DNA of 63,924 nt, filler included, from Folioceros fuciformis (Eukaryota): assembly GCA_049999805.1 (NCBI GenBank). It is 10 parts of 10 records of this genome, joined end to end, with 100 filler letters (N's around TTAATTAATTAA, not from the genome) between each part and the next. Parts side by side here need not be neighbours in the genome. Positions count along the whole stretch, not along the records: positions 1 to 20,560 come from JBNGIO010003018.1; positions 20,661 to 24,463 come from JBNGIO010003020.1; positions 24,564 to 34,630 come from JBNGIO010003021.1; positions 34,731 to 40,997 come from JBNGIO010003025.1; positions 41,098 to 45,446 come from JBNGIO010003026.1; positions 45,547 to 51,310 come from JBNGIO010003027.1; positions 51,411 to 55,175 come from JBNGIO010003028.1; positions 55,276 to 60,644 come from JBNGIO010003029.1; 2 more parts are not named here. One strand, given 5' to 3'. This document shows, in pieces, positions 1-63,924 of this stretch. Below the pieces are notes generated by a model. That model did no database searches and was not told where the DNA came from. It saw only the letters and a list, made by a program, of their open reading frames with translations. Every line of letters starts with the position of its first letter. The stretch's first letter is position 1. The position numbers were made by a program, and so were the translations under genes.

Positions 1-1611
1 CAATAGAAAGTGAGTATGATTCTTTGCTTGAAAATCATACATGGGATTTAGTACCACTTCCTCTTGGTCGTAAACCCATCCTTTGCAAATGGGTCTTTAA
101 AAATAAATTAAATGCTGATGGTTCCATTGAACGTTATAAAGCTAGGCTAGTCGGTAAGGGCTATAGCTAAGTAGCTAGCGTCGATGACCAAGAGACTTTC
201 TCACCCATAGTGAAGACCCAATCCTTAAGGGTCCTTTTAGCTTTATCCGCAGAGTTGAACTTAGAAATCCATCAGATGGATGTTTTCACCGCATTCTTGT
301 ATGGGGAGAAATTGAGGAGGAAATATGTATGCGGCAACCTGAGGGTTATGAAGATGTTGATGCGGAGTTAGTTTGTAAGCTGCTAAAGTGCCTTTATGGT
401 TTAAAACAAAGTGCTAACAAATGGTTTTATAAGTGTGATGGTCGTCTTAAGCTTATTGGCTTTACTCAAAGCCATGGTGATAGTAATGTTTATTATCCAG
501 CTGACGGCTCCAACTTTATCATTTTAGCTTTATATGTTGATGACATATGTATGTTTGGCACTAGTATGAAGTTAATTAACTCTGTTAAGGATATGCTTCG
601 GGCCAAATTTGATATGAAGGATATTGGGGTTCTTCAATGGTGTCTCGGGATTCAGATTCTTCGAGGCCGACCTAATGGCCGAATATTTATGAATCAACAA
701 AAATATGTAAGAGAAATCTTAACCCGTTTTAATATGCAAACAACAAGGCCCGTATCTACTCCAGGGGTAGTTGGTATTCGGTTATCTTCCGAGGATTGCC
801 CACAATCTGATGCTGAGCGTGAGGATATGCTTACTATCCCTTATGCTACTTGTGTGGGTTGTCTCCTCTATTTGGCTAATTGGACTAGGCCCGATATCAT
901 GCATGCTATTAATGCTGCTGCTCAATACCTTCAGAATCCGGGTAGAAAGCACTGGATAGCAGTGAAGAGGATCCTGAGGCATGTGAGTGGTACCTCAACA
1001 TATGGCATCTGCTACACTTCTACAGGTCGAAAAGAGTTTGAGCTATCTGGATATGTAGATGCCAATTGAGCCTCTAACGCCGACACGCGGAAAAGTATTT
1101 CCGCACATTGTTTTATGTTAGCTGGCGCCTCCGTAAGCTGGAGATGTAAGAAGCAAACAAGTCTCGCCTTGAGTTTGACAGAGGCGGAGTATAAAGCTCT
1201 TACTGAAGCAGGTAAAGAGGCTGAGTGGGAGCGTTCACTTCTAAGTGATATAAAATGGCCCCAGCCTCAGCCTACATTGCTCAATTGTGATAGCATGTCA
1301 GCTATAGCTTTAGTCGCTAATCTCGTTATCATGCTCGTACTAAGCACATAGATCTATATCACCATTATATACGCGATGTTACTTCGCGAGGAGTGGTGGT
1401 AGTGGCTTATGTAAATACCGAGGATAATATTGCCGATATTTTCACTAAGACTCTTCTAACTTATAAACACAACAAACATAGGGAAGGACTTGGAGTAATT
1501 GATGGTAGTCATATCATCACTTTAGCAGCTGAGGAGGCCAAGTCATCGACAAAAACAAAATATTACTTTCCAAGCTTAAGTAGGGAGCTACCAAGTGGCG
1601 AGAGTGGATGA
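1..1611 (+). mobile_element. Ty1/copia retrotransposon, degenerate RT-RNase H region
   Basis: RYKARLV and QMDVFTAFLYG in 1-320; ORF 329-1069 has LYGLKQS, LYVDD, TRPDI; RNase H pieces (LSLTEAEY, DNIADIFTK) at 1115-1611. Broken by stops and frameshifts. Confidence 0.96.
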
Positions 1612-3843
1612 AGCTAATAGGCCCTTTCCTCATAGGCACGCTCAAAAATAATTCGATTCCATTTCACCTATGCACCACTGACCACGTCATGGAGAAAGAC
1701 CAGAAAATGGTTGGCCTTGCTCTACAGGAGGCATAAGATCCATTTGGCCAGCCCCACGAATTGAGATGAAGCTAGCTGCCGAACTACCCACCCATTATTA
1801 GTGCTCACCTCTCTAGGCTTCATGAGTGCGGTTACGGCAGTTTTCAGGGTCTTCTTCCTCTAAAGGTCGATCACTATTCCTCTCTCTTCCGCTTCTTCAC
1901 GGCCGTATACCTCTAGAAAAAAGTTCTAGGCTCCAGTCCTCAGGCTTCCTTCTATTGACCTCGCCCTCAGGTGTTGGGCGCACTCCTGTACCAATGCTCG
2001 GTTGTCGTAACACCACATTTTCTCCATGAGTCCCAGCCCCAGCTCCTGCACAAGAAGACCAGCCCGAACCTTGCAATGGTCCATGTTGGGCCACTAGGTC
2101 GTTGCGATCGTTGCCACGGCCTAAGGAGCCGTCCCCACTTCTTCTCCCGGTTCCCTTCCCTCACAGTTCGTGTCCCGCCTGTCTAGTCTCTCGGCTCGCG
2201 GGCACCCCCCTCTACTCCGTCCTCTTACTACTGCCGTGGGCCCTTCCAACCCCCGCTTTGCTCTGTCGGTCTTCTCCTTGCAGCCGACCTCACCACAGTG
2301 CTGTACCTCCCCTTTGCCGCTCTTCTGCCAGTCTATCCTGCTTTTGGAAACACATAGGATTGTGGTGCCAAAGGGTACGCCTTCCCCTATTGCGCTCCGC
2401 GTCCGATGGTGCCCCCTATTCACTCTCTGTCTGAGCTCCACCACTAGGGTTGTTATTTCCACTGGGTCCAATCAATACGTTCCATGTTCCCACCACCGTG
2501 GGGAAATGAGCCACCTTCCCACTTGAACAAGCAACGGTGGCTGAATGAAATCGTCCTTGCCCCTTATATAGATAACTTGGTTATTCTAGCCTGCCAATGG
2601 CCAAGGACTACTTAGCTCGGCCCTACACCCAGTGCCAAGGTCCAAGGATTAGTTATTAGTAAAAAATACCAAAGGCCAAGGAGTGGAACTACCATGGGCC
2701 AAGGACGCTTTTGATATAAAAGGCCTCGCCCAGGTAGTAGTTGATCACTCTTTTGATCAAAGCAACAAAAAAACAACAAAGTCCCACCACCCGACGGTCC
2801 CAAAGGGGGGGGGGGGTTTCTGTACATGCGAAGATGCCTTTCCAGCTAGACATCCTTTCTTGCAAAACTCGTGCATAGCTATTTGCAGTCATGACAGTAC
2901 TCAAGCGTGTATCTACAAGCTTGTTGGGACGGATAGAGTGCTAGGAAACTTGGTTACTTGCAAGTATAGGGGAATCTTGATGGTTTATAGCTTGTAGACT
3001 TTGACAATTCGGGTGGACCGCCAAGATTGGCAACTTGTAGTCTCTGTACCTACAAAGGTAGAGGTAGAGGTAGAAGGAACAACCCATTTGCTTTTGAAAT
3101 TTTCCTCGCCTTCACCAAGTTGAGCTTGCCTTTATTAATATCAGCCTACCCAAATCTACGGTTCCTAGAAGGATTAAAATGAGTACACTTCTCCCTAAGC
3201 TTTGGTATGGCATATCATAGCGACATCGACTTCGAGGCCTTCCCTAGTTGATGGTTGTCCGCTTTGGGGCCTTCCCTTGTTCGCTCCACGGCCTTCCCCA
3301 AAGCAGTCAATTTCCACTAGATTGTTCTAGCTAGAAGCCAATTTTATTGTTAACAAAACCGGCTCCCCAAGCCCTCTGTGAACAAGGGACGATTCCCCAA
3401 GTATGGGGTGAAACTACAAAGGAGAAGTACACTAAACTATCTTTTATAGATATAGAATTTAGAAACAATGCTCCAAGCATGATGATAATCCATGCCCATG
3501 CGGGAAGTACTTATGCTAAAAAATCCATCCATCCAGCTCTTAATCCACCTATGGAAAATCTTTGAAAATCTTTGCCTGAATACATTGTAACAAACAATTT
3601 TATTTTTTTAGATTTATATTCTATAGTTATTTTAAAAAATTTACAAACAAACACCCACCCAACCCAATGTGCCATGTGCTGGTTGGTGCACTTAATAATA
3701 TGCGTACCTTTTCTTTGCACCACTCAATTCAGAAATAGAAGGAAGTCATCTTTCAATGTCATGAAATTTTGGCCTCCAATTTTGGCTCCAATTTTGGCCT
3801 CTCGTTTTTTGCTACAAGATTCCCCTATTCTTGAAAGTTTTAT

Positions 3844-4137
3844 TTCAGGTGTTGAGGAGGGCGTTTTCCCTTTACAGGTGTCTCTTAGGCAAGCGAGGGA
3901 TTCTCTACCTTTGGAGGCTCGTGAGGCTCTACCTCCTTCCTTTTCAGGTGTTGAGGAGGGCGTTTTCCCTTTATAGGTGTCTCTTAGGCAAGCGAGAGAT
4001 TCTCTACCTTTGGAGGCTCGTGAGGCTCTACCTCCTTTCTTTTCAGGTGTTGAGGAGGGCGTTTTCCCTTTACAGGTGTCTCTTAGGCAAGCGAGGGATT
4101 CTCTACCTTTGGAGGCTCGTGAGGCTCTACCTCCTTT
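3844..4137 (+). repeat. 99-bp tandem repeat, 3 near-identical copies
   Basis: Unit ttcaggtgttgaggagggcg...ctctacctcct starts at 3844, 3943 and 4042; encodes SGVEEGVFPLQVSLRQARDSLPLEAREALPPF. Confidence 0.97.
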
Positions 4138-4968
4138 CACGTCCTTTTCTAGGGAAGGGTTGAAGGGTCTCCAAGCCTCTCTCCTAGAAAAGCAATATGG
4201 CCAAGCACTAAGAGCCCTTCTTTCATACTCATCCATCCCTAGGTCTTCTCGAGCTCGTATTCGATCTTGTTCAAGTAAAGGAGCGAGCTCTTGGCTTTTA
4301 GCTCGACCTTGCATCCAGGCGTTTCGAATCGCACCAGCAACTTTCGCCACCGTGATGAGATTTCGCTTAGGTTTGGCCCACCCCTTGGCTTTTTCTCTCT
4401 CTACATGCAGTTGTGGGGTTGCCCTTGTCGATACAGGGTCCCATTTGGCACGTTGTCCTGTTGGGGGCACCGCATTGCCACTCATGATGCAGTTCGGGAT
4501 GTCATGTTCTCGATGGCTAGGGAGAATGGGTTTCTTCCGTATAGGGAGCGTCCATATACTTTGCGCAATGGGGTTTCACTTAGAGCCAACCTTTTCTTCA
4601 CTAGAGGAAAACAGGTTTGTGTTGCTGATGTGGTTGTTATGGATCCCACTAGGGATTCGATTTGTGAGCACGTCATCATCAACCCCCCTGGTTGGGCGGC
4701 AAAGGGTTGTGCAAGTGCCAAAGTCCATAAGTATTCTCCCTTGCAAGATGGGCATACTTTCATCCCCCTTGCTCTTGAGACTCATGGAGCTATGGGCAAG
4801 GACTTTTCAAGGTTTATGAAGGAGTGCGCCAAGGTTTATCAGAGCAATAGGAATGGTGTTCTCCCTCTTTCCTCTGTGGTGGCCTTCTTTCGACAATGTG
4901 TATCCATTGCTTTGCAACGAGCATTGGCCAGTGCAGTTTTTAGAACAGCAAAAAACGCAGGTCAAGCG

Positions 4969-5442
4969 GCTTCTTCGGCACCGGTGGTAGGTAGGCCTTT
5001 TGTTATTCCACATCATGACATTTTTGGGAGCAGTAGGTAGTTTTTGAAAATGATATTCGTAGGGGAGAGTACCTCTTTTTGCCTTTGGCCCTAATGGGGT
5101 TGTTTATCCAATCGTTGGAGTAGATGGGACTTTCCATCTCTTTTTCAATCATANNNNNNNNNNNNNNNNNNNNNNNNNNNNNNNNNNNNNNNNNNNNNNN
5201 NNNNNNNNNNNNNNNNNNNNNNNNNNNNNNNNNNNNNNNNNNNNNNNNNNNNNGCTTCTTCGGCACCGGTGGTAGGTAGGCCTTTTGTTATTCCACATCA
5301 TGACATTTTTGGGAGCAGTAGGTAGTTTTTGAAAATGATATTCGTAAGGGAGAGTACCTCTTTTTAAAAGCCTTTGGCCCTAATGGGGTTGTTCCTCCAA
5401 TCTTTGGAGTAGATGGGACTTTCCATCTCTTTTTCAATCATA
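4969..5442 (+). repeat. Direct duplication of the LINE 3' end (4969-5153 and 5254-5442) across a 100-N gap
   Basis: Both copies run gcttcttcggcaccgg...tttttcaatcata, with several substitutions and a small indel. Confidence 0.92.
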
Positions 5443-5860
5443 GAAAATTTGCAATGTCATGATACATAAATTGAAACTTTGTAATATTTTTAGTAATTGA
5501 ATATTTTAGATATTCTATTTCTACTTCAGCAAAAGAAAAGAAGTGCAATTGAGTCCAATCCGAAACTAAACGCTGTTTCAAATAACATTTAACTTCTTTG
5601 CCTACCTTCGTTATCCACATCTTCATAGTACTCACATTTAGCGCTCTCTCTCTAGCTAGACATGCTTATTTTATATGCTTGCCTTACCTTGCCTTGCCTT
5701 GCCTACATCACTTGGTGACAAATAGATTGAGACAATACTCGACCCCAAAGTGGCGGCTCTTTATTAAGATAGTGTTAATGGCACAGCAAATTTCTGCATT
5801 TCCTACGGAAGTTTTGTGGAACAGGGGGCAGTGCCTGATTGGGCACTGCTTGTGTTCCAG

Positions 5861-6059
5861 GCATACGAATACCACGGAGAACCTCAGCACCTACATGGTG
5901 CATACGAATACCACGGAGAACCTCAGCACCTACATGGTGCATACGAATACCACGGAGAACCTCAGCACCTACATGGTGCATACGAATACCACGGAGAACC
6001 TCAGCACCTACATGGTGCATACGAATACCACGGAGAACCTCAGCACCTACATGGTGCAT
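5861..6059 (+). repeat. Perfect 39-bp minisatellite, 5 copies
   Basis: gcatacgaataccacggagaacctcagcacctacatggt starts at 5861, 5900, 5939, 5978 and 6017, with no spacers. Confidence 0.98.
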
Positions 6060-7105
6060 GCATCTCTGGGCAGGGCAGACTGCAGTAACTGCAGTAATTG
6101 GTGTCATAAAGCGAGTCCCGTTAACAAACGTCGTCCAACGAAACGAACAGGAACAAGAACTCCAGACATCCGCAGGTGATAAACAAGGAAGCAAATATTT
6201 GAGTTGGGGTACCCTATACCCACCTAGCTTAGCCACCTATACGGCTTTCCTTCATGTCAATGGATGTTTGATGTACAACGTACAAACGTACGCTGCTCTG
6301 TCACCGCCATCGGTGTGTCTGAGCAGTTACCATCACGCTTGCACGCGCAAGCGATCACGGCTCAGATGATGGGCGTGAGCACTAGCACTACTCTCGCTCA
6401 TTTTCTTGTTTTTGGTTCTTTGTCCACTACCAAAGAATTTGGCAGCTTCCGTATGAACATTTCTGCATGAAGGCTGGTGAGATGGAGAGTCTGATCCTGC
6501 AGCGAAATCGCACGGTCTGGCGAAGAGGCCGGGACCGGGGACTGTGGGGACGACCTGGAATGCATGAAGACTGGTGGTGGTATTGCCTGCCTGGTCCAAA
6601 GGGAGCTCGGTCCTCGAAGCCATTTGCGAGCTGTGACGGAGCCTCGCAGATCTGCGACTCCGACTTGTGAGTCCTTGGCTGCATAATGACTGCAAAATGT
6701 TGTTGAAATTCTGCACCGTTGTTCAAGATTGCGATCTTGAACAACGACCTGATGCGTAGCTGAATTGCAGTGAAGCCAGCAGATGTGAGGGAAGAAATCC
6801 TGGCCGATTCTTCGTATAAATGGGAAAGCAGGGGCTCGTCACGGCAGGTTGAATGGAATTCTGTGACACACGGTCCTGCGTTTTGGAAATGTGGTGGTTT
6901 CACTTAGCAATTTCAGCACTCAATCGATGTGTCAGCGGTGCAGGAGCTTGGCGACTCGTTGAGCAGCAGAAGAAGAGAGCGCGTCTGGGATGACGCGCAG
7001 CTTTTCCGTATGCATGGGCTAGCGCAGGCCCGCCCGCGTGATGGATGTCATATTCGGGATTCTCGTGAATCTCGACCTTGCAAGTCTGGTTTGACGCATT
7101 CAGTG

Positions 7106-7297
7106 TGTTAGATATGAATCGTTATCCAGCCCTCACTGACAATCAAGCTCTGAAACGGGGCATACTTAAAGAAACGGTTACACCTAGACTACTTTGGACC
7201 CCTTTTAACAGCTTTCTTGATCTTAATGGAATTCATTCGCTTCTGAGCACCTCGTCTGATCGTTTCTTCATGTCTGGTCTGGTTGACAAGCTTTTTA
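7106..7297 (+). repeat. 5' LTR (192 bp, TG...TA)
   Basis: Matches 13131-13323 with 5 substitutions and 1 indel by manual alignment. Confidence 0.95.
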
Positions 7298-7309
7298 TGG
7301 TATCAGAGC
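7298..7309 (+). promoter_or_regulatory. Primer-binding site (tRNA-iMet)
   Basis: tggtatcagagc immediately after the 5' LTR. Confidence 0.95.
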
Positions 7310-7633
7310 AACCTTAATCCACGTCTAGGATGATTGCACTGGTAGGTCCACGCAGGTGAGAACCACGCCATGCATCCAATTGCGATGGATGGATTTCACG
7401 GTTCTCATTCACGTGCCCCCAGCCGCACAACAACACTGCAGTCCACTCAATCTTTCATAGAATCTACATACCCTACACCAGAATTTTCTGGAATGGAGGA
7501 TTTTCCACTTCTCACATATCTCATCACAATTTTTCATTCTTCTATGACCTGCAGCACCTGCAGACAGGAAAACAGTTCAGATCTGCATCCTCAATTTCAC
7601 AATTCTGCAATCTACACTTGCACATAGGTAGAA

Positions 7634-8162
7634 ATGGCAAGGAATAGGAGCAACAGACCTTGCAGATGTGACGTTCCCAAAAAACTCACATTGTTTCTTT
7701 GGGTGTTACAATTCACACCCTAGTTGCCCCCGTTGCATCCTACCTCCTGTGCCCGTGCTCTGCAGTCCTGTTCACAAAATTCAGCACTCTTTCCACAACG
7801 AAAGATCACACCAGAAGATGAGACCTAACCAATCTTCCATTAAAAATCAACTTGCACCCATCCTGTATAAGATACAAGTCTTAGGTGAAAATAGCTATGA
7901 ACAGCAACGCAAGACAAAGCTAGAAATCATCACTCTGCGTAAACAACTTGGTCAGCTTGAGAAGAAAATGGCATCGCTAACCCTAGCACACAATCAAAGA
8001 GACCAAAGAATCAAAGGCTCATATAAGAAAGTAGAAATGTCTTGTGATCCTTGCCCCAAACCAATTGATCTTGATCCTTACAAATTAGTCGTTCCAGAGC
8101 CAATAGAATCTGCACTCTCTGGCATTGCTACACTTTTTAATGACACCCACACCATACTATAG
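7634..8162 (+). CDS. Extra ORF upstream of gag: Cys/His-rich N-terminus plus coiled coil, probably with a 1-nt frameshift
   Basis: ORF 7668-8162 has the heptad-like segment QQRKTKLEIITLRKQLGQLEKKMASL. ATG 7634 (MARNRSNRPCRCDVPK) joins it if one A of the A6 run at 7679-7684 is removed. Confidence 0.55.
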
Positions 8163-8245
8163 GTGATACCCTGCAGTCTTTCATAGGTAGTGTCCTATCT
8201 GCACACACCACATACACTTTCTTAGTGATAGCAAAAACCACAAAT

Positions 8246-11200
8246 ATGGCAAAACTTGAATTCTCGTTTCGCGACCGCTTCAATGGGTCTGATTTCTCTA
8301 TATGGGAGATGCGTATGAAGGCCTTTTTCGAAGAACATGAACTAATGGGCATTGTAGATGGCAGTGTGGCAAAACCACAGGCCACTCATGCTGCACCAGG
8401 AACTCTAGCATCTAATGTGATCTCAGACTGGGTTAAGAAAGATAAGAAAGCAAGAAACATCTTACTATCAGCGCTGGATAAAAATATGATGCATCACACA
8501 TCAGGACAAGAGACCTCACATGATGTTTGGAAAATATTCCAGGAGATGTTTTCTGCCAAAGACCCTCAATCCCTCCTGAATACTACACGGCAATTGTATA
8601 ACCTTCGTATGAAGGAAAATGAGACAATCGAGCACCACGTGCATCGGTTCCGCACTCTACGTGCCAGACTTGCAGCTGCTGGAGATATCCTAACAGAATC
8701 AAGATCAGCTACAGTATTTCTAAATTCATTGCCTCCAAGTTATAGGCCTTTTGTCACATCTCATCTAGCTATATTGCGACAACCAGGTCAGGGAGCTTCA
8801 ATTACCCTCTCGGCGATTTTTGGTGCTGCCCTTGAAGAGGAGTCCAGCAGAATAGGTTCTGCAAAATCCTCGTTATCATCACAACAACAGCATGTGCTTT
8901 TTACCTCTCGTGGAAGAGGACGAGGTCGAGGTTTCAGACCTAATTTTGGGAGCAGAAGACCATACTCTGCAACACCCAACAATGCTGCAACATCCAGCAG
9001 TGGAGCACCACGTAGGGTTAAAGGTCCCTGCAATTGGTGTCGCATCCCCGGGCATTATGAGAATGAATGCCGTAAGAAAGCTGCAGGAGAGCCCAGGCGA
9101 CCTGCACCAGAGACAAGTGTAGCTGTTAGACCAGCCACCAACAATGCAAAGGCACCAGCAATTTTAGCAGTGTGTCTATCCCTAACAAAAGCAGATACTA
9201 ACATGTGGTTTCTTGATTCCGGTGCCACTAATCATATCTGTCAATCTAGGGAGATGTATCATACCTATAATCCATCAACAACAAATCAGTTCGTATTACT
9301 GGGAGACGATAGCGGTCTATCCATTCAAGGGACTGGTGAAATCAAGCTACTACTGAATCATGGACAGTACATCATGCTCAAGGGTGTATTACATGTGCCA
9401 AGTATGACAAAAAATCTGTTGTCCGTGCATAAACTAACCTGTGATCATAACTTGCAGATTACGTTCACTCCTGTTTCATGTACAGTTTCACCAATTTCAC
9501 AGCCATCACTTGTTCTAGCATGTGGTTACCCTTACCATGACTTGTATCATCTGCACATTACCATTGGTGACAGTAAAAAAACCACAAAACAGTCAAATGT
9601 TGCAGATGCATATCCAGCAGTTGGTACATCTTTTCTCTGGCACTGTAGGCTATGTCATCCCAGCTTAGCCTATCTCCAGCGTATAATTCAACATTCAGAT
9701 CTATACAAGGATGGTCTTACCTTTAAACCTGATCCTTCACTTTTTTGCGAGAGCTGTCAAGTGGGCAAACTTACACAGAAACCATATAATGATCCTTCTC
9801 CCACACGTGCATCATCCCTGCTAGAGGTCGTCCATTCAGATGTGTGTGGCCCTATGTCAACCTATTCTTTCGGTGGGGCCATTTATTTCCTCTCTTTCTT
9901 GGATGAATGGAGCCACTACTGTCATCTTTATTTCCTGAAAAGCAGACATCAAGTTTTCACAAAGTTTCAGGAGTACACTGCTATGCAGAGGCACAAACAG
10001 GCCATGTGATCAAGCGGCTTCGTAGTGATAATGCTAAGGAGTATCTAAGCGCAGAATTCACTGAATTTTGCAAGCAGAAAGGCATCATACACCAATTAAC
10101 TGTGCCTTATCATCCTTCTCAGAACCCTTATGCAGAACGCTACAATCGTACATTACAAGAAAGGACCAGAGCAACTTTGCAGCTAGCAGGACTTACACGA
10201 GGTTATTGGGCTGAAGCGGTGGATGCTGTAAATTACATTGCTAATTGGCTGCCCTTGAAGCCTCTTTATGATACGACCCCTTATCAGCGCTGGTCAGGCA
10301 ACAAACCACGCATTAGTCATTTACGTACCTTTGGAGCTGTGGCTTATGCATATGTGCCTTCAGACAAGAGACACAAGATGGATCATAGACCTACAAAGCA
10401 TGTGTTCATTGGATATTCTGATACAGTCAAGGGTTATAAACTATTCAATCCACTTACCCTGGAGCTCACCATAGCCAGAAGCGTAAGCTTTAATGAGGCT
10501 TTCATTTTGGAGTCTCATCTTCAATCCAGCAGCAGCCATGCTCCCTTGTCTACTGCCTCAGTCTATGGACACACACCACCTGAACATTTCAGCGACACAC
10601 ATGCAACCTTAGAACCTGACTCAGTTTTTCAGCACACAACCTATGATTCTGATCCTGATTCCGATACTGTAGAGCTAGCACAACCACTAGACATCTTACC
10701 TCCACAACCAGATCTAGCACCTGAGGAACCAGCTCTTCCTGAACATGCACATCCTGAACATGAACCTGCTGACCATGAGCCTGCACAGGAACCACAAGAA
10801 GATATGCCTGTAGCAGAAGATATGCCTGAACCACCTTTACATCATTTGGAAGCAGAACTCATACCTTTAGCAGATCAGATTCCATTGCGTAGGTCAGCTC
10901 GAATTCGTCGCCCTAGCAAATGGTTAGAATCTCCTTACACTTCAGGTGAGACATTTTATTCACAATTAGGTCCTAGTGCATCTGACAATGTGCATCCAAG
11001 TCTAGTTCATAGACACATAGCCCTCACTGTTATTGAGCCTCCTGATACACCACTCACATACAAAGAGGCACTTAGTTCTCCACAAAGTGCGGAGTGGCAA
11101 AAGGCTATAGACAGCGAATACCAGTCACTGGTTGACAACAAAACTTGGAAACTGGTAAAGTTACCACCAGATAGAAAAGCCATCACATCAAAATGGGTTT

Positions 11201-12864
11201 TTAAGTTGAAGCTAAATCCTGATGGCTCAGTGGCCCGTTATAAGGCCCGTTTGGTTGCACGCGGCTACACCCAAGTCCAGGGCATAGACTATAACGAGAC
11301 TTTCAGCCCTATAGTTAAACCCACATCAATGAGAATTCTATTATGCTACGCTATTCAACAAGGCTTTATAGTCCATCAGATGGACGTAAAGACAGCTTTC
11401 CTTAATGGGCCTCTAGATGAAATCATATATATGCGGCAGCCAGAGGGTTACATAAAGGATCCTACCTTGGTATGTGAACTTTTGAAATCTCTGTATGGAC
11501 TCAAGCAGTCTGCCCGCATTTGGAATGGCAGGGCAAATACAAAACTCCAAGAGCTAGGTTTCCAGCCCCTAGCAGCTGATTGCAGCGTTTACATCCTGCA
11601 AAGGAACAACCAGCTTTGCATTATAGCACTCTACGTTGATGACAACTTTATTTTTGCAAGCAATAACGACATCCTATCACAAGTTAAAAATCAGCTATCA
11701 TCAGAGTGGGATATGACAGACGTTGGACCACTCCGTTTTGCTCTAGGGATACAATTCTTTTTTGATCCAGCAGCTTGCACTGTTACACTACATCAGGAAC
11801 ATTTCATACGTCAGATTTTATCCAAATTCAACCTGCAGGACATAAATCCTGTCTCAACTCCAGTCGCAGCAGGAGAAAAACTGTCACTACAGGACTGCCC
11901 TGTGACAGACGAAGATAAAGCAGAAATGGCAGCAATTCCTTACCGTGAGGTTGTAGGAAGCCTCCTCTACCTTGCAGGTTGGACCAGACCCGATATATCT
12001 CAAGCAACTGGTGTGGTATCTCGTTATCTCTCCAATCCTGGAAAGCGCCATTGGGTAGCGGTCAAAAGAATTTTACGATATCTGAAAGGAACCAGACACT
12101 TGTGCTTGGAATATACCAAGGCAAATGATTTTACACTCACCTGTTATTCTGATGCCGACTGGGCGGGTGACGTTGATAGTAGGAAGTCTATAGCAGCCTA
12201 TTGTACGCTCTTATGCGGATCAGCCATCAGTTGGCAGAGTAAAAAGCTATCCACCATCAGTCTGTCCTCCACAGAGGCAGAATATAGCTCCTTGTCCCTT
12301 GCAGCCAGGGAGATCACGTGGATTAGACAATTCCTTGATGGCATATATGTTAAGCAGACCGAAGCGACAACCCTACTATGCGACAATCAATCTGCAATTG
12401 CCCTATCAGCAAACCCCATCCTTCATGCTCGGAGCAAACACATTGAAATCCAATTTCATTATATTCGACAAGCAGTGGAGCAGAAGATAATACAGCTGCA
12501 GTATGTACATACAACACAGAATGTGGCAGACCTGCTCACCAAGGGCCTGTCGAAGCAACTTCATGAGCAGCATAGATCTTTTTTAGGTCTTGAGGAGAAA
12601 GATAACCCACGACTTCACGTAGCCTCAGTAGCTTTAGTCACACGAACCCGAGCCTATCCTTCCATTCGCCTTACAGCAGTGTTGGGACAGCCTACTAGTG
12701 TGCATTGCTTGCCTCTTCAGCATCTCCTCAGATCTGCACCGGTCTCCACACATAGAATCTGTCAGACATTTAGTGAACTATGCCCGGATGAAGCCATACA
12801 TCAGAAGGCACGAAGCAGTTCTGCATCCGTCATGGATGAGCCCTCGCAGGCGTCAGTCAGCTGA
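8246..12864 (+). CDS. Copia gag-pol polyprotein with one frameshift (~9980)
   Basis: Gag DRFNG..W..RM; Zn knuckle CNWCRIPGHYENEC; protease FLDSGATNH; integrase HHCC, VHSDVCGP, RSDNAKEY; RT LYVDD; RNase H SDADWAGD, STEAEY, ADLLTK. Confidence 0.96.
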
Positions 12865-13130
12865 GTTTTCCGTCTTTCACACCTGTTCAGCTCCGCTCAC
12901 AGCTCCTCTCTTAAGGTTTTGTTTAGTTTGCAGATGCTTTCTCTTCCTGTGATGAGCGTGTAGCGCGTTTAGTCCTGGGGAGGGGGTTTTTTTTTTGCTT
13001 TCATGCAGCTATGAGATCAGCAGCGATCAGCTCGAGAGCGTGTGCGATGTTTTTCTGCTCAGTGCGCTCAGAGCGGCAAGCCGGATACGTTTTTTTTTCG
13101 TTTCGATTACAAGTTCGGCCTGAGAGGGGG

Positions 13131-13323
13131 TGTTAAGATATGAATCGTTATCCAGCCCTCACTGACAATCGAGCTCTGAAACGGGGCATACTTAAAGAAA
13201 CGGTTACACCTAGACTACTTTGGACCCCTTTTAACATCTTTCTTGATCTTAATGGAATTCATTCACTTCTGAGCACCTCGTCTAATCGTTTCTTCATGTC
13301 TGGTCTCGTTGACAAGCTTTTTA
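13131..13323 (+). repeat. 3' LTR preceded by polypurine tract gagaggggg
   Basis: Direct repeat of 7106-7297. Confidence 0.95.
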
Positions 13324-13439
13324 TAGTGCTTGGATGAGATTGCAGATCTGACTTTTATTGTTCGGGAGAGCTCGCAAGTATCAAGCTCAGAGCATGAGCA
13401 AGCTGGCACTCTTGTTTTGACGAGGTTGATTCTTGCAGG

Positions 13440-13630
13440 ATGAAGGAGGATTTTGGACGTGGAGTCTGGAGTAAATTGTCTCAGACTGAGTGGGGACGGG
13501 TTTGTGAGTCTGTGCTGGCCTTGGAACTCCTGGTGCAAGATGATGAATATGTTCCAGATTCTGTTTTCTATCGGGTTCTCAAGGGATGTATTGCGAGGAA
13601 AGATCTGATTGCAGCAGCAGCAGCAGCAGG
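13440..13630 (+). pseudogene. Truncated N-terminal fragment of a PLS-PPR gene ending in a (GCA)n run
   Basis: SKL...ALELLVQDDEYVPDSVFYRVLKGCIARKDL resembles SKL...ALELLLHSDCCSVPRSLFYNVLKKCVAERDL in the PPR at 26052-29258. Confidence 0.65.
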
Positions 13631-14531
13631 TGGCCAGGCAGCTCTTGAAGGATGAAGGGGCTGAGCTTATGAGGGGCCGGAAACAGAATCAGGAGCAGCT
13701 GCAAGCGCTGGATAAGGTGACCAAGAATATTACCGAATTGCGTGAAGAGCAGGATTGTTGATGTGGAATGTGACTATGGAACTGTTTCCAATTGCCATGA
13801 TTTCCCCGGAGCAGAAAGTAAGCATGTCCGAAACCTTGACAGTTGTGGGGGATAGTGTTTCTGATGAAGGACCAACTCTGCTGAAGGGTGCTAAAAGTGC
13901 CATTTCTCATTGGAAACCAAGGAGGCCTCGCTGTAACCGGGCCGCACAGAGCACAATGGAGGTCGGAAAGATCCCCCCTGTGTATGGTCTAGGTTTTTGG
14001 GGATCACACGAGTAGCATTGACCCCTTGATAAGTGCCAAAGAGACTTGAAAGAGACTTGATCTGGAATCCGAGACGACTGAAGGTCTACTTGGGAACCAC
14101 AGCCTCGAACATGTACAGATGTATGTCTCCCCGGCTGATCACTCACAGTCCTTAATGAATGGCGTGTCGAGTTGGGTTCCGTTGAGCCGGTTCATGGGCG
14201 GTGATTTGAAATCGTATGGCCCATAAGTGGCGCCCACCATTTCCCAGACCATATTTAGCTCGCCTTGCTGCTCTGGGTAAGGTTGTGGTAACTCGGCTTT
14301 CTACTTTGGGGAAGGTTCTGGTAGCTCGGTTCCGCTTTCGATTGGTTCCTAGGGGTCCGGGGCTGCGCCTACCTGGTTCTGCTGCTGTACAGACATAGAT
14401 CGGTGGGGATTTCAGCTTGAGCGCCGCCAACGCCGTGCCCACCCGCCTTTGCGAACGTCGCTGACAAGCAGGTATGCCTGCCCGCTCTCAGCTCGCCTCT
14501 CTGCTTCGGGTAAGGTTTGGGTAGCTCGGTT

Positions 14532-14635
14532 CGGGTTTGTTGCTGGTTTCTAGGGGTCCGGGTTTGTTGCTGGTTTCTNNNNNNNNNNCTGGTTTCTAGG
14601 GGTCCGGGTTTGTTGCTGGTTTCTAGGGGTCCGGG
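14532..14635 (+). repeat. 27-bp tandem repeat interrupted by a 10-N gap
   Basis: cgggtttgttgctggtttctaggggtc repeated on both sides of the gap. Confidence 0.9.
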
Positions 14636-14747
14636 ACTGCTTGACGGCTGGTCTGCTTGAGGCTGGTTCTGACGGCTGGTCTCTGATGTACAGACCTCTG
14701 TCGCCTCTCCCTGCCTAATCCCTTAGGACGCTGATTTGATATATAGA

Positions 14748-15437
14748 ATGGCTCCTGTGGCTCAAGACAACAAGAACCGCCTGAGTTCCATGTTCTATGG
14801 TCTTGTGTTTGATGTGTTTAAAAACTTAGACGAGACTCACGTGACCAGAGCCCTAGCTATCGGGGAACAGATCTCTCAGCTCGAGAGCACTATCCAGATC
14901 TCTCAGCTCAAGAGCACTATCCAGATCTCTCAGCTCGAGAGCACTGCCCAAGAGGCTCTTGCTGTGGGCTCTGTGAAAGACAGACTCATCCGAACTCTGG
15001 AGGAACATGTGGAACATGGGGTAAGGGTTTTGGAAGAACAGGTGCGGGATTTGCGCCTCAAGTTAGTACAGAGCAAGGGGCTTACAACGCTCCAAGGTTT
15101 GTGGGAACATCTTCAGGAGGAGCTCATTATTGCTCATGCTTTGGAGGGTAGGGATTGGTTTAAGAACTGGAAGGAGATCTTACATTCGAATAGGCCTCTG
15201 CAGGATTGCCTAGAGGCTTCAGCTGGATGGAGCCACCCGGTACAGGCAGCAAAGCTCGTTCAGATCTATAGGGTCCTGTCGGAGCATATTCATGAAGAAA
15301 AATCGAGGTTAAGGTTTGAGTTAAGTCGAACAGGCGGGTACATTCTCCTTGACCAACATCATCCATTGACATTTGACCAGGCATTGGCTACCATATGTGT
15401 AGCTTCTAGCTTAGGTTTGAATGTTAGACTTAGTTAG
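14748..15437 (+). CDS. Hypothetical coiled-coil protein (~229 aa) with an internal 9-aa triplication
   Basis: Open frame from ATG 14748; QISQL(E/K)ST x3 (27-bp repeat 14868-14945); helical C-terminal region ..KG..TLQGLWE..W..L..CL..W..IYRVLSEHIH. Confidence 0.6.
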   Translation: MAPVAQDNKNRLSSMFYGLVFDVFKNLDETHVTRALAIGEQISQLESTIQISQLKSTIQISQLESTAQEALAVGSVKDRLIRTLEEHVEHGVRVLEEQVRDLRLKLVQSKGLTTLQGLWEHLQEELIIAHALEGRDWFKNWKEILHSNRPLQDCLEASAGWSHPVQAAKLVQIYRVLSEHIHEEKSRLRFELSRTGGYILLDQHHPLTFDQALATICVASSLGLNVRLS

Positions 15438-15719
15438 ACTCTGGCTTAGCTTGGCTACAAACTGCTTAAGGTAAAGCAGTACCCAGTGATGGAGGGTGCT
15501 CCACACTTGTGAGTGTAGCATCATGGATGTCGTGCAAACACAACAGGCTAAGGTGAAGGCCCAAGTGAGTGATGCACAGCCAGATGATCGACTTCTACCA
15601 TACCACCTTCAGGGCAGGAAGGGTATGAGTCAGCTGGAAGATGAGGTCCAAATAGACTTGAAGCGAGCAACCGGGCTGACAACAAGAGGAAGCGGAATAG
15701 GGTGCTACACCTTATTGGG

Positions 15720-16070
15720 TCCAAGCATGCTGGAAACTGCCACACTACACGTACATGTTTATCAAATTGTTGGCGGCGACCACACCACTTTGATACCTTG
15801 TTTCATAATTTCTGCATGAAGCAGCTTTCCTTCCTTTCTTCAAGGCAACGGTGCCTACTCTTGCACATGCCTGCAAGAGGCACACAAACATCACATGCGT
15901 GGGTATAGCCTTTCCTTGTTCTTACATAATACTGTGAAGGTGAAGAGCCCTTTCCTTGTTCTTACATAACACTGTAAAGGTGAAGAGCTTCTTGCCCCAA
16001 GCCTTGCTGTGAATATCCTGAAATGAGAACAGTCCATGTCACCACATCTTTGTGATGAAGTCCATTGTCA
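15720..16070 (-). pseudogene. PLS-PPR pseudogene fragment
   Basis: Minus strand reads KDVVTWTVLISGYSQQGLGQEALHLYSVM*, VMFVCLLQACARVG..GKLLHAEI and ANNLINMYV*CGS, with stops, frameshifts and a ~39-bp internal duplication. Confidence 0.88.
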
Positions 16071-16549
16071 TGCCCAAAAATTATGGTCCTGAAAAGGGCA
16101 TCTTTCGGTATTTCGGTTTTTGCTAAATTGTGCGACGGTCTGAAAATTGCGTAGGGTCGGATCTTTCGTCTCGGACCGGAGTGGTTTCCGCACTAAGTCC
16201 GTTGCGACACCAGACTAAGACCATGTCCGAGAGCCCGGAGTGCAACTCGGATCGGGCTGTGCTTTCGGCTCTGGGATAACTGAATTCGGCCGGATTCGAA
16301 GCTGAGCTGGTTACCGGAGTCAGCTTCGGGCGTCGACTTCCGGACTCCGGCCAGAGAGTGGAGATGAGACGGCATCCCCAACACCTGTGACGGACGACTG
16401 AGATCGGTCGCGGTTCTGGGTGCGGCTGGAAGACTGGGCGGTAGTGAGCTGTGGAGTCGGCGGGCGGCCATGTCCGAGATCGAGCAAGTGTTGATTGCCG
16501 TTTGCAAGACTCACAAGTTGTCCAGAAGGGGACTTGCTTTGGGATGAAG

Positions 16550-16621
16550 CACGCGGTGGATTGGTGGGCACTGGGGATTTTGCTCTACGAGATGTTGTAC
16601 GGGCGGACGTCGTTCTGCGGT
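16550..16621 (+). pseudogene. Isolated AGC-type Ser/Thr kinase subdomain IX fragment
   Basis: HAVDWWALGILLYEMLYGRTSFCG; no other kinase subdomains visible nearby. Confidence 0.75.
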
Positions 16622-16981
16622 TGGAAGCCAGCACTCTGCCACTCCGCGCAGCCACGACCATACCAAGAGCGACCCCATAGCCAGAGTTTCAAGGTGGACA
16701 GTGACCGCGACAGAAGACCCCACCTGTAGCATTACTCCTACAACGGTGCTTGCAGCAAGGTGATGTAGGTGCTGGACAAGGGTAGGGCGGTGGCACTGGC
16801 TGCATCCATTGGTTGCATGTCCGTGGCGGGGGACGCTTAGGTGTGGGAGATCAGCTCGAGATTCGGGCCTCGATGGGGTAGGCACCACAACGGTGTCGAC
16901 TTGGCCGCCCCCACCTCGCTGCGGATGCCGGGGAAGTCACGTTCACGGGATGGGAACCCAGCGGCTATGGCNNNNNNNNNN

Positions 16982-19900
16982 TGAATGTCCATAATCTCTG
17001 GATGCCTGATCTGCCAATGCCTATGATGCTGCGCATCGCGTGCTAGCTGTTTGCTTCTCCTATTGACTTAAAAAATGCCTAGAAGACGGAGAGCCGCACG
17101 GTGCGTGGCCCCTCCCATTTCGCAGCTGCCAAGGGAACAATCCCATAACAATTCTCACAGGAATTGGGCGCCTCCACAGCGTGATCAAGGGAGGGTCACT
17201 ACCCATCGAAATTGGGTACCCCATGCTAGGGAACAAGGCACGACAAGTCTCTCTGAAATTCTTAGTGAAAGGAGACAGCTTCTGCGTTGGGAGAATCCTA
17301 ACAACAAAATTGCAGCATGGGAACAACACGGCCTTACCTTGCCCAGGCAAGGAGATGTGCCTCCCTATATCAATCCCAAAGCCATGGTTCATTGCTTCAA
17401 TGAGATCAGTGAAAGGATCGATGCTGTAATCTGTATGCTTGAGAGCCTGCAGCAACCGAGAGAGGAAACCCTACATGTTCAGAGGCCACAGACGCCTCCA
17501 CCACCCGAAAATTGGAACGATAAAACTTGAACTTTGCATCGTTTGGAGCCACGAGACATACCTGCCAGAGAAGGTCACGTCTGTTGGTGATGAATTGGCT
17601 TCATGTGAAGCTTGATAACCATGCAGGTTACTAAATAACCAACCAAGTGGTGCCAAAATACCTAGAAGGTTGTTGCTGTAGCTGGCGTTGTAAGGATCAT
17701 AATTCTCACAGTCCACCTACAGGCACAACAGGGCAGGTATTAACACACTTCTTCCGCTGCAATGGCAACTAACACAGCTAACATATCAGGAGTCGATTAC
17801 AGAGATCGATTCAATGGAACCAAGTATAACATTTGGACAATCCGGATGAAGTCTACACTTGAGTTCAAAGAGGTATGGAAGTACGTGGATGGTTCCTCAC
17901 CTTGTCCCACACTAACTGCAGCCTCAACAAAGGCAGAGCAGGGCAAGCCTACTAGCATTAGCTACAACAAAGGTGATAAGAAGAAGAAGAAGAAAGGAGC
18001 ATGCAATTGGTGTCTAATTGAAGGGCATTGGGAGCGTGACTGCCGTAAGAAAAGGGCAGGTGAACCATGCAAGAACAAGCCTCACAAAACACATGTTGCT
18101 GAATCGACAAGCAGGACTGTACCTTCAATTATGATAGTATGCTTCCTTTCTACTCGTACATCATCCTCTTTGTGGTACTTGGACTCCGGAGCATCTGCTC
18201 ACATATGCAACAACATGAGTTGCTTCAAAACATTTGCTGTTGATTCCTCAGGGCAAGTTGTTATAGTGGCTAACGAGAGATCAGTTGCTGTGAAGGGCAA
18301 AGGGACAGTGATTTTACACACCTCTGTAGGAACAGATTTACGCCTACGGGATGTCCTCTACGTACCCTGCATGACCAAAAACCTGGTTTCAGTGAAGGCC
18401 CTTACCTCTAGCAACAATGTCACCTTCCTGTTTACAAGACACGGCTGCAGGTTATTCTAGGGTGACACAACTGATCAATGCATCGCTGAAGGAACAGCGC
18501 AGGACGACTTGTATGTATTACAACTCTTACCTGCGGGCTCTTGTACCACCCCGTCGAGTGGGAGTAGTGTTGCTTGTGTGGCAGACTCTTTTTCTTCGAG
18601 AACACTCTTGTGGCACATGCGTTTTGGCCACATGAATCTCCCAAAACTTCTGCGTCACACACAGGCTGATTATTTTAGAATAGGTGAAGGTCTCCCCAAA
18701 TTAGGGAAACAAATTCAAGTCTGTGAGTCTTGTGTTATGGGTAAGCACAAGTAGCTCCCCTTCACCAACAGTAACCCTACAAAGAGAAACCAGCCTGTTA
18801 GAATTGTTACACGCAGACATATGTGGACCGCTAAGTGAACCTTCACTAGGTGGAGCAGAGTATTACCTGGTCATCGTTGACGATTATAGTAGGTTCACTC
18901 ACACCTATCCACTGAAGAGGAAAAGTGAAGCATTCACTATCTTCCAGGACTTCAAAACAATGGCTGAATCATAGATAGGATCCAAAGTTCGCTGCTTACG
19001 GACAGATAATGGGGGTGAGTTCAGCTCCAATCCTTTTAAGGACTGGTGTAAAGCTCATGGAATCATGCGTCAATACACGGTACCTTATACATCCCAACAA
19101 AATGGGATAGCTAAGAAGAAGATTGGAGACATTGCCAGCGCAGCAAGGACAATGCTCTATGCCTCCAATCTCCCCAAGCCCTATTGGGTTCAGGCTGCCG
19201 TAACAGCCACCTACGTCATGAACAGGATGCACACATCAGCCATTCCGTTAGGGACAACACCATTTGAGTTGTGGCATAAGAGAAAACCAGGAGTGGCTCA
19301 CCTAAGAGTTTTCGGTTGCACTGCTTGGGCCCTTGTTCCCCTTCAGGGAAGGCCTAAGTTAGCGAAAAGGGCAACCAAGCACATCTTCGTCGGTTATGGA
19401 GATCAGGTGAAAGCATACAAACTGTATTCTCCCTCCACCCTTCAACTGACATATGCCAGGAGCGTTGTCTTCAACAAAGCTCTTGTCATATAGCGTGCTG
19501 TGGGAGTTTCAACTGCAATTGGAGACTCGAGCCAGCAGCCATCACGGGAATTTATCACTACACAACCAGACTTGTTCATGGGAGGAAAAAGTTCGGATTC
19601 TCACACATATCCTGATGACGATAATCCCGATGACGATGATGACAACCCCGATCCCAGTGCTAGTTTCCAACTACCCACTCCAAGTGTTTTCTCTGGTTTT
19701 CAACCGGGCCTTCATTGATCACAATTTTGGCTTGTATCCCCTTTGCCCATGAACCGGTAGAATATGCCGATGCTAAGGAGGAGTTGCAAGACAGCACGAC
19801 ATTGCCACATTTGTCCCTTGCACTCGTGCCTCATGAACAGGGAGGCCGTCGCGATGAAGGGCATGCCCCTGTCCTCCCCCTCGACCTAGGATCGGGACGG

Positions 19901-20560
19901 CATGCAGATGAACACGCTGCTGATCCTCTCAGCACTACGCGTAAGGCAGGAGAATCTATAGCACCCGGACATGGTAGACAGGGTCCACATGACATGGGCA
20001 AACCAGATCAAAGCTGGAGAGCGTGGGTGCAGCGACCTCCACATGAGCAGACGAGGCGAACTGGAAACGGGCTTGGGTCACCACCGGTTGCACTTGCCAG
20101 CCCTCGCGCTAGGGATTGCGCTGAGCAAACTGCACATGACCTCTTTGCGCTGGCACAAGGTGGAACATCCCGCTCCGGCATGCAATAGGATGCAGGCCCG
20201 GTCCCTCAACGTCGCCCATCCACACGGGAGCCCGACGCTCCCGTTCGTTGGTCTCCTGAGCCCCCCATATCTAGATCCCATATACGTACACGGGCACTTA
20301 CAGATATTTTGGCAGATACCAGCACTGGAAATTTGCCCGATTATGCAATTCCTACTGAAGACAATATGGTTGATAATTCCATTAATGCTGATTTTTTTGC
20401 TTTTACTAATTCTACTTCATGTGATCCCAAGGCCCTCCTTGCACATGCTCTACTCACGGTTGATGGTGAACCGGCTACATATCGTGAGGCATTGGATGGA
20501 CCCAATGGTGCTGCAATAGAAAGTGAGTATGATTCTTTGCTTGAAAATCATACATGGGAT
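16982..20560 (+). mobile_element. Degenerate copia element (extra ORF, internally deleted gag, PR, INT, start of RT)
   Basis: 17762 YRDRFNGTKY.IW jumps almost directly to CNWCLIEGHWERDC; YLDSGASAH; LHADICGP; YTSQQNG; EPATYREAL...IESEYDSL at the segment end. Confidence 0.93.
17075..17530 (+). CDS. Extra ORF upstream of copia gag (151 aa, Arg-rich start, C-terminal amphipathic helix)
   Basis: ATG-initiated MPRRRRAAR...; MVHCFNEISERIDAVICMLESLQ; ends ~230 bp before gag. Confidence 0.5.
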   Translation: MPRRRRAARCVAPPISQLPREQSHNNSHRNWAPPQRDQGRVTTHRNWVPHAREQGTTSLSEILSERRQLLRWENPNNKIAAWEQHGLTLPRQGDVPPYINPKAMVHCFNEISERIDAVICMLESLQQPREETLHVQRPQTPPPPENWNDKT

Positions 20561-20660
20561 NNNNNNNNNNNNNNNNNNNNNNNNNNNNNNNNNNNNNNNN
20601 NNNNTTAATTAATTAANNNNNNNNNNNNNNNNNNNNNNNNNNNNNNNNNNNNNNNNNNNN
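20561..20660. other. Artificial contig linker (44N-TTAATTAATTAA-44N); also at 24464-24563, 34631-34730, 40998-41097, 45447-45546, 51311-51410, 55176-55275, 60645-60744, 62086-62185
   Basis: The same 100-bp structure occurs nine times; the 12-mer has stop codons in all six frames. Confidence 0.98.
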
Positions 20661-22424
20661 TCAATCACTGATGGATAACAAAACTTGGACTCTTGTACCA
20701 TTACCACTAGGACGTCACGTTGTGGGAAGCAAATGGGTACTCCGCAAGAAATATAATACTGATGGCCAGGTTTCTAGACTTAAGGCTCGTTTTGTCGCAC
20801 GAGGTTTCACTCAGCGTGATGAGTTCGACTACTCAAGTGATAGGGTCTACACCCCGGTTGTCAAACTAACCTCTCTGCTCACCTTAGCAGCTATTCATAA
20901 CCTCCATACCCACCAGCTCGACGTGCAGACCGCGTATCTTCACGGCACTCTTAAGGAGGAAATCTATATCAAGCAACCAGATGGATACATCAAACCAGGA
21001 CAAGAGGACTTGGTTTGTTTGCTTCACAAAGGTCTTTACGGCCTTAAACAATATGGTAAAGAATGGTATGAAGAACTTTTCACATGCCTCCGAGATCTAG
21101 GATATACAAGGAGCAATGCTGATGCTTGTGTTTTCACTAGGAACGTCGGCTCTCGCATGCTAATGATGGGCCTGTACGTTGATGATCTGATCATGATCTC
21201 TAACGATACAACATACCTAACCGAATGTAAAGGTGCACTCCTGTATAGATTTATCATGACAGATAATGGCATCATGCAATTTTGCCTCGGCATACAGGTT
21301 GTATATGATTCTTCTCAATGGAGTATTACTTTACACCAGGAGCGGTATGTGATTGACATTCTGGATAAATTCTACATGACCAACTGTAAACCAGCGGAGA
21401 CTCCTATGCAGACAGGACCTCGTCTTAGCAAGACTATGTGTCCGCAGACTCCTCAAGAACAGGAGGACATGAAACCTATTCCATATGCTGGAGCGGTTGG
21501 CAGCCTTCAGCACCTAGTACAGAACACAAGGCCTGATATAGCTCTTCCAACTTCCTTGACATCAGAATTTCTCTCCAATGCTGGCCAAGCCCATTGGGTT
21601 GCCGTCAAGCGCATTCTTAGATACCTGCAAGGTACCAAGCGCAAGGGCATCAAATATCAAGGTGGGTGTGGAGCCCAAACTAAGCTTACAGGTTGGACGG
21701 ATGCAGATTATGGAGGAGACCCTGACTCACGTAAATCAACCAGTGGCTACGTTTTCCTCTTGGCAGGGGGTGCTGTTAGCTGGAAAGCTAAGAAATAGAC
21801 ATCCACAGCTCAAAGCTCTGCGGAATCAGAATACATTGCCGCTGCTGCTGCTGCCAAGGAGGGTCTCTGGTTGGTTCAACTATTAAAGGATCTGGGCTAC
21901 CCACATGACGGACCCATCAAAATCCTTTGTGACAATCAGGCAGCTATTCTACTCTCCAATGATTTCTGTTTTCACGAACGCTCTAAGCACATCGAGATTC
22001 GTTATCACTTCCTACGCACGAAGGTGGAGAGTGGGGAACTATATCTCACCTATGTATCTACAGAGAGGATCAGGTGGCGGATATATTTACCAAGCCACTG
22101 TCCAAGGTCAAGCACTGTTCAAGGTCAAGCACTTGCACTTCACCAGCGCGTTAGGACTCACAGATCATTCTTGATGTCCCAATCTCCTCGTTTGCGCTTA
22201 AGGGGGTGTGTGAACATGTAGAAATACGCGTAGATAAGCTGACCGTAGAATTCAGAACACCAGGGAACACGTCTGTTCGTGAACGGTTGCAACCCTTCGG
22301 GACTCGTCTCCCTCATGCCCCTAGAGAATAAGCCCCGTCTCCCTCATGCCCCTAGAGAATAAGCCTTGTACAGATAGTACAACACATAATATATATAGAA
22401 TCTATCGTCTCACCATTCTTACCA
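20661..22424 (+). mobile_element. Copia RT-RNase H with PPT and probable 3' LTR (~22207-22424)
   Basis: RLKARFVARGF, LYVDD, WTDADYGGD, RSKHIEIRYHF; purine tract aaggggg at 22200-22206 then TG; candidate end ttacca at 22424 (unpaired, so uncertain); ~31-bp tandem duplication inside the LTR. Confidence 0.9.
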
Positions 22425-22924
22425 TAAGACAGTCACATCAGTCAAGTGACCTAGAGTGTGCTGCGTCAAGTGACCCAGAGTGTGCTGCGTCAATGACACA
22501 GGAACAAAGTGCCCAATCAAGGGCGAAGACGTGGCGAAGACGTGGTGCGATATTCGGACGTTTGACAGACTGTGTTGCGAAGGTACCGGGCGTAAAATGG
22601 AACTCTTGCAGGAAAGTAGACAAGGCTGATCTTTCCCGCTTGGAGTACCGCTGATAAGTTTGGAAATCTGGACCTGCACAGCAGAGGTGACCGGATTCAC
22701 CATCGCTGTACTTGAGACTGGCCAGAGGAAGAGACCTATTGAAGGCATGCATGGTTTGTTTTTTTTGTAGTTTTCACATTATGACGAGTAGCATTTATGT
22801 CACTGGACAATCCTGATGTTGTTCCATGTAACGTTCACTGTACAGCTGAATCATAACGTCAACAACTTGTGCTGCTTAAAGTCGATGTTCTTTCATCGTG
22901 CTCTCCTCGTGAGCCAAGGAGCCG

Positions 22925-24293
22925 TTAGTCGACGAGAAGAGACTCCAAGTATTCCTTTCCACCCAGCGAGCCAATCTTTCCCCGAAGCTGCAAATAGCCT
23001 TCGAAGGTTATGGGGCGGTAGCGTAACCGCTCGCCGTCTTTGGAATGTGCGGACATCAGAGTGCCAGGATTGGGTCGCAGCGCTATCAAAAGGGAAATGC
23101 GATCTGCTACCGAGCTAACGACCCCTCGGTGCATCAGGCTCCGATACTTCCCATTACTACAAATCTGTATGAAGGAAACCCAGCAGGTGCGTCAGACATC
23201 ATTCTAACATATGAAGAGATCGCAACTGTGATGGCAGAAGCAAGCACGGCACTAACCTCCAAAACATCCCCCACATTGACAACAAGACCTCCAGGCACGG
23301 GATAGATAGTAACCCACTCCCCGTTGCGCAGAATCTGTAGACCAGGCACAGCATCAGTCTGCTGCAAAATGTTGAGAATGCTAGCATCCGCATGCGCGTT
23401 CAGGCCGAGGACGTCTGACGGTCGTGAACATATGGGATAGTAGTTGCTGGTGACTGTGGCCATCCCAGACACCTCCTCCAGATAGGACAGCGGAATCCCC
23501 GAATTCTCACTTATGATCTTGGTCAGAACAGAGCCCACCTTGACCAGTTCGGCCTGCCACTGGTCAATTTTTCGTCTGCGGGACACATCCGACAATCATT
23601 GCAAGCTCCATGGCAACGTTGTGAAATCTGAGTTGGATGCGACTGACATAGGCGCAGCGGGTTTTGCCTGAAATTCGGAGGCTGTTGAGGCCATTCGTAT
23701 CCCTCCGCAGGTCCGTGGAAGCGCTCGTCGTGGAAGAAGAAGACATCTCGCCACTCCAGTCCAGTGGCCCGATGCTGCTGCAGCAAACGCCCGTAGCCGG
23801 CGAAATTGCGCCGATACTTGCTTGCGCATTTGAGCTTCTCCTCCAGGGGCAGCTCATAGAATTGACGCATAACATCCATCCCTTGTTCCAGCACTTTCGC
23901 ATCCGCGCCATGATTCACCACCTAGGCCATGGTTTAATGCATTCACGAATGCTGAGACTGAAGGATACACTGATCAGCACATGTGCCATAAGCTGGCTGT
24001 AGAGAAATGGTCACCTGAAAAAAGCCCCACTCCTCGCATGCGGACGCGATCCGTGCACGCACAGCCTTCTTGGCCGCCTCGTCGCCGCTGTAGTAGTCTG
24101 AAAGATCGATAATGGGCACTTCCTCCTTGGAATCGTCTAAGGGTATTGGCTCTGCCTGAAGGAAACAATCGGGCACGTGCCCCTTCTCGCGCTCGGCGAT
24201 GAACTGCACTGGCGCTTTCTGGAAAAATTCCAGCGGCAACTCCTTACCTTCATGAGACTCCAATGCGCACAGCTGGGAAACGTCAGGGGCCAT
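22925..24293 (-). CDS. 2-oxoglutarate/Fe(II)-dependent dioxygenase (DOXC class), 4 exons
   Basis: Exons 24293-24015, 23921-23668, 23575-23257, 23164-22925. Motifs VPIIDLS, ACEEWGFFQVVNHG, NYYP, HAD...H iron ligands, SNGKYRS, RIS. Confidence 0.93.
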
Positions 24294-24563
24294 TTCATCG
24301 GAGATCGCAAGCCTACACCAGAATTGCAAACCAGACGTATGGAGACTTTCGCACTCCGGGACAATATTGAAAGGATCTGTTTAAAATATGAACCACAGAT
24401 ATATTTGGATTACAGTTCCACCAAGCATCACAAGTCCAGATTCCTTGGCCTTACACAGTGCATNNNNNNNNNNNNNNNNNNNNNNNNNNNNNNNNNNNNN
24501 NNNNNNNTTAATTAATTAANNNNNNNNNNNNNNNNNNNNNNNNNNNNNNNNNNNNNNNNNNNN

Positions 24564-24896
24564 GGTCGCGCAGGACGACTGGAGGAAGCACTAGGTTTTG
24601 TAAGGACAATGCCTGTAATGCCTGATGCTGCAGTGTGGCGCACTCTCCTGGGTTCTTGTAGAAAGTGGACCAATGTGGAGGTGGGACGTCATGCTTTCGA
24701 TCCAGCAGTGAAGCTAGACAAGCAAGATCCATTAGCATATATCTTGAGTTCGAACATATACACTGGTGCTCAGATGTGGGAGCAGGCAGAGGAGATGCAG
24801 GCAAGAAGAGTAACCCTTGTGGCGTGGAAGCAGCCGGGGCAGGGCTGGTGGAGAGACATGGACGGATCTGTGCATAGCTTTTTCAGCTGGGGATAA
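24564..24896 (+). CDS. C-terminal S2-E1-E2/PG-box part of a PLS-PPR gene (5' part cut by linker)
   Basis: GRAGRLEEA..MPVMPDAAVWRTLLGSC..AYILSSNIY..KQPGQGWWRDMDGSVHSF, then a stop; no deaminase domain visible. Confidence 0.85.
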   Translation, partial: GRAGRLEEALGFVRTMPVMPDAAVWRTLLGSCRKWTNVEVGRHAFDPAVKLDKQDPLAYILSSNIYTGAQMWEQAEEMQARRVTLVAWKQPGQGWWRDMDGSVHSFFSWG

Positions 24897-26051
24897 CAAG
24901 CACCCAGCAAGGAAGGTACACCTTGTTTCAACATTCGATCTCTTATCCGGGTTCTTCCACACTGTGTGCTCACCAATATAAAGATCCTAGGCTGCGGCGG
25001 GCCCAATTGTTCCTGATGATATATACAGGTTCGTCCTCATGTGCATCGCAATCAGCATCAACGTTTTGATGATCATTCCTAGGATCGCAAGGCACGTAGT
25101 ACTGGGAGTGGTGATGAGGGACAGCTTGTAACAAGGGGAGTCAAGAGAGAAGCAGTGGCTGTGTTGAGAAAGCATGCATCTTTGCTGGTCACAGTGGACG
25201 GAGAAAAGGATGGTCGTCAGCAAGGGTAACTGCTACCAATGCAATGGTTAACACAACATAACGACGCTCCGCATAGGTAATGAGAAATGTGTACGGTTGA
25301 AGCCACTTTCCCCATCCTGGATGGAGTGATGTTTCAGACTAGTCGAGAGGCTGTCCATGCCAAACAACTCTCGATGCTCCAGTCTCACACACTCACGGAC
25401 AATGGCACTTAGGAAGCGCAGATGCATGCGGGCGCTGCCGTCAACGTGTCCGTCCGCAGACACTACTCAATGGACCCCTTCAAAGGCTTCAAATCCATGG
25501 GTAAAGGTGCCCTTTCCAACTTTCACGCTGTGGCTTCCCTTACATGGACGCTGCTCCTGGTGGAAGCGATGTTGCTGATGGGAGGATCTGGGCCTCGTGT
25601 AGCCAGAGAACATCCATCCATCCATCCTGTGTCTGCACTTGCTGGCCGGTTCAAGCATGGACTTCTGATGCACACGGCCAATATGAGCTGCTCTCGAAGG
25701 ACTGCTCACTGACTCCCCATGATCTTGGTACCCTGTTCCCGCTGGAGTAGCCGAACTGCCAGCAGTGCAGCACTCAGCAATCTCGTCATGCTGCGTAACT
25801 GCAATGCTGTCATGTACGACAGCGGGCATCCCTCAAGGGGGGGGTGATGGCTGCCAGCTTGCTGTACGTGAGGATGGCAACGCCGTCGCGATCAACGATA
25901 TTCAAGGCGTCGCCATGTGGCTCAGCGTACAACGAAGATCTGAAGAGAACGCCATGTGATAAGGTAGAGCTGCACAAATCATGTCTCGAAGTATCGATGC
26001 AGCGAAAATAACTCTAGAAGAACATCCTGTGAGCATTGACCGTGCGCACTT

Positions 26052-29000
26052 TTATGTACCTGCCGTGCTTACTTGCAAACAGTCATGCCTCTCATGACCA
26101 ACCAAGAAGCTATGGACTAGGCCATCCTTGTCTGTCCACCAGCTCTGACCTGGTCGCTTCCTCGCCCTGGTTCTGTGTCCTCTTGATGAAATCTTCCCCG
26201 CCTGCTGCCACATTTGGGCACCGGCGTAGATGTTTGACATCAACAAATATGCTGAGGCGTCTTCCTTGTCCAACTTCATTCGTTCATTGAAAACATGGTG
26301 TGCAACCTCCACATTGCTCCACGTTCGGCAAGCACTTAATAGGGTGCTCCAAACTGTAGCATCAGGCAGTACTGGCATTGTGCTAACCAAATCTAGTGCC
26401 TCCTCCAGCAGCCCTGCACGACCCAGTAGATCCAACATACATTTGTAGTGGTCCTTAGTGGGGGTGATTCTGTACTGTCTCTTCATAGCGTCGAAGAACT
26501 CCCGCCCCTTTTGGACGAGGCCCGCATGACTGCAAACTGTGAGCACACTGACCAGTGTGATGCCATCTGGCTGCACAACATCCTCTCTCATTCTCTGAAG
26601 CAAGTCAAAGACCATTTCACTATCTCCATGACAGGTGTAGCCTGCGATAAGCGCATTCCAGGCGACAACATCTCTATCAGGCAACGCATCGAATGACTGC
26701 AGTGCTTCAAGCATGCTGCCACACTTTCCGTACATATTTATCAAACTACGGGCTATAAACACATCAGTTTCAAACCCTTGTTCAACAATCTGAGCATGTA
26801 TCTGCCTTCCAACACTGAGAGCCGCCACATTTGCACATGCCTGCAGTAGGCACACAAACGTGATAGAATTGGGTGCAGGCAGGCCTTCTTCTTGCATAGC
26901 ACTGTAGAGACGAAGGGCATCCTGCCCCATGCCCTGCTGGGCATATCCAGTTATCATGGCAGTCCAGGTTACCACATCTTTCTTACCAAGTCCATGAAAC
27001 ACTGTTTGAGCATCCTCCAAGCTGCCACACTTCGCATACATGTTCACCAAACTGCTGCCAACAAACACATCATCTTGCTGTCCTCTTGCTCTGATTTCTG
27101 CATGAATATGCTTCCCGGTCTCCAAGGCCTTGGAGCCCACACTGGCACATGCCTGGAGGAGGAACAGAAATGTTACGTTCCCCGGGACACTGATGCCTTC
27201 TTCTTGCATAGCAGTGTAGAGATTCAGGGCTACCTCCCCTTCACCCTGCTGTGAATATCCTGCTATCATGGCAGTCCACGTCAGCACATCCTTATGATCA
27301 AGGCTGTCAAAAACTATCTGAGCATCGTCCAAGCTGCCACACTTCGCATACATGTTCAGTAGACTGTTGGCCACTAACACATCCGCTTGGTGTCCTCGTT
27401 CTCTAAGTTCCACATGAAGATGCCTCCCCTTTTCCAAGGCTGAGGAGCCCACGCTCGCACATGCCTGCAGGAGGCACACATATGTCACAGTAGTAGGCGC
27501 AGCCATGCCTTCTTCTTGCATAGCGCTGTAGAGATGAAGGGCTTCCTGTCCCATGCCCTGCTGCGAATATCCTGCTATCATTGCAGTCCATGCCACCTCA
27601 TTTTTTTGATTAAGTCCGTCAAATACTTTCTGAGCATCTTCCAAGCTCCCGCACTTTGCATACATGTTCACCAAACTGCTTGCCATAAACACATCACTTT
27701 GCTGTCCCATTTCTCGAATTTGCGTATGGAGATGCTTGCCCTTCTCCAATGCTGGGTTGCCCACGGTTGCACACGCCTGCAGGAGGCACACATATGTCAC
27801 AGAATCGGGCACAGCGACGCCTTCTTCTTGCATCGCGCTGTAGAGATGAAGAGCTTCCTGCCCCATGCCCTGCTGTGTGTATCCTGCTATCATGGCGGTC
27901 CACGTCACCACATCTTTGACAGCAAGTCCGTTGAACACAGTTTGCGCCTCCTCCAAGCTGCCACACTTTGCATACATGTTCACCAAACTGTTGGCTACAA
28001 TCCCATCCGCTTGATAACCCAGTCCCCTAATTTGCATATGAAGCTGCTTCCCCATCTCTAAAGCCAGGGAACCCACATTCACACAAGCCTGCAGCAGACA
28101 CACAAAGGTCACCGGATTTGGCACCGTCGAGCCTTCATCCTGCATCGCACTGTAGAGACGAAGGGCGTCCCACCCCATACCGCGCTGGGAGTATCCTGCG
28201 ATCATGGCAGTCCATGTCACAACATCTTTTTTACTAAGTCCGTCGAACACTTTCTGGGCATCTTCCAAGCTGCCACATTTTGAATACATGTTCAACAAAC
28301 TGTTGGCTATAACCAAATCAGCCTCATGTCCTCGTTGTCTGATTTGAGCATGAAGCTGCTTCCCCTTCTCCAACGCGTGGGCACCCACTCTTGCACATCC
28401 CTGCAACAGGTTGACAAATGTAACACGGCTGGGTACGACCATGCCTCCCTCTTGCATAGCATTGTAGAGACGAAAAGCTTCCAGTCCCCTGCCATGCTGA
28501 GCACAGCCTGCAATCATGGCATTCCACGTTACAACATCTTTCTGACGAAGCCCCCCAAAAACAGCCTGCGCATACTCCAACCTTCCACACTTGGCATACA
28601 TGTCCACCAGGCAACTAGACAGGAACGAATTAGGTTCCACGCCGTAAGCCAACACATCTGCGTGCACCTGCTGTCCAGCTTTCAAGTCCCCGCCCCTTGC
28701 ACAAGCCTGGAGGGCCGCGACAAACACATGCCTATCTGGCATAGCACCGGACATGCACATGGCATGGTAGAGCTGGATGGCCCGCTTGTCTTGTCCATGT
28801 CTAACGTGGGCCGAAATTATCGAAGACCACATGAAGGCATCTGGATCAGCAACGGAATCAAACACATCCATTGCCTCTCGCAACCTTCCATGAGAAACAT
28901 ACATCCGCAGGATGTGATTGCACAGGAACGTGTCCGACTGAAATCCCCGCTCCACCGTGAAAGCATGGACCCGGGTACCTTGGACGAGATCCCTCTCGGC

Positions 29001-29258
29001 CACACATTTCTTCAAAACGTTGTAAAATAGGGATCTGGGAACAGAGCAGCAGTCGCTATGCAACAGAAGCTCCAAGGCATCCACAGCCTGCGTGATGGTC
29101 CCCTCCTCACACAGCTTGCTCACGGCTTCAGCCGTTACCCTTCCGTTGTGCGCCAACGCCTGCTTCCCTGCTAAAGTCAGGCGAGCGGAAGCTCTCCCTA
29201 CAATATCCATGGACGCGCCAGCGATGATACCTCGAAGGAGCCCGCGACACCATCCCAA
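26052..29258 (-). CDS. PLS-class PPR protein with E1/E2 and WW-type PG box, DYW catalytic domain absent (organellar RNA-editing factor)
   Basis: Intronless frame (first in-frame ATG 29210); seven P-L-S triplets plus P2-L2-S2, E domains, ending RKRPGQSWWTDKDGLVHSF. Confidence 0.96.
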   Translation of the reverse strand: MGWCRGLLRGIIAGASMDIVGRASARLTLAGKQALAHNGRVTAEAVSKLCEEGTITQAVDALELLLHSDCCSVPRSLFYNVLKKCVAERDLVQGTRVHAFTVERGFQSDTFLCNHILRMYVSHGRLREAMDVFDSVADPDAFMWSSIISAHVRHGQDKRAIQLYHAMCMSGAMPDRHVFVAALQACARGGDLKAGQQVHADVLAYGVEPNSFLSSCLVDMYAKCGRLEYAQAVFGGLRQKDVVTWNAMIAGCAQHGRGLEAFRLYNAMQEGGMVVPSRVTFVNLLQGCARVGAHALEKGKQLHAQIRQRGHEADLVIANSLLNMYSKCGSLEDAQKVFDGLSKKDVVTWTAMIAGYSQRGMGWDALRLYSAMQDEGSTVPNPVTFVCLLQACVNVGSLALEMGKQLHMQIRGLGYQADGIVANSLVNMYAKCGSLEEAQTVFNGLAVKDVVTWTAMIAGYTQQGMGQEALHLYSAMQEEGVAVPDSVTYVCLLQACATVGNPALEKGKHLHTQIREMGQQSDVFMASSLVNMYAKCGSLEDAQKVFDGLNQKNEVAWTAMIAGYSQQGMGQEALHLYSAMQEEGMAAPTTVTYVCLLQACASVGSSALEKGRHLHVELRERGHQADVLVANSLLNMYAKCGSLDDAQIVFDSLDHKDVLTWTAMIAGYSQQGEGEVALNLYTAMQEEGISVPGNVTFLFLLQACASVGSKALETGKHIHAEIRARGQQDDVFVGSSLVNMYAKCGSLEDAQTVFHGLGKKDVVTWTAMITGYAQQGMGQDALRLYSAMQEEGLPAPNSITFVCLLQACANVAALSVGRQIHAQIVEQGFETDVFIARSLINMYGKCGSMLEALQSFDALPDRDVVAWNALIAGYTCHGDSEMVFDLLQRMREDVVQPDGITLVSVLTVCSHAGLVQKGREFFDAMKRQYRITPTKDHYKCMLDLLGRAGLLEEALDLVSTMPVLPDATVWSTLLSACRTWSNVEVAHHVFNERMKLDKEDASAYLLMSNIYAGAQMWQQAGKISSRGHRTRARKRPGQSWWTDKDGLVHSFLVGHERHDCLQVSTAGT

Positions 29259-31706
29259 CCTGACCTGTGTGCCCAGTTTGTGTCACAAGAAGCTCGAAAC
29301 GACAGCAATTGGGACAAGGGAATCGTCCTGGTGGTTGGTGCTTGTGTGTTGCAAGACAGAATGAGCATCCCTGTCCTCGTAATGAATTTTGTGGTTTGCG
29401 GCACGATGGCATTCGAGAACGGAAAGCTGAACACAATTTTGACATCAGCAGTTCGCAGGAGTGTCGAACTCCAGCCACCTCGGAGAACTCCAGATGTCTT
29501 GTCTGGCCACTACACCTTCACGGTTGTGTTAACAGCGCGGAGCGTGGTTGCTGCTGCTGAACATGTTACCAACTCTGAACCTTTCCACATCCGACATGCA
29601 GGAGCCGGAATGGCAGTAGAAGCGACCCGCCTGAGCCTTTCCATGGCCTCCGCCATATGTTGCCACAGCGCGAGTCTGTCCACAGCCTGAGCTGGTGGGA
29701 AAATGTTCAGGAAGCTCCTGTGTGTGACATCTTCACGGCCCAAACTCCAAGCCAACTCGCCATATCTAAGCGTCCCTCCTAAACTCCACGGTGTAGAACC
29801 TCACCTGTTTCTTTGTTTGCTTCTCTTCATTCTGAAAGGGCTTGCAAGCAAGCAAGCACGCCAAGGAAAGAGAACGAAACCGGTGTCAAACGGGGATCCG
29901 TAGACCTGTCTCTAGTCGATGTACGAAAGAAGCTCCGAGGAGATCTGCAGCCTGACCCACGCTCCCCCACCTCACAACGGTCGCCCAGGGCCGTACCAAA
30001 CACCCTCCTGCCGTTGTGCCAAAACGTGGCTTCCACCTTCAAGTCAGGAGCGGAATCTGTTCCCACAATAACCATTCACGCGGTAACATCACACGAGAAC
30101 TCAGTACCCGATATCGAGGTTCAAACAATTCATCAATGGACTCACGAAATTTACTAATTCATCCGGGTTCAATGATCTTGACGCCAAGAACTTAGGTCAC
30201 GGAGGATGGGAGAGCATGACAGAATTTCATCACCACGTATAGGTTTCAATCAGAAGAGTCGCACTATCCACGTGCAAAAGGGAGGCCAAGCTAAAGGGGA
30301 AAAGGAGGGAATGTATAAAGTTGAACCCAACTAGTCTATCTATAACCCAAAATCTCCTAGAGACAAGACATAGTGAGTGAGAACAAACATGGCATACAAA
30401 AACCAACACACTCACCAGCAAGGCTGTAGCAAGCCTAGATAAAGCATAAACAAGACAAAAGAAAGACAATGGAACTCTTCAATCCATATCTTGTGGACAA
30501 ATTAAGTCTCTGCATTGATGGCATATTTATTTGTCTCTCAATTTCTCTAGTGGCCCTTAGGAGGAAGGACATCTAGATAAGAGTTCATTGGAGCTCCCCA
30601 TTCAAGCTATCATCTCTATGTTAAGATTTATGGCTCTTTGAAGCCATGGCATCTAGACATGGGTTAGAGATCTTCACTAGTGGTTCAAGTGCATGAGGAC
30701 TCCGAGGAGTACCAAATTCCTCCCATGATCTACAAACCCTTTTGGGTGGCTTGGACAAGTGCTTAGATGGAATGACAAACTTCCCACTTAAGCATGCACC
30801 CTTAGGGTGGATTAGTGCTCTGATGAGGTGCTTCAACCGACGGCACCTTTTCTACCTTGTTGTCATACTTTATTACTCATGTACGTATGGTTCATTAGTT
30901 AATAAATATTCACACCACACCACATTGTACATATTAAACATTGCACAACGAGGCTGAGATGAGGCACCACAATTTCTGGCACTTGCATCTACATTTCTTA
31001 GAACTATAGCTTGGCTTCTCCAATCCACAACTTGGTCGTGCTCAATATGCGGCTTCTTCAATCCACAATTAAATTATGTGGTCTTGTACATTGGATTTTC
31101 AACAAGAGAACGCACTTACAAGAATATGCACTCAGAACAATAACTAAGAGAATATAAGCTTACAGTTACACCTACAAGCTTATAGTTACACCTACACCTA
31201 TAGTAGACACTGCTAAGCTAGGCTTTTATGCAAACTGATGCAAATCATCGTGCTTTGCATGATATGCATTACACACAACATGGATTAGTTCTCCAATAGG
31301 CTGCCACCTTACCTTTCTCCTAAGGCAATGCAAAGAGAGACTCGATGTAAACTAGAGAGACTCGATGTAAACTTCTGGTTGCATGTGTGAGTGTGTACCA
31401 AGCTTGAGCTTAGAAGTGTTAGGGAAGTCCACACTGTCACATCGCCCTTGGTTGGTCGAATTCAAGGAAGGTTCCGTCCAAACCGTACGACGTGGAGGCT
31501 CACATGTTTGTTTGCATATTTGTTTGTTTGCTCAAAAGAGCCTGCGTTTCGTAAGGCAAGAGGGTTTATCCGAGACAGGAAATTGAGAGAGCATTAAGGA
31601 GGAGGAGGTGGGAAGACTAATATATTGGTTTATAGCGCGCGTGGATGAGGCTTTCAGACGCCCCCGCATCCAGTATCTTGCCAATCTGGAGGGCGTGGCA
31701 TCCACG

Positions 31707-33579
31707 ATGTTCGTGAATCTGGCCCCTCCAGCATTGCCTCTCCAGCAGCAGAATTCCAGTCTGTTCCTCGTTGCGACCTACTCCCGCATCTCGGCAGCGG
31801 GCATTCGAAGCGGAGCAGGCCCGGCTGGGCATGCTCATGCTCGCAGCACCAAGGGCTCGCTCAAGACCTGGTTGCGGAAATTCCCGGCTAGCCTCAGCGG
31901 CCTGCAGCTGCTGCATGTGGATTCGCTGTCGTCATCGCACGGCAGGGGATCCCAATTCCCGACTTTCAAGCCCGGCCATGGCGTTGTGCGAACCACAGCC
32001 CAGAGCTCAACTCCCCAGGCCAGTCGCCGCAATGTCGCGCACTGACGCACTTCTTGGAATTCCACCTTTCATCTTGTTCCACTCACACCCGCCGGGGCGT
32101 GCTGCAGGCTGCGTCTGGGAACGAGCAGCAGCGGCAGCAGAAGAGCCGGCAAATGCAGAACAGGATTGTGTTTGGGATTGGCATTGGGGTAGGTGTTGCC
32201 GGAGCTGTGCTTGCCGGGGGCTGGCTTTTCACGCTTAGCTTGTCAGCGGCTGTTTTGGTGGCAACAGGGGAGTACTTTGATCTTGTGCGGAGCAAGGGTA
32301 TTGCCAAGGGCATGAAGCCTCCACCTGTTATTGCATCGAGAGTCTGCTCTGGGATTTGTGCAGCCATGCCACTCATGACGTTGTATGTCCAGGTTCTTAT
32401 GTTCCCCCCTTTCCTAACCTCGAAGCTCTGGCCCAGGTCCATTTCCTTCTGTCTCCTGCTCTCCAGGGCATGCCGACTATAGGGCAATGTACGTTTACTG
32501 TAGTGAGTGGGAAGTAACCAAGTTGGCTCTCCCAAAACTTGTAGGTATTTTGGCGGTCGTGTCGGAGTGGCCTTGACAACAGCCTCCTTCTTGATGGCCA
32601 TGATGCTCCTTCTTGAGAAGGATATCCCACACTTTTCGCAGCTCACCAGTGCAATATTTGGGTTGGTTTATCTTGGCTACCTTCCAAGCTTCTGGATTAA
32701 ACTGCGATGTGGCCTTGCTGTCCCTGCTCTTCACACAAGTAAGTTTTCCATGGGCGTGAAGGTTGCCAGCTCTCCTTTGTCATTGCCTGATGAAACGTTT
32801 CGTTGAATCACAGAGGTTGCGGAGAGTTGGCCCCTCCTACTTGGAGGACAGTCTCACTGGACTGTGGGACTGGTTGCTACTTTAATCTCATTTAGCTGCA
32901 TCATAGCTGCAGACACGGGCGCCTTTATCGGTGGTAAGGTGGGAAAGATGTCGCCTGTTTATTGAATGTTCTCTTTTCTGGTTGTGCTTCTTCTAGATCA
33001 TCCATGTGACTAAATCGAAGATTGTACGCAACAGTCATTCGGGAAAACTCCTCTCACTCATGTTAGCCCCAAGAAAACCTTGGAAGGGGCTGTTGCCGGA
33101 TTAAGTCTAGCTGTTGGAGTGACGGTGCTGCTTTCACACTTGCTCCAATGGCCGGCGTCGTTGTTCAGGTTTTGTGCCTGCTCTTCTCTGGCTCCAAGAT
33201 AGTTGCTCTGTGTTTGATGGTCTGACGCTTGGTGTATGCCTCTTTCGAGCAGTTCCGCAGCCCTTGCGATGCTGGTCTTCTTAGCATCCCTATTCGGTGA
33301 CCTCACCGAATCCATGATTAAGCGGGATGCGGGTGTGAAGGACTCCGGGCGTCTGATACCCGGCCATGGTGAGTGTGATAGTGATCCGTGACTGTTTTTT
33401 TTGGGCGTTTTTTTTTTCTTTGTCACTGTGCGTCCGAGAAGCACAGGTTGTGGCAAGAGAGTGATGAACACAATCTTTGTGGCGTAGGTGGTATACTCGA
33501 TCGCGTGGACAGCTATATTTTCACGGGGGCTCTTGTCTACTCCTTCGTCAAAATAGGGCTCCCACTTTTCGGTGTTTGA
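31707..33579 (+). CDS. Phosphatidate cytidylyltransferase (CDP-diacylglycerol synthase), plastid type (CDS4/5-like), 7 exons
   Basis: Exons ~31707-32018, 32108-32382, 32545-32738, 32814-32938, 33035-33168, 33253-33368, 33488-33579. Motifs [48 protein letters not shown]; Ser/Ala-rich transit-peptide-like N-terminus. Confidence 0.93.
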
Positions 33580-34730
33580 GCTGTACTGCGGGGAAATGAT
33601 ACATCTAGTTTTACTGCAGTCCGACTGGAGGCACCCAGCCAAGCTGCTCGTCTTAGCGTTGAGGTACTGAGGCAGGTAGTGCTCAACGCCATCCATGGCC
33701 ACAAGTCATCGTCGGCGCATCCTTGTTGCTCGCGCAGTCACACGGTACGAAGGTAACTGGATCACCTTCCCGGCTGCGTTTCAAGCCCTGTATGGATTGT
33801 GTCAACAAACTGGTGTGCTCTCTAGTCATTCCAGCTTTCTCCGTTTCAGAAGACTGAAACTGGATCACAACCTCTGTGACGCACACTGAAATTCTATGCC
33901 CCTAGTCACTAGGCGTCTGCTGGCAGCTTGTAGCTTGTGATGGGTCCAAGCGTGGGAGCATCTTAGGGAGGGGACTCATTGGCTCAATGATGCTGTCTCC
34001 AAGGTGGTGAGCCTAGCCTAGGGTTATGATGTTTCACCTGCCCTGTGTCTCTCCAATCAGACACCAGCTGCTCCGATTTTACCATTTTTTATCTTTTCAG
34101 TTCATCTGAAATGTGATTGTGAGGTCACTGACTTCCCTATAAATAAACCTCCGCCTGCTGTGGTGTGCTGTGAGCCAGTGACAGGTGAGAGCCGTTCACT
34201 GTCTGGCCACCGCTGTGCTTGGTGACTTCTGTCTGGCCATCACCGACGTCTCTCCTCATCTCGTCTCCGTGATTTGATGTACTAGTTGTATTTGGAACGC
34301 TCTTCGGTAAATAATCTGGCCACTTGCTGACGCCCAATTGCGTGCAAGAAACCCATCCGCGTTCCTACCTGGAAACTGAGATTGTGCACGTGAGCCAACG
34401 ATTGAGCTCCATCCCGGTTGCTGTCCAAATGTAACCACAATCCTGTGCAATGTTCCACCGTACTGGATACCTTCAGGCGACGACAGACACCCTTAAGCAA
34501 CGACGCTAGCGAATCAATCCCGACGAAGATCTCTTGTGAAAACGGACAAACGGACAGTACCCGAGTACCGACGCGTTGAGTTGACGCTAACCCTGGTTGT
34601 CCGCCATTTGACCCGACACGGGCGAAACTGNNNNNNNNNNNNNNNNNNNNNNNNNNNNNNNNNNNNNNNNNNNNTTAATTAATTAANNNNNNNNNNNNNN
34701 NNNNNNNNNNNNNNNNNNNNNNNNNNNNNN

Positions 34731-37217
34731 GGATAACAGCATAGCAATACCATATGGGAGTCTTAGGGGGCAACCACTGCTTTGTAGCCATGCAGAAACT
34801 CCACCAGATGTTCCCCGCGGAAGATAAGTATGAATGGATGGAACGGCACGTGTATGCTGGGTTGACAGAGGAAGAGATGAGGGTTCTCGTTGTCGACCAC
34901 AATGTCTATGCAGACAAGAGGAAGAGGATGGGGTTCATTGAGTAGGTGCAATACATCCATGACGAGCTTGATATTTTTTTTCTAGAATCATTCAGTGGAA
35001 GAGAAGCCGCCAGTGAAGTGGAAGTTCAACCTGTACAGGTTGCTAGGTATGACTGACGAAGGTGGAGATCCTCACGACACAGACAGGGTGCAGAAGATGG
35101 TGGATAGGCAGACCTTGCCATATTGAGTAGCCAGATGCTCTGGGGTTCTTTGGGACAATGTGGACAAGATCTTCAGAATGTGGGAACAGGGTGAGCTGCC
35201 AGAAGAGCACGGTAACAGCAGGGACCACAAAGAGGGCAAAGGCAAAACGTATAGGAGATTCTGCCTTACAAAGTTCTGTTACCCAAGTGATGGAAGATAG
35301 CAGCAGGAGGCCAAGAGCGATGGAGGGCAGGCCATGGAGAGCCTTTCAAGGTGTCCCAACAGGTGTGAAAGGAGAGGAGATGTTGATAGCGGTGACATAG
35401 AAGGTCATTCAAGGCAAGCTTCAGTTGAGAGACATGGACACTGAAGTCAAGAAGAAGAAGAAGATTCATCTGATATAACATGCCTTCCGACTGGCCATGA
35501 AGTGTGACATCTTTGAAGAAGTAGAAGAGATCTACCCAAAGCATACAGAAGATGGCCATCTTCTGAAATTCCAGATAGCCTTTGCCAAAGTGGTAAGTTT
35601 TTGCTGTTATTTTCCTTACCCCTAATGTAGTGCATTAGACTAGAGTGCGCCGGTCTACCGGCGCCCTCTGGTCCTGCATGGGCAGCAGTGCACCGGTAGA
35701 CCGGCGTATTGCTGTCGGCTGGAGCTCCAGTGCGCCGGTTACCGGCACACTTGGGTAGCCGGCTTGGGCAAAAGTGCGCTGGTAGACCGGTGCACTAGGG
35801 CAACCTTCGCGGGATACAGTGCGCCAGTAGACCGGGGCACTAGAGCAACCTTCGCGGGATACAGTGCGCCAGTAGACCGGCGCACTTCCCCCACCACGGG
35901 CTCCAGTGCGCTGGAAGACCGGCGCACTCATGTCTGCTGAGGTTAAAGTAGCTTAATCGGTAGCCAAACTAACGTCTACTATTCTGGTTGCAAAAACCTT
36001 CAGATATAACAGACTTGGAGTCACTGCCGAAACCATTCCAGGATTTCATATATTCGGTGAAAAACTGGAAAAGGATGGAAGAGGAGAAGCAGAAGCTGGC
36101 AGCAGCTGATATGGGATTATCGGATTATCGGATTCGCAGGGTTATCGGATTTTCGGGTTCCGGCGAGTAACTCAAAGGTAAAATACCAGGTTATTCAAAG
36201 GAATGTACTCGAAATGAAGGCATTTCTTGTCAAACGCCCCTATATGCTGCTATTTGCAAACTTGCCTCGAGGATTACAAAGGCATGAGTATGACAAGCAA
36301 ATGAAGGTAGCCGAGTTAGATGAAATACTTCGAGGGTTCAGTGAGTGCACTTCAAGCAATATTTTTAGAGTTATTCTAATGCACGGAGTAGATATGATTT
36401 CGGAAGCAAGGGAGGCACTACGGCCATGGTGCAAGAATAGGAGCATTTAGACACTGGTATGAGAGAAGACAAAAATACCCCCAAACGCAGGAGCAGTGGA
36501 AAGAGTTGAATATGTCACTGTTGGGAGTGCAGTTCAAACAGAGGCTCAAGAATCGAAGGCTGCACTTTTTGCGAATCAGGGATTTCTCTTACCAAGGGTT
36601 ATAAGGCATGGAGCGGTGGGGAAGAAGCACCTTTTCCATTCAGCAGATGCGCATGTCATCTCCCCTTACCAAGAACCATTAGGGTTGATGAGTATGCTTA
36701 TTAATATGTTTTCTTGTGAAGGGGACTAGGTGGTTGATGCATGCGCAGGCTCAGGATCTCTTCTCCAAAGTGCAATTCAGCATGGAAGGCATGCAATGGC
36801 TATGATGTGGATGTCAGGTGCACTTCATATATTATGCAGCGGATTTTCGGGCTAGGGTCTTTGCTTGACGCACATGAGGAGATTACAATAAAGTCATTTA
36901 CACGAGGCCCCTCAAAGTTTTGGGTGAAGGAAGTGTGCAGTGATGGTAGCATGGATTGCAAACTGATGGTGTTCAGTATGTTGAGCAAGAAAGGAGAGGT
37001 TATATCCCATATTGATGATAGGCCCGTAGAGGACCTTTACGCCATCACTATCTGGGATGAGAATTGTACTTTGCCGCCCCAAACTACAGAGGACTCCAAC
37101 TTCTTGTTGCTACGAGTTGGTGCCGATGACTTTGGCGATATGGATGCACAACGGCTGAGAGATTTAGATGTAGTTGTGGATTCCGAAGCCAACAAGGACG
37201 ACCCAGTTTTTGTTTGA
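34731..37217 (+). pseudogene. Degenerate ParB-like domain + N4C/N6A-type DNA methyltransferase gene
   Basis: 34754: VLGGNHCFVA...VYAGLTEEEMRVLVVDHN (ParB/Srx-like GxHR-type motif). One frame 36214-36800 with stops: LLFANLPRG...TLV*EK...SPYQEPLGLMSMLINMFSCEGD*VVDACAGSGS...GRHA, then a frameshift to GYDVDVRCTSYIMQRI. Putative intron from gtaagt at 35593 to ~35990. Confidence 0.7.
35644..35928. repeat. Array of seven 23-24-bp palindromes separated by 18-21-bp spacers
   Basis: Consensus agtgcgccggtagaccggcgcact at 35644, 35687, 35729, 35773, 35818, 35863, 35905; a solo copy at 37280-37301. Confidence 0.93.
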
Positions 37218-37399
37218 CAATAAACTTGACTTAACTTGAACTTGTCATAAACTTGAACTTGAAGTACTTTGAATAGTTTGTGCGCCGGTTGATCGGCGCA
37301 CCATATGCTTCAGTTGAGAAATATCAAGTTTCTAGTAGAAAACTCATTTATTTCATTTATTTTGGTTTTATTGACCTTTGCAGAAAAAAGAATATACGA

Positions 37400-38350
37400 A
37401 TACATGTCGGTGGCGTCATTGTTTGTAAAATTAAATCAAAGGTAGATAAGGAGCGCAGATCACGACAAATGTGAAATGCACAAAACGGGCTTTGTAGAAT
37501 CCGTCTGGGTTAGACCATGTTATATGTGGTTGTGTAATGCTAGAATGATGTCTCATGCAAGGCAGCATACAACTTCAGCTATGGAAGGATTCCATAGATT
37601 TATAAAAGAACGTGTAGCATTTAGCAAGTCAAGTTTGCCTGGCCGTAAACTAGACTGGTTACTACACCAATTAGTGAATGTGGTTGCTCGACATTATTGG
37701 TACCAGCACTTCACAAAAAGAAGGGGGATACAGGCATAACAAGAAGCTGAAGGCTTTGGAGGAAACCGCTATAAAGGGTGCATAAACTATTCCTATTAAC
37801 TCAATTATTTTACCGCATGCCGAAAATGTTGCTGTACATTATTTGTCTTCATCAACCCCTAACTTGTGGTATGTGATTGAATATGTTTACTCTCCTTGGG
37901 CTACATGCTCATGTCCAATGGGGAACAAAGGTTTCATCTGCAAGCATGTGGTGAAAGTTCAACAACTCCTTGGCATATACAAGGATGGTGCAGCAGCATG
38001 TAGGCAAAATGGAAGAAAAAATGAAGTGTATGTTGCTGAAAGTAGTGATACCAATACCTTGGCTATGGCTTTTTGGATGCAGGATCAAGAAGCTCCTCAC
38101 ATTGTGTTGCCTAGTAACCCCTTGGTGGCACCAACATGTAAGACACAATTGGAGATGGCAAAAGAAAAACGGTTGGATTTTATTAAAACAATATGTGCTG
38201 AAGTATGTGATGCCGCATTTGAGCATTCAGATTTAGGTTTTGGGATAGCCTACATTATGGAGCAAACTCAATAGAAGGTGAGACAACTAGTGGCACAGGC
38301 ATATGAAAAACCTCAACGGAAACTAGTGTTGGAAACTTTTGCTGAGAATG
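37400..38350 (+). mobile_element. Degenerate Mutator-like (MULE) transposase C-terminus with SWIM zinc finger
   Basis: HTTSAMEGFHRFIK...GRKLDWLLHQL...HYWY, then ATCSCPMGNKGFICKHVVKV (CxC-x7-CxH, SWIM); several stops; no TIRs identified. Confidence 0.7.
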
Positions 38351-39168
38351 AGGGTACGAACAGATTGAAACGATATGTTGGTTTGGAGGAAGTTGTGTGT
38401 AAGAAGAAAAAGAAGATGAGGTGGAACATAGGCAGTTGACAAAGGGTGGATTGATAATCTGAAATAGGCTTTTGATTTTAGAAGCTGAGGAATCCACTTT
38501 TGTAGGGTGCTAAGAGGAGATAGCAGATAGCAATCAGTTTTGATCGGGTCAATTACGCTTTTTGTCTTAGAAGGTCAGAATCCACTCTTCTGGTTTTAGA
38601 AGGTGAGAATTTGGCTCAATGCCAGCAGCATGCACTATGTACAGCAACTCCTCCAAACCCAGTGAGGAAACTTAAGCACTAAAGCTTGTTGTAAGAGGTG
38701 CCCATTCCCTACCACCACCGATCATGTTGATCAAACATGCTTCTGCCGCAGCTTCTGCCACCTTCTCGGGACCGAACCTAGAGTTGCACATGTTTGTGAA
38801 GGATCGCATGTGCTTCATGCCATACTCGGCCAGCGAGCCGCACTCACTCTTTTAAGCCTGCACCTACATTCATGCATCCAGACATCCAAATTAACCTCAA
38901 ATCTTTGTGAAAGAGAAAACGAAACATTACGAAGACCAGCTCCAGCTATTGCCCACTTACCGCGGCCTTGAGGCACTGCCAGTCGTCAACAAGAGGCAAG
39001 GCTGGCTTCTGTAATGCTGCCAACATTTCAGGCCCCCACCCAGACCCAAAGACTAGCTTCCCCATCAAGTTGACATTGGAGTGGATGTGTGCACGCTGAG
39101 ACATTATTCCTGCCATGTCCAGAGCAGCTTTCACTTTGTTCGTCGACCCTTTTCATGAATGCTTGTAC

Positions 39169-40997
39169 TGGAAAATCAATCGCAAAGGGGACAAGGAAGA
39201 GAAGGTGTAGGATCACTAGAGGAGCATGGTGGAGGAGAGGAGAAGAGGAGGCAGAGAGGAGAGGAGAAAAAGAGGTCACATTGAGAGTGGTTGGCAAGGG
39301 AGCTCAAGGGGGTATTTATACCCTCTAGAAGAGCTCCCTAGGAAGCTTCACAAGAAGCTCACAGGAAGCTGCGCAAGAAGCTTCCTACAGATTAGCTTAA
39401 GCTAATCTAAACTAATGATACTTAACTAGACACTAATCTTAGACTAAACACATTAGTCTAAGCACATTAGCTAGACACTAGTCTTAGACTAAACACATTA
39501 GCCTAAGCACATTGGGCTTTAATAACCCTACAACCTCCCACTTAAAGGCCAATTTACCTTCATAAGAGAGTGGTCTAGCTCATGCCCATGAGTGTCCGAG
39601 CTTGTGTGAATTGCTCCGTAGAGAGCCCCTTGGTAAGAACATCTGCAGGGTTCTGACTGGTGTGAACTTTGACAAGCTGTACCCTCTTGTCTTCCAACAC
39701 CTCTCGAATGAAGTGATACTTCACTTCCACATGTTTGGTCTTCGCATGAAACACTGGATTCTTCGCCAATTGAATAGCACTCTGGCTATCACAATGCAAC
39801 ACTGGCAGCACAACCTTGATCCCCAAATCTCCCACTAAATGAGCAAGCCACATGGCTTCCTTGCACGCCTCAATTGCTGCAACATACTCGGCCTTTGTGG
39901 TAGAGAGCGTTATGCACGATTGCAAACGAGATCGCCATGAAACTGGCCCTCCTGTGCACATGAATACATAACCTGATGTGGACCTCCTTTTGTCCATATC
40001 CCCTACATAATCAGCATCCGTATATCCCACGACAGATGCATCTTCACTACCAAAACATAAGCACAAAGCTTTTGTACCATTCAAGTACCTCATAACTCCT
40101 TTCACTGCCTCCCAATGCTTATTGCCAGGGTTTGACATGAACCTGCTAACCACTCCCACTGCAAAAGCAATGTCAGGACGTGTGGCAATCATTGCATACA
40201 TCAAACTCCCTACAGCTGATGAGTATGGAACCTTCTCCATTTCAGCTTTATCCTCCGCAGAACTTGGGCAATCCTTGCTCAAAAGTTTCACATATGGAGG
40301 CAACAGAGTACTTAAGACCTTCCCCTTCTCCATATTGAAACGTTGAAGCACCTTGTTAATGTATTCTGTCTGAGACAAGTACATCAAACGCTTCTGTCTG
40401 TCTCGACGAATACGCATGCCAAGAATATGGCTTGCCTCCCCCAAGTCTGTCATGTCAAAGCGACCATTCAACTTTGACTGCAACGCTGAAATCTCATCAC
40501 TGTTAGTCCCAGCAATTAGCATATCATCCACATAGAGGACTAGAATGAGCAAGCTTCCATCCTTAGCTTGCTTCGTATAGAGGCAATGATCCATATCGCT
40601 ACGCTTGTAGCCTTGAGAAAGCATAAATGAGTGGAACTTGAAATACCACTCCTTGGGTGCCTGCTTCAAACCATAAAGGCTCTTCTTTAACTTGCACACC
40701 AGACTCTCTTTGCCCTCCTTAATGAAACCCTCTGGTTGCTGCATGTATACCTCTTCCTGGAGATCACCATGCAGAAATGCCGACTTCACATCCATCTGGA
40801 CAAGTTCCATGTCGTTCCTCGCAACCAGACCAAGAACACATCTCAAGGTAGTCATTTTGACAACTGGTGAGAAAATCTCATCAAAGTCAATACCTTGCTG
40901 TTGCTTAAAACCTTTAGCAACCAATCGTGCCTTGTACTTGGGTTTGCCATAATGGGGTATGTCCTTCATCTTATACACCCATTTGCATGGCAACGCC
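39169..40997 (-). mobile_element. Tnt1/Tork-like copia RT-RNase H with PPT and 3' LTR (~39532 down to 39169)
   Basis: Open 472-aa frame with KARLVAKGF, LYVDDML, YTDADY, AKTKHVEVKYHF. LTR start tgtagggttattaaagccc is shared with 45400; candidate CA end at 39169. Confidence 0.94.
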
Positions 40998-41097
40998 NNN
41001 NNNNNNNNNNNNNNNNNNNNNNNNNNNNNNNNNNNNNNNNNTTAATTAATTAANNNNNNNNNNNNNNNNNNNNNNNNNNNNNNNNNNNNNNNNNNNN

Positions 41098-44000
41098 AGG
41101 CGTTGACAAGTGCCAATCGCGGCTAGCGGATACCAATCCCGCGGACGAGCGAGGCTACGAAGCCGAATCGCAGATTGTCGTCACATGTGAAAGTCGCTAA
41201 TGCCAGACACTAGATTGCAAGTGCCAGAGCACCAACATCGAGGGCGAAGACGGGAGCTAGTTGGGATCCCGACCGCAAGGTGGAATCTGATCTCAACGGA
41301 GGATTTAGGTTTGACGTGTCATCCTAAATTGTGAACAGAAGAATCGGAACAAGGGTAACAAAATCTACATTACATTTCGACAGTTTCTAACTAGAGTTTT
41401 GCTTGATTTGCATCGATTTTGAAACATGGCATCCTCAGAAAACGTCATGTTCAATATCGAGAAGTTAGATGGTACTAACTTCCCGTTCTGGAAAGAACAG
41501 GTGTATAATGTTCTAGTGTAGAAGAAGCAAATCAAGCCGATAAAGTTGCTAGGAGTGAAACCTGTTAGCATGACTCAGGATGAGCGGCAGGACCTAGATG
41601 AGCTTGCTAGGTCTACGATCATGCTAATATTGTCGAAGTCGGTCTACTTCAACGTGAAAGACAAGACCACAAGTTACGAGCTCTTGTAGAAGTTGTATGA
41701 CCTGTACGAGAAGCAAAGTGCGGCTTCTCAGGTGTACTGGTTGAAATAGCTGGTGGACTTGAAGATGAAGGAAGGGACAAGAATGTCCGATCATCTGAAC
41801 GAGTTCAATACCATTTTCAGCTAGCTCTCATCGCAAGGTATCTCGTTCCCAGATCCCGTGAGAGCTATGTTTCTATTGGTCACATTACCAAAGAGTTGGG
41901 ACACGTTTCGTACAGCTCTGAGTAATTCCGCTCCTGCCAGTGGTCTTACCGTTGTAAATGTAGAAGGTAGCTTGTTAACAGAGGAGGTGAACATGAAGAA
42001 TATGGAACCTTCGAAAGGTTTCAATGCCCTCATGGTGAGAAGAAGGTCCACTTCTAAGGGGAAGAACAAGGAGCAAAGTTCTTCCCGTAGCAAATCTCGT
42101 AGTCGTAATAATGTTGAGTGTTACCATTGTCACAAGAAGGGTCACATCAGGAAGGACTGCGAGAAGTTCAAAAAGGACATAGGAAAGGAGAAGAAGCAAA
42201 CCGACACCAAGGCAAGTCCGAGTACCAAGCCTGCCGAGGTGAATTCTGTTGACAATGGAGATGTTCATATCTCGTCTTCCTTCAATTTTGCACAACTGAC
42301 AGCCGTAGAGTCACTTATTCTCTAATTAGATAATTGACTCTGGAGCATCTTTTCATGTTACTCCGCATAGGGAGTGGTTTAGCACCTATGATGCTACTAG
42401 GAAAGGATGTGTTCGGCTTGGAAATAACTACGCATGCGAGATTGCAGGCGTTGGTGATGTGCAGCTGAAGTTCGACAACGGATCTTCATTCGTAATGAGA
42501 GATGTTAGGCATGTTCCGAAGTTGACAAAGAGCATGATTAGTGTAGAGCAGTTGGATGATGCGGGCTACCACTGTTGGTTTGGAGATCATTCTTGGAAGA
42601 CCTCCAAAGGTTCTCTTGTGTTAGCTCGTGGAACGAAGTGTGGCACTTTGTACTCACTTTAGGTCACCACTGTCAAGGATCATGTGATTTGTGTAACGGA
42701 ACAGCCAAGTGTTTCCTTGTGGCATAATCAGTTAGGACATATGTCTCAAAAAGGAATGAAGATACTATCTCGTTTTGGTTACGTCCTTGCTTTTGACGTC
42801 TCCGATTTCTCCGTGTGTGAGCACTATTTGTATGGGAAACAGAGGAAGTCACCACATGGAGCAAGAGGTAAACACAAAAGTAAACCTTTTGAGTTGGTTC
42901 ACAGTGACGTTTGTAGACCTATGCCCACTGTATCGTTAGGCAGTGCATCTTATTTTGTCACTTTCATTGATGACTTTTCACGCAAGGTGTGGGTTTATCC
43001 TTTGAGGAAAAAGGATGATGTTCTGACAGTGTTTCAGAAATTCATCACCCTTGTGGAGACTCAATCTGGCCTCCGACTGAAGTGTCTAAGGACAGACAAT
43101 GGGGGAGAGTATGTCTCGAAGGCTTTCTAGTCATTCTGTGATTCTAAGGGAATCAAGAGAGAATCAAATGCGCCGTATACTCCTCCCCAGAATGGTGTGG
43201 CTGAACGGATGAACAGGACCGTCCAGGAGCGGATGCGTAGTTTATTGTCAAACTTTGGATTGCCTAACGGATTTTGGGCCGAAGCAATGACTACTACGGT
43301 GCATCTTATTAACAGGTCTCCTAATAGGGCTGTGGATGAGCAGGTTCCGGAGGAGATGTGGTCTAGAAAGAAGCCGTCATACAAGCATCTACGAGTGTTT
43401 GGCTGCGAGGCATACTACCATGTTCCTAAGGAGTTTCGGGACAAGTTGGCACCCAAGTCCAAGAAATGTATTTTTCTTGGCTATGGTGAATCTGGTGAGA
43501 TGGGATACCGTCTGTGGGATCCAGAGGCCAAGAGAATGGTTCGCAGTAATGACATGTTCTTCAATGAGACCAAGATGCACAAGAAGCCTACTCCAACTAT
43601 GGAGGTGCGACGGGTGGTGTTTCAAGAAGATGGATTTGACCGTCCTGCGCAGGTTGAACGTCGTGATGTGCTCCTAGGAACAAGTTCCTCCACTTGTACA
43701 AGAGGAGAGAGTGCAACCAACTCCGGTCGAGGCGCCATTGCTTCGTAGGTCAGGAAGGATCTCACGTCCTCCTGACAGGTATGTTACATCTCTTGATTAT
43801 GTCATGATGACGGATTGTGGGGAGCCCTCTTGTTACCAAGAGGCCATGTCAGTGACTGACAAGGACAAGTGGGAGGAAGCGATGCAGTCGTAGATGGATT
43901 CACTCCACAAGAACCAAACTTGGGAGTTGGTTCGGTTGCCTAAGGGCAAGAAGGCGTTGCCATGCAAATGGGTGTATAAGATGAAGGACATACCCCATTA

Positions 44001-45446
44001 TGGCAAACCTAAGTACAAGGCACGATTGGTTGCGAAGGGTTTTAAGCAACAGCAAGGTATTGACTTTGATGAAATTTTCTCACCGGTTGTCAAGATGACC
44101 ACCTTACGATGTGTTATTGGTCTGGTTGCGAGGAATGACATGGAACTTGTCAAGATGGATGTGAAGTCGGCATTTCTGCATGGTGATCTCCAGGAAGAGG
44201 TATATATGCAGCAACCAGAGGGTTTCATTGAGAAGGGCAAAGAGAATCTGGTTGCAGGTTAAAGAAGAGCCTTTATGGTTTGAAGCAGGCACCCAGGGAG
44301 TGGTATTACAAGTTCCACTCGTTTATGCTTTCTCAAGGCTACAAGCGTAGCGAGGAGGATCATTGCCTCTTTGCAAAGCAAGCTAAGGATGCTAGTCCTC
44401 TATGTGGATGATATGCTAATTGCTGGGAATAGCAGTGATGAGATTTCAGCATTGAAGTCAAAGTTGAATACTCGCTTTGACATGACAGACTTGGGAGAGG
44501 CAAGCCATATTCTTGGTATGCGTATTCGTCGAGACCGACATAAGCATTTGTTTACTTATCTCAGATTGTATACATTAACAAGGTGCTTCAACATTTCAAC
44601 TTGGAGAAGGGGAAGGTATTGAGTACTCCGTTGCCTCCATATGTGAAACTTTCCAGCAAGGATTGCCCAAGCTCTGCGGAGGACAAAGCTGAAATGGAGA
44701 AGGTTCCATACTCATCAGCTGTAGGGAGTTTGATGTATGCGATGATTGCTACACGTCCTCACATTGCCTTTGCAGTGGGAGTGGTTAGCAAGTTTATGTC
44801 AAACCCTGGTAGGAAGCATTGGGAAGTAGTGAAAGGAGTTATGAGGTACTTGAATGGTACGAAAGCTTTGTGCTTATGTTTTAGTAGTGAAGGTGCATCT
44901 GTCGTGGGATATACGGATGCTGATTATGCAGGGGATATGGACAAAAGGAGGTCCACACCAGGTTATGTCTTCATGTGCATAGGAGGGGCAGTTTCATGGC
45001 GATAGCGTTTGCAATCGTGCATAATGCTATCTACCACAGAGGCCGAGTAAGTTGCAACGACTGAGGCGTGCAAGGAAGCCATGTGGCTTGCTCGTTTAGT
45101 GGGAGATTTGGGGATAAGGTTGAGCTGCCAGTGTTGCATTGTGATAGCCAGAGTGCTATCCAATTGGCGAAGAATCCAGTGTTTCATGCGAAGACCAAAC
45201 ATGTGGAAGTGAAGTATCACTTCATTCGAGAGGTGTTGGAAGACAAGAGGGTACAACTTGTCGAAGTTCACACCAGTCAGAACCCTGCAGATGTTCTTAC
45301 CAAGGGGCTCTCTACGAAGCAATTCGCACAAGCTCAAACACTCATGGGCATGAGGTAGTCACTGTCCTTTGAGGGCAAATTGACCTTTAAGAGGGCTGTT
45401 GTAGGGTTATTAAAGCCCAATGTGCCTAGACTAATGTGTTTAGTCT
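41098..45446 (+). mobile_element. Tnt1/Tork-like copia element, near full-length internal region, many stops
   Basis: Gag from 41426 (IEKLDGTNFPFWK); CYHCHKKGHIRKDC; IDSGASFH; VHSDVC; RT and RH very similar to 39575-40993; 3' LTR starts at 45400. Confidence 0.95.
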
Positions 45447-45546
45447 NNNNNNNNNNNNNNNNNNNNNNNNNNNNNNNNNNNNNNNNNNNNTTAATTAATT
45501 AANNNNNNNNNNNNNNNNNNNNNNNNNNNNNNNNNNNNNNNNNNNN

Positions 45547-48500
45547 CTAACTGCATCCAAGTGCGGTTTCCTTGGGTTCTGCATTAATTGACTGTTGAAA
45601 GGGATAACCGTACACTGGTCAACTAACCGGCTAGGTTAGGGTTCGGTGGATAGTACTTCGAAACTATATTTAAAGATCCTTTTTTGTTCTTTATCAACAC
45701 TTAATCATTTGGATAGTTTGTATGCTAATGCCTCTCGCCCTCCGGCTCTCGCACCCCGCTGTCTACAAACTTAATATGGTATCAGAGTTTCTCTGGTTCT
45801 GATGTCCCTCTCTCGTTGCTAAGTATGCCTCGGCGAGGCGGTTCCGTCAATCAGGGGCGCGGATCGCATTTCTACAAGTGCGATAATCAGCGCCAATTTC
45901 CCAAGACGGTCCCGGCTGAAATTAACGCCCTGGCATACTATCTGGCAGGAGGAACAGGTCACGATCCCTACTGGTCACAAGACCGGGAGCGTGCTGAATT
46001 ACTTCGGCGATTCTACCGGCAAGACCAAATTTCTGGGAATCAGAGGAAAGGCAGGCGGCATCGGCAATCTTACACTCCTTTTGCCCCGGATTCCTTCTGC
46101 GCAGCACCCAGGGAGGTCCTTCCAGGCAATCCGTCAAATTACGTAGGCGGAGACCCTGTGCAAGGCCTTCACTGCAGCGCGGTCCCCCGCCAACTCAACT
46201 TTCCCATCCATGAGACCTGTACCTCCACAGACCACAGCCATACGAGAATTCTCGTCAATGAAATGAAGCATTTGGCTGAGCAATTGACGACGAAGATCAA
46301 GGAATTCACTGATTACCTGCTGAGATTGGAGATTGCTGACGGCATCCCGCAGGCATCAGTGCTTCCCGATCATCCACATTCCGCTGCCTGAGAGCCGGGA
46401 GGTGCGAAGCGCCGCGTTTGCTACCGCGACTCTTCGGCCTGTGAGGACGGCTGGCGGAACGGCGCGTCCACGTTGCCGAAGGTGTGAGAGCGAGATCTGA
46501 AGGCCGCGCACCACCGGGTACAGAGTCGCTGTCGGTTGGCGTTGCCCCTAAGCCAACAGACAGTACCTAACTGGAAGGCGGGATTACTGAGGAAGGAGCC
46601 GTCCAGCCACACACGACGAGCCAGCCAACTCCTGCTAGTTGTCTGGTCCTCCCTGTGTGCCTGGACAGCACCCTCCCTTGCAATCCCACTGGTTAGCGCA
46701 CTACAATCAATAGTGTAGTGTTACACATACCCTCTTTCCTTCCGTAGGTCGTCACCTCCAGAAGGGAATCGTTGCGTATGACAGACAGCTCTGCGTCCTC
46801 TGACGTCGGCAGCGACCCTCCTCACCCTGGTTTTCTAGATTCCTTGGTGGATCAACTCTCTGCCCAGTTGCACGCGCTAGTGTTAGTACCACAGATGGGT
46901 ACCAATCCCACACAACCGCCTCCTCCACCTCCTCCTCCACCACCCCTTCCTGCAAACCCGGTTTGGCATCGGTCAGCACCTCTCCCCACCTTTACCTCAG
47001 ACATGAAAGAGAAGGACCGCTTTAACGGCACCAAATACCCAGTATGGAAGGTGCGCATGCGATCTGCTCTCGAGGCTCGAGGAGTTTGGGGGGTTGTGGA
47101 CCAGTCAGTTCCGGAGCCGGACCCCAACAGCAGTCCTCCACCATCCGCACTTGCTGTGGAGCGTTGGCAGTCCCTCAACTCTATCGCTCTTGCTTTCTTG
47201 ATAAATGGCCTTGATGAAGACCTTGTACCTACAGTGGAATTCCACACACGAGCACATCAAGTTTGGGATCAGCTCGCGAGTACATATCAAGTCAAAAATT
47301 TGATGTCCCTCTGTGCTGTAAGACAGGAATTTTACACGTTGAAGATGAGAGAGGGGGAGAAGATGGCTGCTCACATCACCAAGTTTCGTCAACTCCGATC
47401 TCAACTCTTGAGCATGGGTACGAAAATGGATGAGTTGGATGCAGCCGCTCACCTCCTCACAACGTTGCCACCGTCGTACCAAGGCTTCATCACTACGCAG
47501 AATATTCCCTACCTGACTGCCTCAGCTGGCCGGACCTCCACCTATACAGTCGACACCCTCATCGGAGCACTGTTTCAGGAGGAACAAGCCAGGAGTCACT
47601 CATCTGGGGGCTCACGCTCCAAGGGAGACAAAATTCTGTCGGCAAGACATACACCTAACAGAGGCAAGGGTAAGTTTCAGGGTACCCAGAAGTCTGATTC
47701 CAGTTCTGGTAACCCACCTAAGCGGACAGGGACTTGTAACTGGTGCGGGATTGCTGGGCACTAGGCCCGTGAGTGCAAGAAAAAGAGGGCTGGTGAGCCG
47801 CAGCGAACTCCTAAGAATTCGGCTAGTGTCGTTAAGGAGAAATCCAGCGACACTAAAAATGTGGTCAAGATACTTACAGTTTGCTTGACAAGTTCTTGTC
47901 TGGACATGGAAAGCTGGTACCTTGATTCCGGTGCCACGGCTCATATCTGTCGGAACAAGACTCATTTCATCTCACTGACCTTATGTTGTGAGAACGACAA
48001 GGTGTTTCTAGGAGATGAACAACTTGACAGCAGCCTGCAAGTTAAGGGACAAGGCAAAGTTACTTTCAGACTGAAGGACGGTTCAGATCTTACTCTTGAA
48101 CGTGTTTTGTACGTACCTGACATGGCTAAAAATCTGTTGTCCATGAGCCAGCTTCTCAAGCTACGGACGATTGAAATGAGAGCCACCGGTGATACGTGCA
48201 CCTTCTACAGGAAGGCAGCGCCCGACATTTCTATCTTCCAGGGTTTCCTTGAAGATGATCTGTATTGCCTTGACCTCTTACCCGTTAAGACTGCCACAGT
48301 CCACAGTACTGGATTAGCTAATATGGACACCAAACAGTTGGCTATGTTATGGCATGCGAGACTGGGACATCCCAACAAACAGAAATTGTTGGACATGTCT
48401 GTTAAACAGTGTTTTAGGGAACCACTTCCCCGCTGTTTTAAGGACTTACCATCCTGCGAGGCATGCATAATAGCCAAACAAAAGGAGCACCCTTTTCCTT

Positions 48501-51310
48501 CCGCGCCTGCTTACAGAGCCACCTCTGTTCTAGGTCTGGTCCATGCGGACATCTCCGGACGGATACAAGTGCCCTCAATCGGTGGTTCCAATTACTATCT
48601 CACCTTGACGGACGACTACAGCCGATATACCTGGACGTTTCCCATGCAGAGAAAGAGTGACGTTCTTGAAATCTTCAAGGAATGGCTCCCTGCAGTGCAA
48701 CGTCAGACAGGTTTGTTATTGAAGTACCTGCGTACTGATAACGGGGGTGAATTCGTCAATGATGCTTTTGATGCATACCTTGCTGCGGAGGGGATCCAGC
48801 GACAGTTGACTGTTCCTTATACACCCCAGCAGAACGGGGTCTCGGAGAGGAAAAACCAGTCTTTGCTCTCTATGACGCGGAGCATGTTACTCTGGTCGGG
48901 TCTACCTCAAGTGTACTGGGCAGAGGCCATCTCTGCTGCGACGTATGTTCTGAACAGAATTCTTACGAGCTCTGTCCCGAACCAGACTCCTCATGAGGCC
49001 CTCCATAAGAAGAAACCCAGCCTGCTGCACTTACGAGTTTTTGGCTCTCGTGCGTATGCTTTCATTCCTGCAAAGAAACGCCAGAAGTTAGACCCACGAG
49101 CTCAAGCCCTAGTTTTTGTGGGGTATAGTGAGCAGGCCAAGGCATATCGGCTGTATGACCCAGCTACAAGGAAGATGTTCCTTGCACGCAGTGTCACCTT
49201 CATCGAACCTCACTCTCCATTGCTTGCTCAAGCTCCACAGACAGAGGGAGTTACGGCTGTCCCTGAGGAGACAGAGGGAGCTACTACGTACCCTGTGCCT
49301 GAAGACCAGGTTACCCATCACATGTATCCTCAAGACACCGAACCGGCTGTGAGACTTTTGGATGCCGCTGTGGAGACTGACGCACTGCCTGCTGACCCTC
49401 CTGCAACGGAACCACTCGCTGCATTAGAAATTCAGGCGGCCCCGGATCCTGCAGCCCTAAATGCCCCTTCTTCCCCTGCTCAGGCTGACGAGGACTTCCC
49501 AGTAGTAGCCGATGAGCACGACTCAGACTTCATCGCGGATGAAGACATACCTGAGGACGTCCAACTACCAATAGTCCCTCCCGTTGAGATTACCCGTGAT
49601 CCTGAAGAAGTTGCTCCTCGCCGCTCAGGACGCCACCGACCACCACCTGATCAATGGGCCGAACCACGCTATTAGTCTATTGACTTTCGTCACCGGGCAG
49701 CCCCAGCTACTACTCACACTGCTCCATCAGCCATACCAGATGAGCCACGCACCTTGGTTGAGGCTTACAACGGACCTGATAGCAAGCAATGGTATGCGGC
49801 TGTTGAGGACGAGTACCAGTCATTGATTAAAAATAAAACCTGGACTCTTGTGGACTTGCCACCTGGCCGCAAACCCATTTCATGCAAATGGGTCCTCAAA
49901 CATAAATTGAATGCTGAGGGCAAGATTGCCAGGTATAAGGCCCGTCTTGTGGCCCGTGGTTTTACCCAGGTGGAGGGTCTGGACTATCAGGAGACATTTT
50001 CTCCTGTTGTTCGATCTCAATCTATTCGCATGCTACTGGCTCTGGCTGCAGAATTTGACTTGGACTTATGGCAGATGGATGTCTGCACAGCATATCTCTA
50101 TGGCTCTTTAGATGAAGAACTGTACATGCAACAACCGGAAGGGTATGTTAGCAAACAGCATCCTAAGAAGGTCCTTAAACTGCTGAAATGCATTTACGGA
50201 CTTAAACAGTCTGGACGGGTTTGGTATTTCACCATTCATGTTTACCTGCTAGGCCTGTCGTTTGTCCAAAGTGCTGCAGATACAAATGTTTACAGATTGA
50301 CCAGGGGCACTGCCTTCGTCATCGTTGCCTTATATGTCGATGATGTTATCCTGGTCACGAACAGCAAAGCATTGTTAGCAGAAGTCAAGCAGATGCTCAG
50401 CGACAGATTTGAAATGAAGGACATAGGCGATCTAAAATTCTGTTTAGGGATACAGATCCTCCGCGTTCGTGAAGAAGGGCTACTCATTATCCATCAGCAC
50501 AAATATATCCGTGAGATCCTGCATAAGTTTAAGATGGATCAAGCTCGCCCAGCTGTTACACCTTCAGCTGTGGGCATCAAATTGACGCTTTCTCAATGTC
50601 CTACCACCACTGAAGCAAAACAGGATATGGCAGATGTCCCTTACAGGCATGCTGTTGGCAGTCTCTTGTTTGTGGCAAATTGGACTCGCCCCGACATACA
50701 GTATGCAGTGAGCACCGCTTCCCAATTTATGGAAAACCCTGGACGCCCTCATTGGGTCGCCGTAAAGCGAATTTTCCGTTACCTGCAGGGCACTCACACC
50801 TATGGGTTATTCTACAAACGGAGTGGTACAGGCACATTCCATCTCTCTGGTTTCACGGATGCAGACTGGGGTTCGGACAGTGATGGACGTCGCAGTTTGT
50901 CAACCTACTGTTTCTTGCTGGCCAATGCATCTGTGAGTTGGAGCTGCAAGAAGCAAACGACAATAGCCCTGTCCTCGACAAAGGCTGAATACAAATCTCT
51001 TACAGAAGCCTCCAAGGAGGCAGAGTGGGCTCGACAGTTTCTGGCTGATCTTGGTCATCCTCAACTTTCTCCCACTCCTATCCTCTGCGACAATACTGGT
51101 GCTCTTGACCTTGTTGCCAATCCCCGGTATCATGCTCGCACGAAGCATATCGAAATACAACACCATTATATCCGAGATGTATCTGCACATGGCGTGGTGA
51201 GGGTTGGTTATGTCGATACCGAGCTGAACACTGCCGACATCTTCACCAAGCCGCTCCCTAAGCTCAAGCACTATACACACATGACGGGACTCGGCCTGCA
51301 GGATTACTCT
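45547..51310 (+). mobile_element. Copia element: partial 5' LTR, PBS, extra ORF, gag-pol with two in-frame stops
   Basis: PBS tggtatcagag at 45777-45787; gag KDRFNGTKY; CNWCGIAGH* (TAG 47762); YLDSGATAH; RTDNGGEF; TAG 49673; LYVDD; FTDADWG. Confidence 0.96.
45825..46391 (+). CDS. Extra ORF between PBS and gag (188 aa, Arg-rich start, C-terminal coiled coil)
   Basis: MPRRGGSV...; ILVNEMKHLAEQLTTKIKEFTDYLLRLE. Confidence 0.55.
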   Translation: MPRRGGSVNQGRGSHFYKCDNQRQFPKTVPAEINALAYYLAGGTGHDPYWSQDRERAELLRRFYRQDQISGNQRKGRRHRQSYTPFAPDSFCAAPREVLPGNPSNYVGGDPVQGLHCSAVPRQLNFPIHETCTSTDHSHTRILVNEMKHLAEQLTTKIKEFTDYLLRLEIADGIPQASVLPDHPHSAA

Positions 51311-51489
51311 NNNNNNNNNNNNNNNNNNNNNNNNNNNNNNNNNNNNNNNNNNNNTTAATTAATTAANNNNNNNNNNNNNNNNNNNNNNNNNNNNNNNNNN
51401 NNNNNNNNNNGTCTCAACGACAGTGGGATAAGTGTGGCCACTAAAGGTGGAACCCGTTGGCAATCAGTGCCTGGGGTTTTGCCTCCACA

Positions 51490-52870
51490 CCTCTTGATAG
51501 GATTGTGGATTGTGATTGCTGAGCAGCTAAGGAAAGGTATGTAGCAACTAAGTTTGATGATGAAGCAGTGTCAAGGGAAGGCTCAGTGGCATGTCAGGCT
51601 ACAACTCATGTAGAAGAGTTGGATACCTCATAGCCATCTAACCATGTAGGAGGGCGTCTAAGCCTAGTGGAATGACGGCGTTCGGGGATGACAGAAAATG
51701 TGGGTATGATTTCATTGGTAGGCATTGGAATAGTGGGGATATGTTCCTCTTGAGCTTGCAAATGGTCAGCTCGAGAAGGAGAGGATTCAGATGGCAATAC
51801 GACTATTGGAGAGGGTAAGGCAGGTGAAGAAGTAGGGGCCCCCTCAAGGTAAAAGGGACATGAAAGATGTCAAAGAGGTCAAAGGCTTGATGGTCAAGAG
51901 ATGGAATAGAAAGGAAAAGGCCTTGTTCATGAAAATGGACTCTACGAGAGAAGAAGATTTGGTGAGTAGAAGGATCAACTAACTTGTAGTCCTTAACCTC
52001 ATCCGAGTAGCCAATAAATATGAGCTTCCTTGCCTTGTCATCCCATTTGCCGTGCAAAGAGTCCAAAATATGGGCATAAGCTGAGCTCCCAAATATTCAA
52101 AGATGTGATATACGAGGAAGAGAGCTATTCCAGCGAGCATAAGGAGTGGTTTGATGAAGGTCTTTAGCAGGTAATCGATTTCTAATATAACAGGCAGTGG
52201 AAATAGCTTTTGCCCAATATCCTCGAGAAAGACTAGAAAGCTTAAGTAGGCAGCGTCCAATCTCCAAAATGCTGCGGTTGTAAAGCTCAGCAAAAGAATT
52301 CTGTACTGGTGTATGTGGTACAATGAGTTGTCGGAGAATGCCTTTAGAGGTACAAGCCTCATGAAAGGATAAGCTCGTGTACTCTCTGGCGTTGTCTGAA
52401 CACAATTTGCGCAAAGGAAATCCTAGCTGCCACTCAGCCATAGTAACAAAGTCGATGAAGTGCTCCAACGTATTGCTCTTATGCCTAAGAAAGTAGATGT
52501 GACAATATCTGGTCCACTCATCCAGAAAGGTTAGGAAGTAAAGGTGTCCTCCAAAAGATCAAGTGGACATAGGACCACAAATGTCCAATGGACAGACTCA
52601 AGAGGGTCAAGAGCTCGACTTGGATGTGGATTGTTGAAGGGCGTTTGGTTCACCTTCCCATATGGGCAAGTCTCACAGAATATGTCCTTAGAAATATGAC
52701 ACGTGAGAGGATCCCTATACATGTGTAGATTGGATAGTTGGCTAAGGTATTTATGGCTGGCGTGCCCTGCACGACAATGCCATAATCAGGTCTCAGAAGT
52801 GGGTGGTTTGTGGCATGAAGCTCGTCTACGAAGGTGTTAAGATGATACAAACCTTGTAGTAGGGTACCCT
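51490..52870 (-). mobile_element. Highly degenerate copia integrase fragment
   Basis: FCETCPYGK, LCSDNAREY, VPHTPVQNSFAE, LIFIGYSDEVKDYKL, RRHSTRLRRPP spread over shifting frames. Confidence 0.88.
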
Positions 52871-53338
52871 TCTATAGAGTGAAATCTTGTGTCCAAAGAC
52901 ATCATGAGGTCCACATTCACCCTCTATGTCATTGTAGTTGTATGATTTCACTCCCAAGGGAATGATTTCTGCTAAGGTATGCTATCTTCTATCACTATTG
53001 ACCCTTACCAAAGTTAGGACTCAGCTACTACCGCCCCTACTACCTACCAGATCAATTACTAATACCCCTAGTTAGCCCAGCGACTGCAGACCCTACTCTA
53101 CGACTCCGGTTGCTACTCCACGACTGCGGTCGCCGTTTCCGAGACTGGTAGTTGTTTCCACGACTGTGGTGGGACCCACCCAAAGCCCTAACTAATGTTT
53201 TTCCAATGCACGCGCTGCCACGGGTTTCTGCCCGAAGGGCTTTCAAACTCTCAGATCTAGCCTTATTGGATGCCCTCCACACATACAAATGCCAATCCTT
53301 GGGAAACAAGACCCCGCAAATCAGCCACTCTCCTTCAC

Positions 53339-54240
53339 TCACACAGGGTGCATGATAGCCAGTGCTTGTTCCCTATCTTCTGTGTGTCTTACGAAGCTAA
53401 CAAGTCTCTCTAGTTGACTTTCCTCAGCAGTAATGCGGTTAGGCTCTTGAATGCAAAAAGTAGGAACTTTAAACTCAACAGGCATTACTGGAAAATGACC
53501 GTAGGTGAGGTAGTACGATGTCTGTTGAGTCGTGATTCTTTTCGCAGTTTTGTATGCCCAAAGTGCTAAATGGAGCTTTAGATCCCAGTTGTATGCATAC
53601 TCAACTATTAGTTTGTTGAGGATCTTGTAGAAGAGCCCGTTTGCCTTCTCTGTCAAATCGTTAGCCTTCGGATTATAGGGAGTTGTCTTCCTGTGGCGAA
53701 CGTTGAAGTAGACCGTCATGTGAGAAATGATGTCATTCATGAAGCGCGAACCTCGGTTGCTGATTAGCTCCAGTAGGCATCCATAGCCAGCAATCACCAG
53801 CTTGTACAAGAATCTGGCCACCACATGAGTTGTGTCAACCTGCAGGGCTTGTGCCTCCATTGTACGCGTGCGGCAATCGGTGGCCACAAGGATGTACTAA
53901 TTCTAGAGGTGCTTGTCTTGGGTTGGATAGGTCCAACAAAGTCAATGCCCCACTCCTCAAATGGGGCCAAGGCCAAGATAGGAACTAAGGGCCATTGAGT
54001 TGTGGCTGATGGCTTGCCAACCCGCTGGCAAGCATTGCAGTGTTTCACAAATTCTCTTGCATCCTAATGCATGCTCGGCCACTAGTACCCTGTTTCGAGA
54101 AGTTTTCTACACGTGATGTGTGCAGCGAAATGTCCTCTAGCCTCTCCTTCGTGTCATTTAGTTAGCACCCGCAGAATCTTCGCCTCCGTTACCCACACCC
54201 TTTCTCTTCCGTTCGGCCTTGCTTGATACATGCTGTCTCT
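53339..54240 (-). mobile_element. Ty3/gypsy integrase fragment
   Basis: CNACQRVG, PFEEWGIDFVGPI, LISNRGSRF, TTPYNPKAN, ALWAYKTA. Confidence 0.9.
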
Positions 54241-55275
54241 GTGACGAACGCCGCACTGCTGTGGAGGCAAAACCTCGGGCATTGATTGCCGACGGGTTCC
54301 ACCTTTAGTGGCCACACTTATCCCACTGTCGTTGAGACATTGGGTTTCGTTCCCACGAAAGATCGATGGGGTTCCTTGCTGCTGTGGATGGAGGGTCGGA
54401 CTTGATCGACTCGATGATGGATTCGAGGGCTCCCCTCCAGCTCCGATCAGGCGTAGGACAGGCCTCGCTGTCCGACGGTCAGTTGCACCTCTCTCGGTGC
54501 CTACAAACTCACTCTTGTCACTACAACGACCCTAACCTCTCAGATCTGCGTCTTCCCTCACTCACTTCACTCACTCTCTTACTCCAGCAACAACACCAGC
54601 AACCAGCAACGACACCATTACCTTCTACACTTCCCTACTGACTCCTCCTACCCGACAAGAGTCACTAGACAAACCCCAAAGGAAAGAAAGAAGGGAACAC
54701 ACACCCCTCTTGGATATCTCCTCCCCACAACCTTACCAGACGCCATGAGACATGGCCGGCCTATAGCACTTGTCCAAGCAAGGAACAAGAGTGGACAGGT
54801 CGAGAGAAAAACACATCCTTTACAATCAAGAGCTAGGGGGAAGCCACTTCACCCTGGTCATTACACCTTGTGATCCTACCAGACACTGTACAGCCGGCAA
54901 CACACGGCTTGCGATCCTACCAGACGTTACACAGCCGGCAACATACTGTAGGTCCTAAACCAAGTTGGGACAGACCACAAGAGCTCATGAAGAGAGGACC
55001 TCCAAGAGCTCACAAAGATATAGACTGACTCCCACGATACGGTATACGTGTCAGTACGTATTAAATATGTATCTAAACCATATAAAATACAAGGGTGGTA
55101 TACGTATACAAACCGTATACGGTCTCTAAAAAAAACCTTACATGGAGGCAAGGGGAGGGAGCGGGATCGGGATGGNNNNNNNNNNNNNNNNNNNNNNNNN
55201 NNNNNNNNNNNNNNNNNNNTTAATTAATTAANNNNNNNNNNNNNNNNNNNNNNNNNNNNNNNNNNNNNNNNNNNN

Positions 55276-58200
55276 CGAATTGGGAGTGTCAGCTGCAGAT
55301 TTCCTTCGCCGTGAGGGAACTGCAGCTCGGGTATGTATCAGAATTAGGTTGAGGAGCAGTCTTGAATACCGAGCGCCTCCAAATGTATCATATGTTTGGA
55401 AGCAGGTAGGTATTTCGTAAGCAGATCAGCTGGATTCAGATCAGTTGAAACATGCTGAATTGTCACTTCTTTCTGTTGAACAAAATGCCTAATAAAATGA
55501 TGTTGCACCTCAATGTGTTTTGTGCGGGCATGAAAGCGTGGATTAGCTGTCATAGCAATTGTAGATAAATTGTCACAGAAAATGGGCGTAGGCTGTAGCT
55601 GAGGAAAGCCAAGTCCAGCAAGAAAACAGCGCTCCCAAATAGCCTCTTTAGAGGCTTCAGTTAAAGCCTTATACTCTGCCTCAGTCGAGGAGAGAGCTAC
55701 AGAAACCTGTTTCTTGGAACTCCAATGGATGGCAGCACCAGAGAGGGTAAAACAATATGCGGATATGCTTCGACGCACATCCGGATCTGTGGCCCAGTCA
55801 GCATCAGCCCAACCAGAGACGGCAAGTGTGTCCTTTCTTCGCCCCCGGAAGCATAGCCCATAATGTAAAGTGCCCCGTAAATACCGAAGAATGCGTTTAA
55901 CGGCACCCCAGTGCTCCTTACCAGGATTGTCCAAGAATTGAGAAACGGCACTAACAGAATACTGGATATCAGGACGGGTCCAGCAGGAGATATAATTAAG
56001 GCACCCGACCGCATGTCTATAAGGAACAGTAGACATGGCTGCCTTCTCAGAATCTGTCTGAGGACATTGGGCAATGGACAATTTAACACCAGCAACACCA
56101 GGAGTGGCTACAGGCTTGGCAAACTCAAGTTGAAAACGACGAAGAGTTTCTAAAATATATTTAGACTGATGTAACATGATGGTGTTAGAAGAAAAATCTC
56201 GAACCAACTGTACACCAAGTACAAAGGTGAGGGTGCCAATATCCTTCATGTCAAACTTGGAATGAAGCATCTGTTTAACCCAAGCCAGTAATGCAGGATC
56301 ATTGGAAGCCAGTATAGCATCGTCAACATATAAGGCAAGCACCACCATACCACTAGCCTTGGAATAGAAATAAACATTAGCATCACCTGGATTTTGCAGA
56401 AACCCAAGAGACTTGAGGTATGCGTCAATGGTTTTGTACCATTCCCTAGCAGACTGTTTAAGACCATATATGGTCTTCTTGAGACGACAAACCCAGTCAG
56501 GATGTTCAGGGTCTACAAAGCCTTCAGGCTGTTGCATGTATATGTCCTCCTCAAGCTCCCCATAAAGAAAAGCAGTACATACATCCATCTGTTGCAAATC
56601 CCAGGCATGAGCTGCTGCAAGAGCAATAATCATCCGTATGGATTGAGTTTTGACCACTGGGCTAAAAGTTTCTGTGAAGTCAACTCCAGGAATTTGGGTA
56701 AAACCCCGTGCTACCAAACGGGATTTATACTTAGCAATCTCTCCATTTGCATTCAACTTATGTTTGAAAACCCACTTGGAGCCAACGACTTTACGTCCAG
56801 AAGACAAAGGACATAATTCCCAAGTGTCATTTTTAATAAGCGAGTCATACTCATCTTTGATGGAAGGGATCCAGAAATCCTTATCTGGACCAGTAATTGC
56901 CTCATGATATGAACGAGGCTCCGACTTGTTGATAGAAGAAGGTATCTCTGTAGAAGAAACATGAACTTGAGGAAGAGAAACACCAGCTTGATGTCTGCGA
57001 AAATCAATTGACTTGTATGGGGGTTCCGCCCATTGAGCTGGAGGTAATCGTGTCCTTTGTGGATACCGAGGCTCCGGCTCTATCACATCTGGAAGAATAA
57101 CAGGGAGGACCGGTTGAGGAGGTTCCCCATCCCCTGGAAGTTGCAGACCATCATTAGGAGGAATTGTATCCTGAAGGACATGTAAATCATCAGCACCAAA
57201 TCCAGCCACAGCTTCATCATTGTTAACTTCAACATCAGCTATGGGGTGAGGATCTGCTAACATAGGAGGATCTACTGCTGCTGCAAAATCCTCGTCTAAA
57301 CCAGGAGCTGAAACCTGTGGATCATGAACAAGAGGGACAGGAACTTGAGCATAATCTTCAGGAGCTTCATCTTGTGGAAAAGAAGTATAACCATCCTGGT
57401 CTGATATTTCAACATGTGTGACAGTCTCCTGATTATGTAGTAAGGAATCAAGATAAGGCTTGGCAGGAGAAGTAAGCTCCTTAAATGTCACACTTCGAGC
57501 AAAAATAGCTGAATTAGTAAGCGTGTCGTACAGCTTGTATGCCTTTGATTCTTCTCCATAACCCACAAATAGCAGAGATTTGGCCCTGTCCTCCAACTTC
57601 TTACGTTTTTCCTCTGGCACATAAGCGTAGGCTGGAGAACCAAAGACCCGAAGATGTAAAATACTGGGCTTCCTTTGCCAAATCACCTCAAAAGGAGTCT
57701 TGCCTTCCACCGCACTTGTCAGGAGACGATTCAAGATATAGGTAGCAGTGACCACCGCCTCTGCCCAGAAGGCCTTGCTTAGACCAGACCATTCTAGCAT
57801 GCTTCTGGTCATGCCTAGCAGGGTCTGATTTCTCCTCTCAGCAACGCCATTCTGCTGCTGAGTATAAGGAACTATAAGCTGCCTTACAATTCCATTGTCC
57901 AGCAAGAACTGAGTAAAATGGGCATGGACAAATTCTGTCCCATTGTCTGTACGAAGACATTTCAACAAGAGTCCTGTCTGACGTTGAATCATGACGAGCC
58001 ACTCCTTAAAGACATTAAAAGTATCAGACTTTAACCTAAGAGGAAAAGTCCAGGAATACCTACTGTAGTCATCCGTAAGTGTTAAATAGTATTGTGCACC
58101 CCCTAAACTTGGAACATGGATTTTTCCAGAAGTATCCGCATGCACAAGATCTAAGACCTTAGATGCACGATGGGCAACAGTTCTAGGAAAAGGAACTTCT

Positions 58201-60644
58201 TTCTGCTTAGCAATTACACATGCATCACACAAGGGTAAGTTCTTAAAACACTTAGGCAGCGGCTCTCTATGGCAAGACAGATTTGCCATTTTGATAAGTT
58301 TATCCCGGTTTGCATGGCCAAGTCTAGCATGCCAAAGACGGGTGGGAAGCAGACAGGCCTGCAGCTTGGGATGTCTGAGCAACATGAACAACGTCACCAG
58401 ACAGGCAAGTTAAGTCAAGCTGATACAAGTCATGGACTAAAGTACCATTTGCTACGACCTGCTTATCCCCCCCTCTGCTTATAAGCTGACAAGCAGACAA
58501 GGAGAACATCAGGTCGTAAAGACGAAGGGACATCAACTGACTGACGGAAATCAAATTCTTAGCCATGTGCGGGACGTGCAGAACATTTTCTAAATGCAAA
58601 AGTGAGCAATCATTCAAACGAAACACACACGTACCATGACCTTTGATGCTCAAGCCTGTACGTGTAACTTCATCACCTAACAGAACTTTGTCAGAGGTGA
58701 GAGATGCCTTGTAATAATGGAATATGGACCGATTATTACAGATGTGAGACGTGGCCCCAGAGTCTAGGTACCAAGTGTGTGGGGAGTGAAATGCAGATGA
58801 GACAAAACAAACTGTCATTACAACAGGTTGCTTGTGAGGTGTCGACGAAGATGGTCGGTCCTTGGTGGCAGCAACATGTGCTTCAGCCTGTCGAGAAGGC
58901 TTCTCAGCTTTGCGTGCCTCACCAGCTTTCTTTTTCCTGCATTCTCTTTCCCAATGGCCCTGGATACCACACCAGTTGCATGATCCAGCCCGTTTTGTCG
59001 AGCCAGGTTTAAAACCTGCTCCAGAGGGAGGCCGTTGTTTGCTAAACCTGCCCTTGGTGAACAAAACCTTGTCAGTCTTCGTTTTGCCACCGTGGTAAGT
59101 GGACGTGAGTCTGCTTTGTTCCTCCTGCAACAGAGCTCCAATCACGTCGGAAAGATTTATGTTTGTGGGTTGTCCTGCAGCTCGTGCAGCATCAGCAGCC
59201 CGGACTGTAGTTCCATAGCTAGAAACAAAAGTTTGGTAGCTAGGAGGCAAGCTCGTCAGCAGCTGACTAACAGCGTCGAGCTCAGGGAACTGTGAACCAA
59301 GGTGGATTAGTTGGGCTCGCAATTGTTTGAAGCGGATGACAAAAGGAGACACCTTGTCACCTTCCTTGAGACGTAAGGAAAACAGTTCACCACGAACAGC
59401 ACACATGGTAAGAATATTCTTAGCCTCATATGTCTGTGTGAGAAGAGTCCAGATCTCTTCAGCCTTGGTAAGAAAAGCGACATCGGCGAGAAGAGATTCG
59501 TCCAGCCCGCTAATCAAGACGGCGCGTGCAACGTAATTTTAGGTTCGCCCACTTGTCCTTTTCTTCTTGTGTGGCAGATTGTGCCGGTTCCTTAAGCGTG
59601 CCAATAACAACTCCCCATACATGCCGAGCTTGCAGGGCAGCTGTCATGCGCACCTTCCAGCCTTCAAATTTCAGGCCATTGAATCTGTCTCGCTCCTTAA
59701 ACTCCACAGAATAAGATGGCTGTGGGATGACAGGAACTGCAGGAAGAGAGGGGACAGTTCCACCTCCGCCTCCTCCCCCTCCACCTCCACTTCCGGTACC
59801 GCTTCCTCCTCCGCTTCCAGTAGCCATGACCTTTATTTCAGAAGGAGATCAGGACGGATGATCAGACCGCCCAAGATCTTCTTCGAAGAATGGATCATGC
59901 TACAAGAAAGGTTGACAGTCGGAAGAGAAGCGCGTAGCGGGAGAGAGGTAAAGTCAGGGTTTCTAGATTTTGCAGCAGAGAGCGCTTGTGACAATTGGTA
60001 GCACGCTGGATGTCACCGGAGTCATGCTGCAGGGGCGTCCGCAACAACCAAAAGAGAACCAGTCTTCAGGCACCCGCAACCAGAGTTCAGGAAGAATCAC
60101 AGCTTCGAGGCAAGGGTGCACCGCTTCAGGTTCAAGATGTGCGATGCTTCAGACTGGGAAGGCCCACGAGACAGATTTCTTCAGGCCCGCTCAACTGCAG
60201 ACACCGCTTGAGATCTCGAGCGCATCGCTGGATTGGAAAGAACACAACTTCCACGATGGATCGCGGATCCCAGCCAGAATCATGCCTTGCCGAACGTCGC
60301 TTCAGGCCTGGCGATGCCGCGTGCCTGAGCTGAACGCTACGGTGCCGTTGGTGGCTCCCGAGATCTGGATTTCTCGCGATTGAAAACAAGCACCTGCAAC
60401 AAATCTGCGACTGTGGAAGACGCTCCGGAATGAGAGGTAAGATTCCGCACCAGTTCTGTCAAATCGCGCACTTCCTCAAGCAAGGTTGTTTGTATTCGCA
60501 AGAAAAGATCGATGGCCGCCAGAACTTCTTTGTGTCGAGCAAATTGCACCTCACCCTGGTGGGATAAGGCCGCCAACAATGCTGACTTTGTAGCTATCAA
60601 TCTGTCGTCGAGCACTCTGTATGCTCCTACAATTTCAAGTAAGT
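55276..60644 (-). mobile_element. Copia element: extra ORF, gag (59827) to RNase H (55344), two frameshifts
   Basis: Gly-rich gag start then KERDRFNG; CNWCGIQGHWEREC; YLDSGATSH; 1017-aa INT-RT-RH frame; frameshifts near 59525 and 58345. Related to the 45547-51310 element (shared PPxQWAEPxY.SIDFR). Confidence 0.96.
60337..60644 (-). CDS. 3' part of an extra coiled-coil ORF upstream of gag (5' end cut by linker)
   Basis: HKEVLAAIDLFLRIQTTLLEEVRDLTELVRNL. Confidence 0.45.
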
Positions 60645-60744
60645 NNNNNNNNNNNNNNNNNNNNNNNNNNNNNNNNNNNNNNNNNNNNTTAATTAATTAA
60701 NNNNNNNNNNNNNNNNNNNNNNNNNNNNNNNNNNNNNNNNNNNN

Positions 60745-62085
60745 CTCAAGAATATCTGCTGCGCGGTAAGGGGCTTTATTCTTGAATGCTGCTTGGTGTT
60801 TCTTAGATAATACACAAGCTTCACATAGGAGAATAGCAGCTAATGGGCCAATAGGGCCATCTTGATAGAAAGTACTCACAGCCAACTTCTGCAATTTTGC
60901 CATGTGAGGATAACCAAGCCGAGCATGCCACAATTCTGATTTTTCAACTTGTTGTGCAGAGGCCAAGGAGACAGCTAGTGATGGATGGTCTGACTCTGCT
61001 AGTCCACTATGAAGATGAAGACGGAATGGGTCATGATCTAAAGATCCATAGGCAAGTACCTTCCTAGGGTTAAAGTCATCTACAATATGACAATCTGTTT
61101 TAGTGAAAACAACGTGATTGTTGTTATCAGCATGTAAACGCTTGACTGAGATCAAGTTTCTAGTCATGTTAGGCACATAGTAGACATTCTTGAGAAGCAA
61201 TTTGATGCCAGAAGGCACTGTCAACTCAACTGTGCCTCGACCAAGTGCAACAAGAGATCAGTCATCTCCAAGGTAGACACACTGATCTGGAACAGACTTG
61301 TATGTGCTAAAAGCATTTTTGTTAAAACAAATATGCGCAGTGGCACCTGTGTCTAAGTACCACTCTAATGTGTGTTTAACATCAGCTTTTGTAGAAAGAC
61401 AAATGGGAAGCAACAGTGGACTTGAAAACATTCTAGTCCCGACTGTCAGGGCTGATGGTGTATTCTGTTTCTTCACCACCACATGTGTCGCAGCACTGGA
61501 TCCTTCCTTGCAAGGGACCCCAACCTGCTTTTTGCGACACTCACGTTCCCAGTGACCAGGTAACTTACACCAGTTGCAGGTACCTGTCCTTTTTGTCTTC
61601 CTTTTTCCGAACTGCCTGCTTTTGAAGAGTTTCCACCACTTCCTTTTGGAGGAAATCTTCTACCTCCTTTCCCTTGGTTAGAGGTATACAAGGCCTGCTG
61701 TTTTCCTGCTCGCTTGTGAGTCATCCTGCTAGCTTCCTCTTGAAGCATGGAACTAACAAGCTATGAGAAAGACATGGTTGGCAATTCTACTCCTTGTTGA
61801 TGAGCTAGAAGTGCTGCTTGAGTTTGAGCAGCAGTGCGTGAGGTCACGAAATGAGACCAGGATTTAGGAAGGGAAAGCATGAACCTCATCACCAGTTCAT
61901 CATCAGTCATACTGACTTTTGAAGCACCTTCCAGTCTTGAGGATAGGATTCTGAAGGTATTCACGTGCTTCTCCACTGAATCACCTTCTCTCATTCTCAA
62001 ATTCTGAAAATTTCGTAAAGCAGTCATAGCACTGACCATATTCTGCCCTGCGTAGAGTTCCTTGAGGCGTGTCCAGATCTCAGCT
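60745..62085 (-). mobile_element. Degenerate copia gag-protease-GAG_pre-integrase fragment
   Basis: LRMREGDSVEKHV, SLPKSW, WYLDTGATAH, YVPNMTRNLISV, LWHARLG, CEACVLSK. Confidence 0.93.
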
Positions 62086-62924
62086 NNNNNNNNNNNNNNN
62101 NNNNNNNNNNNNNNNNNNNNNNNNNNNNNTTAATTAATTAANNNNNNNNNNNNNNNNNNNNNNNNNNNNNNNNNNNNNNNNNNNNGACTAGAACGAGGAG
62201 GAGCCAGAAGCACCTCAGGGGCAGGCACCAGAAATGGAAGTGGTCCCTCCTGAGGGTATGACGGAATTAGGGCACGTTCCGGAGCAGGAAACCTTCCCAG
62301 AATGGAAGGATGTTTTTAGAAAAATTCCTCAAGAGGATAGGCTGCAGACAGAGGAGCTGGAGAAGTTATGAGCGCTGCTGAGAAGGCGGATAACCTAGAG
62401 GGGAGTGGCTCCTATAGGGTCGCAGGAGGTGAGTCTGCCAGAACTAACCTCAGCCGTGGTGCAAGCACAAGCGGATGTATTAGACCAGGTGGCCAAGGCA
62501 TTAACCTGGCTGAGCAAGCAGGCGGAGAAGGAGGCCGAGGCCTGAAGTAGGGAGGGAGAGGCAAGTGGAAAGGAGTCAGAAGCTTGGAGACAACTGGCAG
62601 AATCTGAGACGGCACGACAGCTCCTGGAAGAAGAGCAGCGGGTCCTGAGCAAGGGCAAAGCACAAGTAGAAGAAGAGGCGCACCAGGCTAGGGCGGAGAT
62701 CCAGGCGCTGGTGGAGCAACAGGAGTCACTCCTAGCTCAGGTGAGGGTAGCCCATGAGACTAATTTGGAGATATAGCAGGAGGTGGCTAAGGCTCAGAAG
62801 CAAGAGATGGCCACGATGGAACAAGTCCAAAAGCTGGCGGACAGGTACAAACGGGAGCGGGACGAGGCCAGGGAGCAAATAAAAGGGAAAGGCAAGGTTG
62901 GGGCGCAGGAGGTGGACGGCGATG

Positions 62925-63170
62925 CCGGTAGCCGAAGGGGCTACTGGTAGTCGAGTTCCCAAACTGGTAGCCGACGGGGCTACTGGTAGACGAGTCCCCA
63001 AACCGGTAGCCGACGGGGCTACCGGTAGACGAGTCCCCGAACCGGTAGCCGAGCAACAATGCCGGTAGCTGACAGGGCTACCGATAGACGAATAGCCACA
63101 CCGATAGCCGGAGGGCCTACTGGTAGTCTCGTGACGCCCGAGGTAGTTGAAGGGGCTACTGGTGGAGGAG
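62925..63170 (+). repeat. Degenerate ~39-bp tandem repeat with internal hairpin, inside a decayed Glu/Gln-rich reading frame (62186-63320)
   Basis: ccggtagccgacggggctac(c/t)ggtagacgagtccccaaa at 62925, 62964, 63003, followed by decaying copies. Confidence 0.85.
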
Positions 63171-63924
63171 GGACGACGTTGATAGCTGAAGCCACAACCC
63201 CAGTAGCCAAAGAAATGAGGGCAGAGGCGCCTATGCCTAGGCGTTCCAGGAGGGCGACTCGCACCAGGCGGATTGAGTTGGGGGACGCAACAGCAGTTGG
63301 AGGGATGAAGGACTCTTAGGTACCCCTGGAGAGCAGGGGACAGACAGCACGAGGTAGCCCAAGGGAGGAAAGGGTAAGCACCTCCTTTATGACAGAGGGT
63401 CAGGTTATGCTGCAGTATGAGGAGGAGGCCTCTTATGTGCTAGGCCTCTATGTGGAAGGAGCCCGAGTTCTGAAGCTGTTTTTGTATATACGTATGGGCA
63501 TAGGAGGGACGTGGGGCTACGGCCTACAACTGAAGACCCGTAGGGGCATCTACTACTACCGCTGGCGGGTGTGGGGGCTGCCTCATTGTTATTCCAAGGT
63601 AGTCTTGGAGGAACTGATGGAGGAGGAGGCGCAGCAGTGGGTTGAACGGGAGCCTGTCCTCATCCTCAGTAATTGGTGACGGAGGGAGGAGAGGGATTTC
63701 TTGCAACGGGACCCACCTGTGCCACCGCCAGCGAGGGCCAGCAATAGTAGCAGTGAAGTGGAGGTCCTTTGGGAGGACCTGCCTGACCAGCGGCGAGGTA
63801 GGAGGGCCACAGGCGGACCAGTAGGGGGAGGAGCGCGATGGCCAGGAGGAAGGCGCCAACAACAAGGAGGGAGGCATTAGTAATTACAGTCTAGACTAGC
63901 TTTTTTTAGATTGTTTTTGCTTGG

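Follow-up and report, generated by a model that had tools for sequence, protein, structure and literature searches.

Sense-strand leader ORFs with a predicted heptad helix in four decayed Ty1/copia elements of Folioceros fuciformis

Four Ty1/copia elements of the land plant Folioceros fuciformis (GCA_049999805.1), here designated E1 to E4, carry a sense-strand ORF 5' of gag (U1 to U4, respectively), and all four ORFs contain a heptad-like helix segment that is found in about 2.5% of 406 control ORFs. The upstream ORFs may well be what remains of an accessory gene 5' of gag whose product was a small, basic coiled-coil protein. The observations behind this reading are where the ORFs lie, their strand and length, the pattern of the helix, an MPRR start common to two of them, and a depletion of ATGs in two leaders.

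Four defective copia elements and their upstream ORFs

The window, i.e., the whole stretch of DNA analysed, comprises 63,924 nt from 10 joined records and is a pseudomolecule of short contigs, the joins of which read N44 + TTAATTAATTAA + N44. Since these N linkers join separate contigs, E1 to E4 are not physically linked as displayed. All four (4/4) are old, defective Ty1/copia elements, and searches of the window by blastn and tblastn revealed no further copies of them. Pfam matches in E1 follow the order Retrotran_gag_2, Pol_BBD, gag_pre-integrs, rve, SH3_retrovirus, and RVT_2, and the same families were identified in E2 to E4; the order gag, protease, integrase, RT, and RNase H is that of Ty1/copia. 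Feature coordinates are compiled in the table.

Table. Coordinates of the four elements, their leaders, and upstream ORFs in the window
Feature	Position	Strand	Details
E1 5' LTR	7106..7297	+	about 192 nt; repeat family D7
E1 primer binding site (PBS) TGGTATCAGAGC	7298..7309	+	
E1 leader	7310..8245	+	936 nt, 13 ATGs, not depleted
E1 MARNR-start ORF	7634..7723	+	29 codons, other frame than U1
U1 stop-free frame	7632..8162	+	176 codons; 114 aa from first ATG at 7818; heptad segment 7917-7979
E1 gag-PR-INT-RT-RH	8246..12864	+	two overlapping frames, 8246-10009 and 9907-12864
E1 3' LTR	13132..13323	+	purine tract just before
E2 leader	16982..17761	+	17 ATGs, not ATG-depleted
U2	17075..17530	+	ATG ORF, 151 aa, start MPRRRR; heptad segment 17393-17455
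E2 gag-PR-INT remnants	17762..20560	+	many frame breaks, internal gag deletion; contig end at 20560
E3 partial 5' LTR and PBS	45547..45787	+	PBS TGGTATCAGAG at 45777-45787
U3	45825..46391	+	ATG ORF, 188 aa, start MPRRGG; heptad segment 46251-46313
E3 spacer	46392..46777	+	386 nt, zero ATG, GC-rich
E3 gag-pol	46778..51310	+	stop at 47762-47764 within zinc knuckle; reaches contig end
E4 gag-pol	55344..59827	-	frame changes near 59510-59538 and 58324-58409
E4 spacer, U4 to gag ATG	59828..60336	-	4 ATGs
U4	60337..60644	-	3' part of ORF, 101 codons and stop, truncated by contig end; heptad segment 60430-60492

The termini agree with this classification as far as they are visible. E1 has an LTR pair (7110-7301 and 13136-13327 in repeat family D7, 97% identical) flanked by CAGTG and TAGTG at the place of a target-site duplication, a putative PBS for initiator tRNA-Met, and a frame change in integrase as a lesion. 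A PBS was also located in E3 and E2, the latter in an N10 gap directly ahead of 16982, where it is visible as the loose end of sequencing-run contigs; the 5' end of E4 lies outside its contig. Among the REXdb lineages, a PBS complementary to half tRNA-Met is described for Osser and Bryco in the sections of Neumann 2019 (PMC6317226) drawn on here.

The gag motifs that the first-pass annotation had described as common to the four elements were located in each of them, with DRFNG at 8273, 17804, 47015, and 59675(-) and the zinc knuckle CNWC..GH....C.KK at 9029, 18002, 47735, and 58939(-). A fifth knuckle occurs at 61537(-). The further claim that the elements belong to one lineage receives weak support from pol, with RT-RH identity of 43-56% among the four vs 39-44% when a further copia lineage of the window is compared, the "E2" pol in this comparison being that of a different element on the next contig.

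A sense ORF upstream of gag is present in 4/4 visible leaders of this gag type and is the longest sense ORF in E1 to E3. The claim of such an ORF in all four elements thus holds at the level of stop-free sense frames, while the start proposed for U1 was wrong and U4 is a fragment. Likewise, Arg-rich starts and lengths of 150-190 aa apply to U2 and U3 and not to U1: the MARNR start is out of frame, the codon at 7668 is GTG, the first 62 codons hold no ATG, and 8 ATGs lie ahead of the first in-frame one. U3, in turn, is an ATG-initiated ORF directly behind the PBS. Another ORF, at 53339-53896(-), was considered as a leader ORF and rejected as a gypsy-type integrase fragment.

Contigs from sequencing runs X1-X4, compared over 7100-18500, had a word depth of about 16-18 for E1 and about 178-382 for the E2 family. 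Among the differences listed for U2 is a C>T change at 17279 in all run contigs, which changes the first base of codon 69 and turns Leu into Phe. Run X4, presumed to be RNA, gave zero contigs over U1 or U2, an outcome that bears neither way on expression.

Helix, coding signals, and similarity of the upstream ORFs

The heptad score is ad hoc, uses a 21-residue window, and was written after the sequences had been seen. U1 to U4 scored 1.45-1.60, and 1.45 was reached by 1/51 null ORFs of the window and by 9/355 antisense ORFs from 80 metagenome copia loci. Two of 38 pieces of 150 aa from real gag-pol and PPR protein attained this level, and none of the 10 ORFs read from these leaders in another frame or in antisense exceeded 1.03. 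Composition-matched shuffles reached the scores of the respective upstream ORFs in 2, 9, 7, and 2 of 400 cases. A Mann-Whitney comparison with the 406 null ORFs yielded p about 5e-4 (4e-4 to 6e-3 for four score variants). The heptad-like helix noted at first sight in all four ORFs was therefore recovered in each, at a frequency rare among controls.

Structure prediction pointed the same way. AlphaFold2, run on single sequences, predicted one long, confident helix each in U1 (residues 89-129, positions 7896-8018, block pLDDT up to 91) and U3 (residues 137-171, positions 46233-46337, pLDDT 80-94), with the remainder of both proteins disordered. Hydrophobic a/d positions over at least 3 heptads in a proline-free helix, as expected of a coiled coil, are thus predicted by the ad hoc score together with AlphaFold2. 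Membrane segments were absent from the upstream ORFs, the highest Kyte-Doolittle mean over 19 residues being 1.21.

U2 and U3 resemble each other in further respects. Both begin with MPRR, a start found at only 4 of the window's 2019 ATGs, and among the 68 ATG-ORFs of at least 100 codons these two alone start with M[AP]R[RNG]. The Arg codons differ (AGA AGA in U2, CGG CGA in U3). In both, the first half has a net charge of +8 and the second half one of -3 or -4, so that the two share an architecture of a basic half followed by the helix.

A serious rival, less probable in our view than an accessory protein, is that the upstream ORFs are chance open frames in ordinary 5' UTRs with packaging and dimerisation signals, in which case ORFs, helices, and MPRR would be coincidences picked by eye. 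The 4/4 incidence of the heptad feature, robust to variants of the score, and the MPRR start in two ORFs speak against coincidence, as does the likeness of U2 and U3. ORF length bears on both sides. In 1000 dinucleotide shuffles of each leader, the longest sense ORF reached the observed length 5, 16, 26, and 429 times for E1 to E4, so the ORFs of E1 to E3 exceed shuffled sequence. When real unannotated DNA from the window served as reference, the values for E1 to E3 were 0.155, 0.18, and 0.074, and a Fisher combination with ~0.5 assumed for E4 gave p about 0.09; by this measure, the lengths are unremarkable. Other frames are also open across the same stretches, which favours chance: an antisense frame of 136 codons and a sense frame of 120 codons across U2, and two antisense ORFs in E4, one of 138 and one of 113 codons.

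Coding signals were mixed. Codon usage of the upstream ORFs is unlike that of gag-pol, with scores of 0.005 (U1), -0.019 (U3), and -0.056 (U2) compared with 0.061 +/- 0.035 for coding sequence and -0.042 +/- 0.053 for null ORFs. This null-like usage favours chance, and so does low recognition by a language model, in which U3 (1248) and U1 read from its ATG (1862) stayed below the 2300 reached by 91 in 100 known-family proteins. The period-3 signal is at coding level in U2 (3.40) and U4 (3.47) and null-like in U1 (1.65), the medians being 3.26 for coding and 1.49 for null sequence. Position-specific base composition (G1-G2, GC1-GC2) was intermediate.

Homology searches came back empty, which again favours chance frames. 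Pairwise comparison of U1 to U4 as protein or DNA disclosed no similarity (best blastp E 0.1; Smith-Waterman and global z <=2.2), in agreement with the earlier remark that the extra ORFs are not alignable. A HMMER search with U1 returned 0 matches among 1.84 billion representatives, and a word search of a protein collection with U2 and U3 gave 0 matches. The gag of E3 also gave 0 matches in that word search, so the collection probably lacks this genome; the length window made this gag control uninformative. Pfam yielded nothing above threshold and the PDB nothing below E 0.07 for the upstream ORFs; in a protein atlas, matches to U1 were <=0.83 and U3 had no usable match. Among metagenome contigs, 352 copia relatives were found, the best 80 of the 352 all at <=35% identity; prokaryote genome contigs held 15 contaminant fragments at <=37% identity and viral contigs no relatives. 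This type of gag was absent from the relatives in the metagenome, viral, and prokaryote contigs.

The same searches weigh on a second alternative, in which pieces of host coiled-coil genes were captured by transduction into the leaders, independently in each family. Capture of host sequence by LTR retrotransposons is known (PMC7264820), a precedent in its favour, and U1 has sub-threshold Pfam matches to coiled-coil families (Dor1 at E 0.0017, Frigida, End3). U1, however, has no host-like relative among the 1.84 billion representatives and U2 and U3 are likewise without match, and four like fragments would have to have been captured independently at one place; we regard this as very improbable.

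The basic region and helix could instead have been the first part of the gag-pol frame, i.e., a long N-terminal Gag extension severed by decay. Extensions do exist, since the gag of E3 has ~80 aa ahead of DRFNG, which include a run of prolines and a short stretch of amphipathic character, and that of E4 carries a Gly-rich extension, and every copy has frame breaks elsewhere. In 4/4 elements, however, gag either is read in another frame than the upstream ORF or follows it after 84-510 nt that contain stops. Moreover, a well-placed ATG belongs to each gag right ahead of the conserved N-terminal motif, and four independent separations would be required. Such an origin is accordingly improbable.

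Comparison with known extra ORFs

Copia elements are regarded as two-gene (gag-pol) machines. In the gypsy superfamily, to which Retrosat2 belongs, Ogre/Tat ORF1 and rice Retrosat2 ORF0 resemble the upstream ORFs in being sense ORFs that follow the 5' LTR, precede gag-pol, and have relatives only within elements. They are far larger, however, and some contain recognised domains (for example, the plant mobile domain); the portions of the sources consulted report no coiled-coil-only architecture for them.

The env-like ORF of SIRE (Sirevirus) parallels the present ORFs as an extra copia ORF too heterogeneous to align, its sequences being divided among many groups (Neumann 2019, PMC6317226). It differs in its location 3' of pol (eORF-3'F) and its length of at least 250 codons, the ORFs here being shorter and 5' of gag. 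E1, the sole element with a visible 3' end, contains no extra ORF in the about 270 nt between the end of pol (12864) and the 3' LTR (~13132), and thus no forward ORF of the SIRE kind. In the sections drawn on, the main text of Neumann 2019 does not name any copia lineage that carries an extra forward ORF on the 5' side; the SIRE 3' ORF is the only copia-linked extra ORF given, and ORFs of <250 codons were ignored (PMC6317226).

Small sense ORFs upstream of gag also occur in the Drosophila MDG1 group (412, Mdg1, Stalker, Blood; Ty3/gypsy), where sORF1 and sORF2 encode about 110 and 70 aa. These lie on the unspliced full-length transcript, are too divergent for sequence searches, and have been shown to be translated (PMC11952523). 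The MDG1 group belongs to insect Metaviridae, whereas E1 to E4 are plant Ty1/copia elements. Furthermore, sORF2 combines a myristoylation motif with a transmembrane segment, and sORF1 is a predicted helix-turn-helix, in contrast to the one long heptad helix here. The upstream ORFs have neither the transmembrane segment nor the N-terminal myristoylation motif of sORF2/FAST-like proteins, their starts being MPRR and not MG.

The leader ORFs may represent a previously undescribed small accessory gene of copia elements. If so, the copia repertoire would gain one gene, the long leaders of these families would be explained, the upstream sORFs that were recently characterised in insect gypsy elements would have a plant parallel, and TE annotation would systematically overlook short leader ORFs. 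If the ORFs are due to chance, the elements are ordinary decayed copia copies with long leaders.

ATG-poor leaders and a proposed bicistronic RNA

The leaders of E3 and E4 are strongly depleted of ATGs, with 5 and 4, respectively, vs 13.0 +/- 2.7 expected. This is a new observation, and an unrelated copia family displays the same depletion: 12 leaders from metagenome contigs (11 copies of one copia family and L055) hold 0-2 ATGs vs about 3-8 expected. Such ordinary AUG-free leaders resemble E3 and E4 in being ATG-poor, yet they have no long ATG-initiated ORF, whereas E3 has one, and E1 and E2 are not ATG-depleted. The leaders of the unrelated family (473-576 nt) include stop-free frames of ~60-110 codons without ATG, and its dead copies gain 0-2 stray ATGs per ~500-nt leader. 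Since dead copies acquire stray ATGs, that of U3 could be recent; both points favour chance frames.

A non-standard way of translating gag was suspected at first; the low number of ATGs in the E3 and E4 leaders is compatible with ordinary scanning combined with leaky scanning or re-initiation. Under the accessory-protein reading, the leader ORF would be a third gene of this Ty1/copia group, at least in the active ancestors of the dead copies. Its product would be ~110-190 aa long, comprising an N-terminal part that is basic and disordered (beginning MPRR in two families) and an amphipathic heptad helix in the C-terminal third. The full-length genomic RNA would be bicistronic: ribosomes initiating at the upstream AUG would make the accessory protein, and those passing this AUG (-3 A, +4 C context) or re-initiating would make Gag. 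ATG-poor or ATG-free RNA between the cistrons, such as the E3 spacer and the 84 nt with zero ATG between U1 and the gag ATG, would aid Gag initiation. By analogy, the helix may self-associate and the basic part bind nucleic acid, aiding the packaging, export, or chaperoning of element RNA. Translation of the upstream ORFs, homology of all four, and any function are what we infer from these patterns.

More tentatively, we propose a plant Ty1/copia group with a small, basic, fast-evolving leader protein that has a single coiled-coil helix, possibly translated through leaky scanning or re-initiation from the RNA that also encodes Gag and acting as an oligomerising, nucleic-acid-binding RNA cofactor, a counterpart of the insect MDG1 upstream ORFs. 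The original suggestion of a copia lineage with a fast-evolving 5' accessory protein is partly supported by the unusual helix and by MPRR in U2 and U3, and weakened by the failure of homology to rise above z 2.2.

RNA folding of the spacers between upstream ORF and gag was uninformative, with z -2.41 for E3 (2/100 shuffles fold equally well) and z 0.05 for E4. The E4 spacer also contains CTGAAG five times in 237 nt.

Four copia elements and the ORFs in their leaders

Ty1/copia elements are abundant in the window, and four of them (E1 to E4) carry the gag motifs cited in the first-pass annotation, all of which were found, along with a fifth zinc knuckle beyond those quoted. The leader of each element, from the primer binding site (PBS) to the gag ATG, holds an ORF upstream of gag (U1 to U4, respectively). 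The likeliest reading, to which we give about an even chance, is that a genuine small accessory gene 5' of gag left these ORFs behind; its product would have been basic, with a helix of the coiled-coil type, and translated from a bicistronic genomic RNA.

The leaders measure 936 nt in E1, at least 780 nt in E2, 989 nt in E3, and at least 817 nt in E4. The four ORFs, as first placed and described, held up in part. U2 and U3 were recovered as claimed, each with an ATG (151 and 188 aa), and U4 is present as a 101-codon fragment ending at a contig edge. The MARNR start ascribed to U1 proved wrong, as the ATG at 7634 opens 29 codons only, in a frame different from the long one; the latter is stop-free for 176 codons, with its first ATG giving 114 aa. 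Before this ATG, the U1 frame is Cys/His-rich with C-x3-C-x6-C-x2-C spacing.

Coordinates of the features in the window
Feature	Position	Strand	Remarks
E1	7106-13323		LTRs ~192 nt, 97% identical; flanks CAGTG/TAGTG; PBS 7298
E2	begins 16982		behind N10 gap; PBS just before gap, seen in run contigs
E3	begins 45547		within its own 5' LTR; PBS 45777
E4		-	without 5' end
U1, long frame	7632-8162		first ATG 7818
U1, Cys/His-rich part	7689-7800
U2	17075-17530
U3	45825-46391
U4	60337-60644	-
E3 leader	45789-46777
E4 leader	59828-60644	-
Short ORFs before U3	45722-45827
CTGAAG cluster	60069-60305	-	E4 spacer
Fifth zinc knuckle	61537	-
PPR gene	26055-29282	-
PPR-related fragment	15861-16192
2OG-Fe(II) oxygenase gene	23137-24380	-
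Ty3/gypsy-type integrase fragment	53339-54063	-
Copia integrase	52097-52558
Tandem repeat, 99 nt	3838-4136		3 copies
Tandem repeat, 39 nt	5822-6098		6 copies
Linkers	20561-20660, 24464-24563, 34631-34730, 40998-41097, 45447-45546, 51311-51410, 55176-55275, 60645-60744, 62086-62185

The copia domain order was confirmed by Pfam. E1 is the only complete element of the four, and all are defective: E1 by a frame change within integrase, E2 by many breaks and a deletion within gag, E3 by a stop within the zinc knuckle, and E4 by frame changes. That the U ORFs are instead a cut-off N-terminal part of Gag appears improbable. The same RT motif is encoded on both sides of the linker at 20561-20660, so the sequence from 20661 belongs to an element other than E2. 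Identity among the four is 31-47% in gag and 43-56% in Pol RT-RH, the latter barely higher than their 39-44% identity with a further copia lineage of the window, which indicates old, distinct families with common gag motifs. At such a distance, a fast-evolving 150-aa protein is not expected to align.

Word depth in contigs of the sequencing runs is ~178-382 for the E2 family (17006-18500) versus ~16-18 for E1 (7100-13195). By this measure, E1 is low-copy and the E2 family some ten times as abundant, so the broken element of the E2 type seems to number roughly ten copies or more, nearly identical, perhaps through non-autonomous amplification. Run contigs also lead from the left flank of E1 (7090-7105) straight into the sequence that follows its 3' LTR (13324-13330; loose end 13325), and the flank at 13196-17005 reaches depths in the hundreds. 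The repeat that harbours E1 is thus high-copy, and the other copies of this repeat are empty sites.

Coding signals, ORF length, and shared protein features

A comparison of U1 to U4 disclosed no sequence link among them (best blastp E 0.1; local and global alignment z ≤2.2). For the leader ORFs, no relative turned up in any protein, domain, or structure library searched, and a capture of host fragments is, in our estimate, very unlikely. The E3 gag ORF (328 aa) likewise found no match, suggesting that the large protein collection does not cover this genome. Close relatives were absent from the three collections scanned, comprising metagenome, viral, and prokaryote genome contigs. Copia fragments at 15 loci (L081-L095) in assemblies bearing bacterial labels (Modestobacter, Blastococcus, Trujillonella, and others) are probably eukaryotic contamination.

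The serious rival, which we hold to be possible and less probable than the accessory gene, is that these ORFs arose by chance in long leaders. A codon-usage score trained on the gag-pol ORFs of the window groups U2 and U3 with non-coding ORFs and leaves U1 in between, and language-model recognition was low for U3 and U1. The period-3 signal is coding-like in U2 and U4, intermediate in U3, and null-like in U1. The longest sense ORF was matched in length in 5, 16, 26, and 429 of 1000 dinucleotide shuffles of the E1, E2, E3, and E4 leaders, respectively. Such lengths occur in 15.5%, 18%, and 7.4% of same-size pieces of the real unannotated DNA of the window; a Fisher combination by hand against this DNA, with E4 taken as ~0.5, gives ~0.09, a conservative comparison because the background includes tandem repeats and may include genes that lack annotation. 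In E2 and E4, the same stretch of DNA is also open in other frames and on the antisense strand, for 113-138 codons. Given this background and these open frames, length alone does not decide between coding and chance.

What argues for the accessory gene is a set of common features hard to get by chance, namely a heptad helix, a lone long AlphaFold2 helix, and an MPRR start. The heptad score (hydrophobic a/d, polar residues elsewhere, proline-free 21-residue window) is ad hoc and was devised after the sequences were seen; all four ORFs score 1.45-1.60, bearing out the heptad-like helix claimed for each. Of 51 control ORFs from the window (100-250 codons), 1 matched this level, as did 2 of 38 pieces, each of 150 aa, taken from real gag-pol and PPR protein, and 9 of the 355 antisense ORFs from 80 metagenome copia loci (the best 80 of 352). 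The 10 ORFs that occupy other frames or the antisense strand of the E1-E4 leaders all stayed below it (maximum 1.03). Composition-matched shuffles reached the scores of U1 to U4 in 2, 9, 7, and 2 of 400 cases, respectively, and four variants of the score gave Mann-Whitney p values of 4e-4 to 6e-3. AlphaFold2, run on single sequences for U1 and U3 alone, predicted mostly disorder with one long confident helix each (residues 89-129 and 137-171, respectively).

The MPRR start is common to U2 and U3, and 4 of 2019 ATGs in the window begin this way; among the 68 ATG-ORFs of at least 100 codons, these two alone start with M[AP]R[RNG]. Their Arg codons differ, so the start is not a conserved DNA word. 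Both proteins are basic in the first half (+8), acidic in the second (-3 and -4, respectively), and free of membrane segments.

Leader ATGs and translation of gag

Sense ATGs are markedly scarce in the E3 and E4 leaders, at 5 and 4, respectively, compared with 13.0 ± 2.7 in shuffles, of which 2 and 0 of 1000 were as low. CAT is present in normal numbers on the same strand (12 and 14), and no ATG occurs in the 386 nt from the U3 stop to the E3 gag ATG. The E1 and E2 leaders, with 13 and 17 ATGs, are not depleted. Similarly, 12 copies from metagenome contigs (L055 and 11 copies of one unrelated copia family) have 0-2 ATGs in leaders of 255-576 nt, where ~3-8 are expected. In the family (L008, L016, L018, L029, L031, L038, L045-L047, L049, and L058), leaders of 473-576 nt hold 0-2 ATGs with ~7 expected, and all 11 copies contain an open, ATG-less frame terminated by a TGA that overlaps the gag ATG (AAAATGACT). 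As the 12 copies show, a leader free of ATGs is normal where ribosomes have to reach gag by scanning.

The depletion in E3 and E4 fits a scanning-dependent translation of gag, in which the upstream AUG (-3 A, +4 C) would be either bypassed by leaky scanning or followed by re-initiation. The data also leave room for the rival view that the few leader ATGs, that of U3 among them, appeared once the copies were dead.

Upstream of the U3 ATG, we read by eye a chain of short ORFs. The first starts at 45722 and crosses the E3 PBS, its TGA overlapping the next ATG (TGATG); after it comes a 6-codon ORF, which stops 2 nt short of the U3 ATG. Five CTGAAG sites crowd into 237 nt between U4 and gag. With 28 sites on this strand over 64 kb, the window has no second cluster of the kind; this one may represent a repeated cis element.

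Known extra ORFs and other content of the window

Rice Retrosat2 is a gypsy element. Its ORF0, a sense ORF upstream of gag-pol, is described in the literature. Plant LTR retrotransposons are well known to carry extra ORFs up- or downstream of gag-pol in either orientation (PMC7264820). Neumann et al. 2019 counted only ORFs of at least 250 codons and found them in 582 copia elements of 45 groups, and the lineage feature named in the text consulted is the 3' forward ORF of SIRE only (PMC6317226). Among 65 copia families of common bean, two are described as carrying an extra ORF, of the SIRE-like 3' type, and the other 63 have none (PMC4093653). Nearest to the U ORFs in size and layout are sORF1 and sORF2 of the Drosophila MDG1 group (gypsy), located upstream and translated from full-length RNA (PMC11952523). 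In the part of the literature covered by the search, no copia element was described as having a small 5' ORF with a coiled coil.

The window (63.9 kb) consists of ten contigs of 1.3-20 kb joined by N44 + TTAATTAATTAA + N44, a six-frame stop linker; it is therefore a pseudomolecule in which neighbourhood across linkers has no meaning. Its PLS-class pentatricopeptide (PPR) gene is intronless, with 1076 codons, an E motif, and a 312-nt internal period, and together with the related fragment points to a land plant that has a large PPR family. The oxygenase gene, a further sign of a land plant, comprises several exon-like ORFs with Pfam DIOX_N and 2OG-FeII_Oxy. The gypsy-type integrase fragment shares its contig with a copia integrase. 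One run of the same sample (X3) has a massive excess of C>T (597) and G>A (638), resembling a bisulfite library. Long chance ORFs in several frames arise from the two tandem repeats.

Follow-up and report, generated by a model that had tools for sequence, protein, structure and literature searches.

What does the damaged coding region at 34731-38350 represent: a decayed host gene, a viral relic, or cargo of a transposon that once carried its own DNA-marking protein? The region lies in a window of 63,924 nt, the whole stretch of DNA that was analysed, which consists of 10 segments joined by N spacers; the segment start at 34731 therefore falls inside the N-terminal domain of the gene. An earlier note, made from the sequence of the window, had proposed a candidate ParB-like and beta-class amino-methyltransferase system, next to a MULE-SWIM transposase. 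Our analysis suggests that 34731-39294 is probably one degraded member of a repeat, transposon-like in kind, in a land-plant-like genome. It comprises a broken ParB-methyltransferase accessory gene, a SWIM transposase remnant, a legumain piece and palindromes to which the accessory protein may have been tethered (Table 1). No Rfam match was found over the window.

Table 1. Features of the locus, with positions counted from the first nucleotide of the window
Feature	Position	Strand	Remarks
ParB-like N-terminal domain (predicted), C-terminal part (GGNH, VYAGLTEEE, DHNV, FIE-x-VQYIH)	34731-35011	+	5' side cut by segment start; TAG stops 34742, 34943
Motif GGNH	34766-34777	+	
Motif VYAGLTEEE	34850-34876	+	
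Motif DHNV	34895-34906	+	
Helical middle region (IFRMWEQG 35169-35192, GRPWRAF 35326-35346, YPKHT 35533-35547)	34986-35592	+	two frames; stops 35124 (TGA), 35398 (TAG), 35476 (TAA)
Putative intron or linker, GTAAGT at 35593	35593-35972	+	splicing inferred
Exon piece LESLPKPFQDFIYSVKNWKRMEEEKQKL, frame 0	35973-36168	+	corresponds to N-termini of P0002, P0015, P0031 (LP..F.EH..KA.AW)
GGATTATC-like short repeat, breaks frame	36106-36160	+	repeat family D4
Beta-class (permuted) amino-methyltransferase domain and acidic tail	36169-37217	+	stops 36448 (TAG), 36460 (TGA), 36727 (TAG); one-base loss 36803; gene stop 37215-37217
Motif LLFANLPRG	36247-36273	+	
Motif SPYQEP	36661-36678	+	
Motif DACAGSGS	36736-36759	+	
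Motif GRHA	36784-36795	+	
Motif GYDVDV	36798-36815	+	
Motif MQRIF	36834-36848	+	
Further copy of the array palindrome (GTGCGCCGGTTGATCGGCGCAC)	37280-37301	+	63 nt after gene stop
SWIM-type transposase remnant, putatively MULE/FAR1-like	37446-38439	+	stops 37737, 37783, 38272; one frame change near 37740-37785
E-motif-like stretch SAMEGFHRFIK	37575-37607	+	
SWIM CSCPMG...CKH	37906-37947	+	
Legumain (vacuolar processing enzyme) fragment: two prodomain exons, 97-nt intron kept	38672-39152	-	Pfam PF20985, E 2.1e-12 and 3.2e-12
High-copy Copia-type retrotransposon: LTR-like part, then RT/RNase H ORF 39575-40997	39294-40997	-	488-aa ORF, Copia RT motifs

The motifs quoted in the earlier note all lie on the plus strand where it had placed them. 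The region 34731-37217 is a pseudogene, as had been claimed, and carries eight in-frame stops and at least four frame changes (near 34975, 35260, 36106-36160 and 36803), where the note had counted stops and one frameshift. At the last of these sites GYDVDV is present as quoted, but the intact frame reads GRHAMAIDVDV; five contigs of sequencing run X1 and four of run X2 have one C more behind 36803. The stops at 36460 and 36727 fall on conserved W columns of the family alignment (A1). A 38-nt mini-intron at 35593-35630 was set aside, as 38 nt is too short for a plant intron. Read through its damage, the gene codes for a product of three parts, in which a helical region joins a ParB-like domain to a beta-class N6/N4 amino-methyltransferase.

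The methyltransferase assignment is carried by several searches. Frame 1, with stops read as X, matches PF01555 (N6_N4_Mtase) at E 5.8e-6, over profile positions 160-206 of 221; the 26.8 bits stand marginally above the curated cut-off of 26.7, and the profile check that the earlier note had called for thus came out in its favour. Single ORF pieces gave no Pfam family, apart from SWIM and two weak sub-threshold matches on the SWIM ORF. A phmmer search with the X-read 36061-36855 against 1.84 billion representatives returned 50 proteins at E<=1e-3, the best three of which (1.2e-20, 4.3e-19 and 4.1e-13) align along the full length of the domain. The similarity is, judged from these comparisons, above chance. 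The permuted order of beta-class enzymes, noted earlier as catalytic motif first and SAM-binding motif last, is also seen: a motif IV variant, NLPRG (36259-36273), precedes the SAM motif in the same frame. The predicted structure of a member of the same clade, P0003 (pLDDT 82; not the window copy), matches CcrM at 3.7e-15, M.RsrI at 3.6e-13 and M.MboIIA at 3.9e-12, and also M.BceJIV, M.PvuII and, at E 4e-10, the bdelloid N4CMT structure. The fold of the family, as modelled, is that of solved beta-class enzymes.

The N-terminal domain is recognized by way of relatives. When pieces of the window were compared by tblastn with the relatives' loci, at E<=1e-3, the N-terminal piece had 26 matches (best 3e-15), the middle region (35131-35593) had 10, and the methyltransferase had 80. 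The N-terminal piece aligns with the family N-termini, and the motifs of the middle region align with P0008, P0010 and P0038. A relative that is 34-38% identical to the N-terminal fragment of the window (L001:1117-2130) was modelled at a pLDDT of 78.5, and its model matches 13 PDB entries at E<=1e-3. ParB or Noc proteins take the first ten places listed and rank 13, and KorB and sulfiredoxin have weaker E-values; TM-scores are modest, 0.25-0.37 by query and up to 0.52 by target. At the profile level, a check that the note had also suggested, no Pfam match to the ParB family was obtained for the window frames or for 11 family N-termini, and none among PDB sequences with the family profile; a Ginkgo protein has a weak match to DUF6551 (E 0.019). 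The models nevertheless support a ParB-like N-terminal domain. Structure prediction on relatives accordingly recovers both halves of the fusion, a ParB/Noc/KorB-like and a CcrM/M.RsrI-like fold, and homology to an intact eukaryotic family agrees with it.

The same architecture is found intact in Chara, in a fern (Adiantum is a named member), in Ginkgo and in many eukaryote-like metagenome contigs, and relatives are encoded in 98 of 518 candidate metagenome stretches; the description of such enzymes as rare in eukaryotes is outdated. PF01555 is present in all ten relatives scanned, nine of them above the cut-off, with up to 65.7 bits. In the tree the eukaryotic family is one clade at 100/100. 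The window copy groups with P0001-3 at 99/99, nested among clades with D-x-P-Y/H-G, and the outgroup has D[PL]PYG.

This position bears on the missing catalytic motif. The canonical (D/N/S)-P-P-(Y/F/W) is absent in the window copy, which has NLPRG; across the eukaryotic family at large the motif reads D-[IVFLA]-P-[YH]-G. DLPRG is found in five out of five clade members that cover the motif, at mutual identities of 35-55%. The replacement is therefore a conserved property of a small clade that includes the window copy, and not random decay, and canonical base methylation becomes doubtful for this clade. The suggestion that NLPR in place of DPPY marks a non-canonical derivative is thus supported. 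An Arg takes the place of the stacking aromatic residue, while the SAM-binding motif is retained; a DNA- or SAM-binding module, or an enzyme with changed substrate, seems likelier than a standard 6mA/4mC writer.

A new observation concerns palindromes. The sites of ParB proteins are classically palindromes with arms of 9-10 nt. Seven copies of the palindrome GTGCGCCGGTnnACCGGCGCAC are present in 35593-35972, starting at 35645, 35688, 35730, 35774, 35819, 35864 and 35906, and the repeat families of the array (D1-D3, I1-I4) are spaced by 43-45 or 86 nt. Five array copies pass a strict palindrome test, in which 20 shuffles gave at most two. In 14 of 83 sequences there are families of at least three similar palindromes; with 20 shuffles of each sequence, only 1 of 83 reached this. 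In the window and in three relatives (L013, L015, L020) the array follows the middle region and precedes the methyltransferase exon, and extra copies stand 3' of the gene in the window, L015, L020 and L051, each with its own palindrome. The palindromes are 20-22 bp long and their sequence differs from lineage to lineage. Arrays at the same place within the gene, and beside it, in several lineages look like parS-type sites. Summed depth, which is not a measure of copy number, is ~72 over the palindrome stretch against 200-350 in the flanks, and some copies may therefore lack the array.

Perhaps the arrays are instead subterminal transposase-binding repeats, or a hairpin-forming satellite that builds up in these elements. 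In L008 and L010 the arrays stand 1-2 kb away from the gene, on either side of it, and do resemble the subterminal repeats of DNA transposons, and one paralogue contig skips from 35665 to 35923, indicating that array length changes by recombination. We consider this origin rather doubtful. The arms have the length of the classic ParB site, and the in-gene position is common to two lineages with different putative transposases, SWIM-type here and DUF7869 in L013, L015 and L020. In red-algal Plavaka elements, ParB-like genes and inverted-repeat arrays are likewise described as paired (Petroll et al., 2025, 10.1101/2025.02.11.637652).

Downstream of the gene, the transposase-like OR​F starts at 37446, 229 nt past the methyltransferase stop, and a SWIM remnant is thus present about 200 bp downstream on the same strand and in the same segment, as had been noted. 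Its ORF 37786-38274 matches the SWIM profile PF04434 at E 1.8e-5 (24.6 bits, cut-off 19.6). The other half of the MULE-SWIM designation did not find the same footing: the DDE core PF10551 is absent from the three plus frames of 34732-38400 and from single ORFs, and two protein homology searches with the pieces 37786-38274 and 37446-37739 found no homologues. Atlas matches of the remnant are to SWIM clusters (0.91-0.93) and FAR1/MULE clusters (0.83-0.87) and serve as leads only. The SWIM finger is the single feature from which a MULE/FAR1-like neighbour is proposed. The linkage expected among relatives was not seen: in tblastn searches of 80 relatives' loci (391 kb) the transposase and tail pieces of the window gave nothing below E 0.07, and linkage to this transposase type is therefore not general. 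In four loci of another lineage, an ORF that converges on the gene lies behind it; this ORF matches Pfam DUF7869, has motifs of the D..D..D type and is multi-copy in a liverwort genome. DUF7869 ORFs gave no relevant match to the window; one match (E 1.4e-4, at 53926-54039) lies in another segment and comes from the integrase-bearing N-terminus of P0119. A PDB sequence search with the DUF7869 ORF gave no match, and no mention of DUF7869 was found in the literature searched.

Further downstream, the legumain fragment may be either a captured host-gene fragment or flanking DNA. Run X4, whose label as RNA is a guess, has a contig (~83% alike) that skips from 38861 to 38959 with CT..AC ends; X4 contigs align to 38493-39537 and 40165-40582 only, and are absent over the methyltransferase and SWIM parts. 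From 39120 summed depth rises ~100-fold, and 15-17 contigs have loose ends at 39294. The Copia element at this point either bounds or interrupts the repeat.

The 5' end of the element lies outside the segment, and its 3' side runs into the Copia element.

The locus is a multi-copy repeat in its source genome, as judged by contig counts per site. At each site checked, 10-28 contigs of runs X1 and X2 that differ from the window copy are present, in the ParB part (34844) as well as in the methyltransferase and the SWIM remnant: 25 and 28 (X1/X2) at 36620 in the methyltransferase part, and 14 and 17 at 37750 (a range of 14-24 diverged contigs is likewise counted there) and 15 and 16 at 38324 in the SWIM part. 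No one sequencing-run contig extends from the coding sequence of the methyltransferase far into the SWIM ORF; overlapping short contigs bridge the two, and diverged contigs tile the inter-gene spacer (37051-37390, 37126-37447, 37264-37464, 37346-37495). A repeat carrying both parts, as the earlier note had envisaged, is consistent with this coverage. Of the 958 differing places in X1, 358 are C>T or G>A.

These copies also weigh on where the gene came from. An ordinary host family that has expanded, of which the window copy would be a dead paralogue placed by chance next to an unrelated fragment of a MULE-type transposase, would need no transposon carrier. Annotation treats the relatives in Ginkgo, Adiantum and Chara as plain genes, a transposase-like neighbour is absent in 76 of 80 relatives' loci within their short contigs, and no TIR, TSD or DDE core is visible within the window, whose segment leaves out the 5' end of the element. 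Against this, many diverged contigs cover both genes and the spacer between them, with summed depth alike in each; C>T and G>A changes abound among the differences, as they do in silenced repeats; and in a second lineage the gene is linked at four paralogous loci to a multi-copy DDE-like ORF. Published algal cases, as described, lie within transposons (PMC12477816; 10.1101/2025.02.11.637652). A plain host family thus seems unlikely. Far more improbable is an origin from an integrated DNA virus (giant virus or Polinton-like) or by phage-derived transfer, with no cut-and-paste transposon, even though phages typically have ParB-methyltransferase fusions. In the account of Iyer et al. (2016) the domain pair belongs to the prokaryote or phage type, and the nearest matches outside the family have D[PL]PYG...TQKP as in bacterial enzymes. 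Among 2.9 million viral contigs, however, just two of 65 candidate stretches encode a relative, both weak (23-27% identity); the eukaryotic members form the single clade described above, no viral hallmark genes are present in the segment, and the split ORFs of relatives are consistent with introns.

If the locus is a transposon copy, as we favour, the accessory protein would have combined a ParB-type module (nucleotide-binding N-domain and helix-turn-helix), a helical linker and the methyltransferase domain. The ParB-like module may have recognized the 22-bp palindromes, both in the array within the gene and in the single copy just 3' of it, and would thereby have tethered the protein and its methyltransferase domain to the DNA of its own element. 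The outcome could be self-marking or shielding of the transposon, which might have moved by means of the adjoining transposase. A broader and tentative possibility is that DNA transposons of streptophytes, land plants and others, carry a portable ParB/parS-like self-recognition cassette. The ParB-methyltransferase gene and a co-evolving palindrome array fixed within it would hop between superfamilies: SWIM/MULE-type here, DUF7869 DDE-like in a bryophyte-like lineage, Sola1 and Plavaka in algae. The DLPRG clade, having lost the base-stacking residue, might then be a non-catalytic clamp that loads at palindromes and shields against host silencing.

Few accessory genes of transposons act on chromatin, and these few are the leading candidates for the means by which mobile elements evade or exploit host silencing. 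Reports of ParB-methyltransferase cargo have so far come from algal transposons only, without tests; it is already published for brown, red and green algae. The land-plant host group is new, and no report from land plants was found in the literature searched. With the family in Chara, ferns, Ginkgo and this genome, each lineage keeping a distinct palindrome array at one set place within it, a pairing of protein and DNA site becomes directly testable. In the conserved Tyr-to-Arg change, nature supplies a comparison of a probable writer with a probable non-writer. The window copy itself is dead, and what it offers is a lead to the family.

Among known systems, CcrM, M.RsrI, M.MboIIA and M.PvuII share with the window gene the order of motif IV before motif I, (T/Y)QKP, the SAM motif and the fold. 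ParB-linked methylases are described from phage loci (Iyer et al., 2016). Bacterial and phage enzymes have D/S-P-P-Y/F, in contrast to both the DLPRG clade and the wider eukaryotic family. The 4mC writers bdelloid N4CMT and Marchantia DN4MT1, of bacterial origin, also place a PF01555-type domain in a eukaryote, but as single-copy host genes that lack ParB, carry SPPY-type motifs (TSPPY in Marchantia) and have demonstrated activity. VANC of the Arabidopsis VANDAL (MULE) elements is an anti-silencing protein that binds motifs of its own element and alters its epigenetic state (as related by Petroll et al., 10.1101/2025.02.11.637652); it is unrelated, without ParB or methyltransferase domain, and offers an analogy only. 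Closer is Sola1-1_Ec32 of Ectocarpus, with an accessory gene described as ParB-like plus DNA methyltransferase, whose product the authors propose to bind and mark its own element (Dinatale et al., 2025, PMC12477816). By that description the domain pair is common to both, but the brown-algal protein has 1104 aa and lies on the strand opposite the Sola1 transposase, whereas the window gene has a land-plant-like host and a SWIM-type remnant on the same strand; the window copy, moreover, is dead and has Arg for the motif IV aromatic. In the red-algal Plavaka elements, as described, PAG2 joins a PF01555 methylase to SET and PAG3 a ParB-like domain to a 2OG oxygenase (Petroll et al., 2025, bioRxiv 10.1101/2025.02.11.637652). 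In those elements the two domains are in separate proteins, whereas in the window they are fused and the array is inside the gene. The likeness lies in the PF01555 methylase and ParB-like cargo, in tandem inverted-repeat arrays that adjoin the ParB-like gene, and in a cargo that moves between transposon superfamilies, Mutator included, with PAG2/PAG3-type genes also reported in Chondrus Mutator, Zisupton and Fanzor elements (10.1101/2025.02.11.637652).

All motifs quoted in the earlier note are present on the + strand, positions included. A frame-1 reading of 34732-38400, with stops taken as X, matches the Pfam N6_N4_Mtase profile (E 5.8e-6; 26.8 bits, cut-off 26.7) over profile positions 160-206 of 221, and also matches SWIM. 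At the protein level, a phmmer search with the X-read of 36061-36855 against 1.84 billion representatives returns 50 proteins at E<=1e-3, of which three reach <=1e-10 but none <=1e-30; the best matches are 35%, 30% and 29% identical, and the alignment covers the entire methyltransferase domain. The N-terminal, middle and methyltransferase pieces each match relatives' loci on metagenome contigs (Table), and thus the pseudogene occupies 34731-37217 and is homologous throughout. The gene lies in the segment 34731-40997, whose start falls within it. The ten separate segments of the window are joined by N44-TTAATTAATTAA-N44 spacers, and adjacency of segments is therefore uninformative on linkage. 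Copia elements and a long PPR open reading frame are found in other segments and give the source a land-plant character.

The copy is a pseudogene, as had been proposed: its reading frame changes at least four times and is interrupted by eight in-frame stops. Two of these, at 36460 (TGA) and 36727 (TAG), fall on conserved tryptophan columns of the family alignment and thus represent G-to-A point changes rather than intron signals. Only some copies share the frameshift at 36803: in five contigs of sequencing run X1 and four of run X2 an extra C at this place restores GRHAMAIDVDV, near the family sequence GRNVIAVDVD. Indels of paralogues coincide with frame breaks of the window copy at 34948-34974, 35199, 35249, 36803 and 37716-37723.

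Features of the window and of relatives' loci (X1-X3, sequencing runs; L numbers, relatives' loci on metagenome contigs)
Feature	Position	Strand	Remarks
Pentatricopeptide-repeat (PPR) ORF	26052-29282	-	1076 aa, uninterrupted; different segment; land-plant-like feature
Base changes, run X3	34731-40997		C>T plus G>A dominate, 526 of 826 places, far above X1 and X2 of the same sample
N-terminal piece	34733-35011	+	26 matches to relatives' loci at E<=1e-3, best E 3e-15
Middle piece	35131-35593	+	10 matches at E<=1e-3
Methyltransferase piece		+	80 matches at E<=1e-3
Palindrome array, 7 copies of GTGCGCCGGTnnACCGGCGCAC	35645-35927		between middle-region exon and next exon
Eighth copy of GTGCGCCGGTnnACCGGCGCAC	37280		63 nt past gene stop
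GGATTATC-like short tandem repeat	36106-36160	+	in coding region; frame broken between two exon pieces
ORF with SWIM finger	37786-38274	+	alone, Pfam E 1.8e-5
Legumain (vacuolar processing enzyme) prodomain	38672-39152	-	two exons, 97-nt intron kept; Pfam E ~1e-12
Very-high-copy Copia part	39120 onward		from contig comparison
Copia-type element	39294-40997	-	very high copy; summed contig depth ~100-fold over surroundings
Loose contig ends, numerous	39294		probably LTR end of the Copia-type element
Differing contigs, ParB part	34844		14 (X1), 11 (X2)
Differing contigs, methyltransferase part	36620		25 (X1), 28 (X2)
Differing contigs, SWIM part	37750		14 (X1), 17 (X2)
Differing contigs, SWIM part	38324		15 (X1), 16 (X2)
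Differing contigs, beyond 38500	38566, 38874		5-6 (X3)
GGAGCGAGACnnGTCTCGCTCC in L013, L015, L020 (also L014, L051)	before gene, homologous internal place, after gene		
ATTCGATACnnnGTATCGAAT in L002, L003, L006, L010	upstream of gene		L010: nine copies, period 41
Related palindrome form in L008	downstream of gene		nine copies
GGGCCAATCTGCAGATTGGCCC in L046	upstream of gene		four copies
DUF7869 ORF in L051	963-2981 of L051	-	

The relatives are eukaryotic proteins of one common architecture, and include Ginkgo Gb_37443 (670 aa), a protein of Adiantum nelumboides and Chara braunii GBG86584.1 (P0007; 1825 aa). PF01555 is present in all ten relatives scanned, in nine of them above the cut-off. Among 518 candidate stretches of metagenome contigs, 98 are relatives, and 80 of these were retained; many display split open reading frames and low G+C, as expected for eukaryotic genes with introns. 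In the P0007 gene model, one complete ParB-methyltransferase unit follows another; the SAM motif region of the first is damaged, and the model probably represents two adjacent copies merged by annotation.

The predicted structure of P0003, a member of the window's clade (pLDDT 82, pTM 0.83), bears out the proposed beta-class assignment. It matches CcrM (3.7e-15), M.BceJIV, M.RsrI, M.MboIIA, M1.HpyAVI, M.PvuII and the bdelloid N4CMT. The catalytic motif IV, a DPPY-type sequence in beta-class enzymes, reads NLPRG in the window, as had been reported. This form is found in one of the 17 alignment rows that cover the motif, the window itself; the others read DLPRG (five), DIPYG (five), DFPYG (two), and DAPYG, DVPYG, DIPHG (Ginkgo) and DIPST (one each). 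In the 36 metagenome loci where the motif could be placed, DIPYGF occurs in 20, DIPHG[FY] in 12, and DVPYGF and DPPFGW in two each; DLPRG occurs in none of them. Outgroup matches, which are likely prokaryotic, have D[PL]PYG with TQKP.

In a maximum-likelihood tree the window and proteins P0001-3 group together (support 99/99) within a eukaryotic family that splits from the outgroup with support 100/100; a position of the window's clade beside that of Ginkgo and Adiantum is weak (84/92). The DLPRG members share just 35-55% identity with each other. Replacement of the stacking aromatic residue by arginine is thus derived and conserved within a single clade, and does not reflect decay of the window copy. 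The SAM motif is retained in the clade. The aromatic residue of motif IV has an established role in beta-class enzymes, and because of this role the DLPRG clade would not be a standard adenine-N6 or cytosine-N4 writer.

The N-terminal domain, described as ParB-like in the earlier note, has no match to Pfam ParB in the window or in 11 family N-termini, and a search of PDB sequences with the family profile finds no match for it; the Ginkgo protein shows a weak match to DUF6551 (E 0.019). The predicted fold of a relative nonetheless points to ParB. Modelled with AlphaFold (17-row alignment, pLDDT 78.5, pTM 0.69), the 338 aa of L001:1117-2130 have 13 PDB matches at E<=1e-3. ParB or Noc proteins fill the first ten listed rows and rank 13, among them ParB-CDP 6sdk (1.1e-5), Myxococcus ParB and Noc (target-normalised TM 0.52). 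KorB and sulfiredoxin are also matched, with weaker E. The alignments span ~290 columns, the N-domain plus helix-turn-helix, with modest TM-scores. Support for a ParB-like N-terminus from this modelled fold is good but indirect.

Palindromes are arrayed inside and near the gene. GTGCGCCGGTnnACCGGCGCAC is not found elsewhere in the 64-kb window by motif scan, and relatives display a similar array layout with different sequences (Table). Families of three or more like palindromes are present in 14 of 83 sequences; when each sequence was Markov-shuffled 20 times, just one of the 83 reached this number in any shuffle. Two of the 14 are AT-rich (L023, L036) and two have scattered copies in prokaryote-like contigs (L077, L078); setting these aside leaves ten convincing cases. 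We read the palindromes as putative parS-like sites, evolving in step with the ParB-like domain. Two considerations speak against this: they could instead be transposase sites, and summed depth over the window array is below that of its flanks, and thus some copies of the element may be without it.

The downstream remnant had been called a MULE-SWIM transposase. The SWIM finger stands, and 107 codons upstream of it is the stretch SAMEGFHRFIK, which we take to resemble the third catalytic region of MULE/FAR1 proteins. An Atlas search gives FAR1/MULE clusters, at lead level only. The MULE affiliation is putative: PF10551 was not found by Pfam in the remnant ORFs and frames of 34732-38400, and two protein homology searches found no homologues of the remnant. 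The DDE core is missing in the window copy, and possibly from the element family as well. A legumain fragment lies beyond the remnant, and its intron is skipped by a ~83% alike contig from X4, a run whose RNA label is a guess. A host gene piece that keeps its intron, next to a MULE-like ORF, is reminiscent of Pack-MULE capture; the repeat may have captured it, or it may be flanking DNA.

Two DNA runs of one sample contain about half of the words of the stretch, and their contigs were aligned at 80% likeness. Summed depth does not equal copy number, and counts of differing contigs at single sites were used (Table). The spacer between both genes is tiled by diverged contigs (37051-37390, 37126-37447, 37264-37464 and 37346-37495); none of the compared contigs on its own reaches from coding sequence of the methyltransferase far into the SWIM ORF. 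Of the 958 differing places in X1, 358 are C>T or G>A. The differing contigs over both parts, the tiled spacer and this share of changes fit a single putative repeat family that takes in both parts and decayed under cytosine methylation.

None of the 80 relatives' loci matches the window's transposase pieces. Four loci of a single metagenome lineage (L012, L014, L015, L051) have, after the gene, a convergent ORF that is 62-83% alike from locus to locus and carries Pfam DUF7869 (E 9e-50) as well as motifs of the D..D..D type. At E<=1e-5 this ORF has 154 homologues; of the 120 listed, ~47 belong to a single liverwort genome, with further ones in Adiantum, Chara and some animals. This abundance looks like a transposase pattern, of an undescribed or unnamed family; a literature search found no mention of DUF7869, which may conceivably be the Sola1 core. 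With a SWIM-type remnant in the window and the DUF7869 ORF elsewhere, the ParB-methyltransferase gene is linked to putative transposases that differ between lineages.

Searches of main full texts found no report of such genes in land plants or charophytes. In algae, Dinatale et al. (2025; PMC12477816) describe an accessory gene of the Ectocarpus transposon Sola1-1_Ec32 for a 1104-aa ParB-like plus DNA methyltransferase protein. Red-algal Plavaka cargo, according to Petroll et al. (2025; bioRxiv 10.1101/2025.02.11.637652), includes a methylase of the PF01555 type and a ParB-like domain; inverted-repeat arrays adjoin the ParB-like gene, and the cargo has homologues in Mutator, Zisupton and Fanzor elements. 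Iyer et al. (2016) list phage-derived, ParB-linked methylases in algae. The window copy is a dead land-plant member of this transposon-borne ParB-methyltransferase class. The interpretation in the earlier note was largely right, but the kind was already known from algal transposons. What goes beyond the print found is the reach into streptophytes, a clade with a conserved Tyr-to-Arg change in the catalytic motif, and palindrome arrays that are specific to each lineage and keep a fixed place within the gene.
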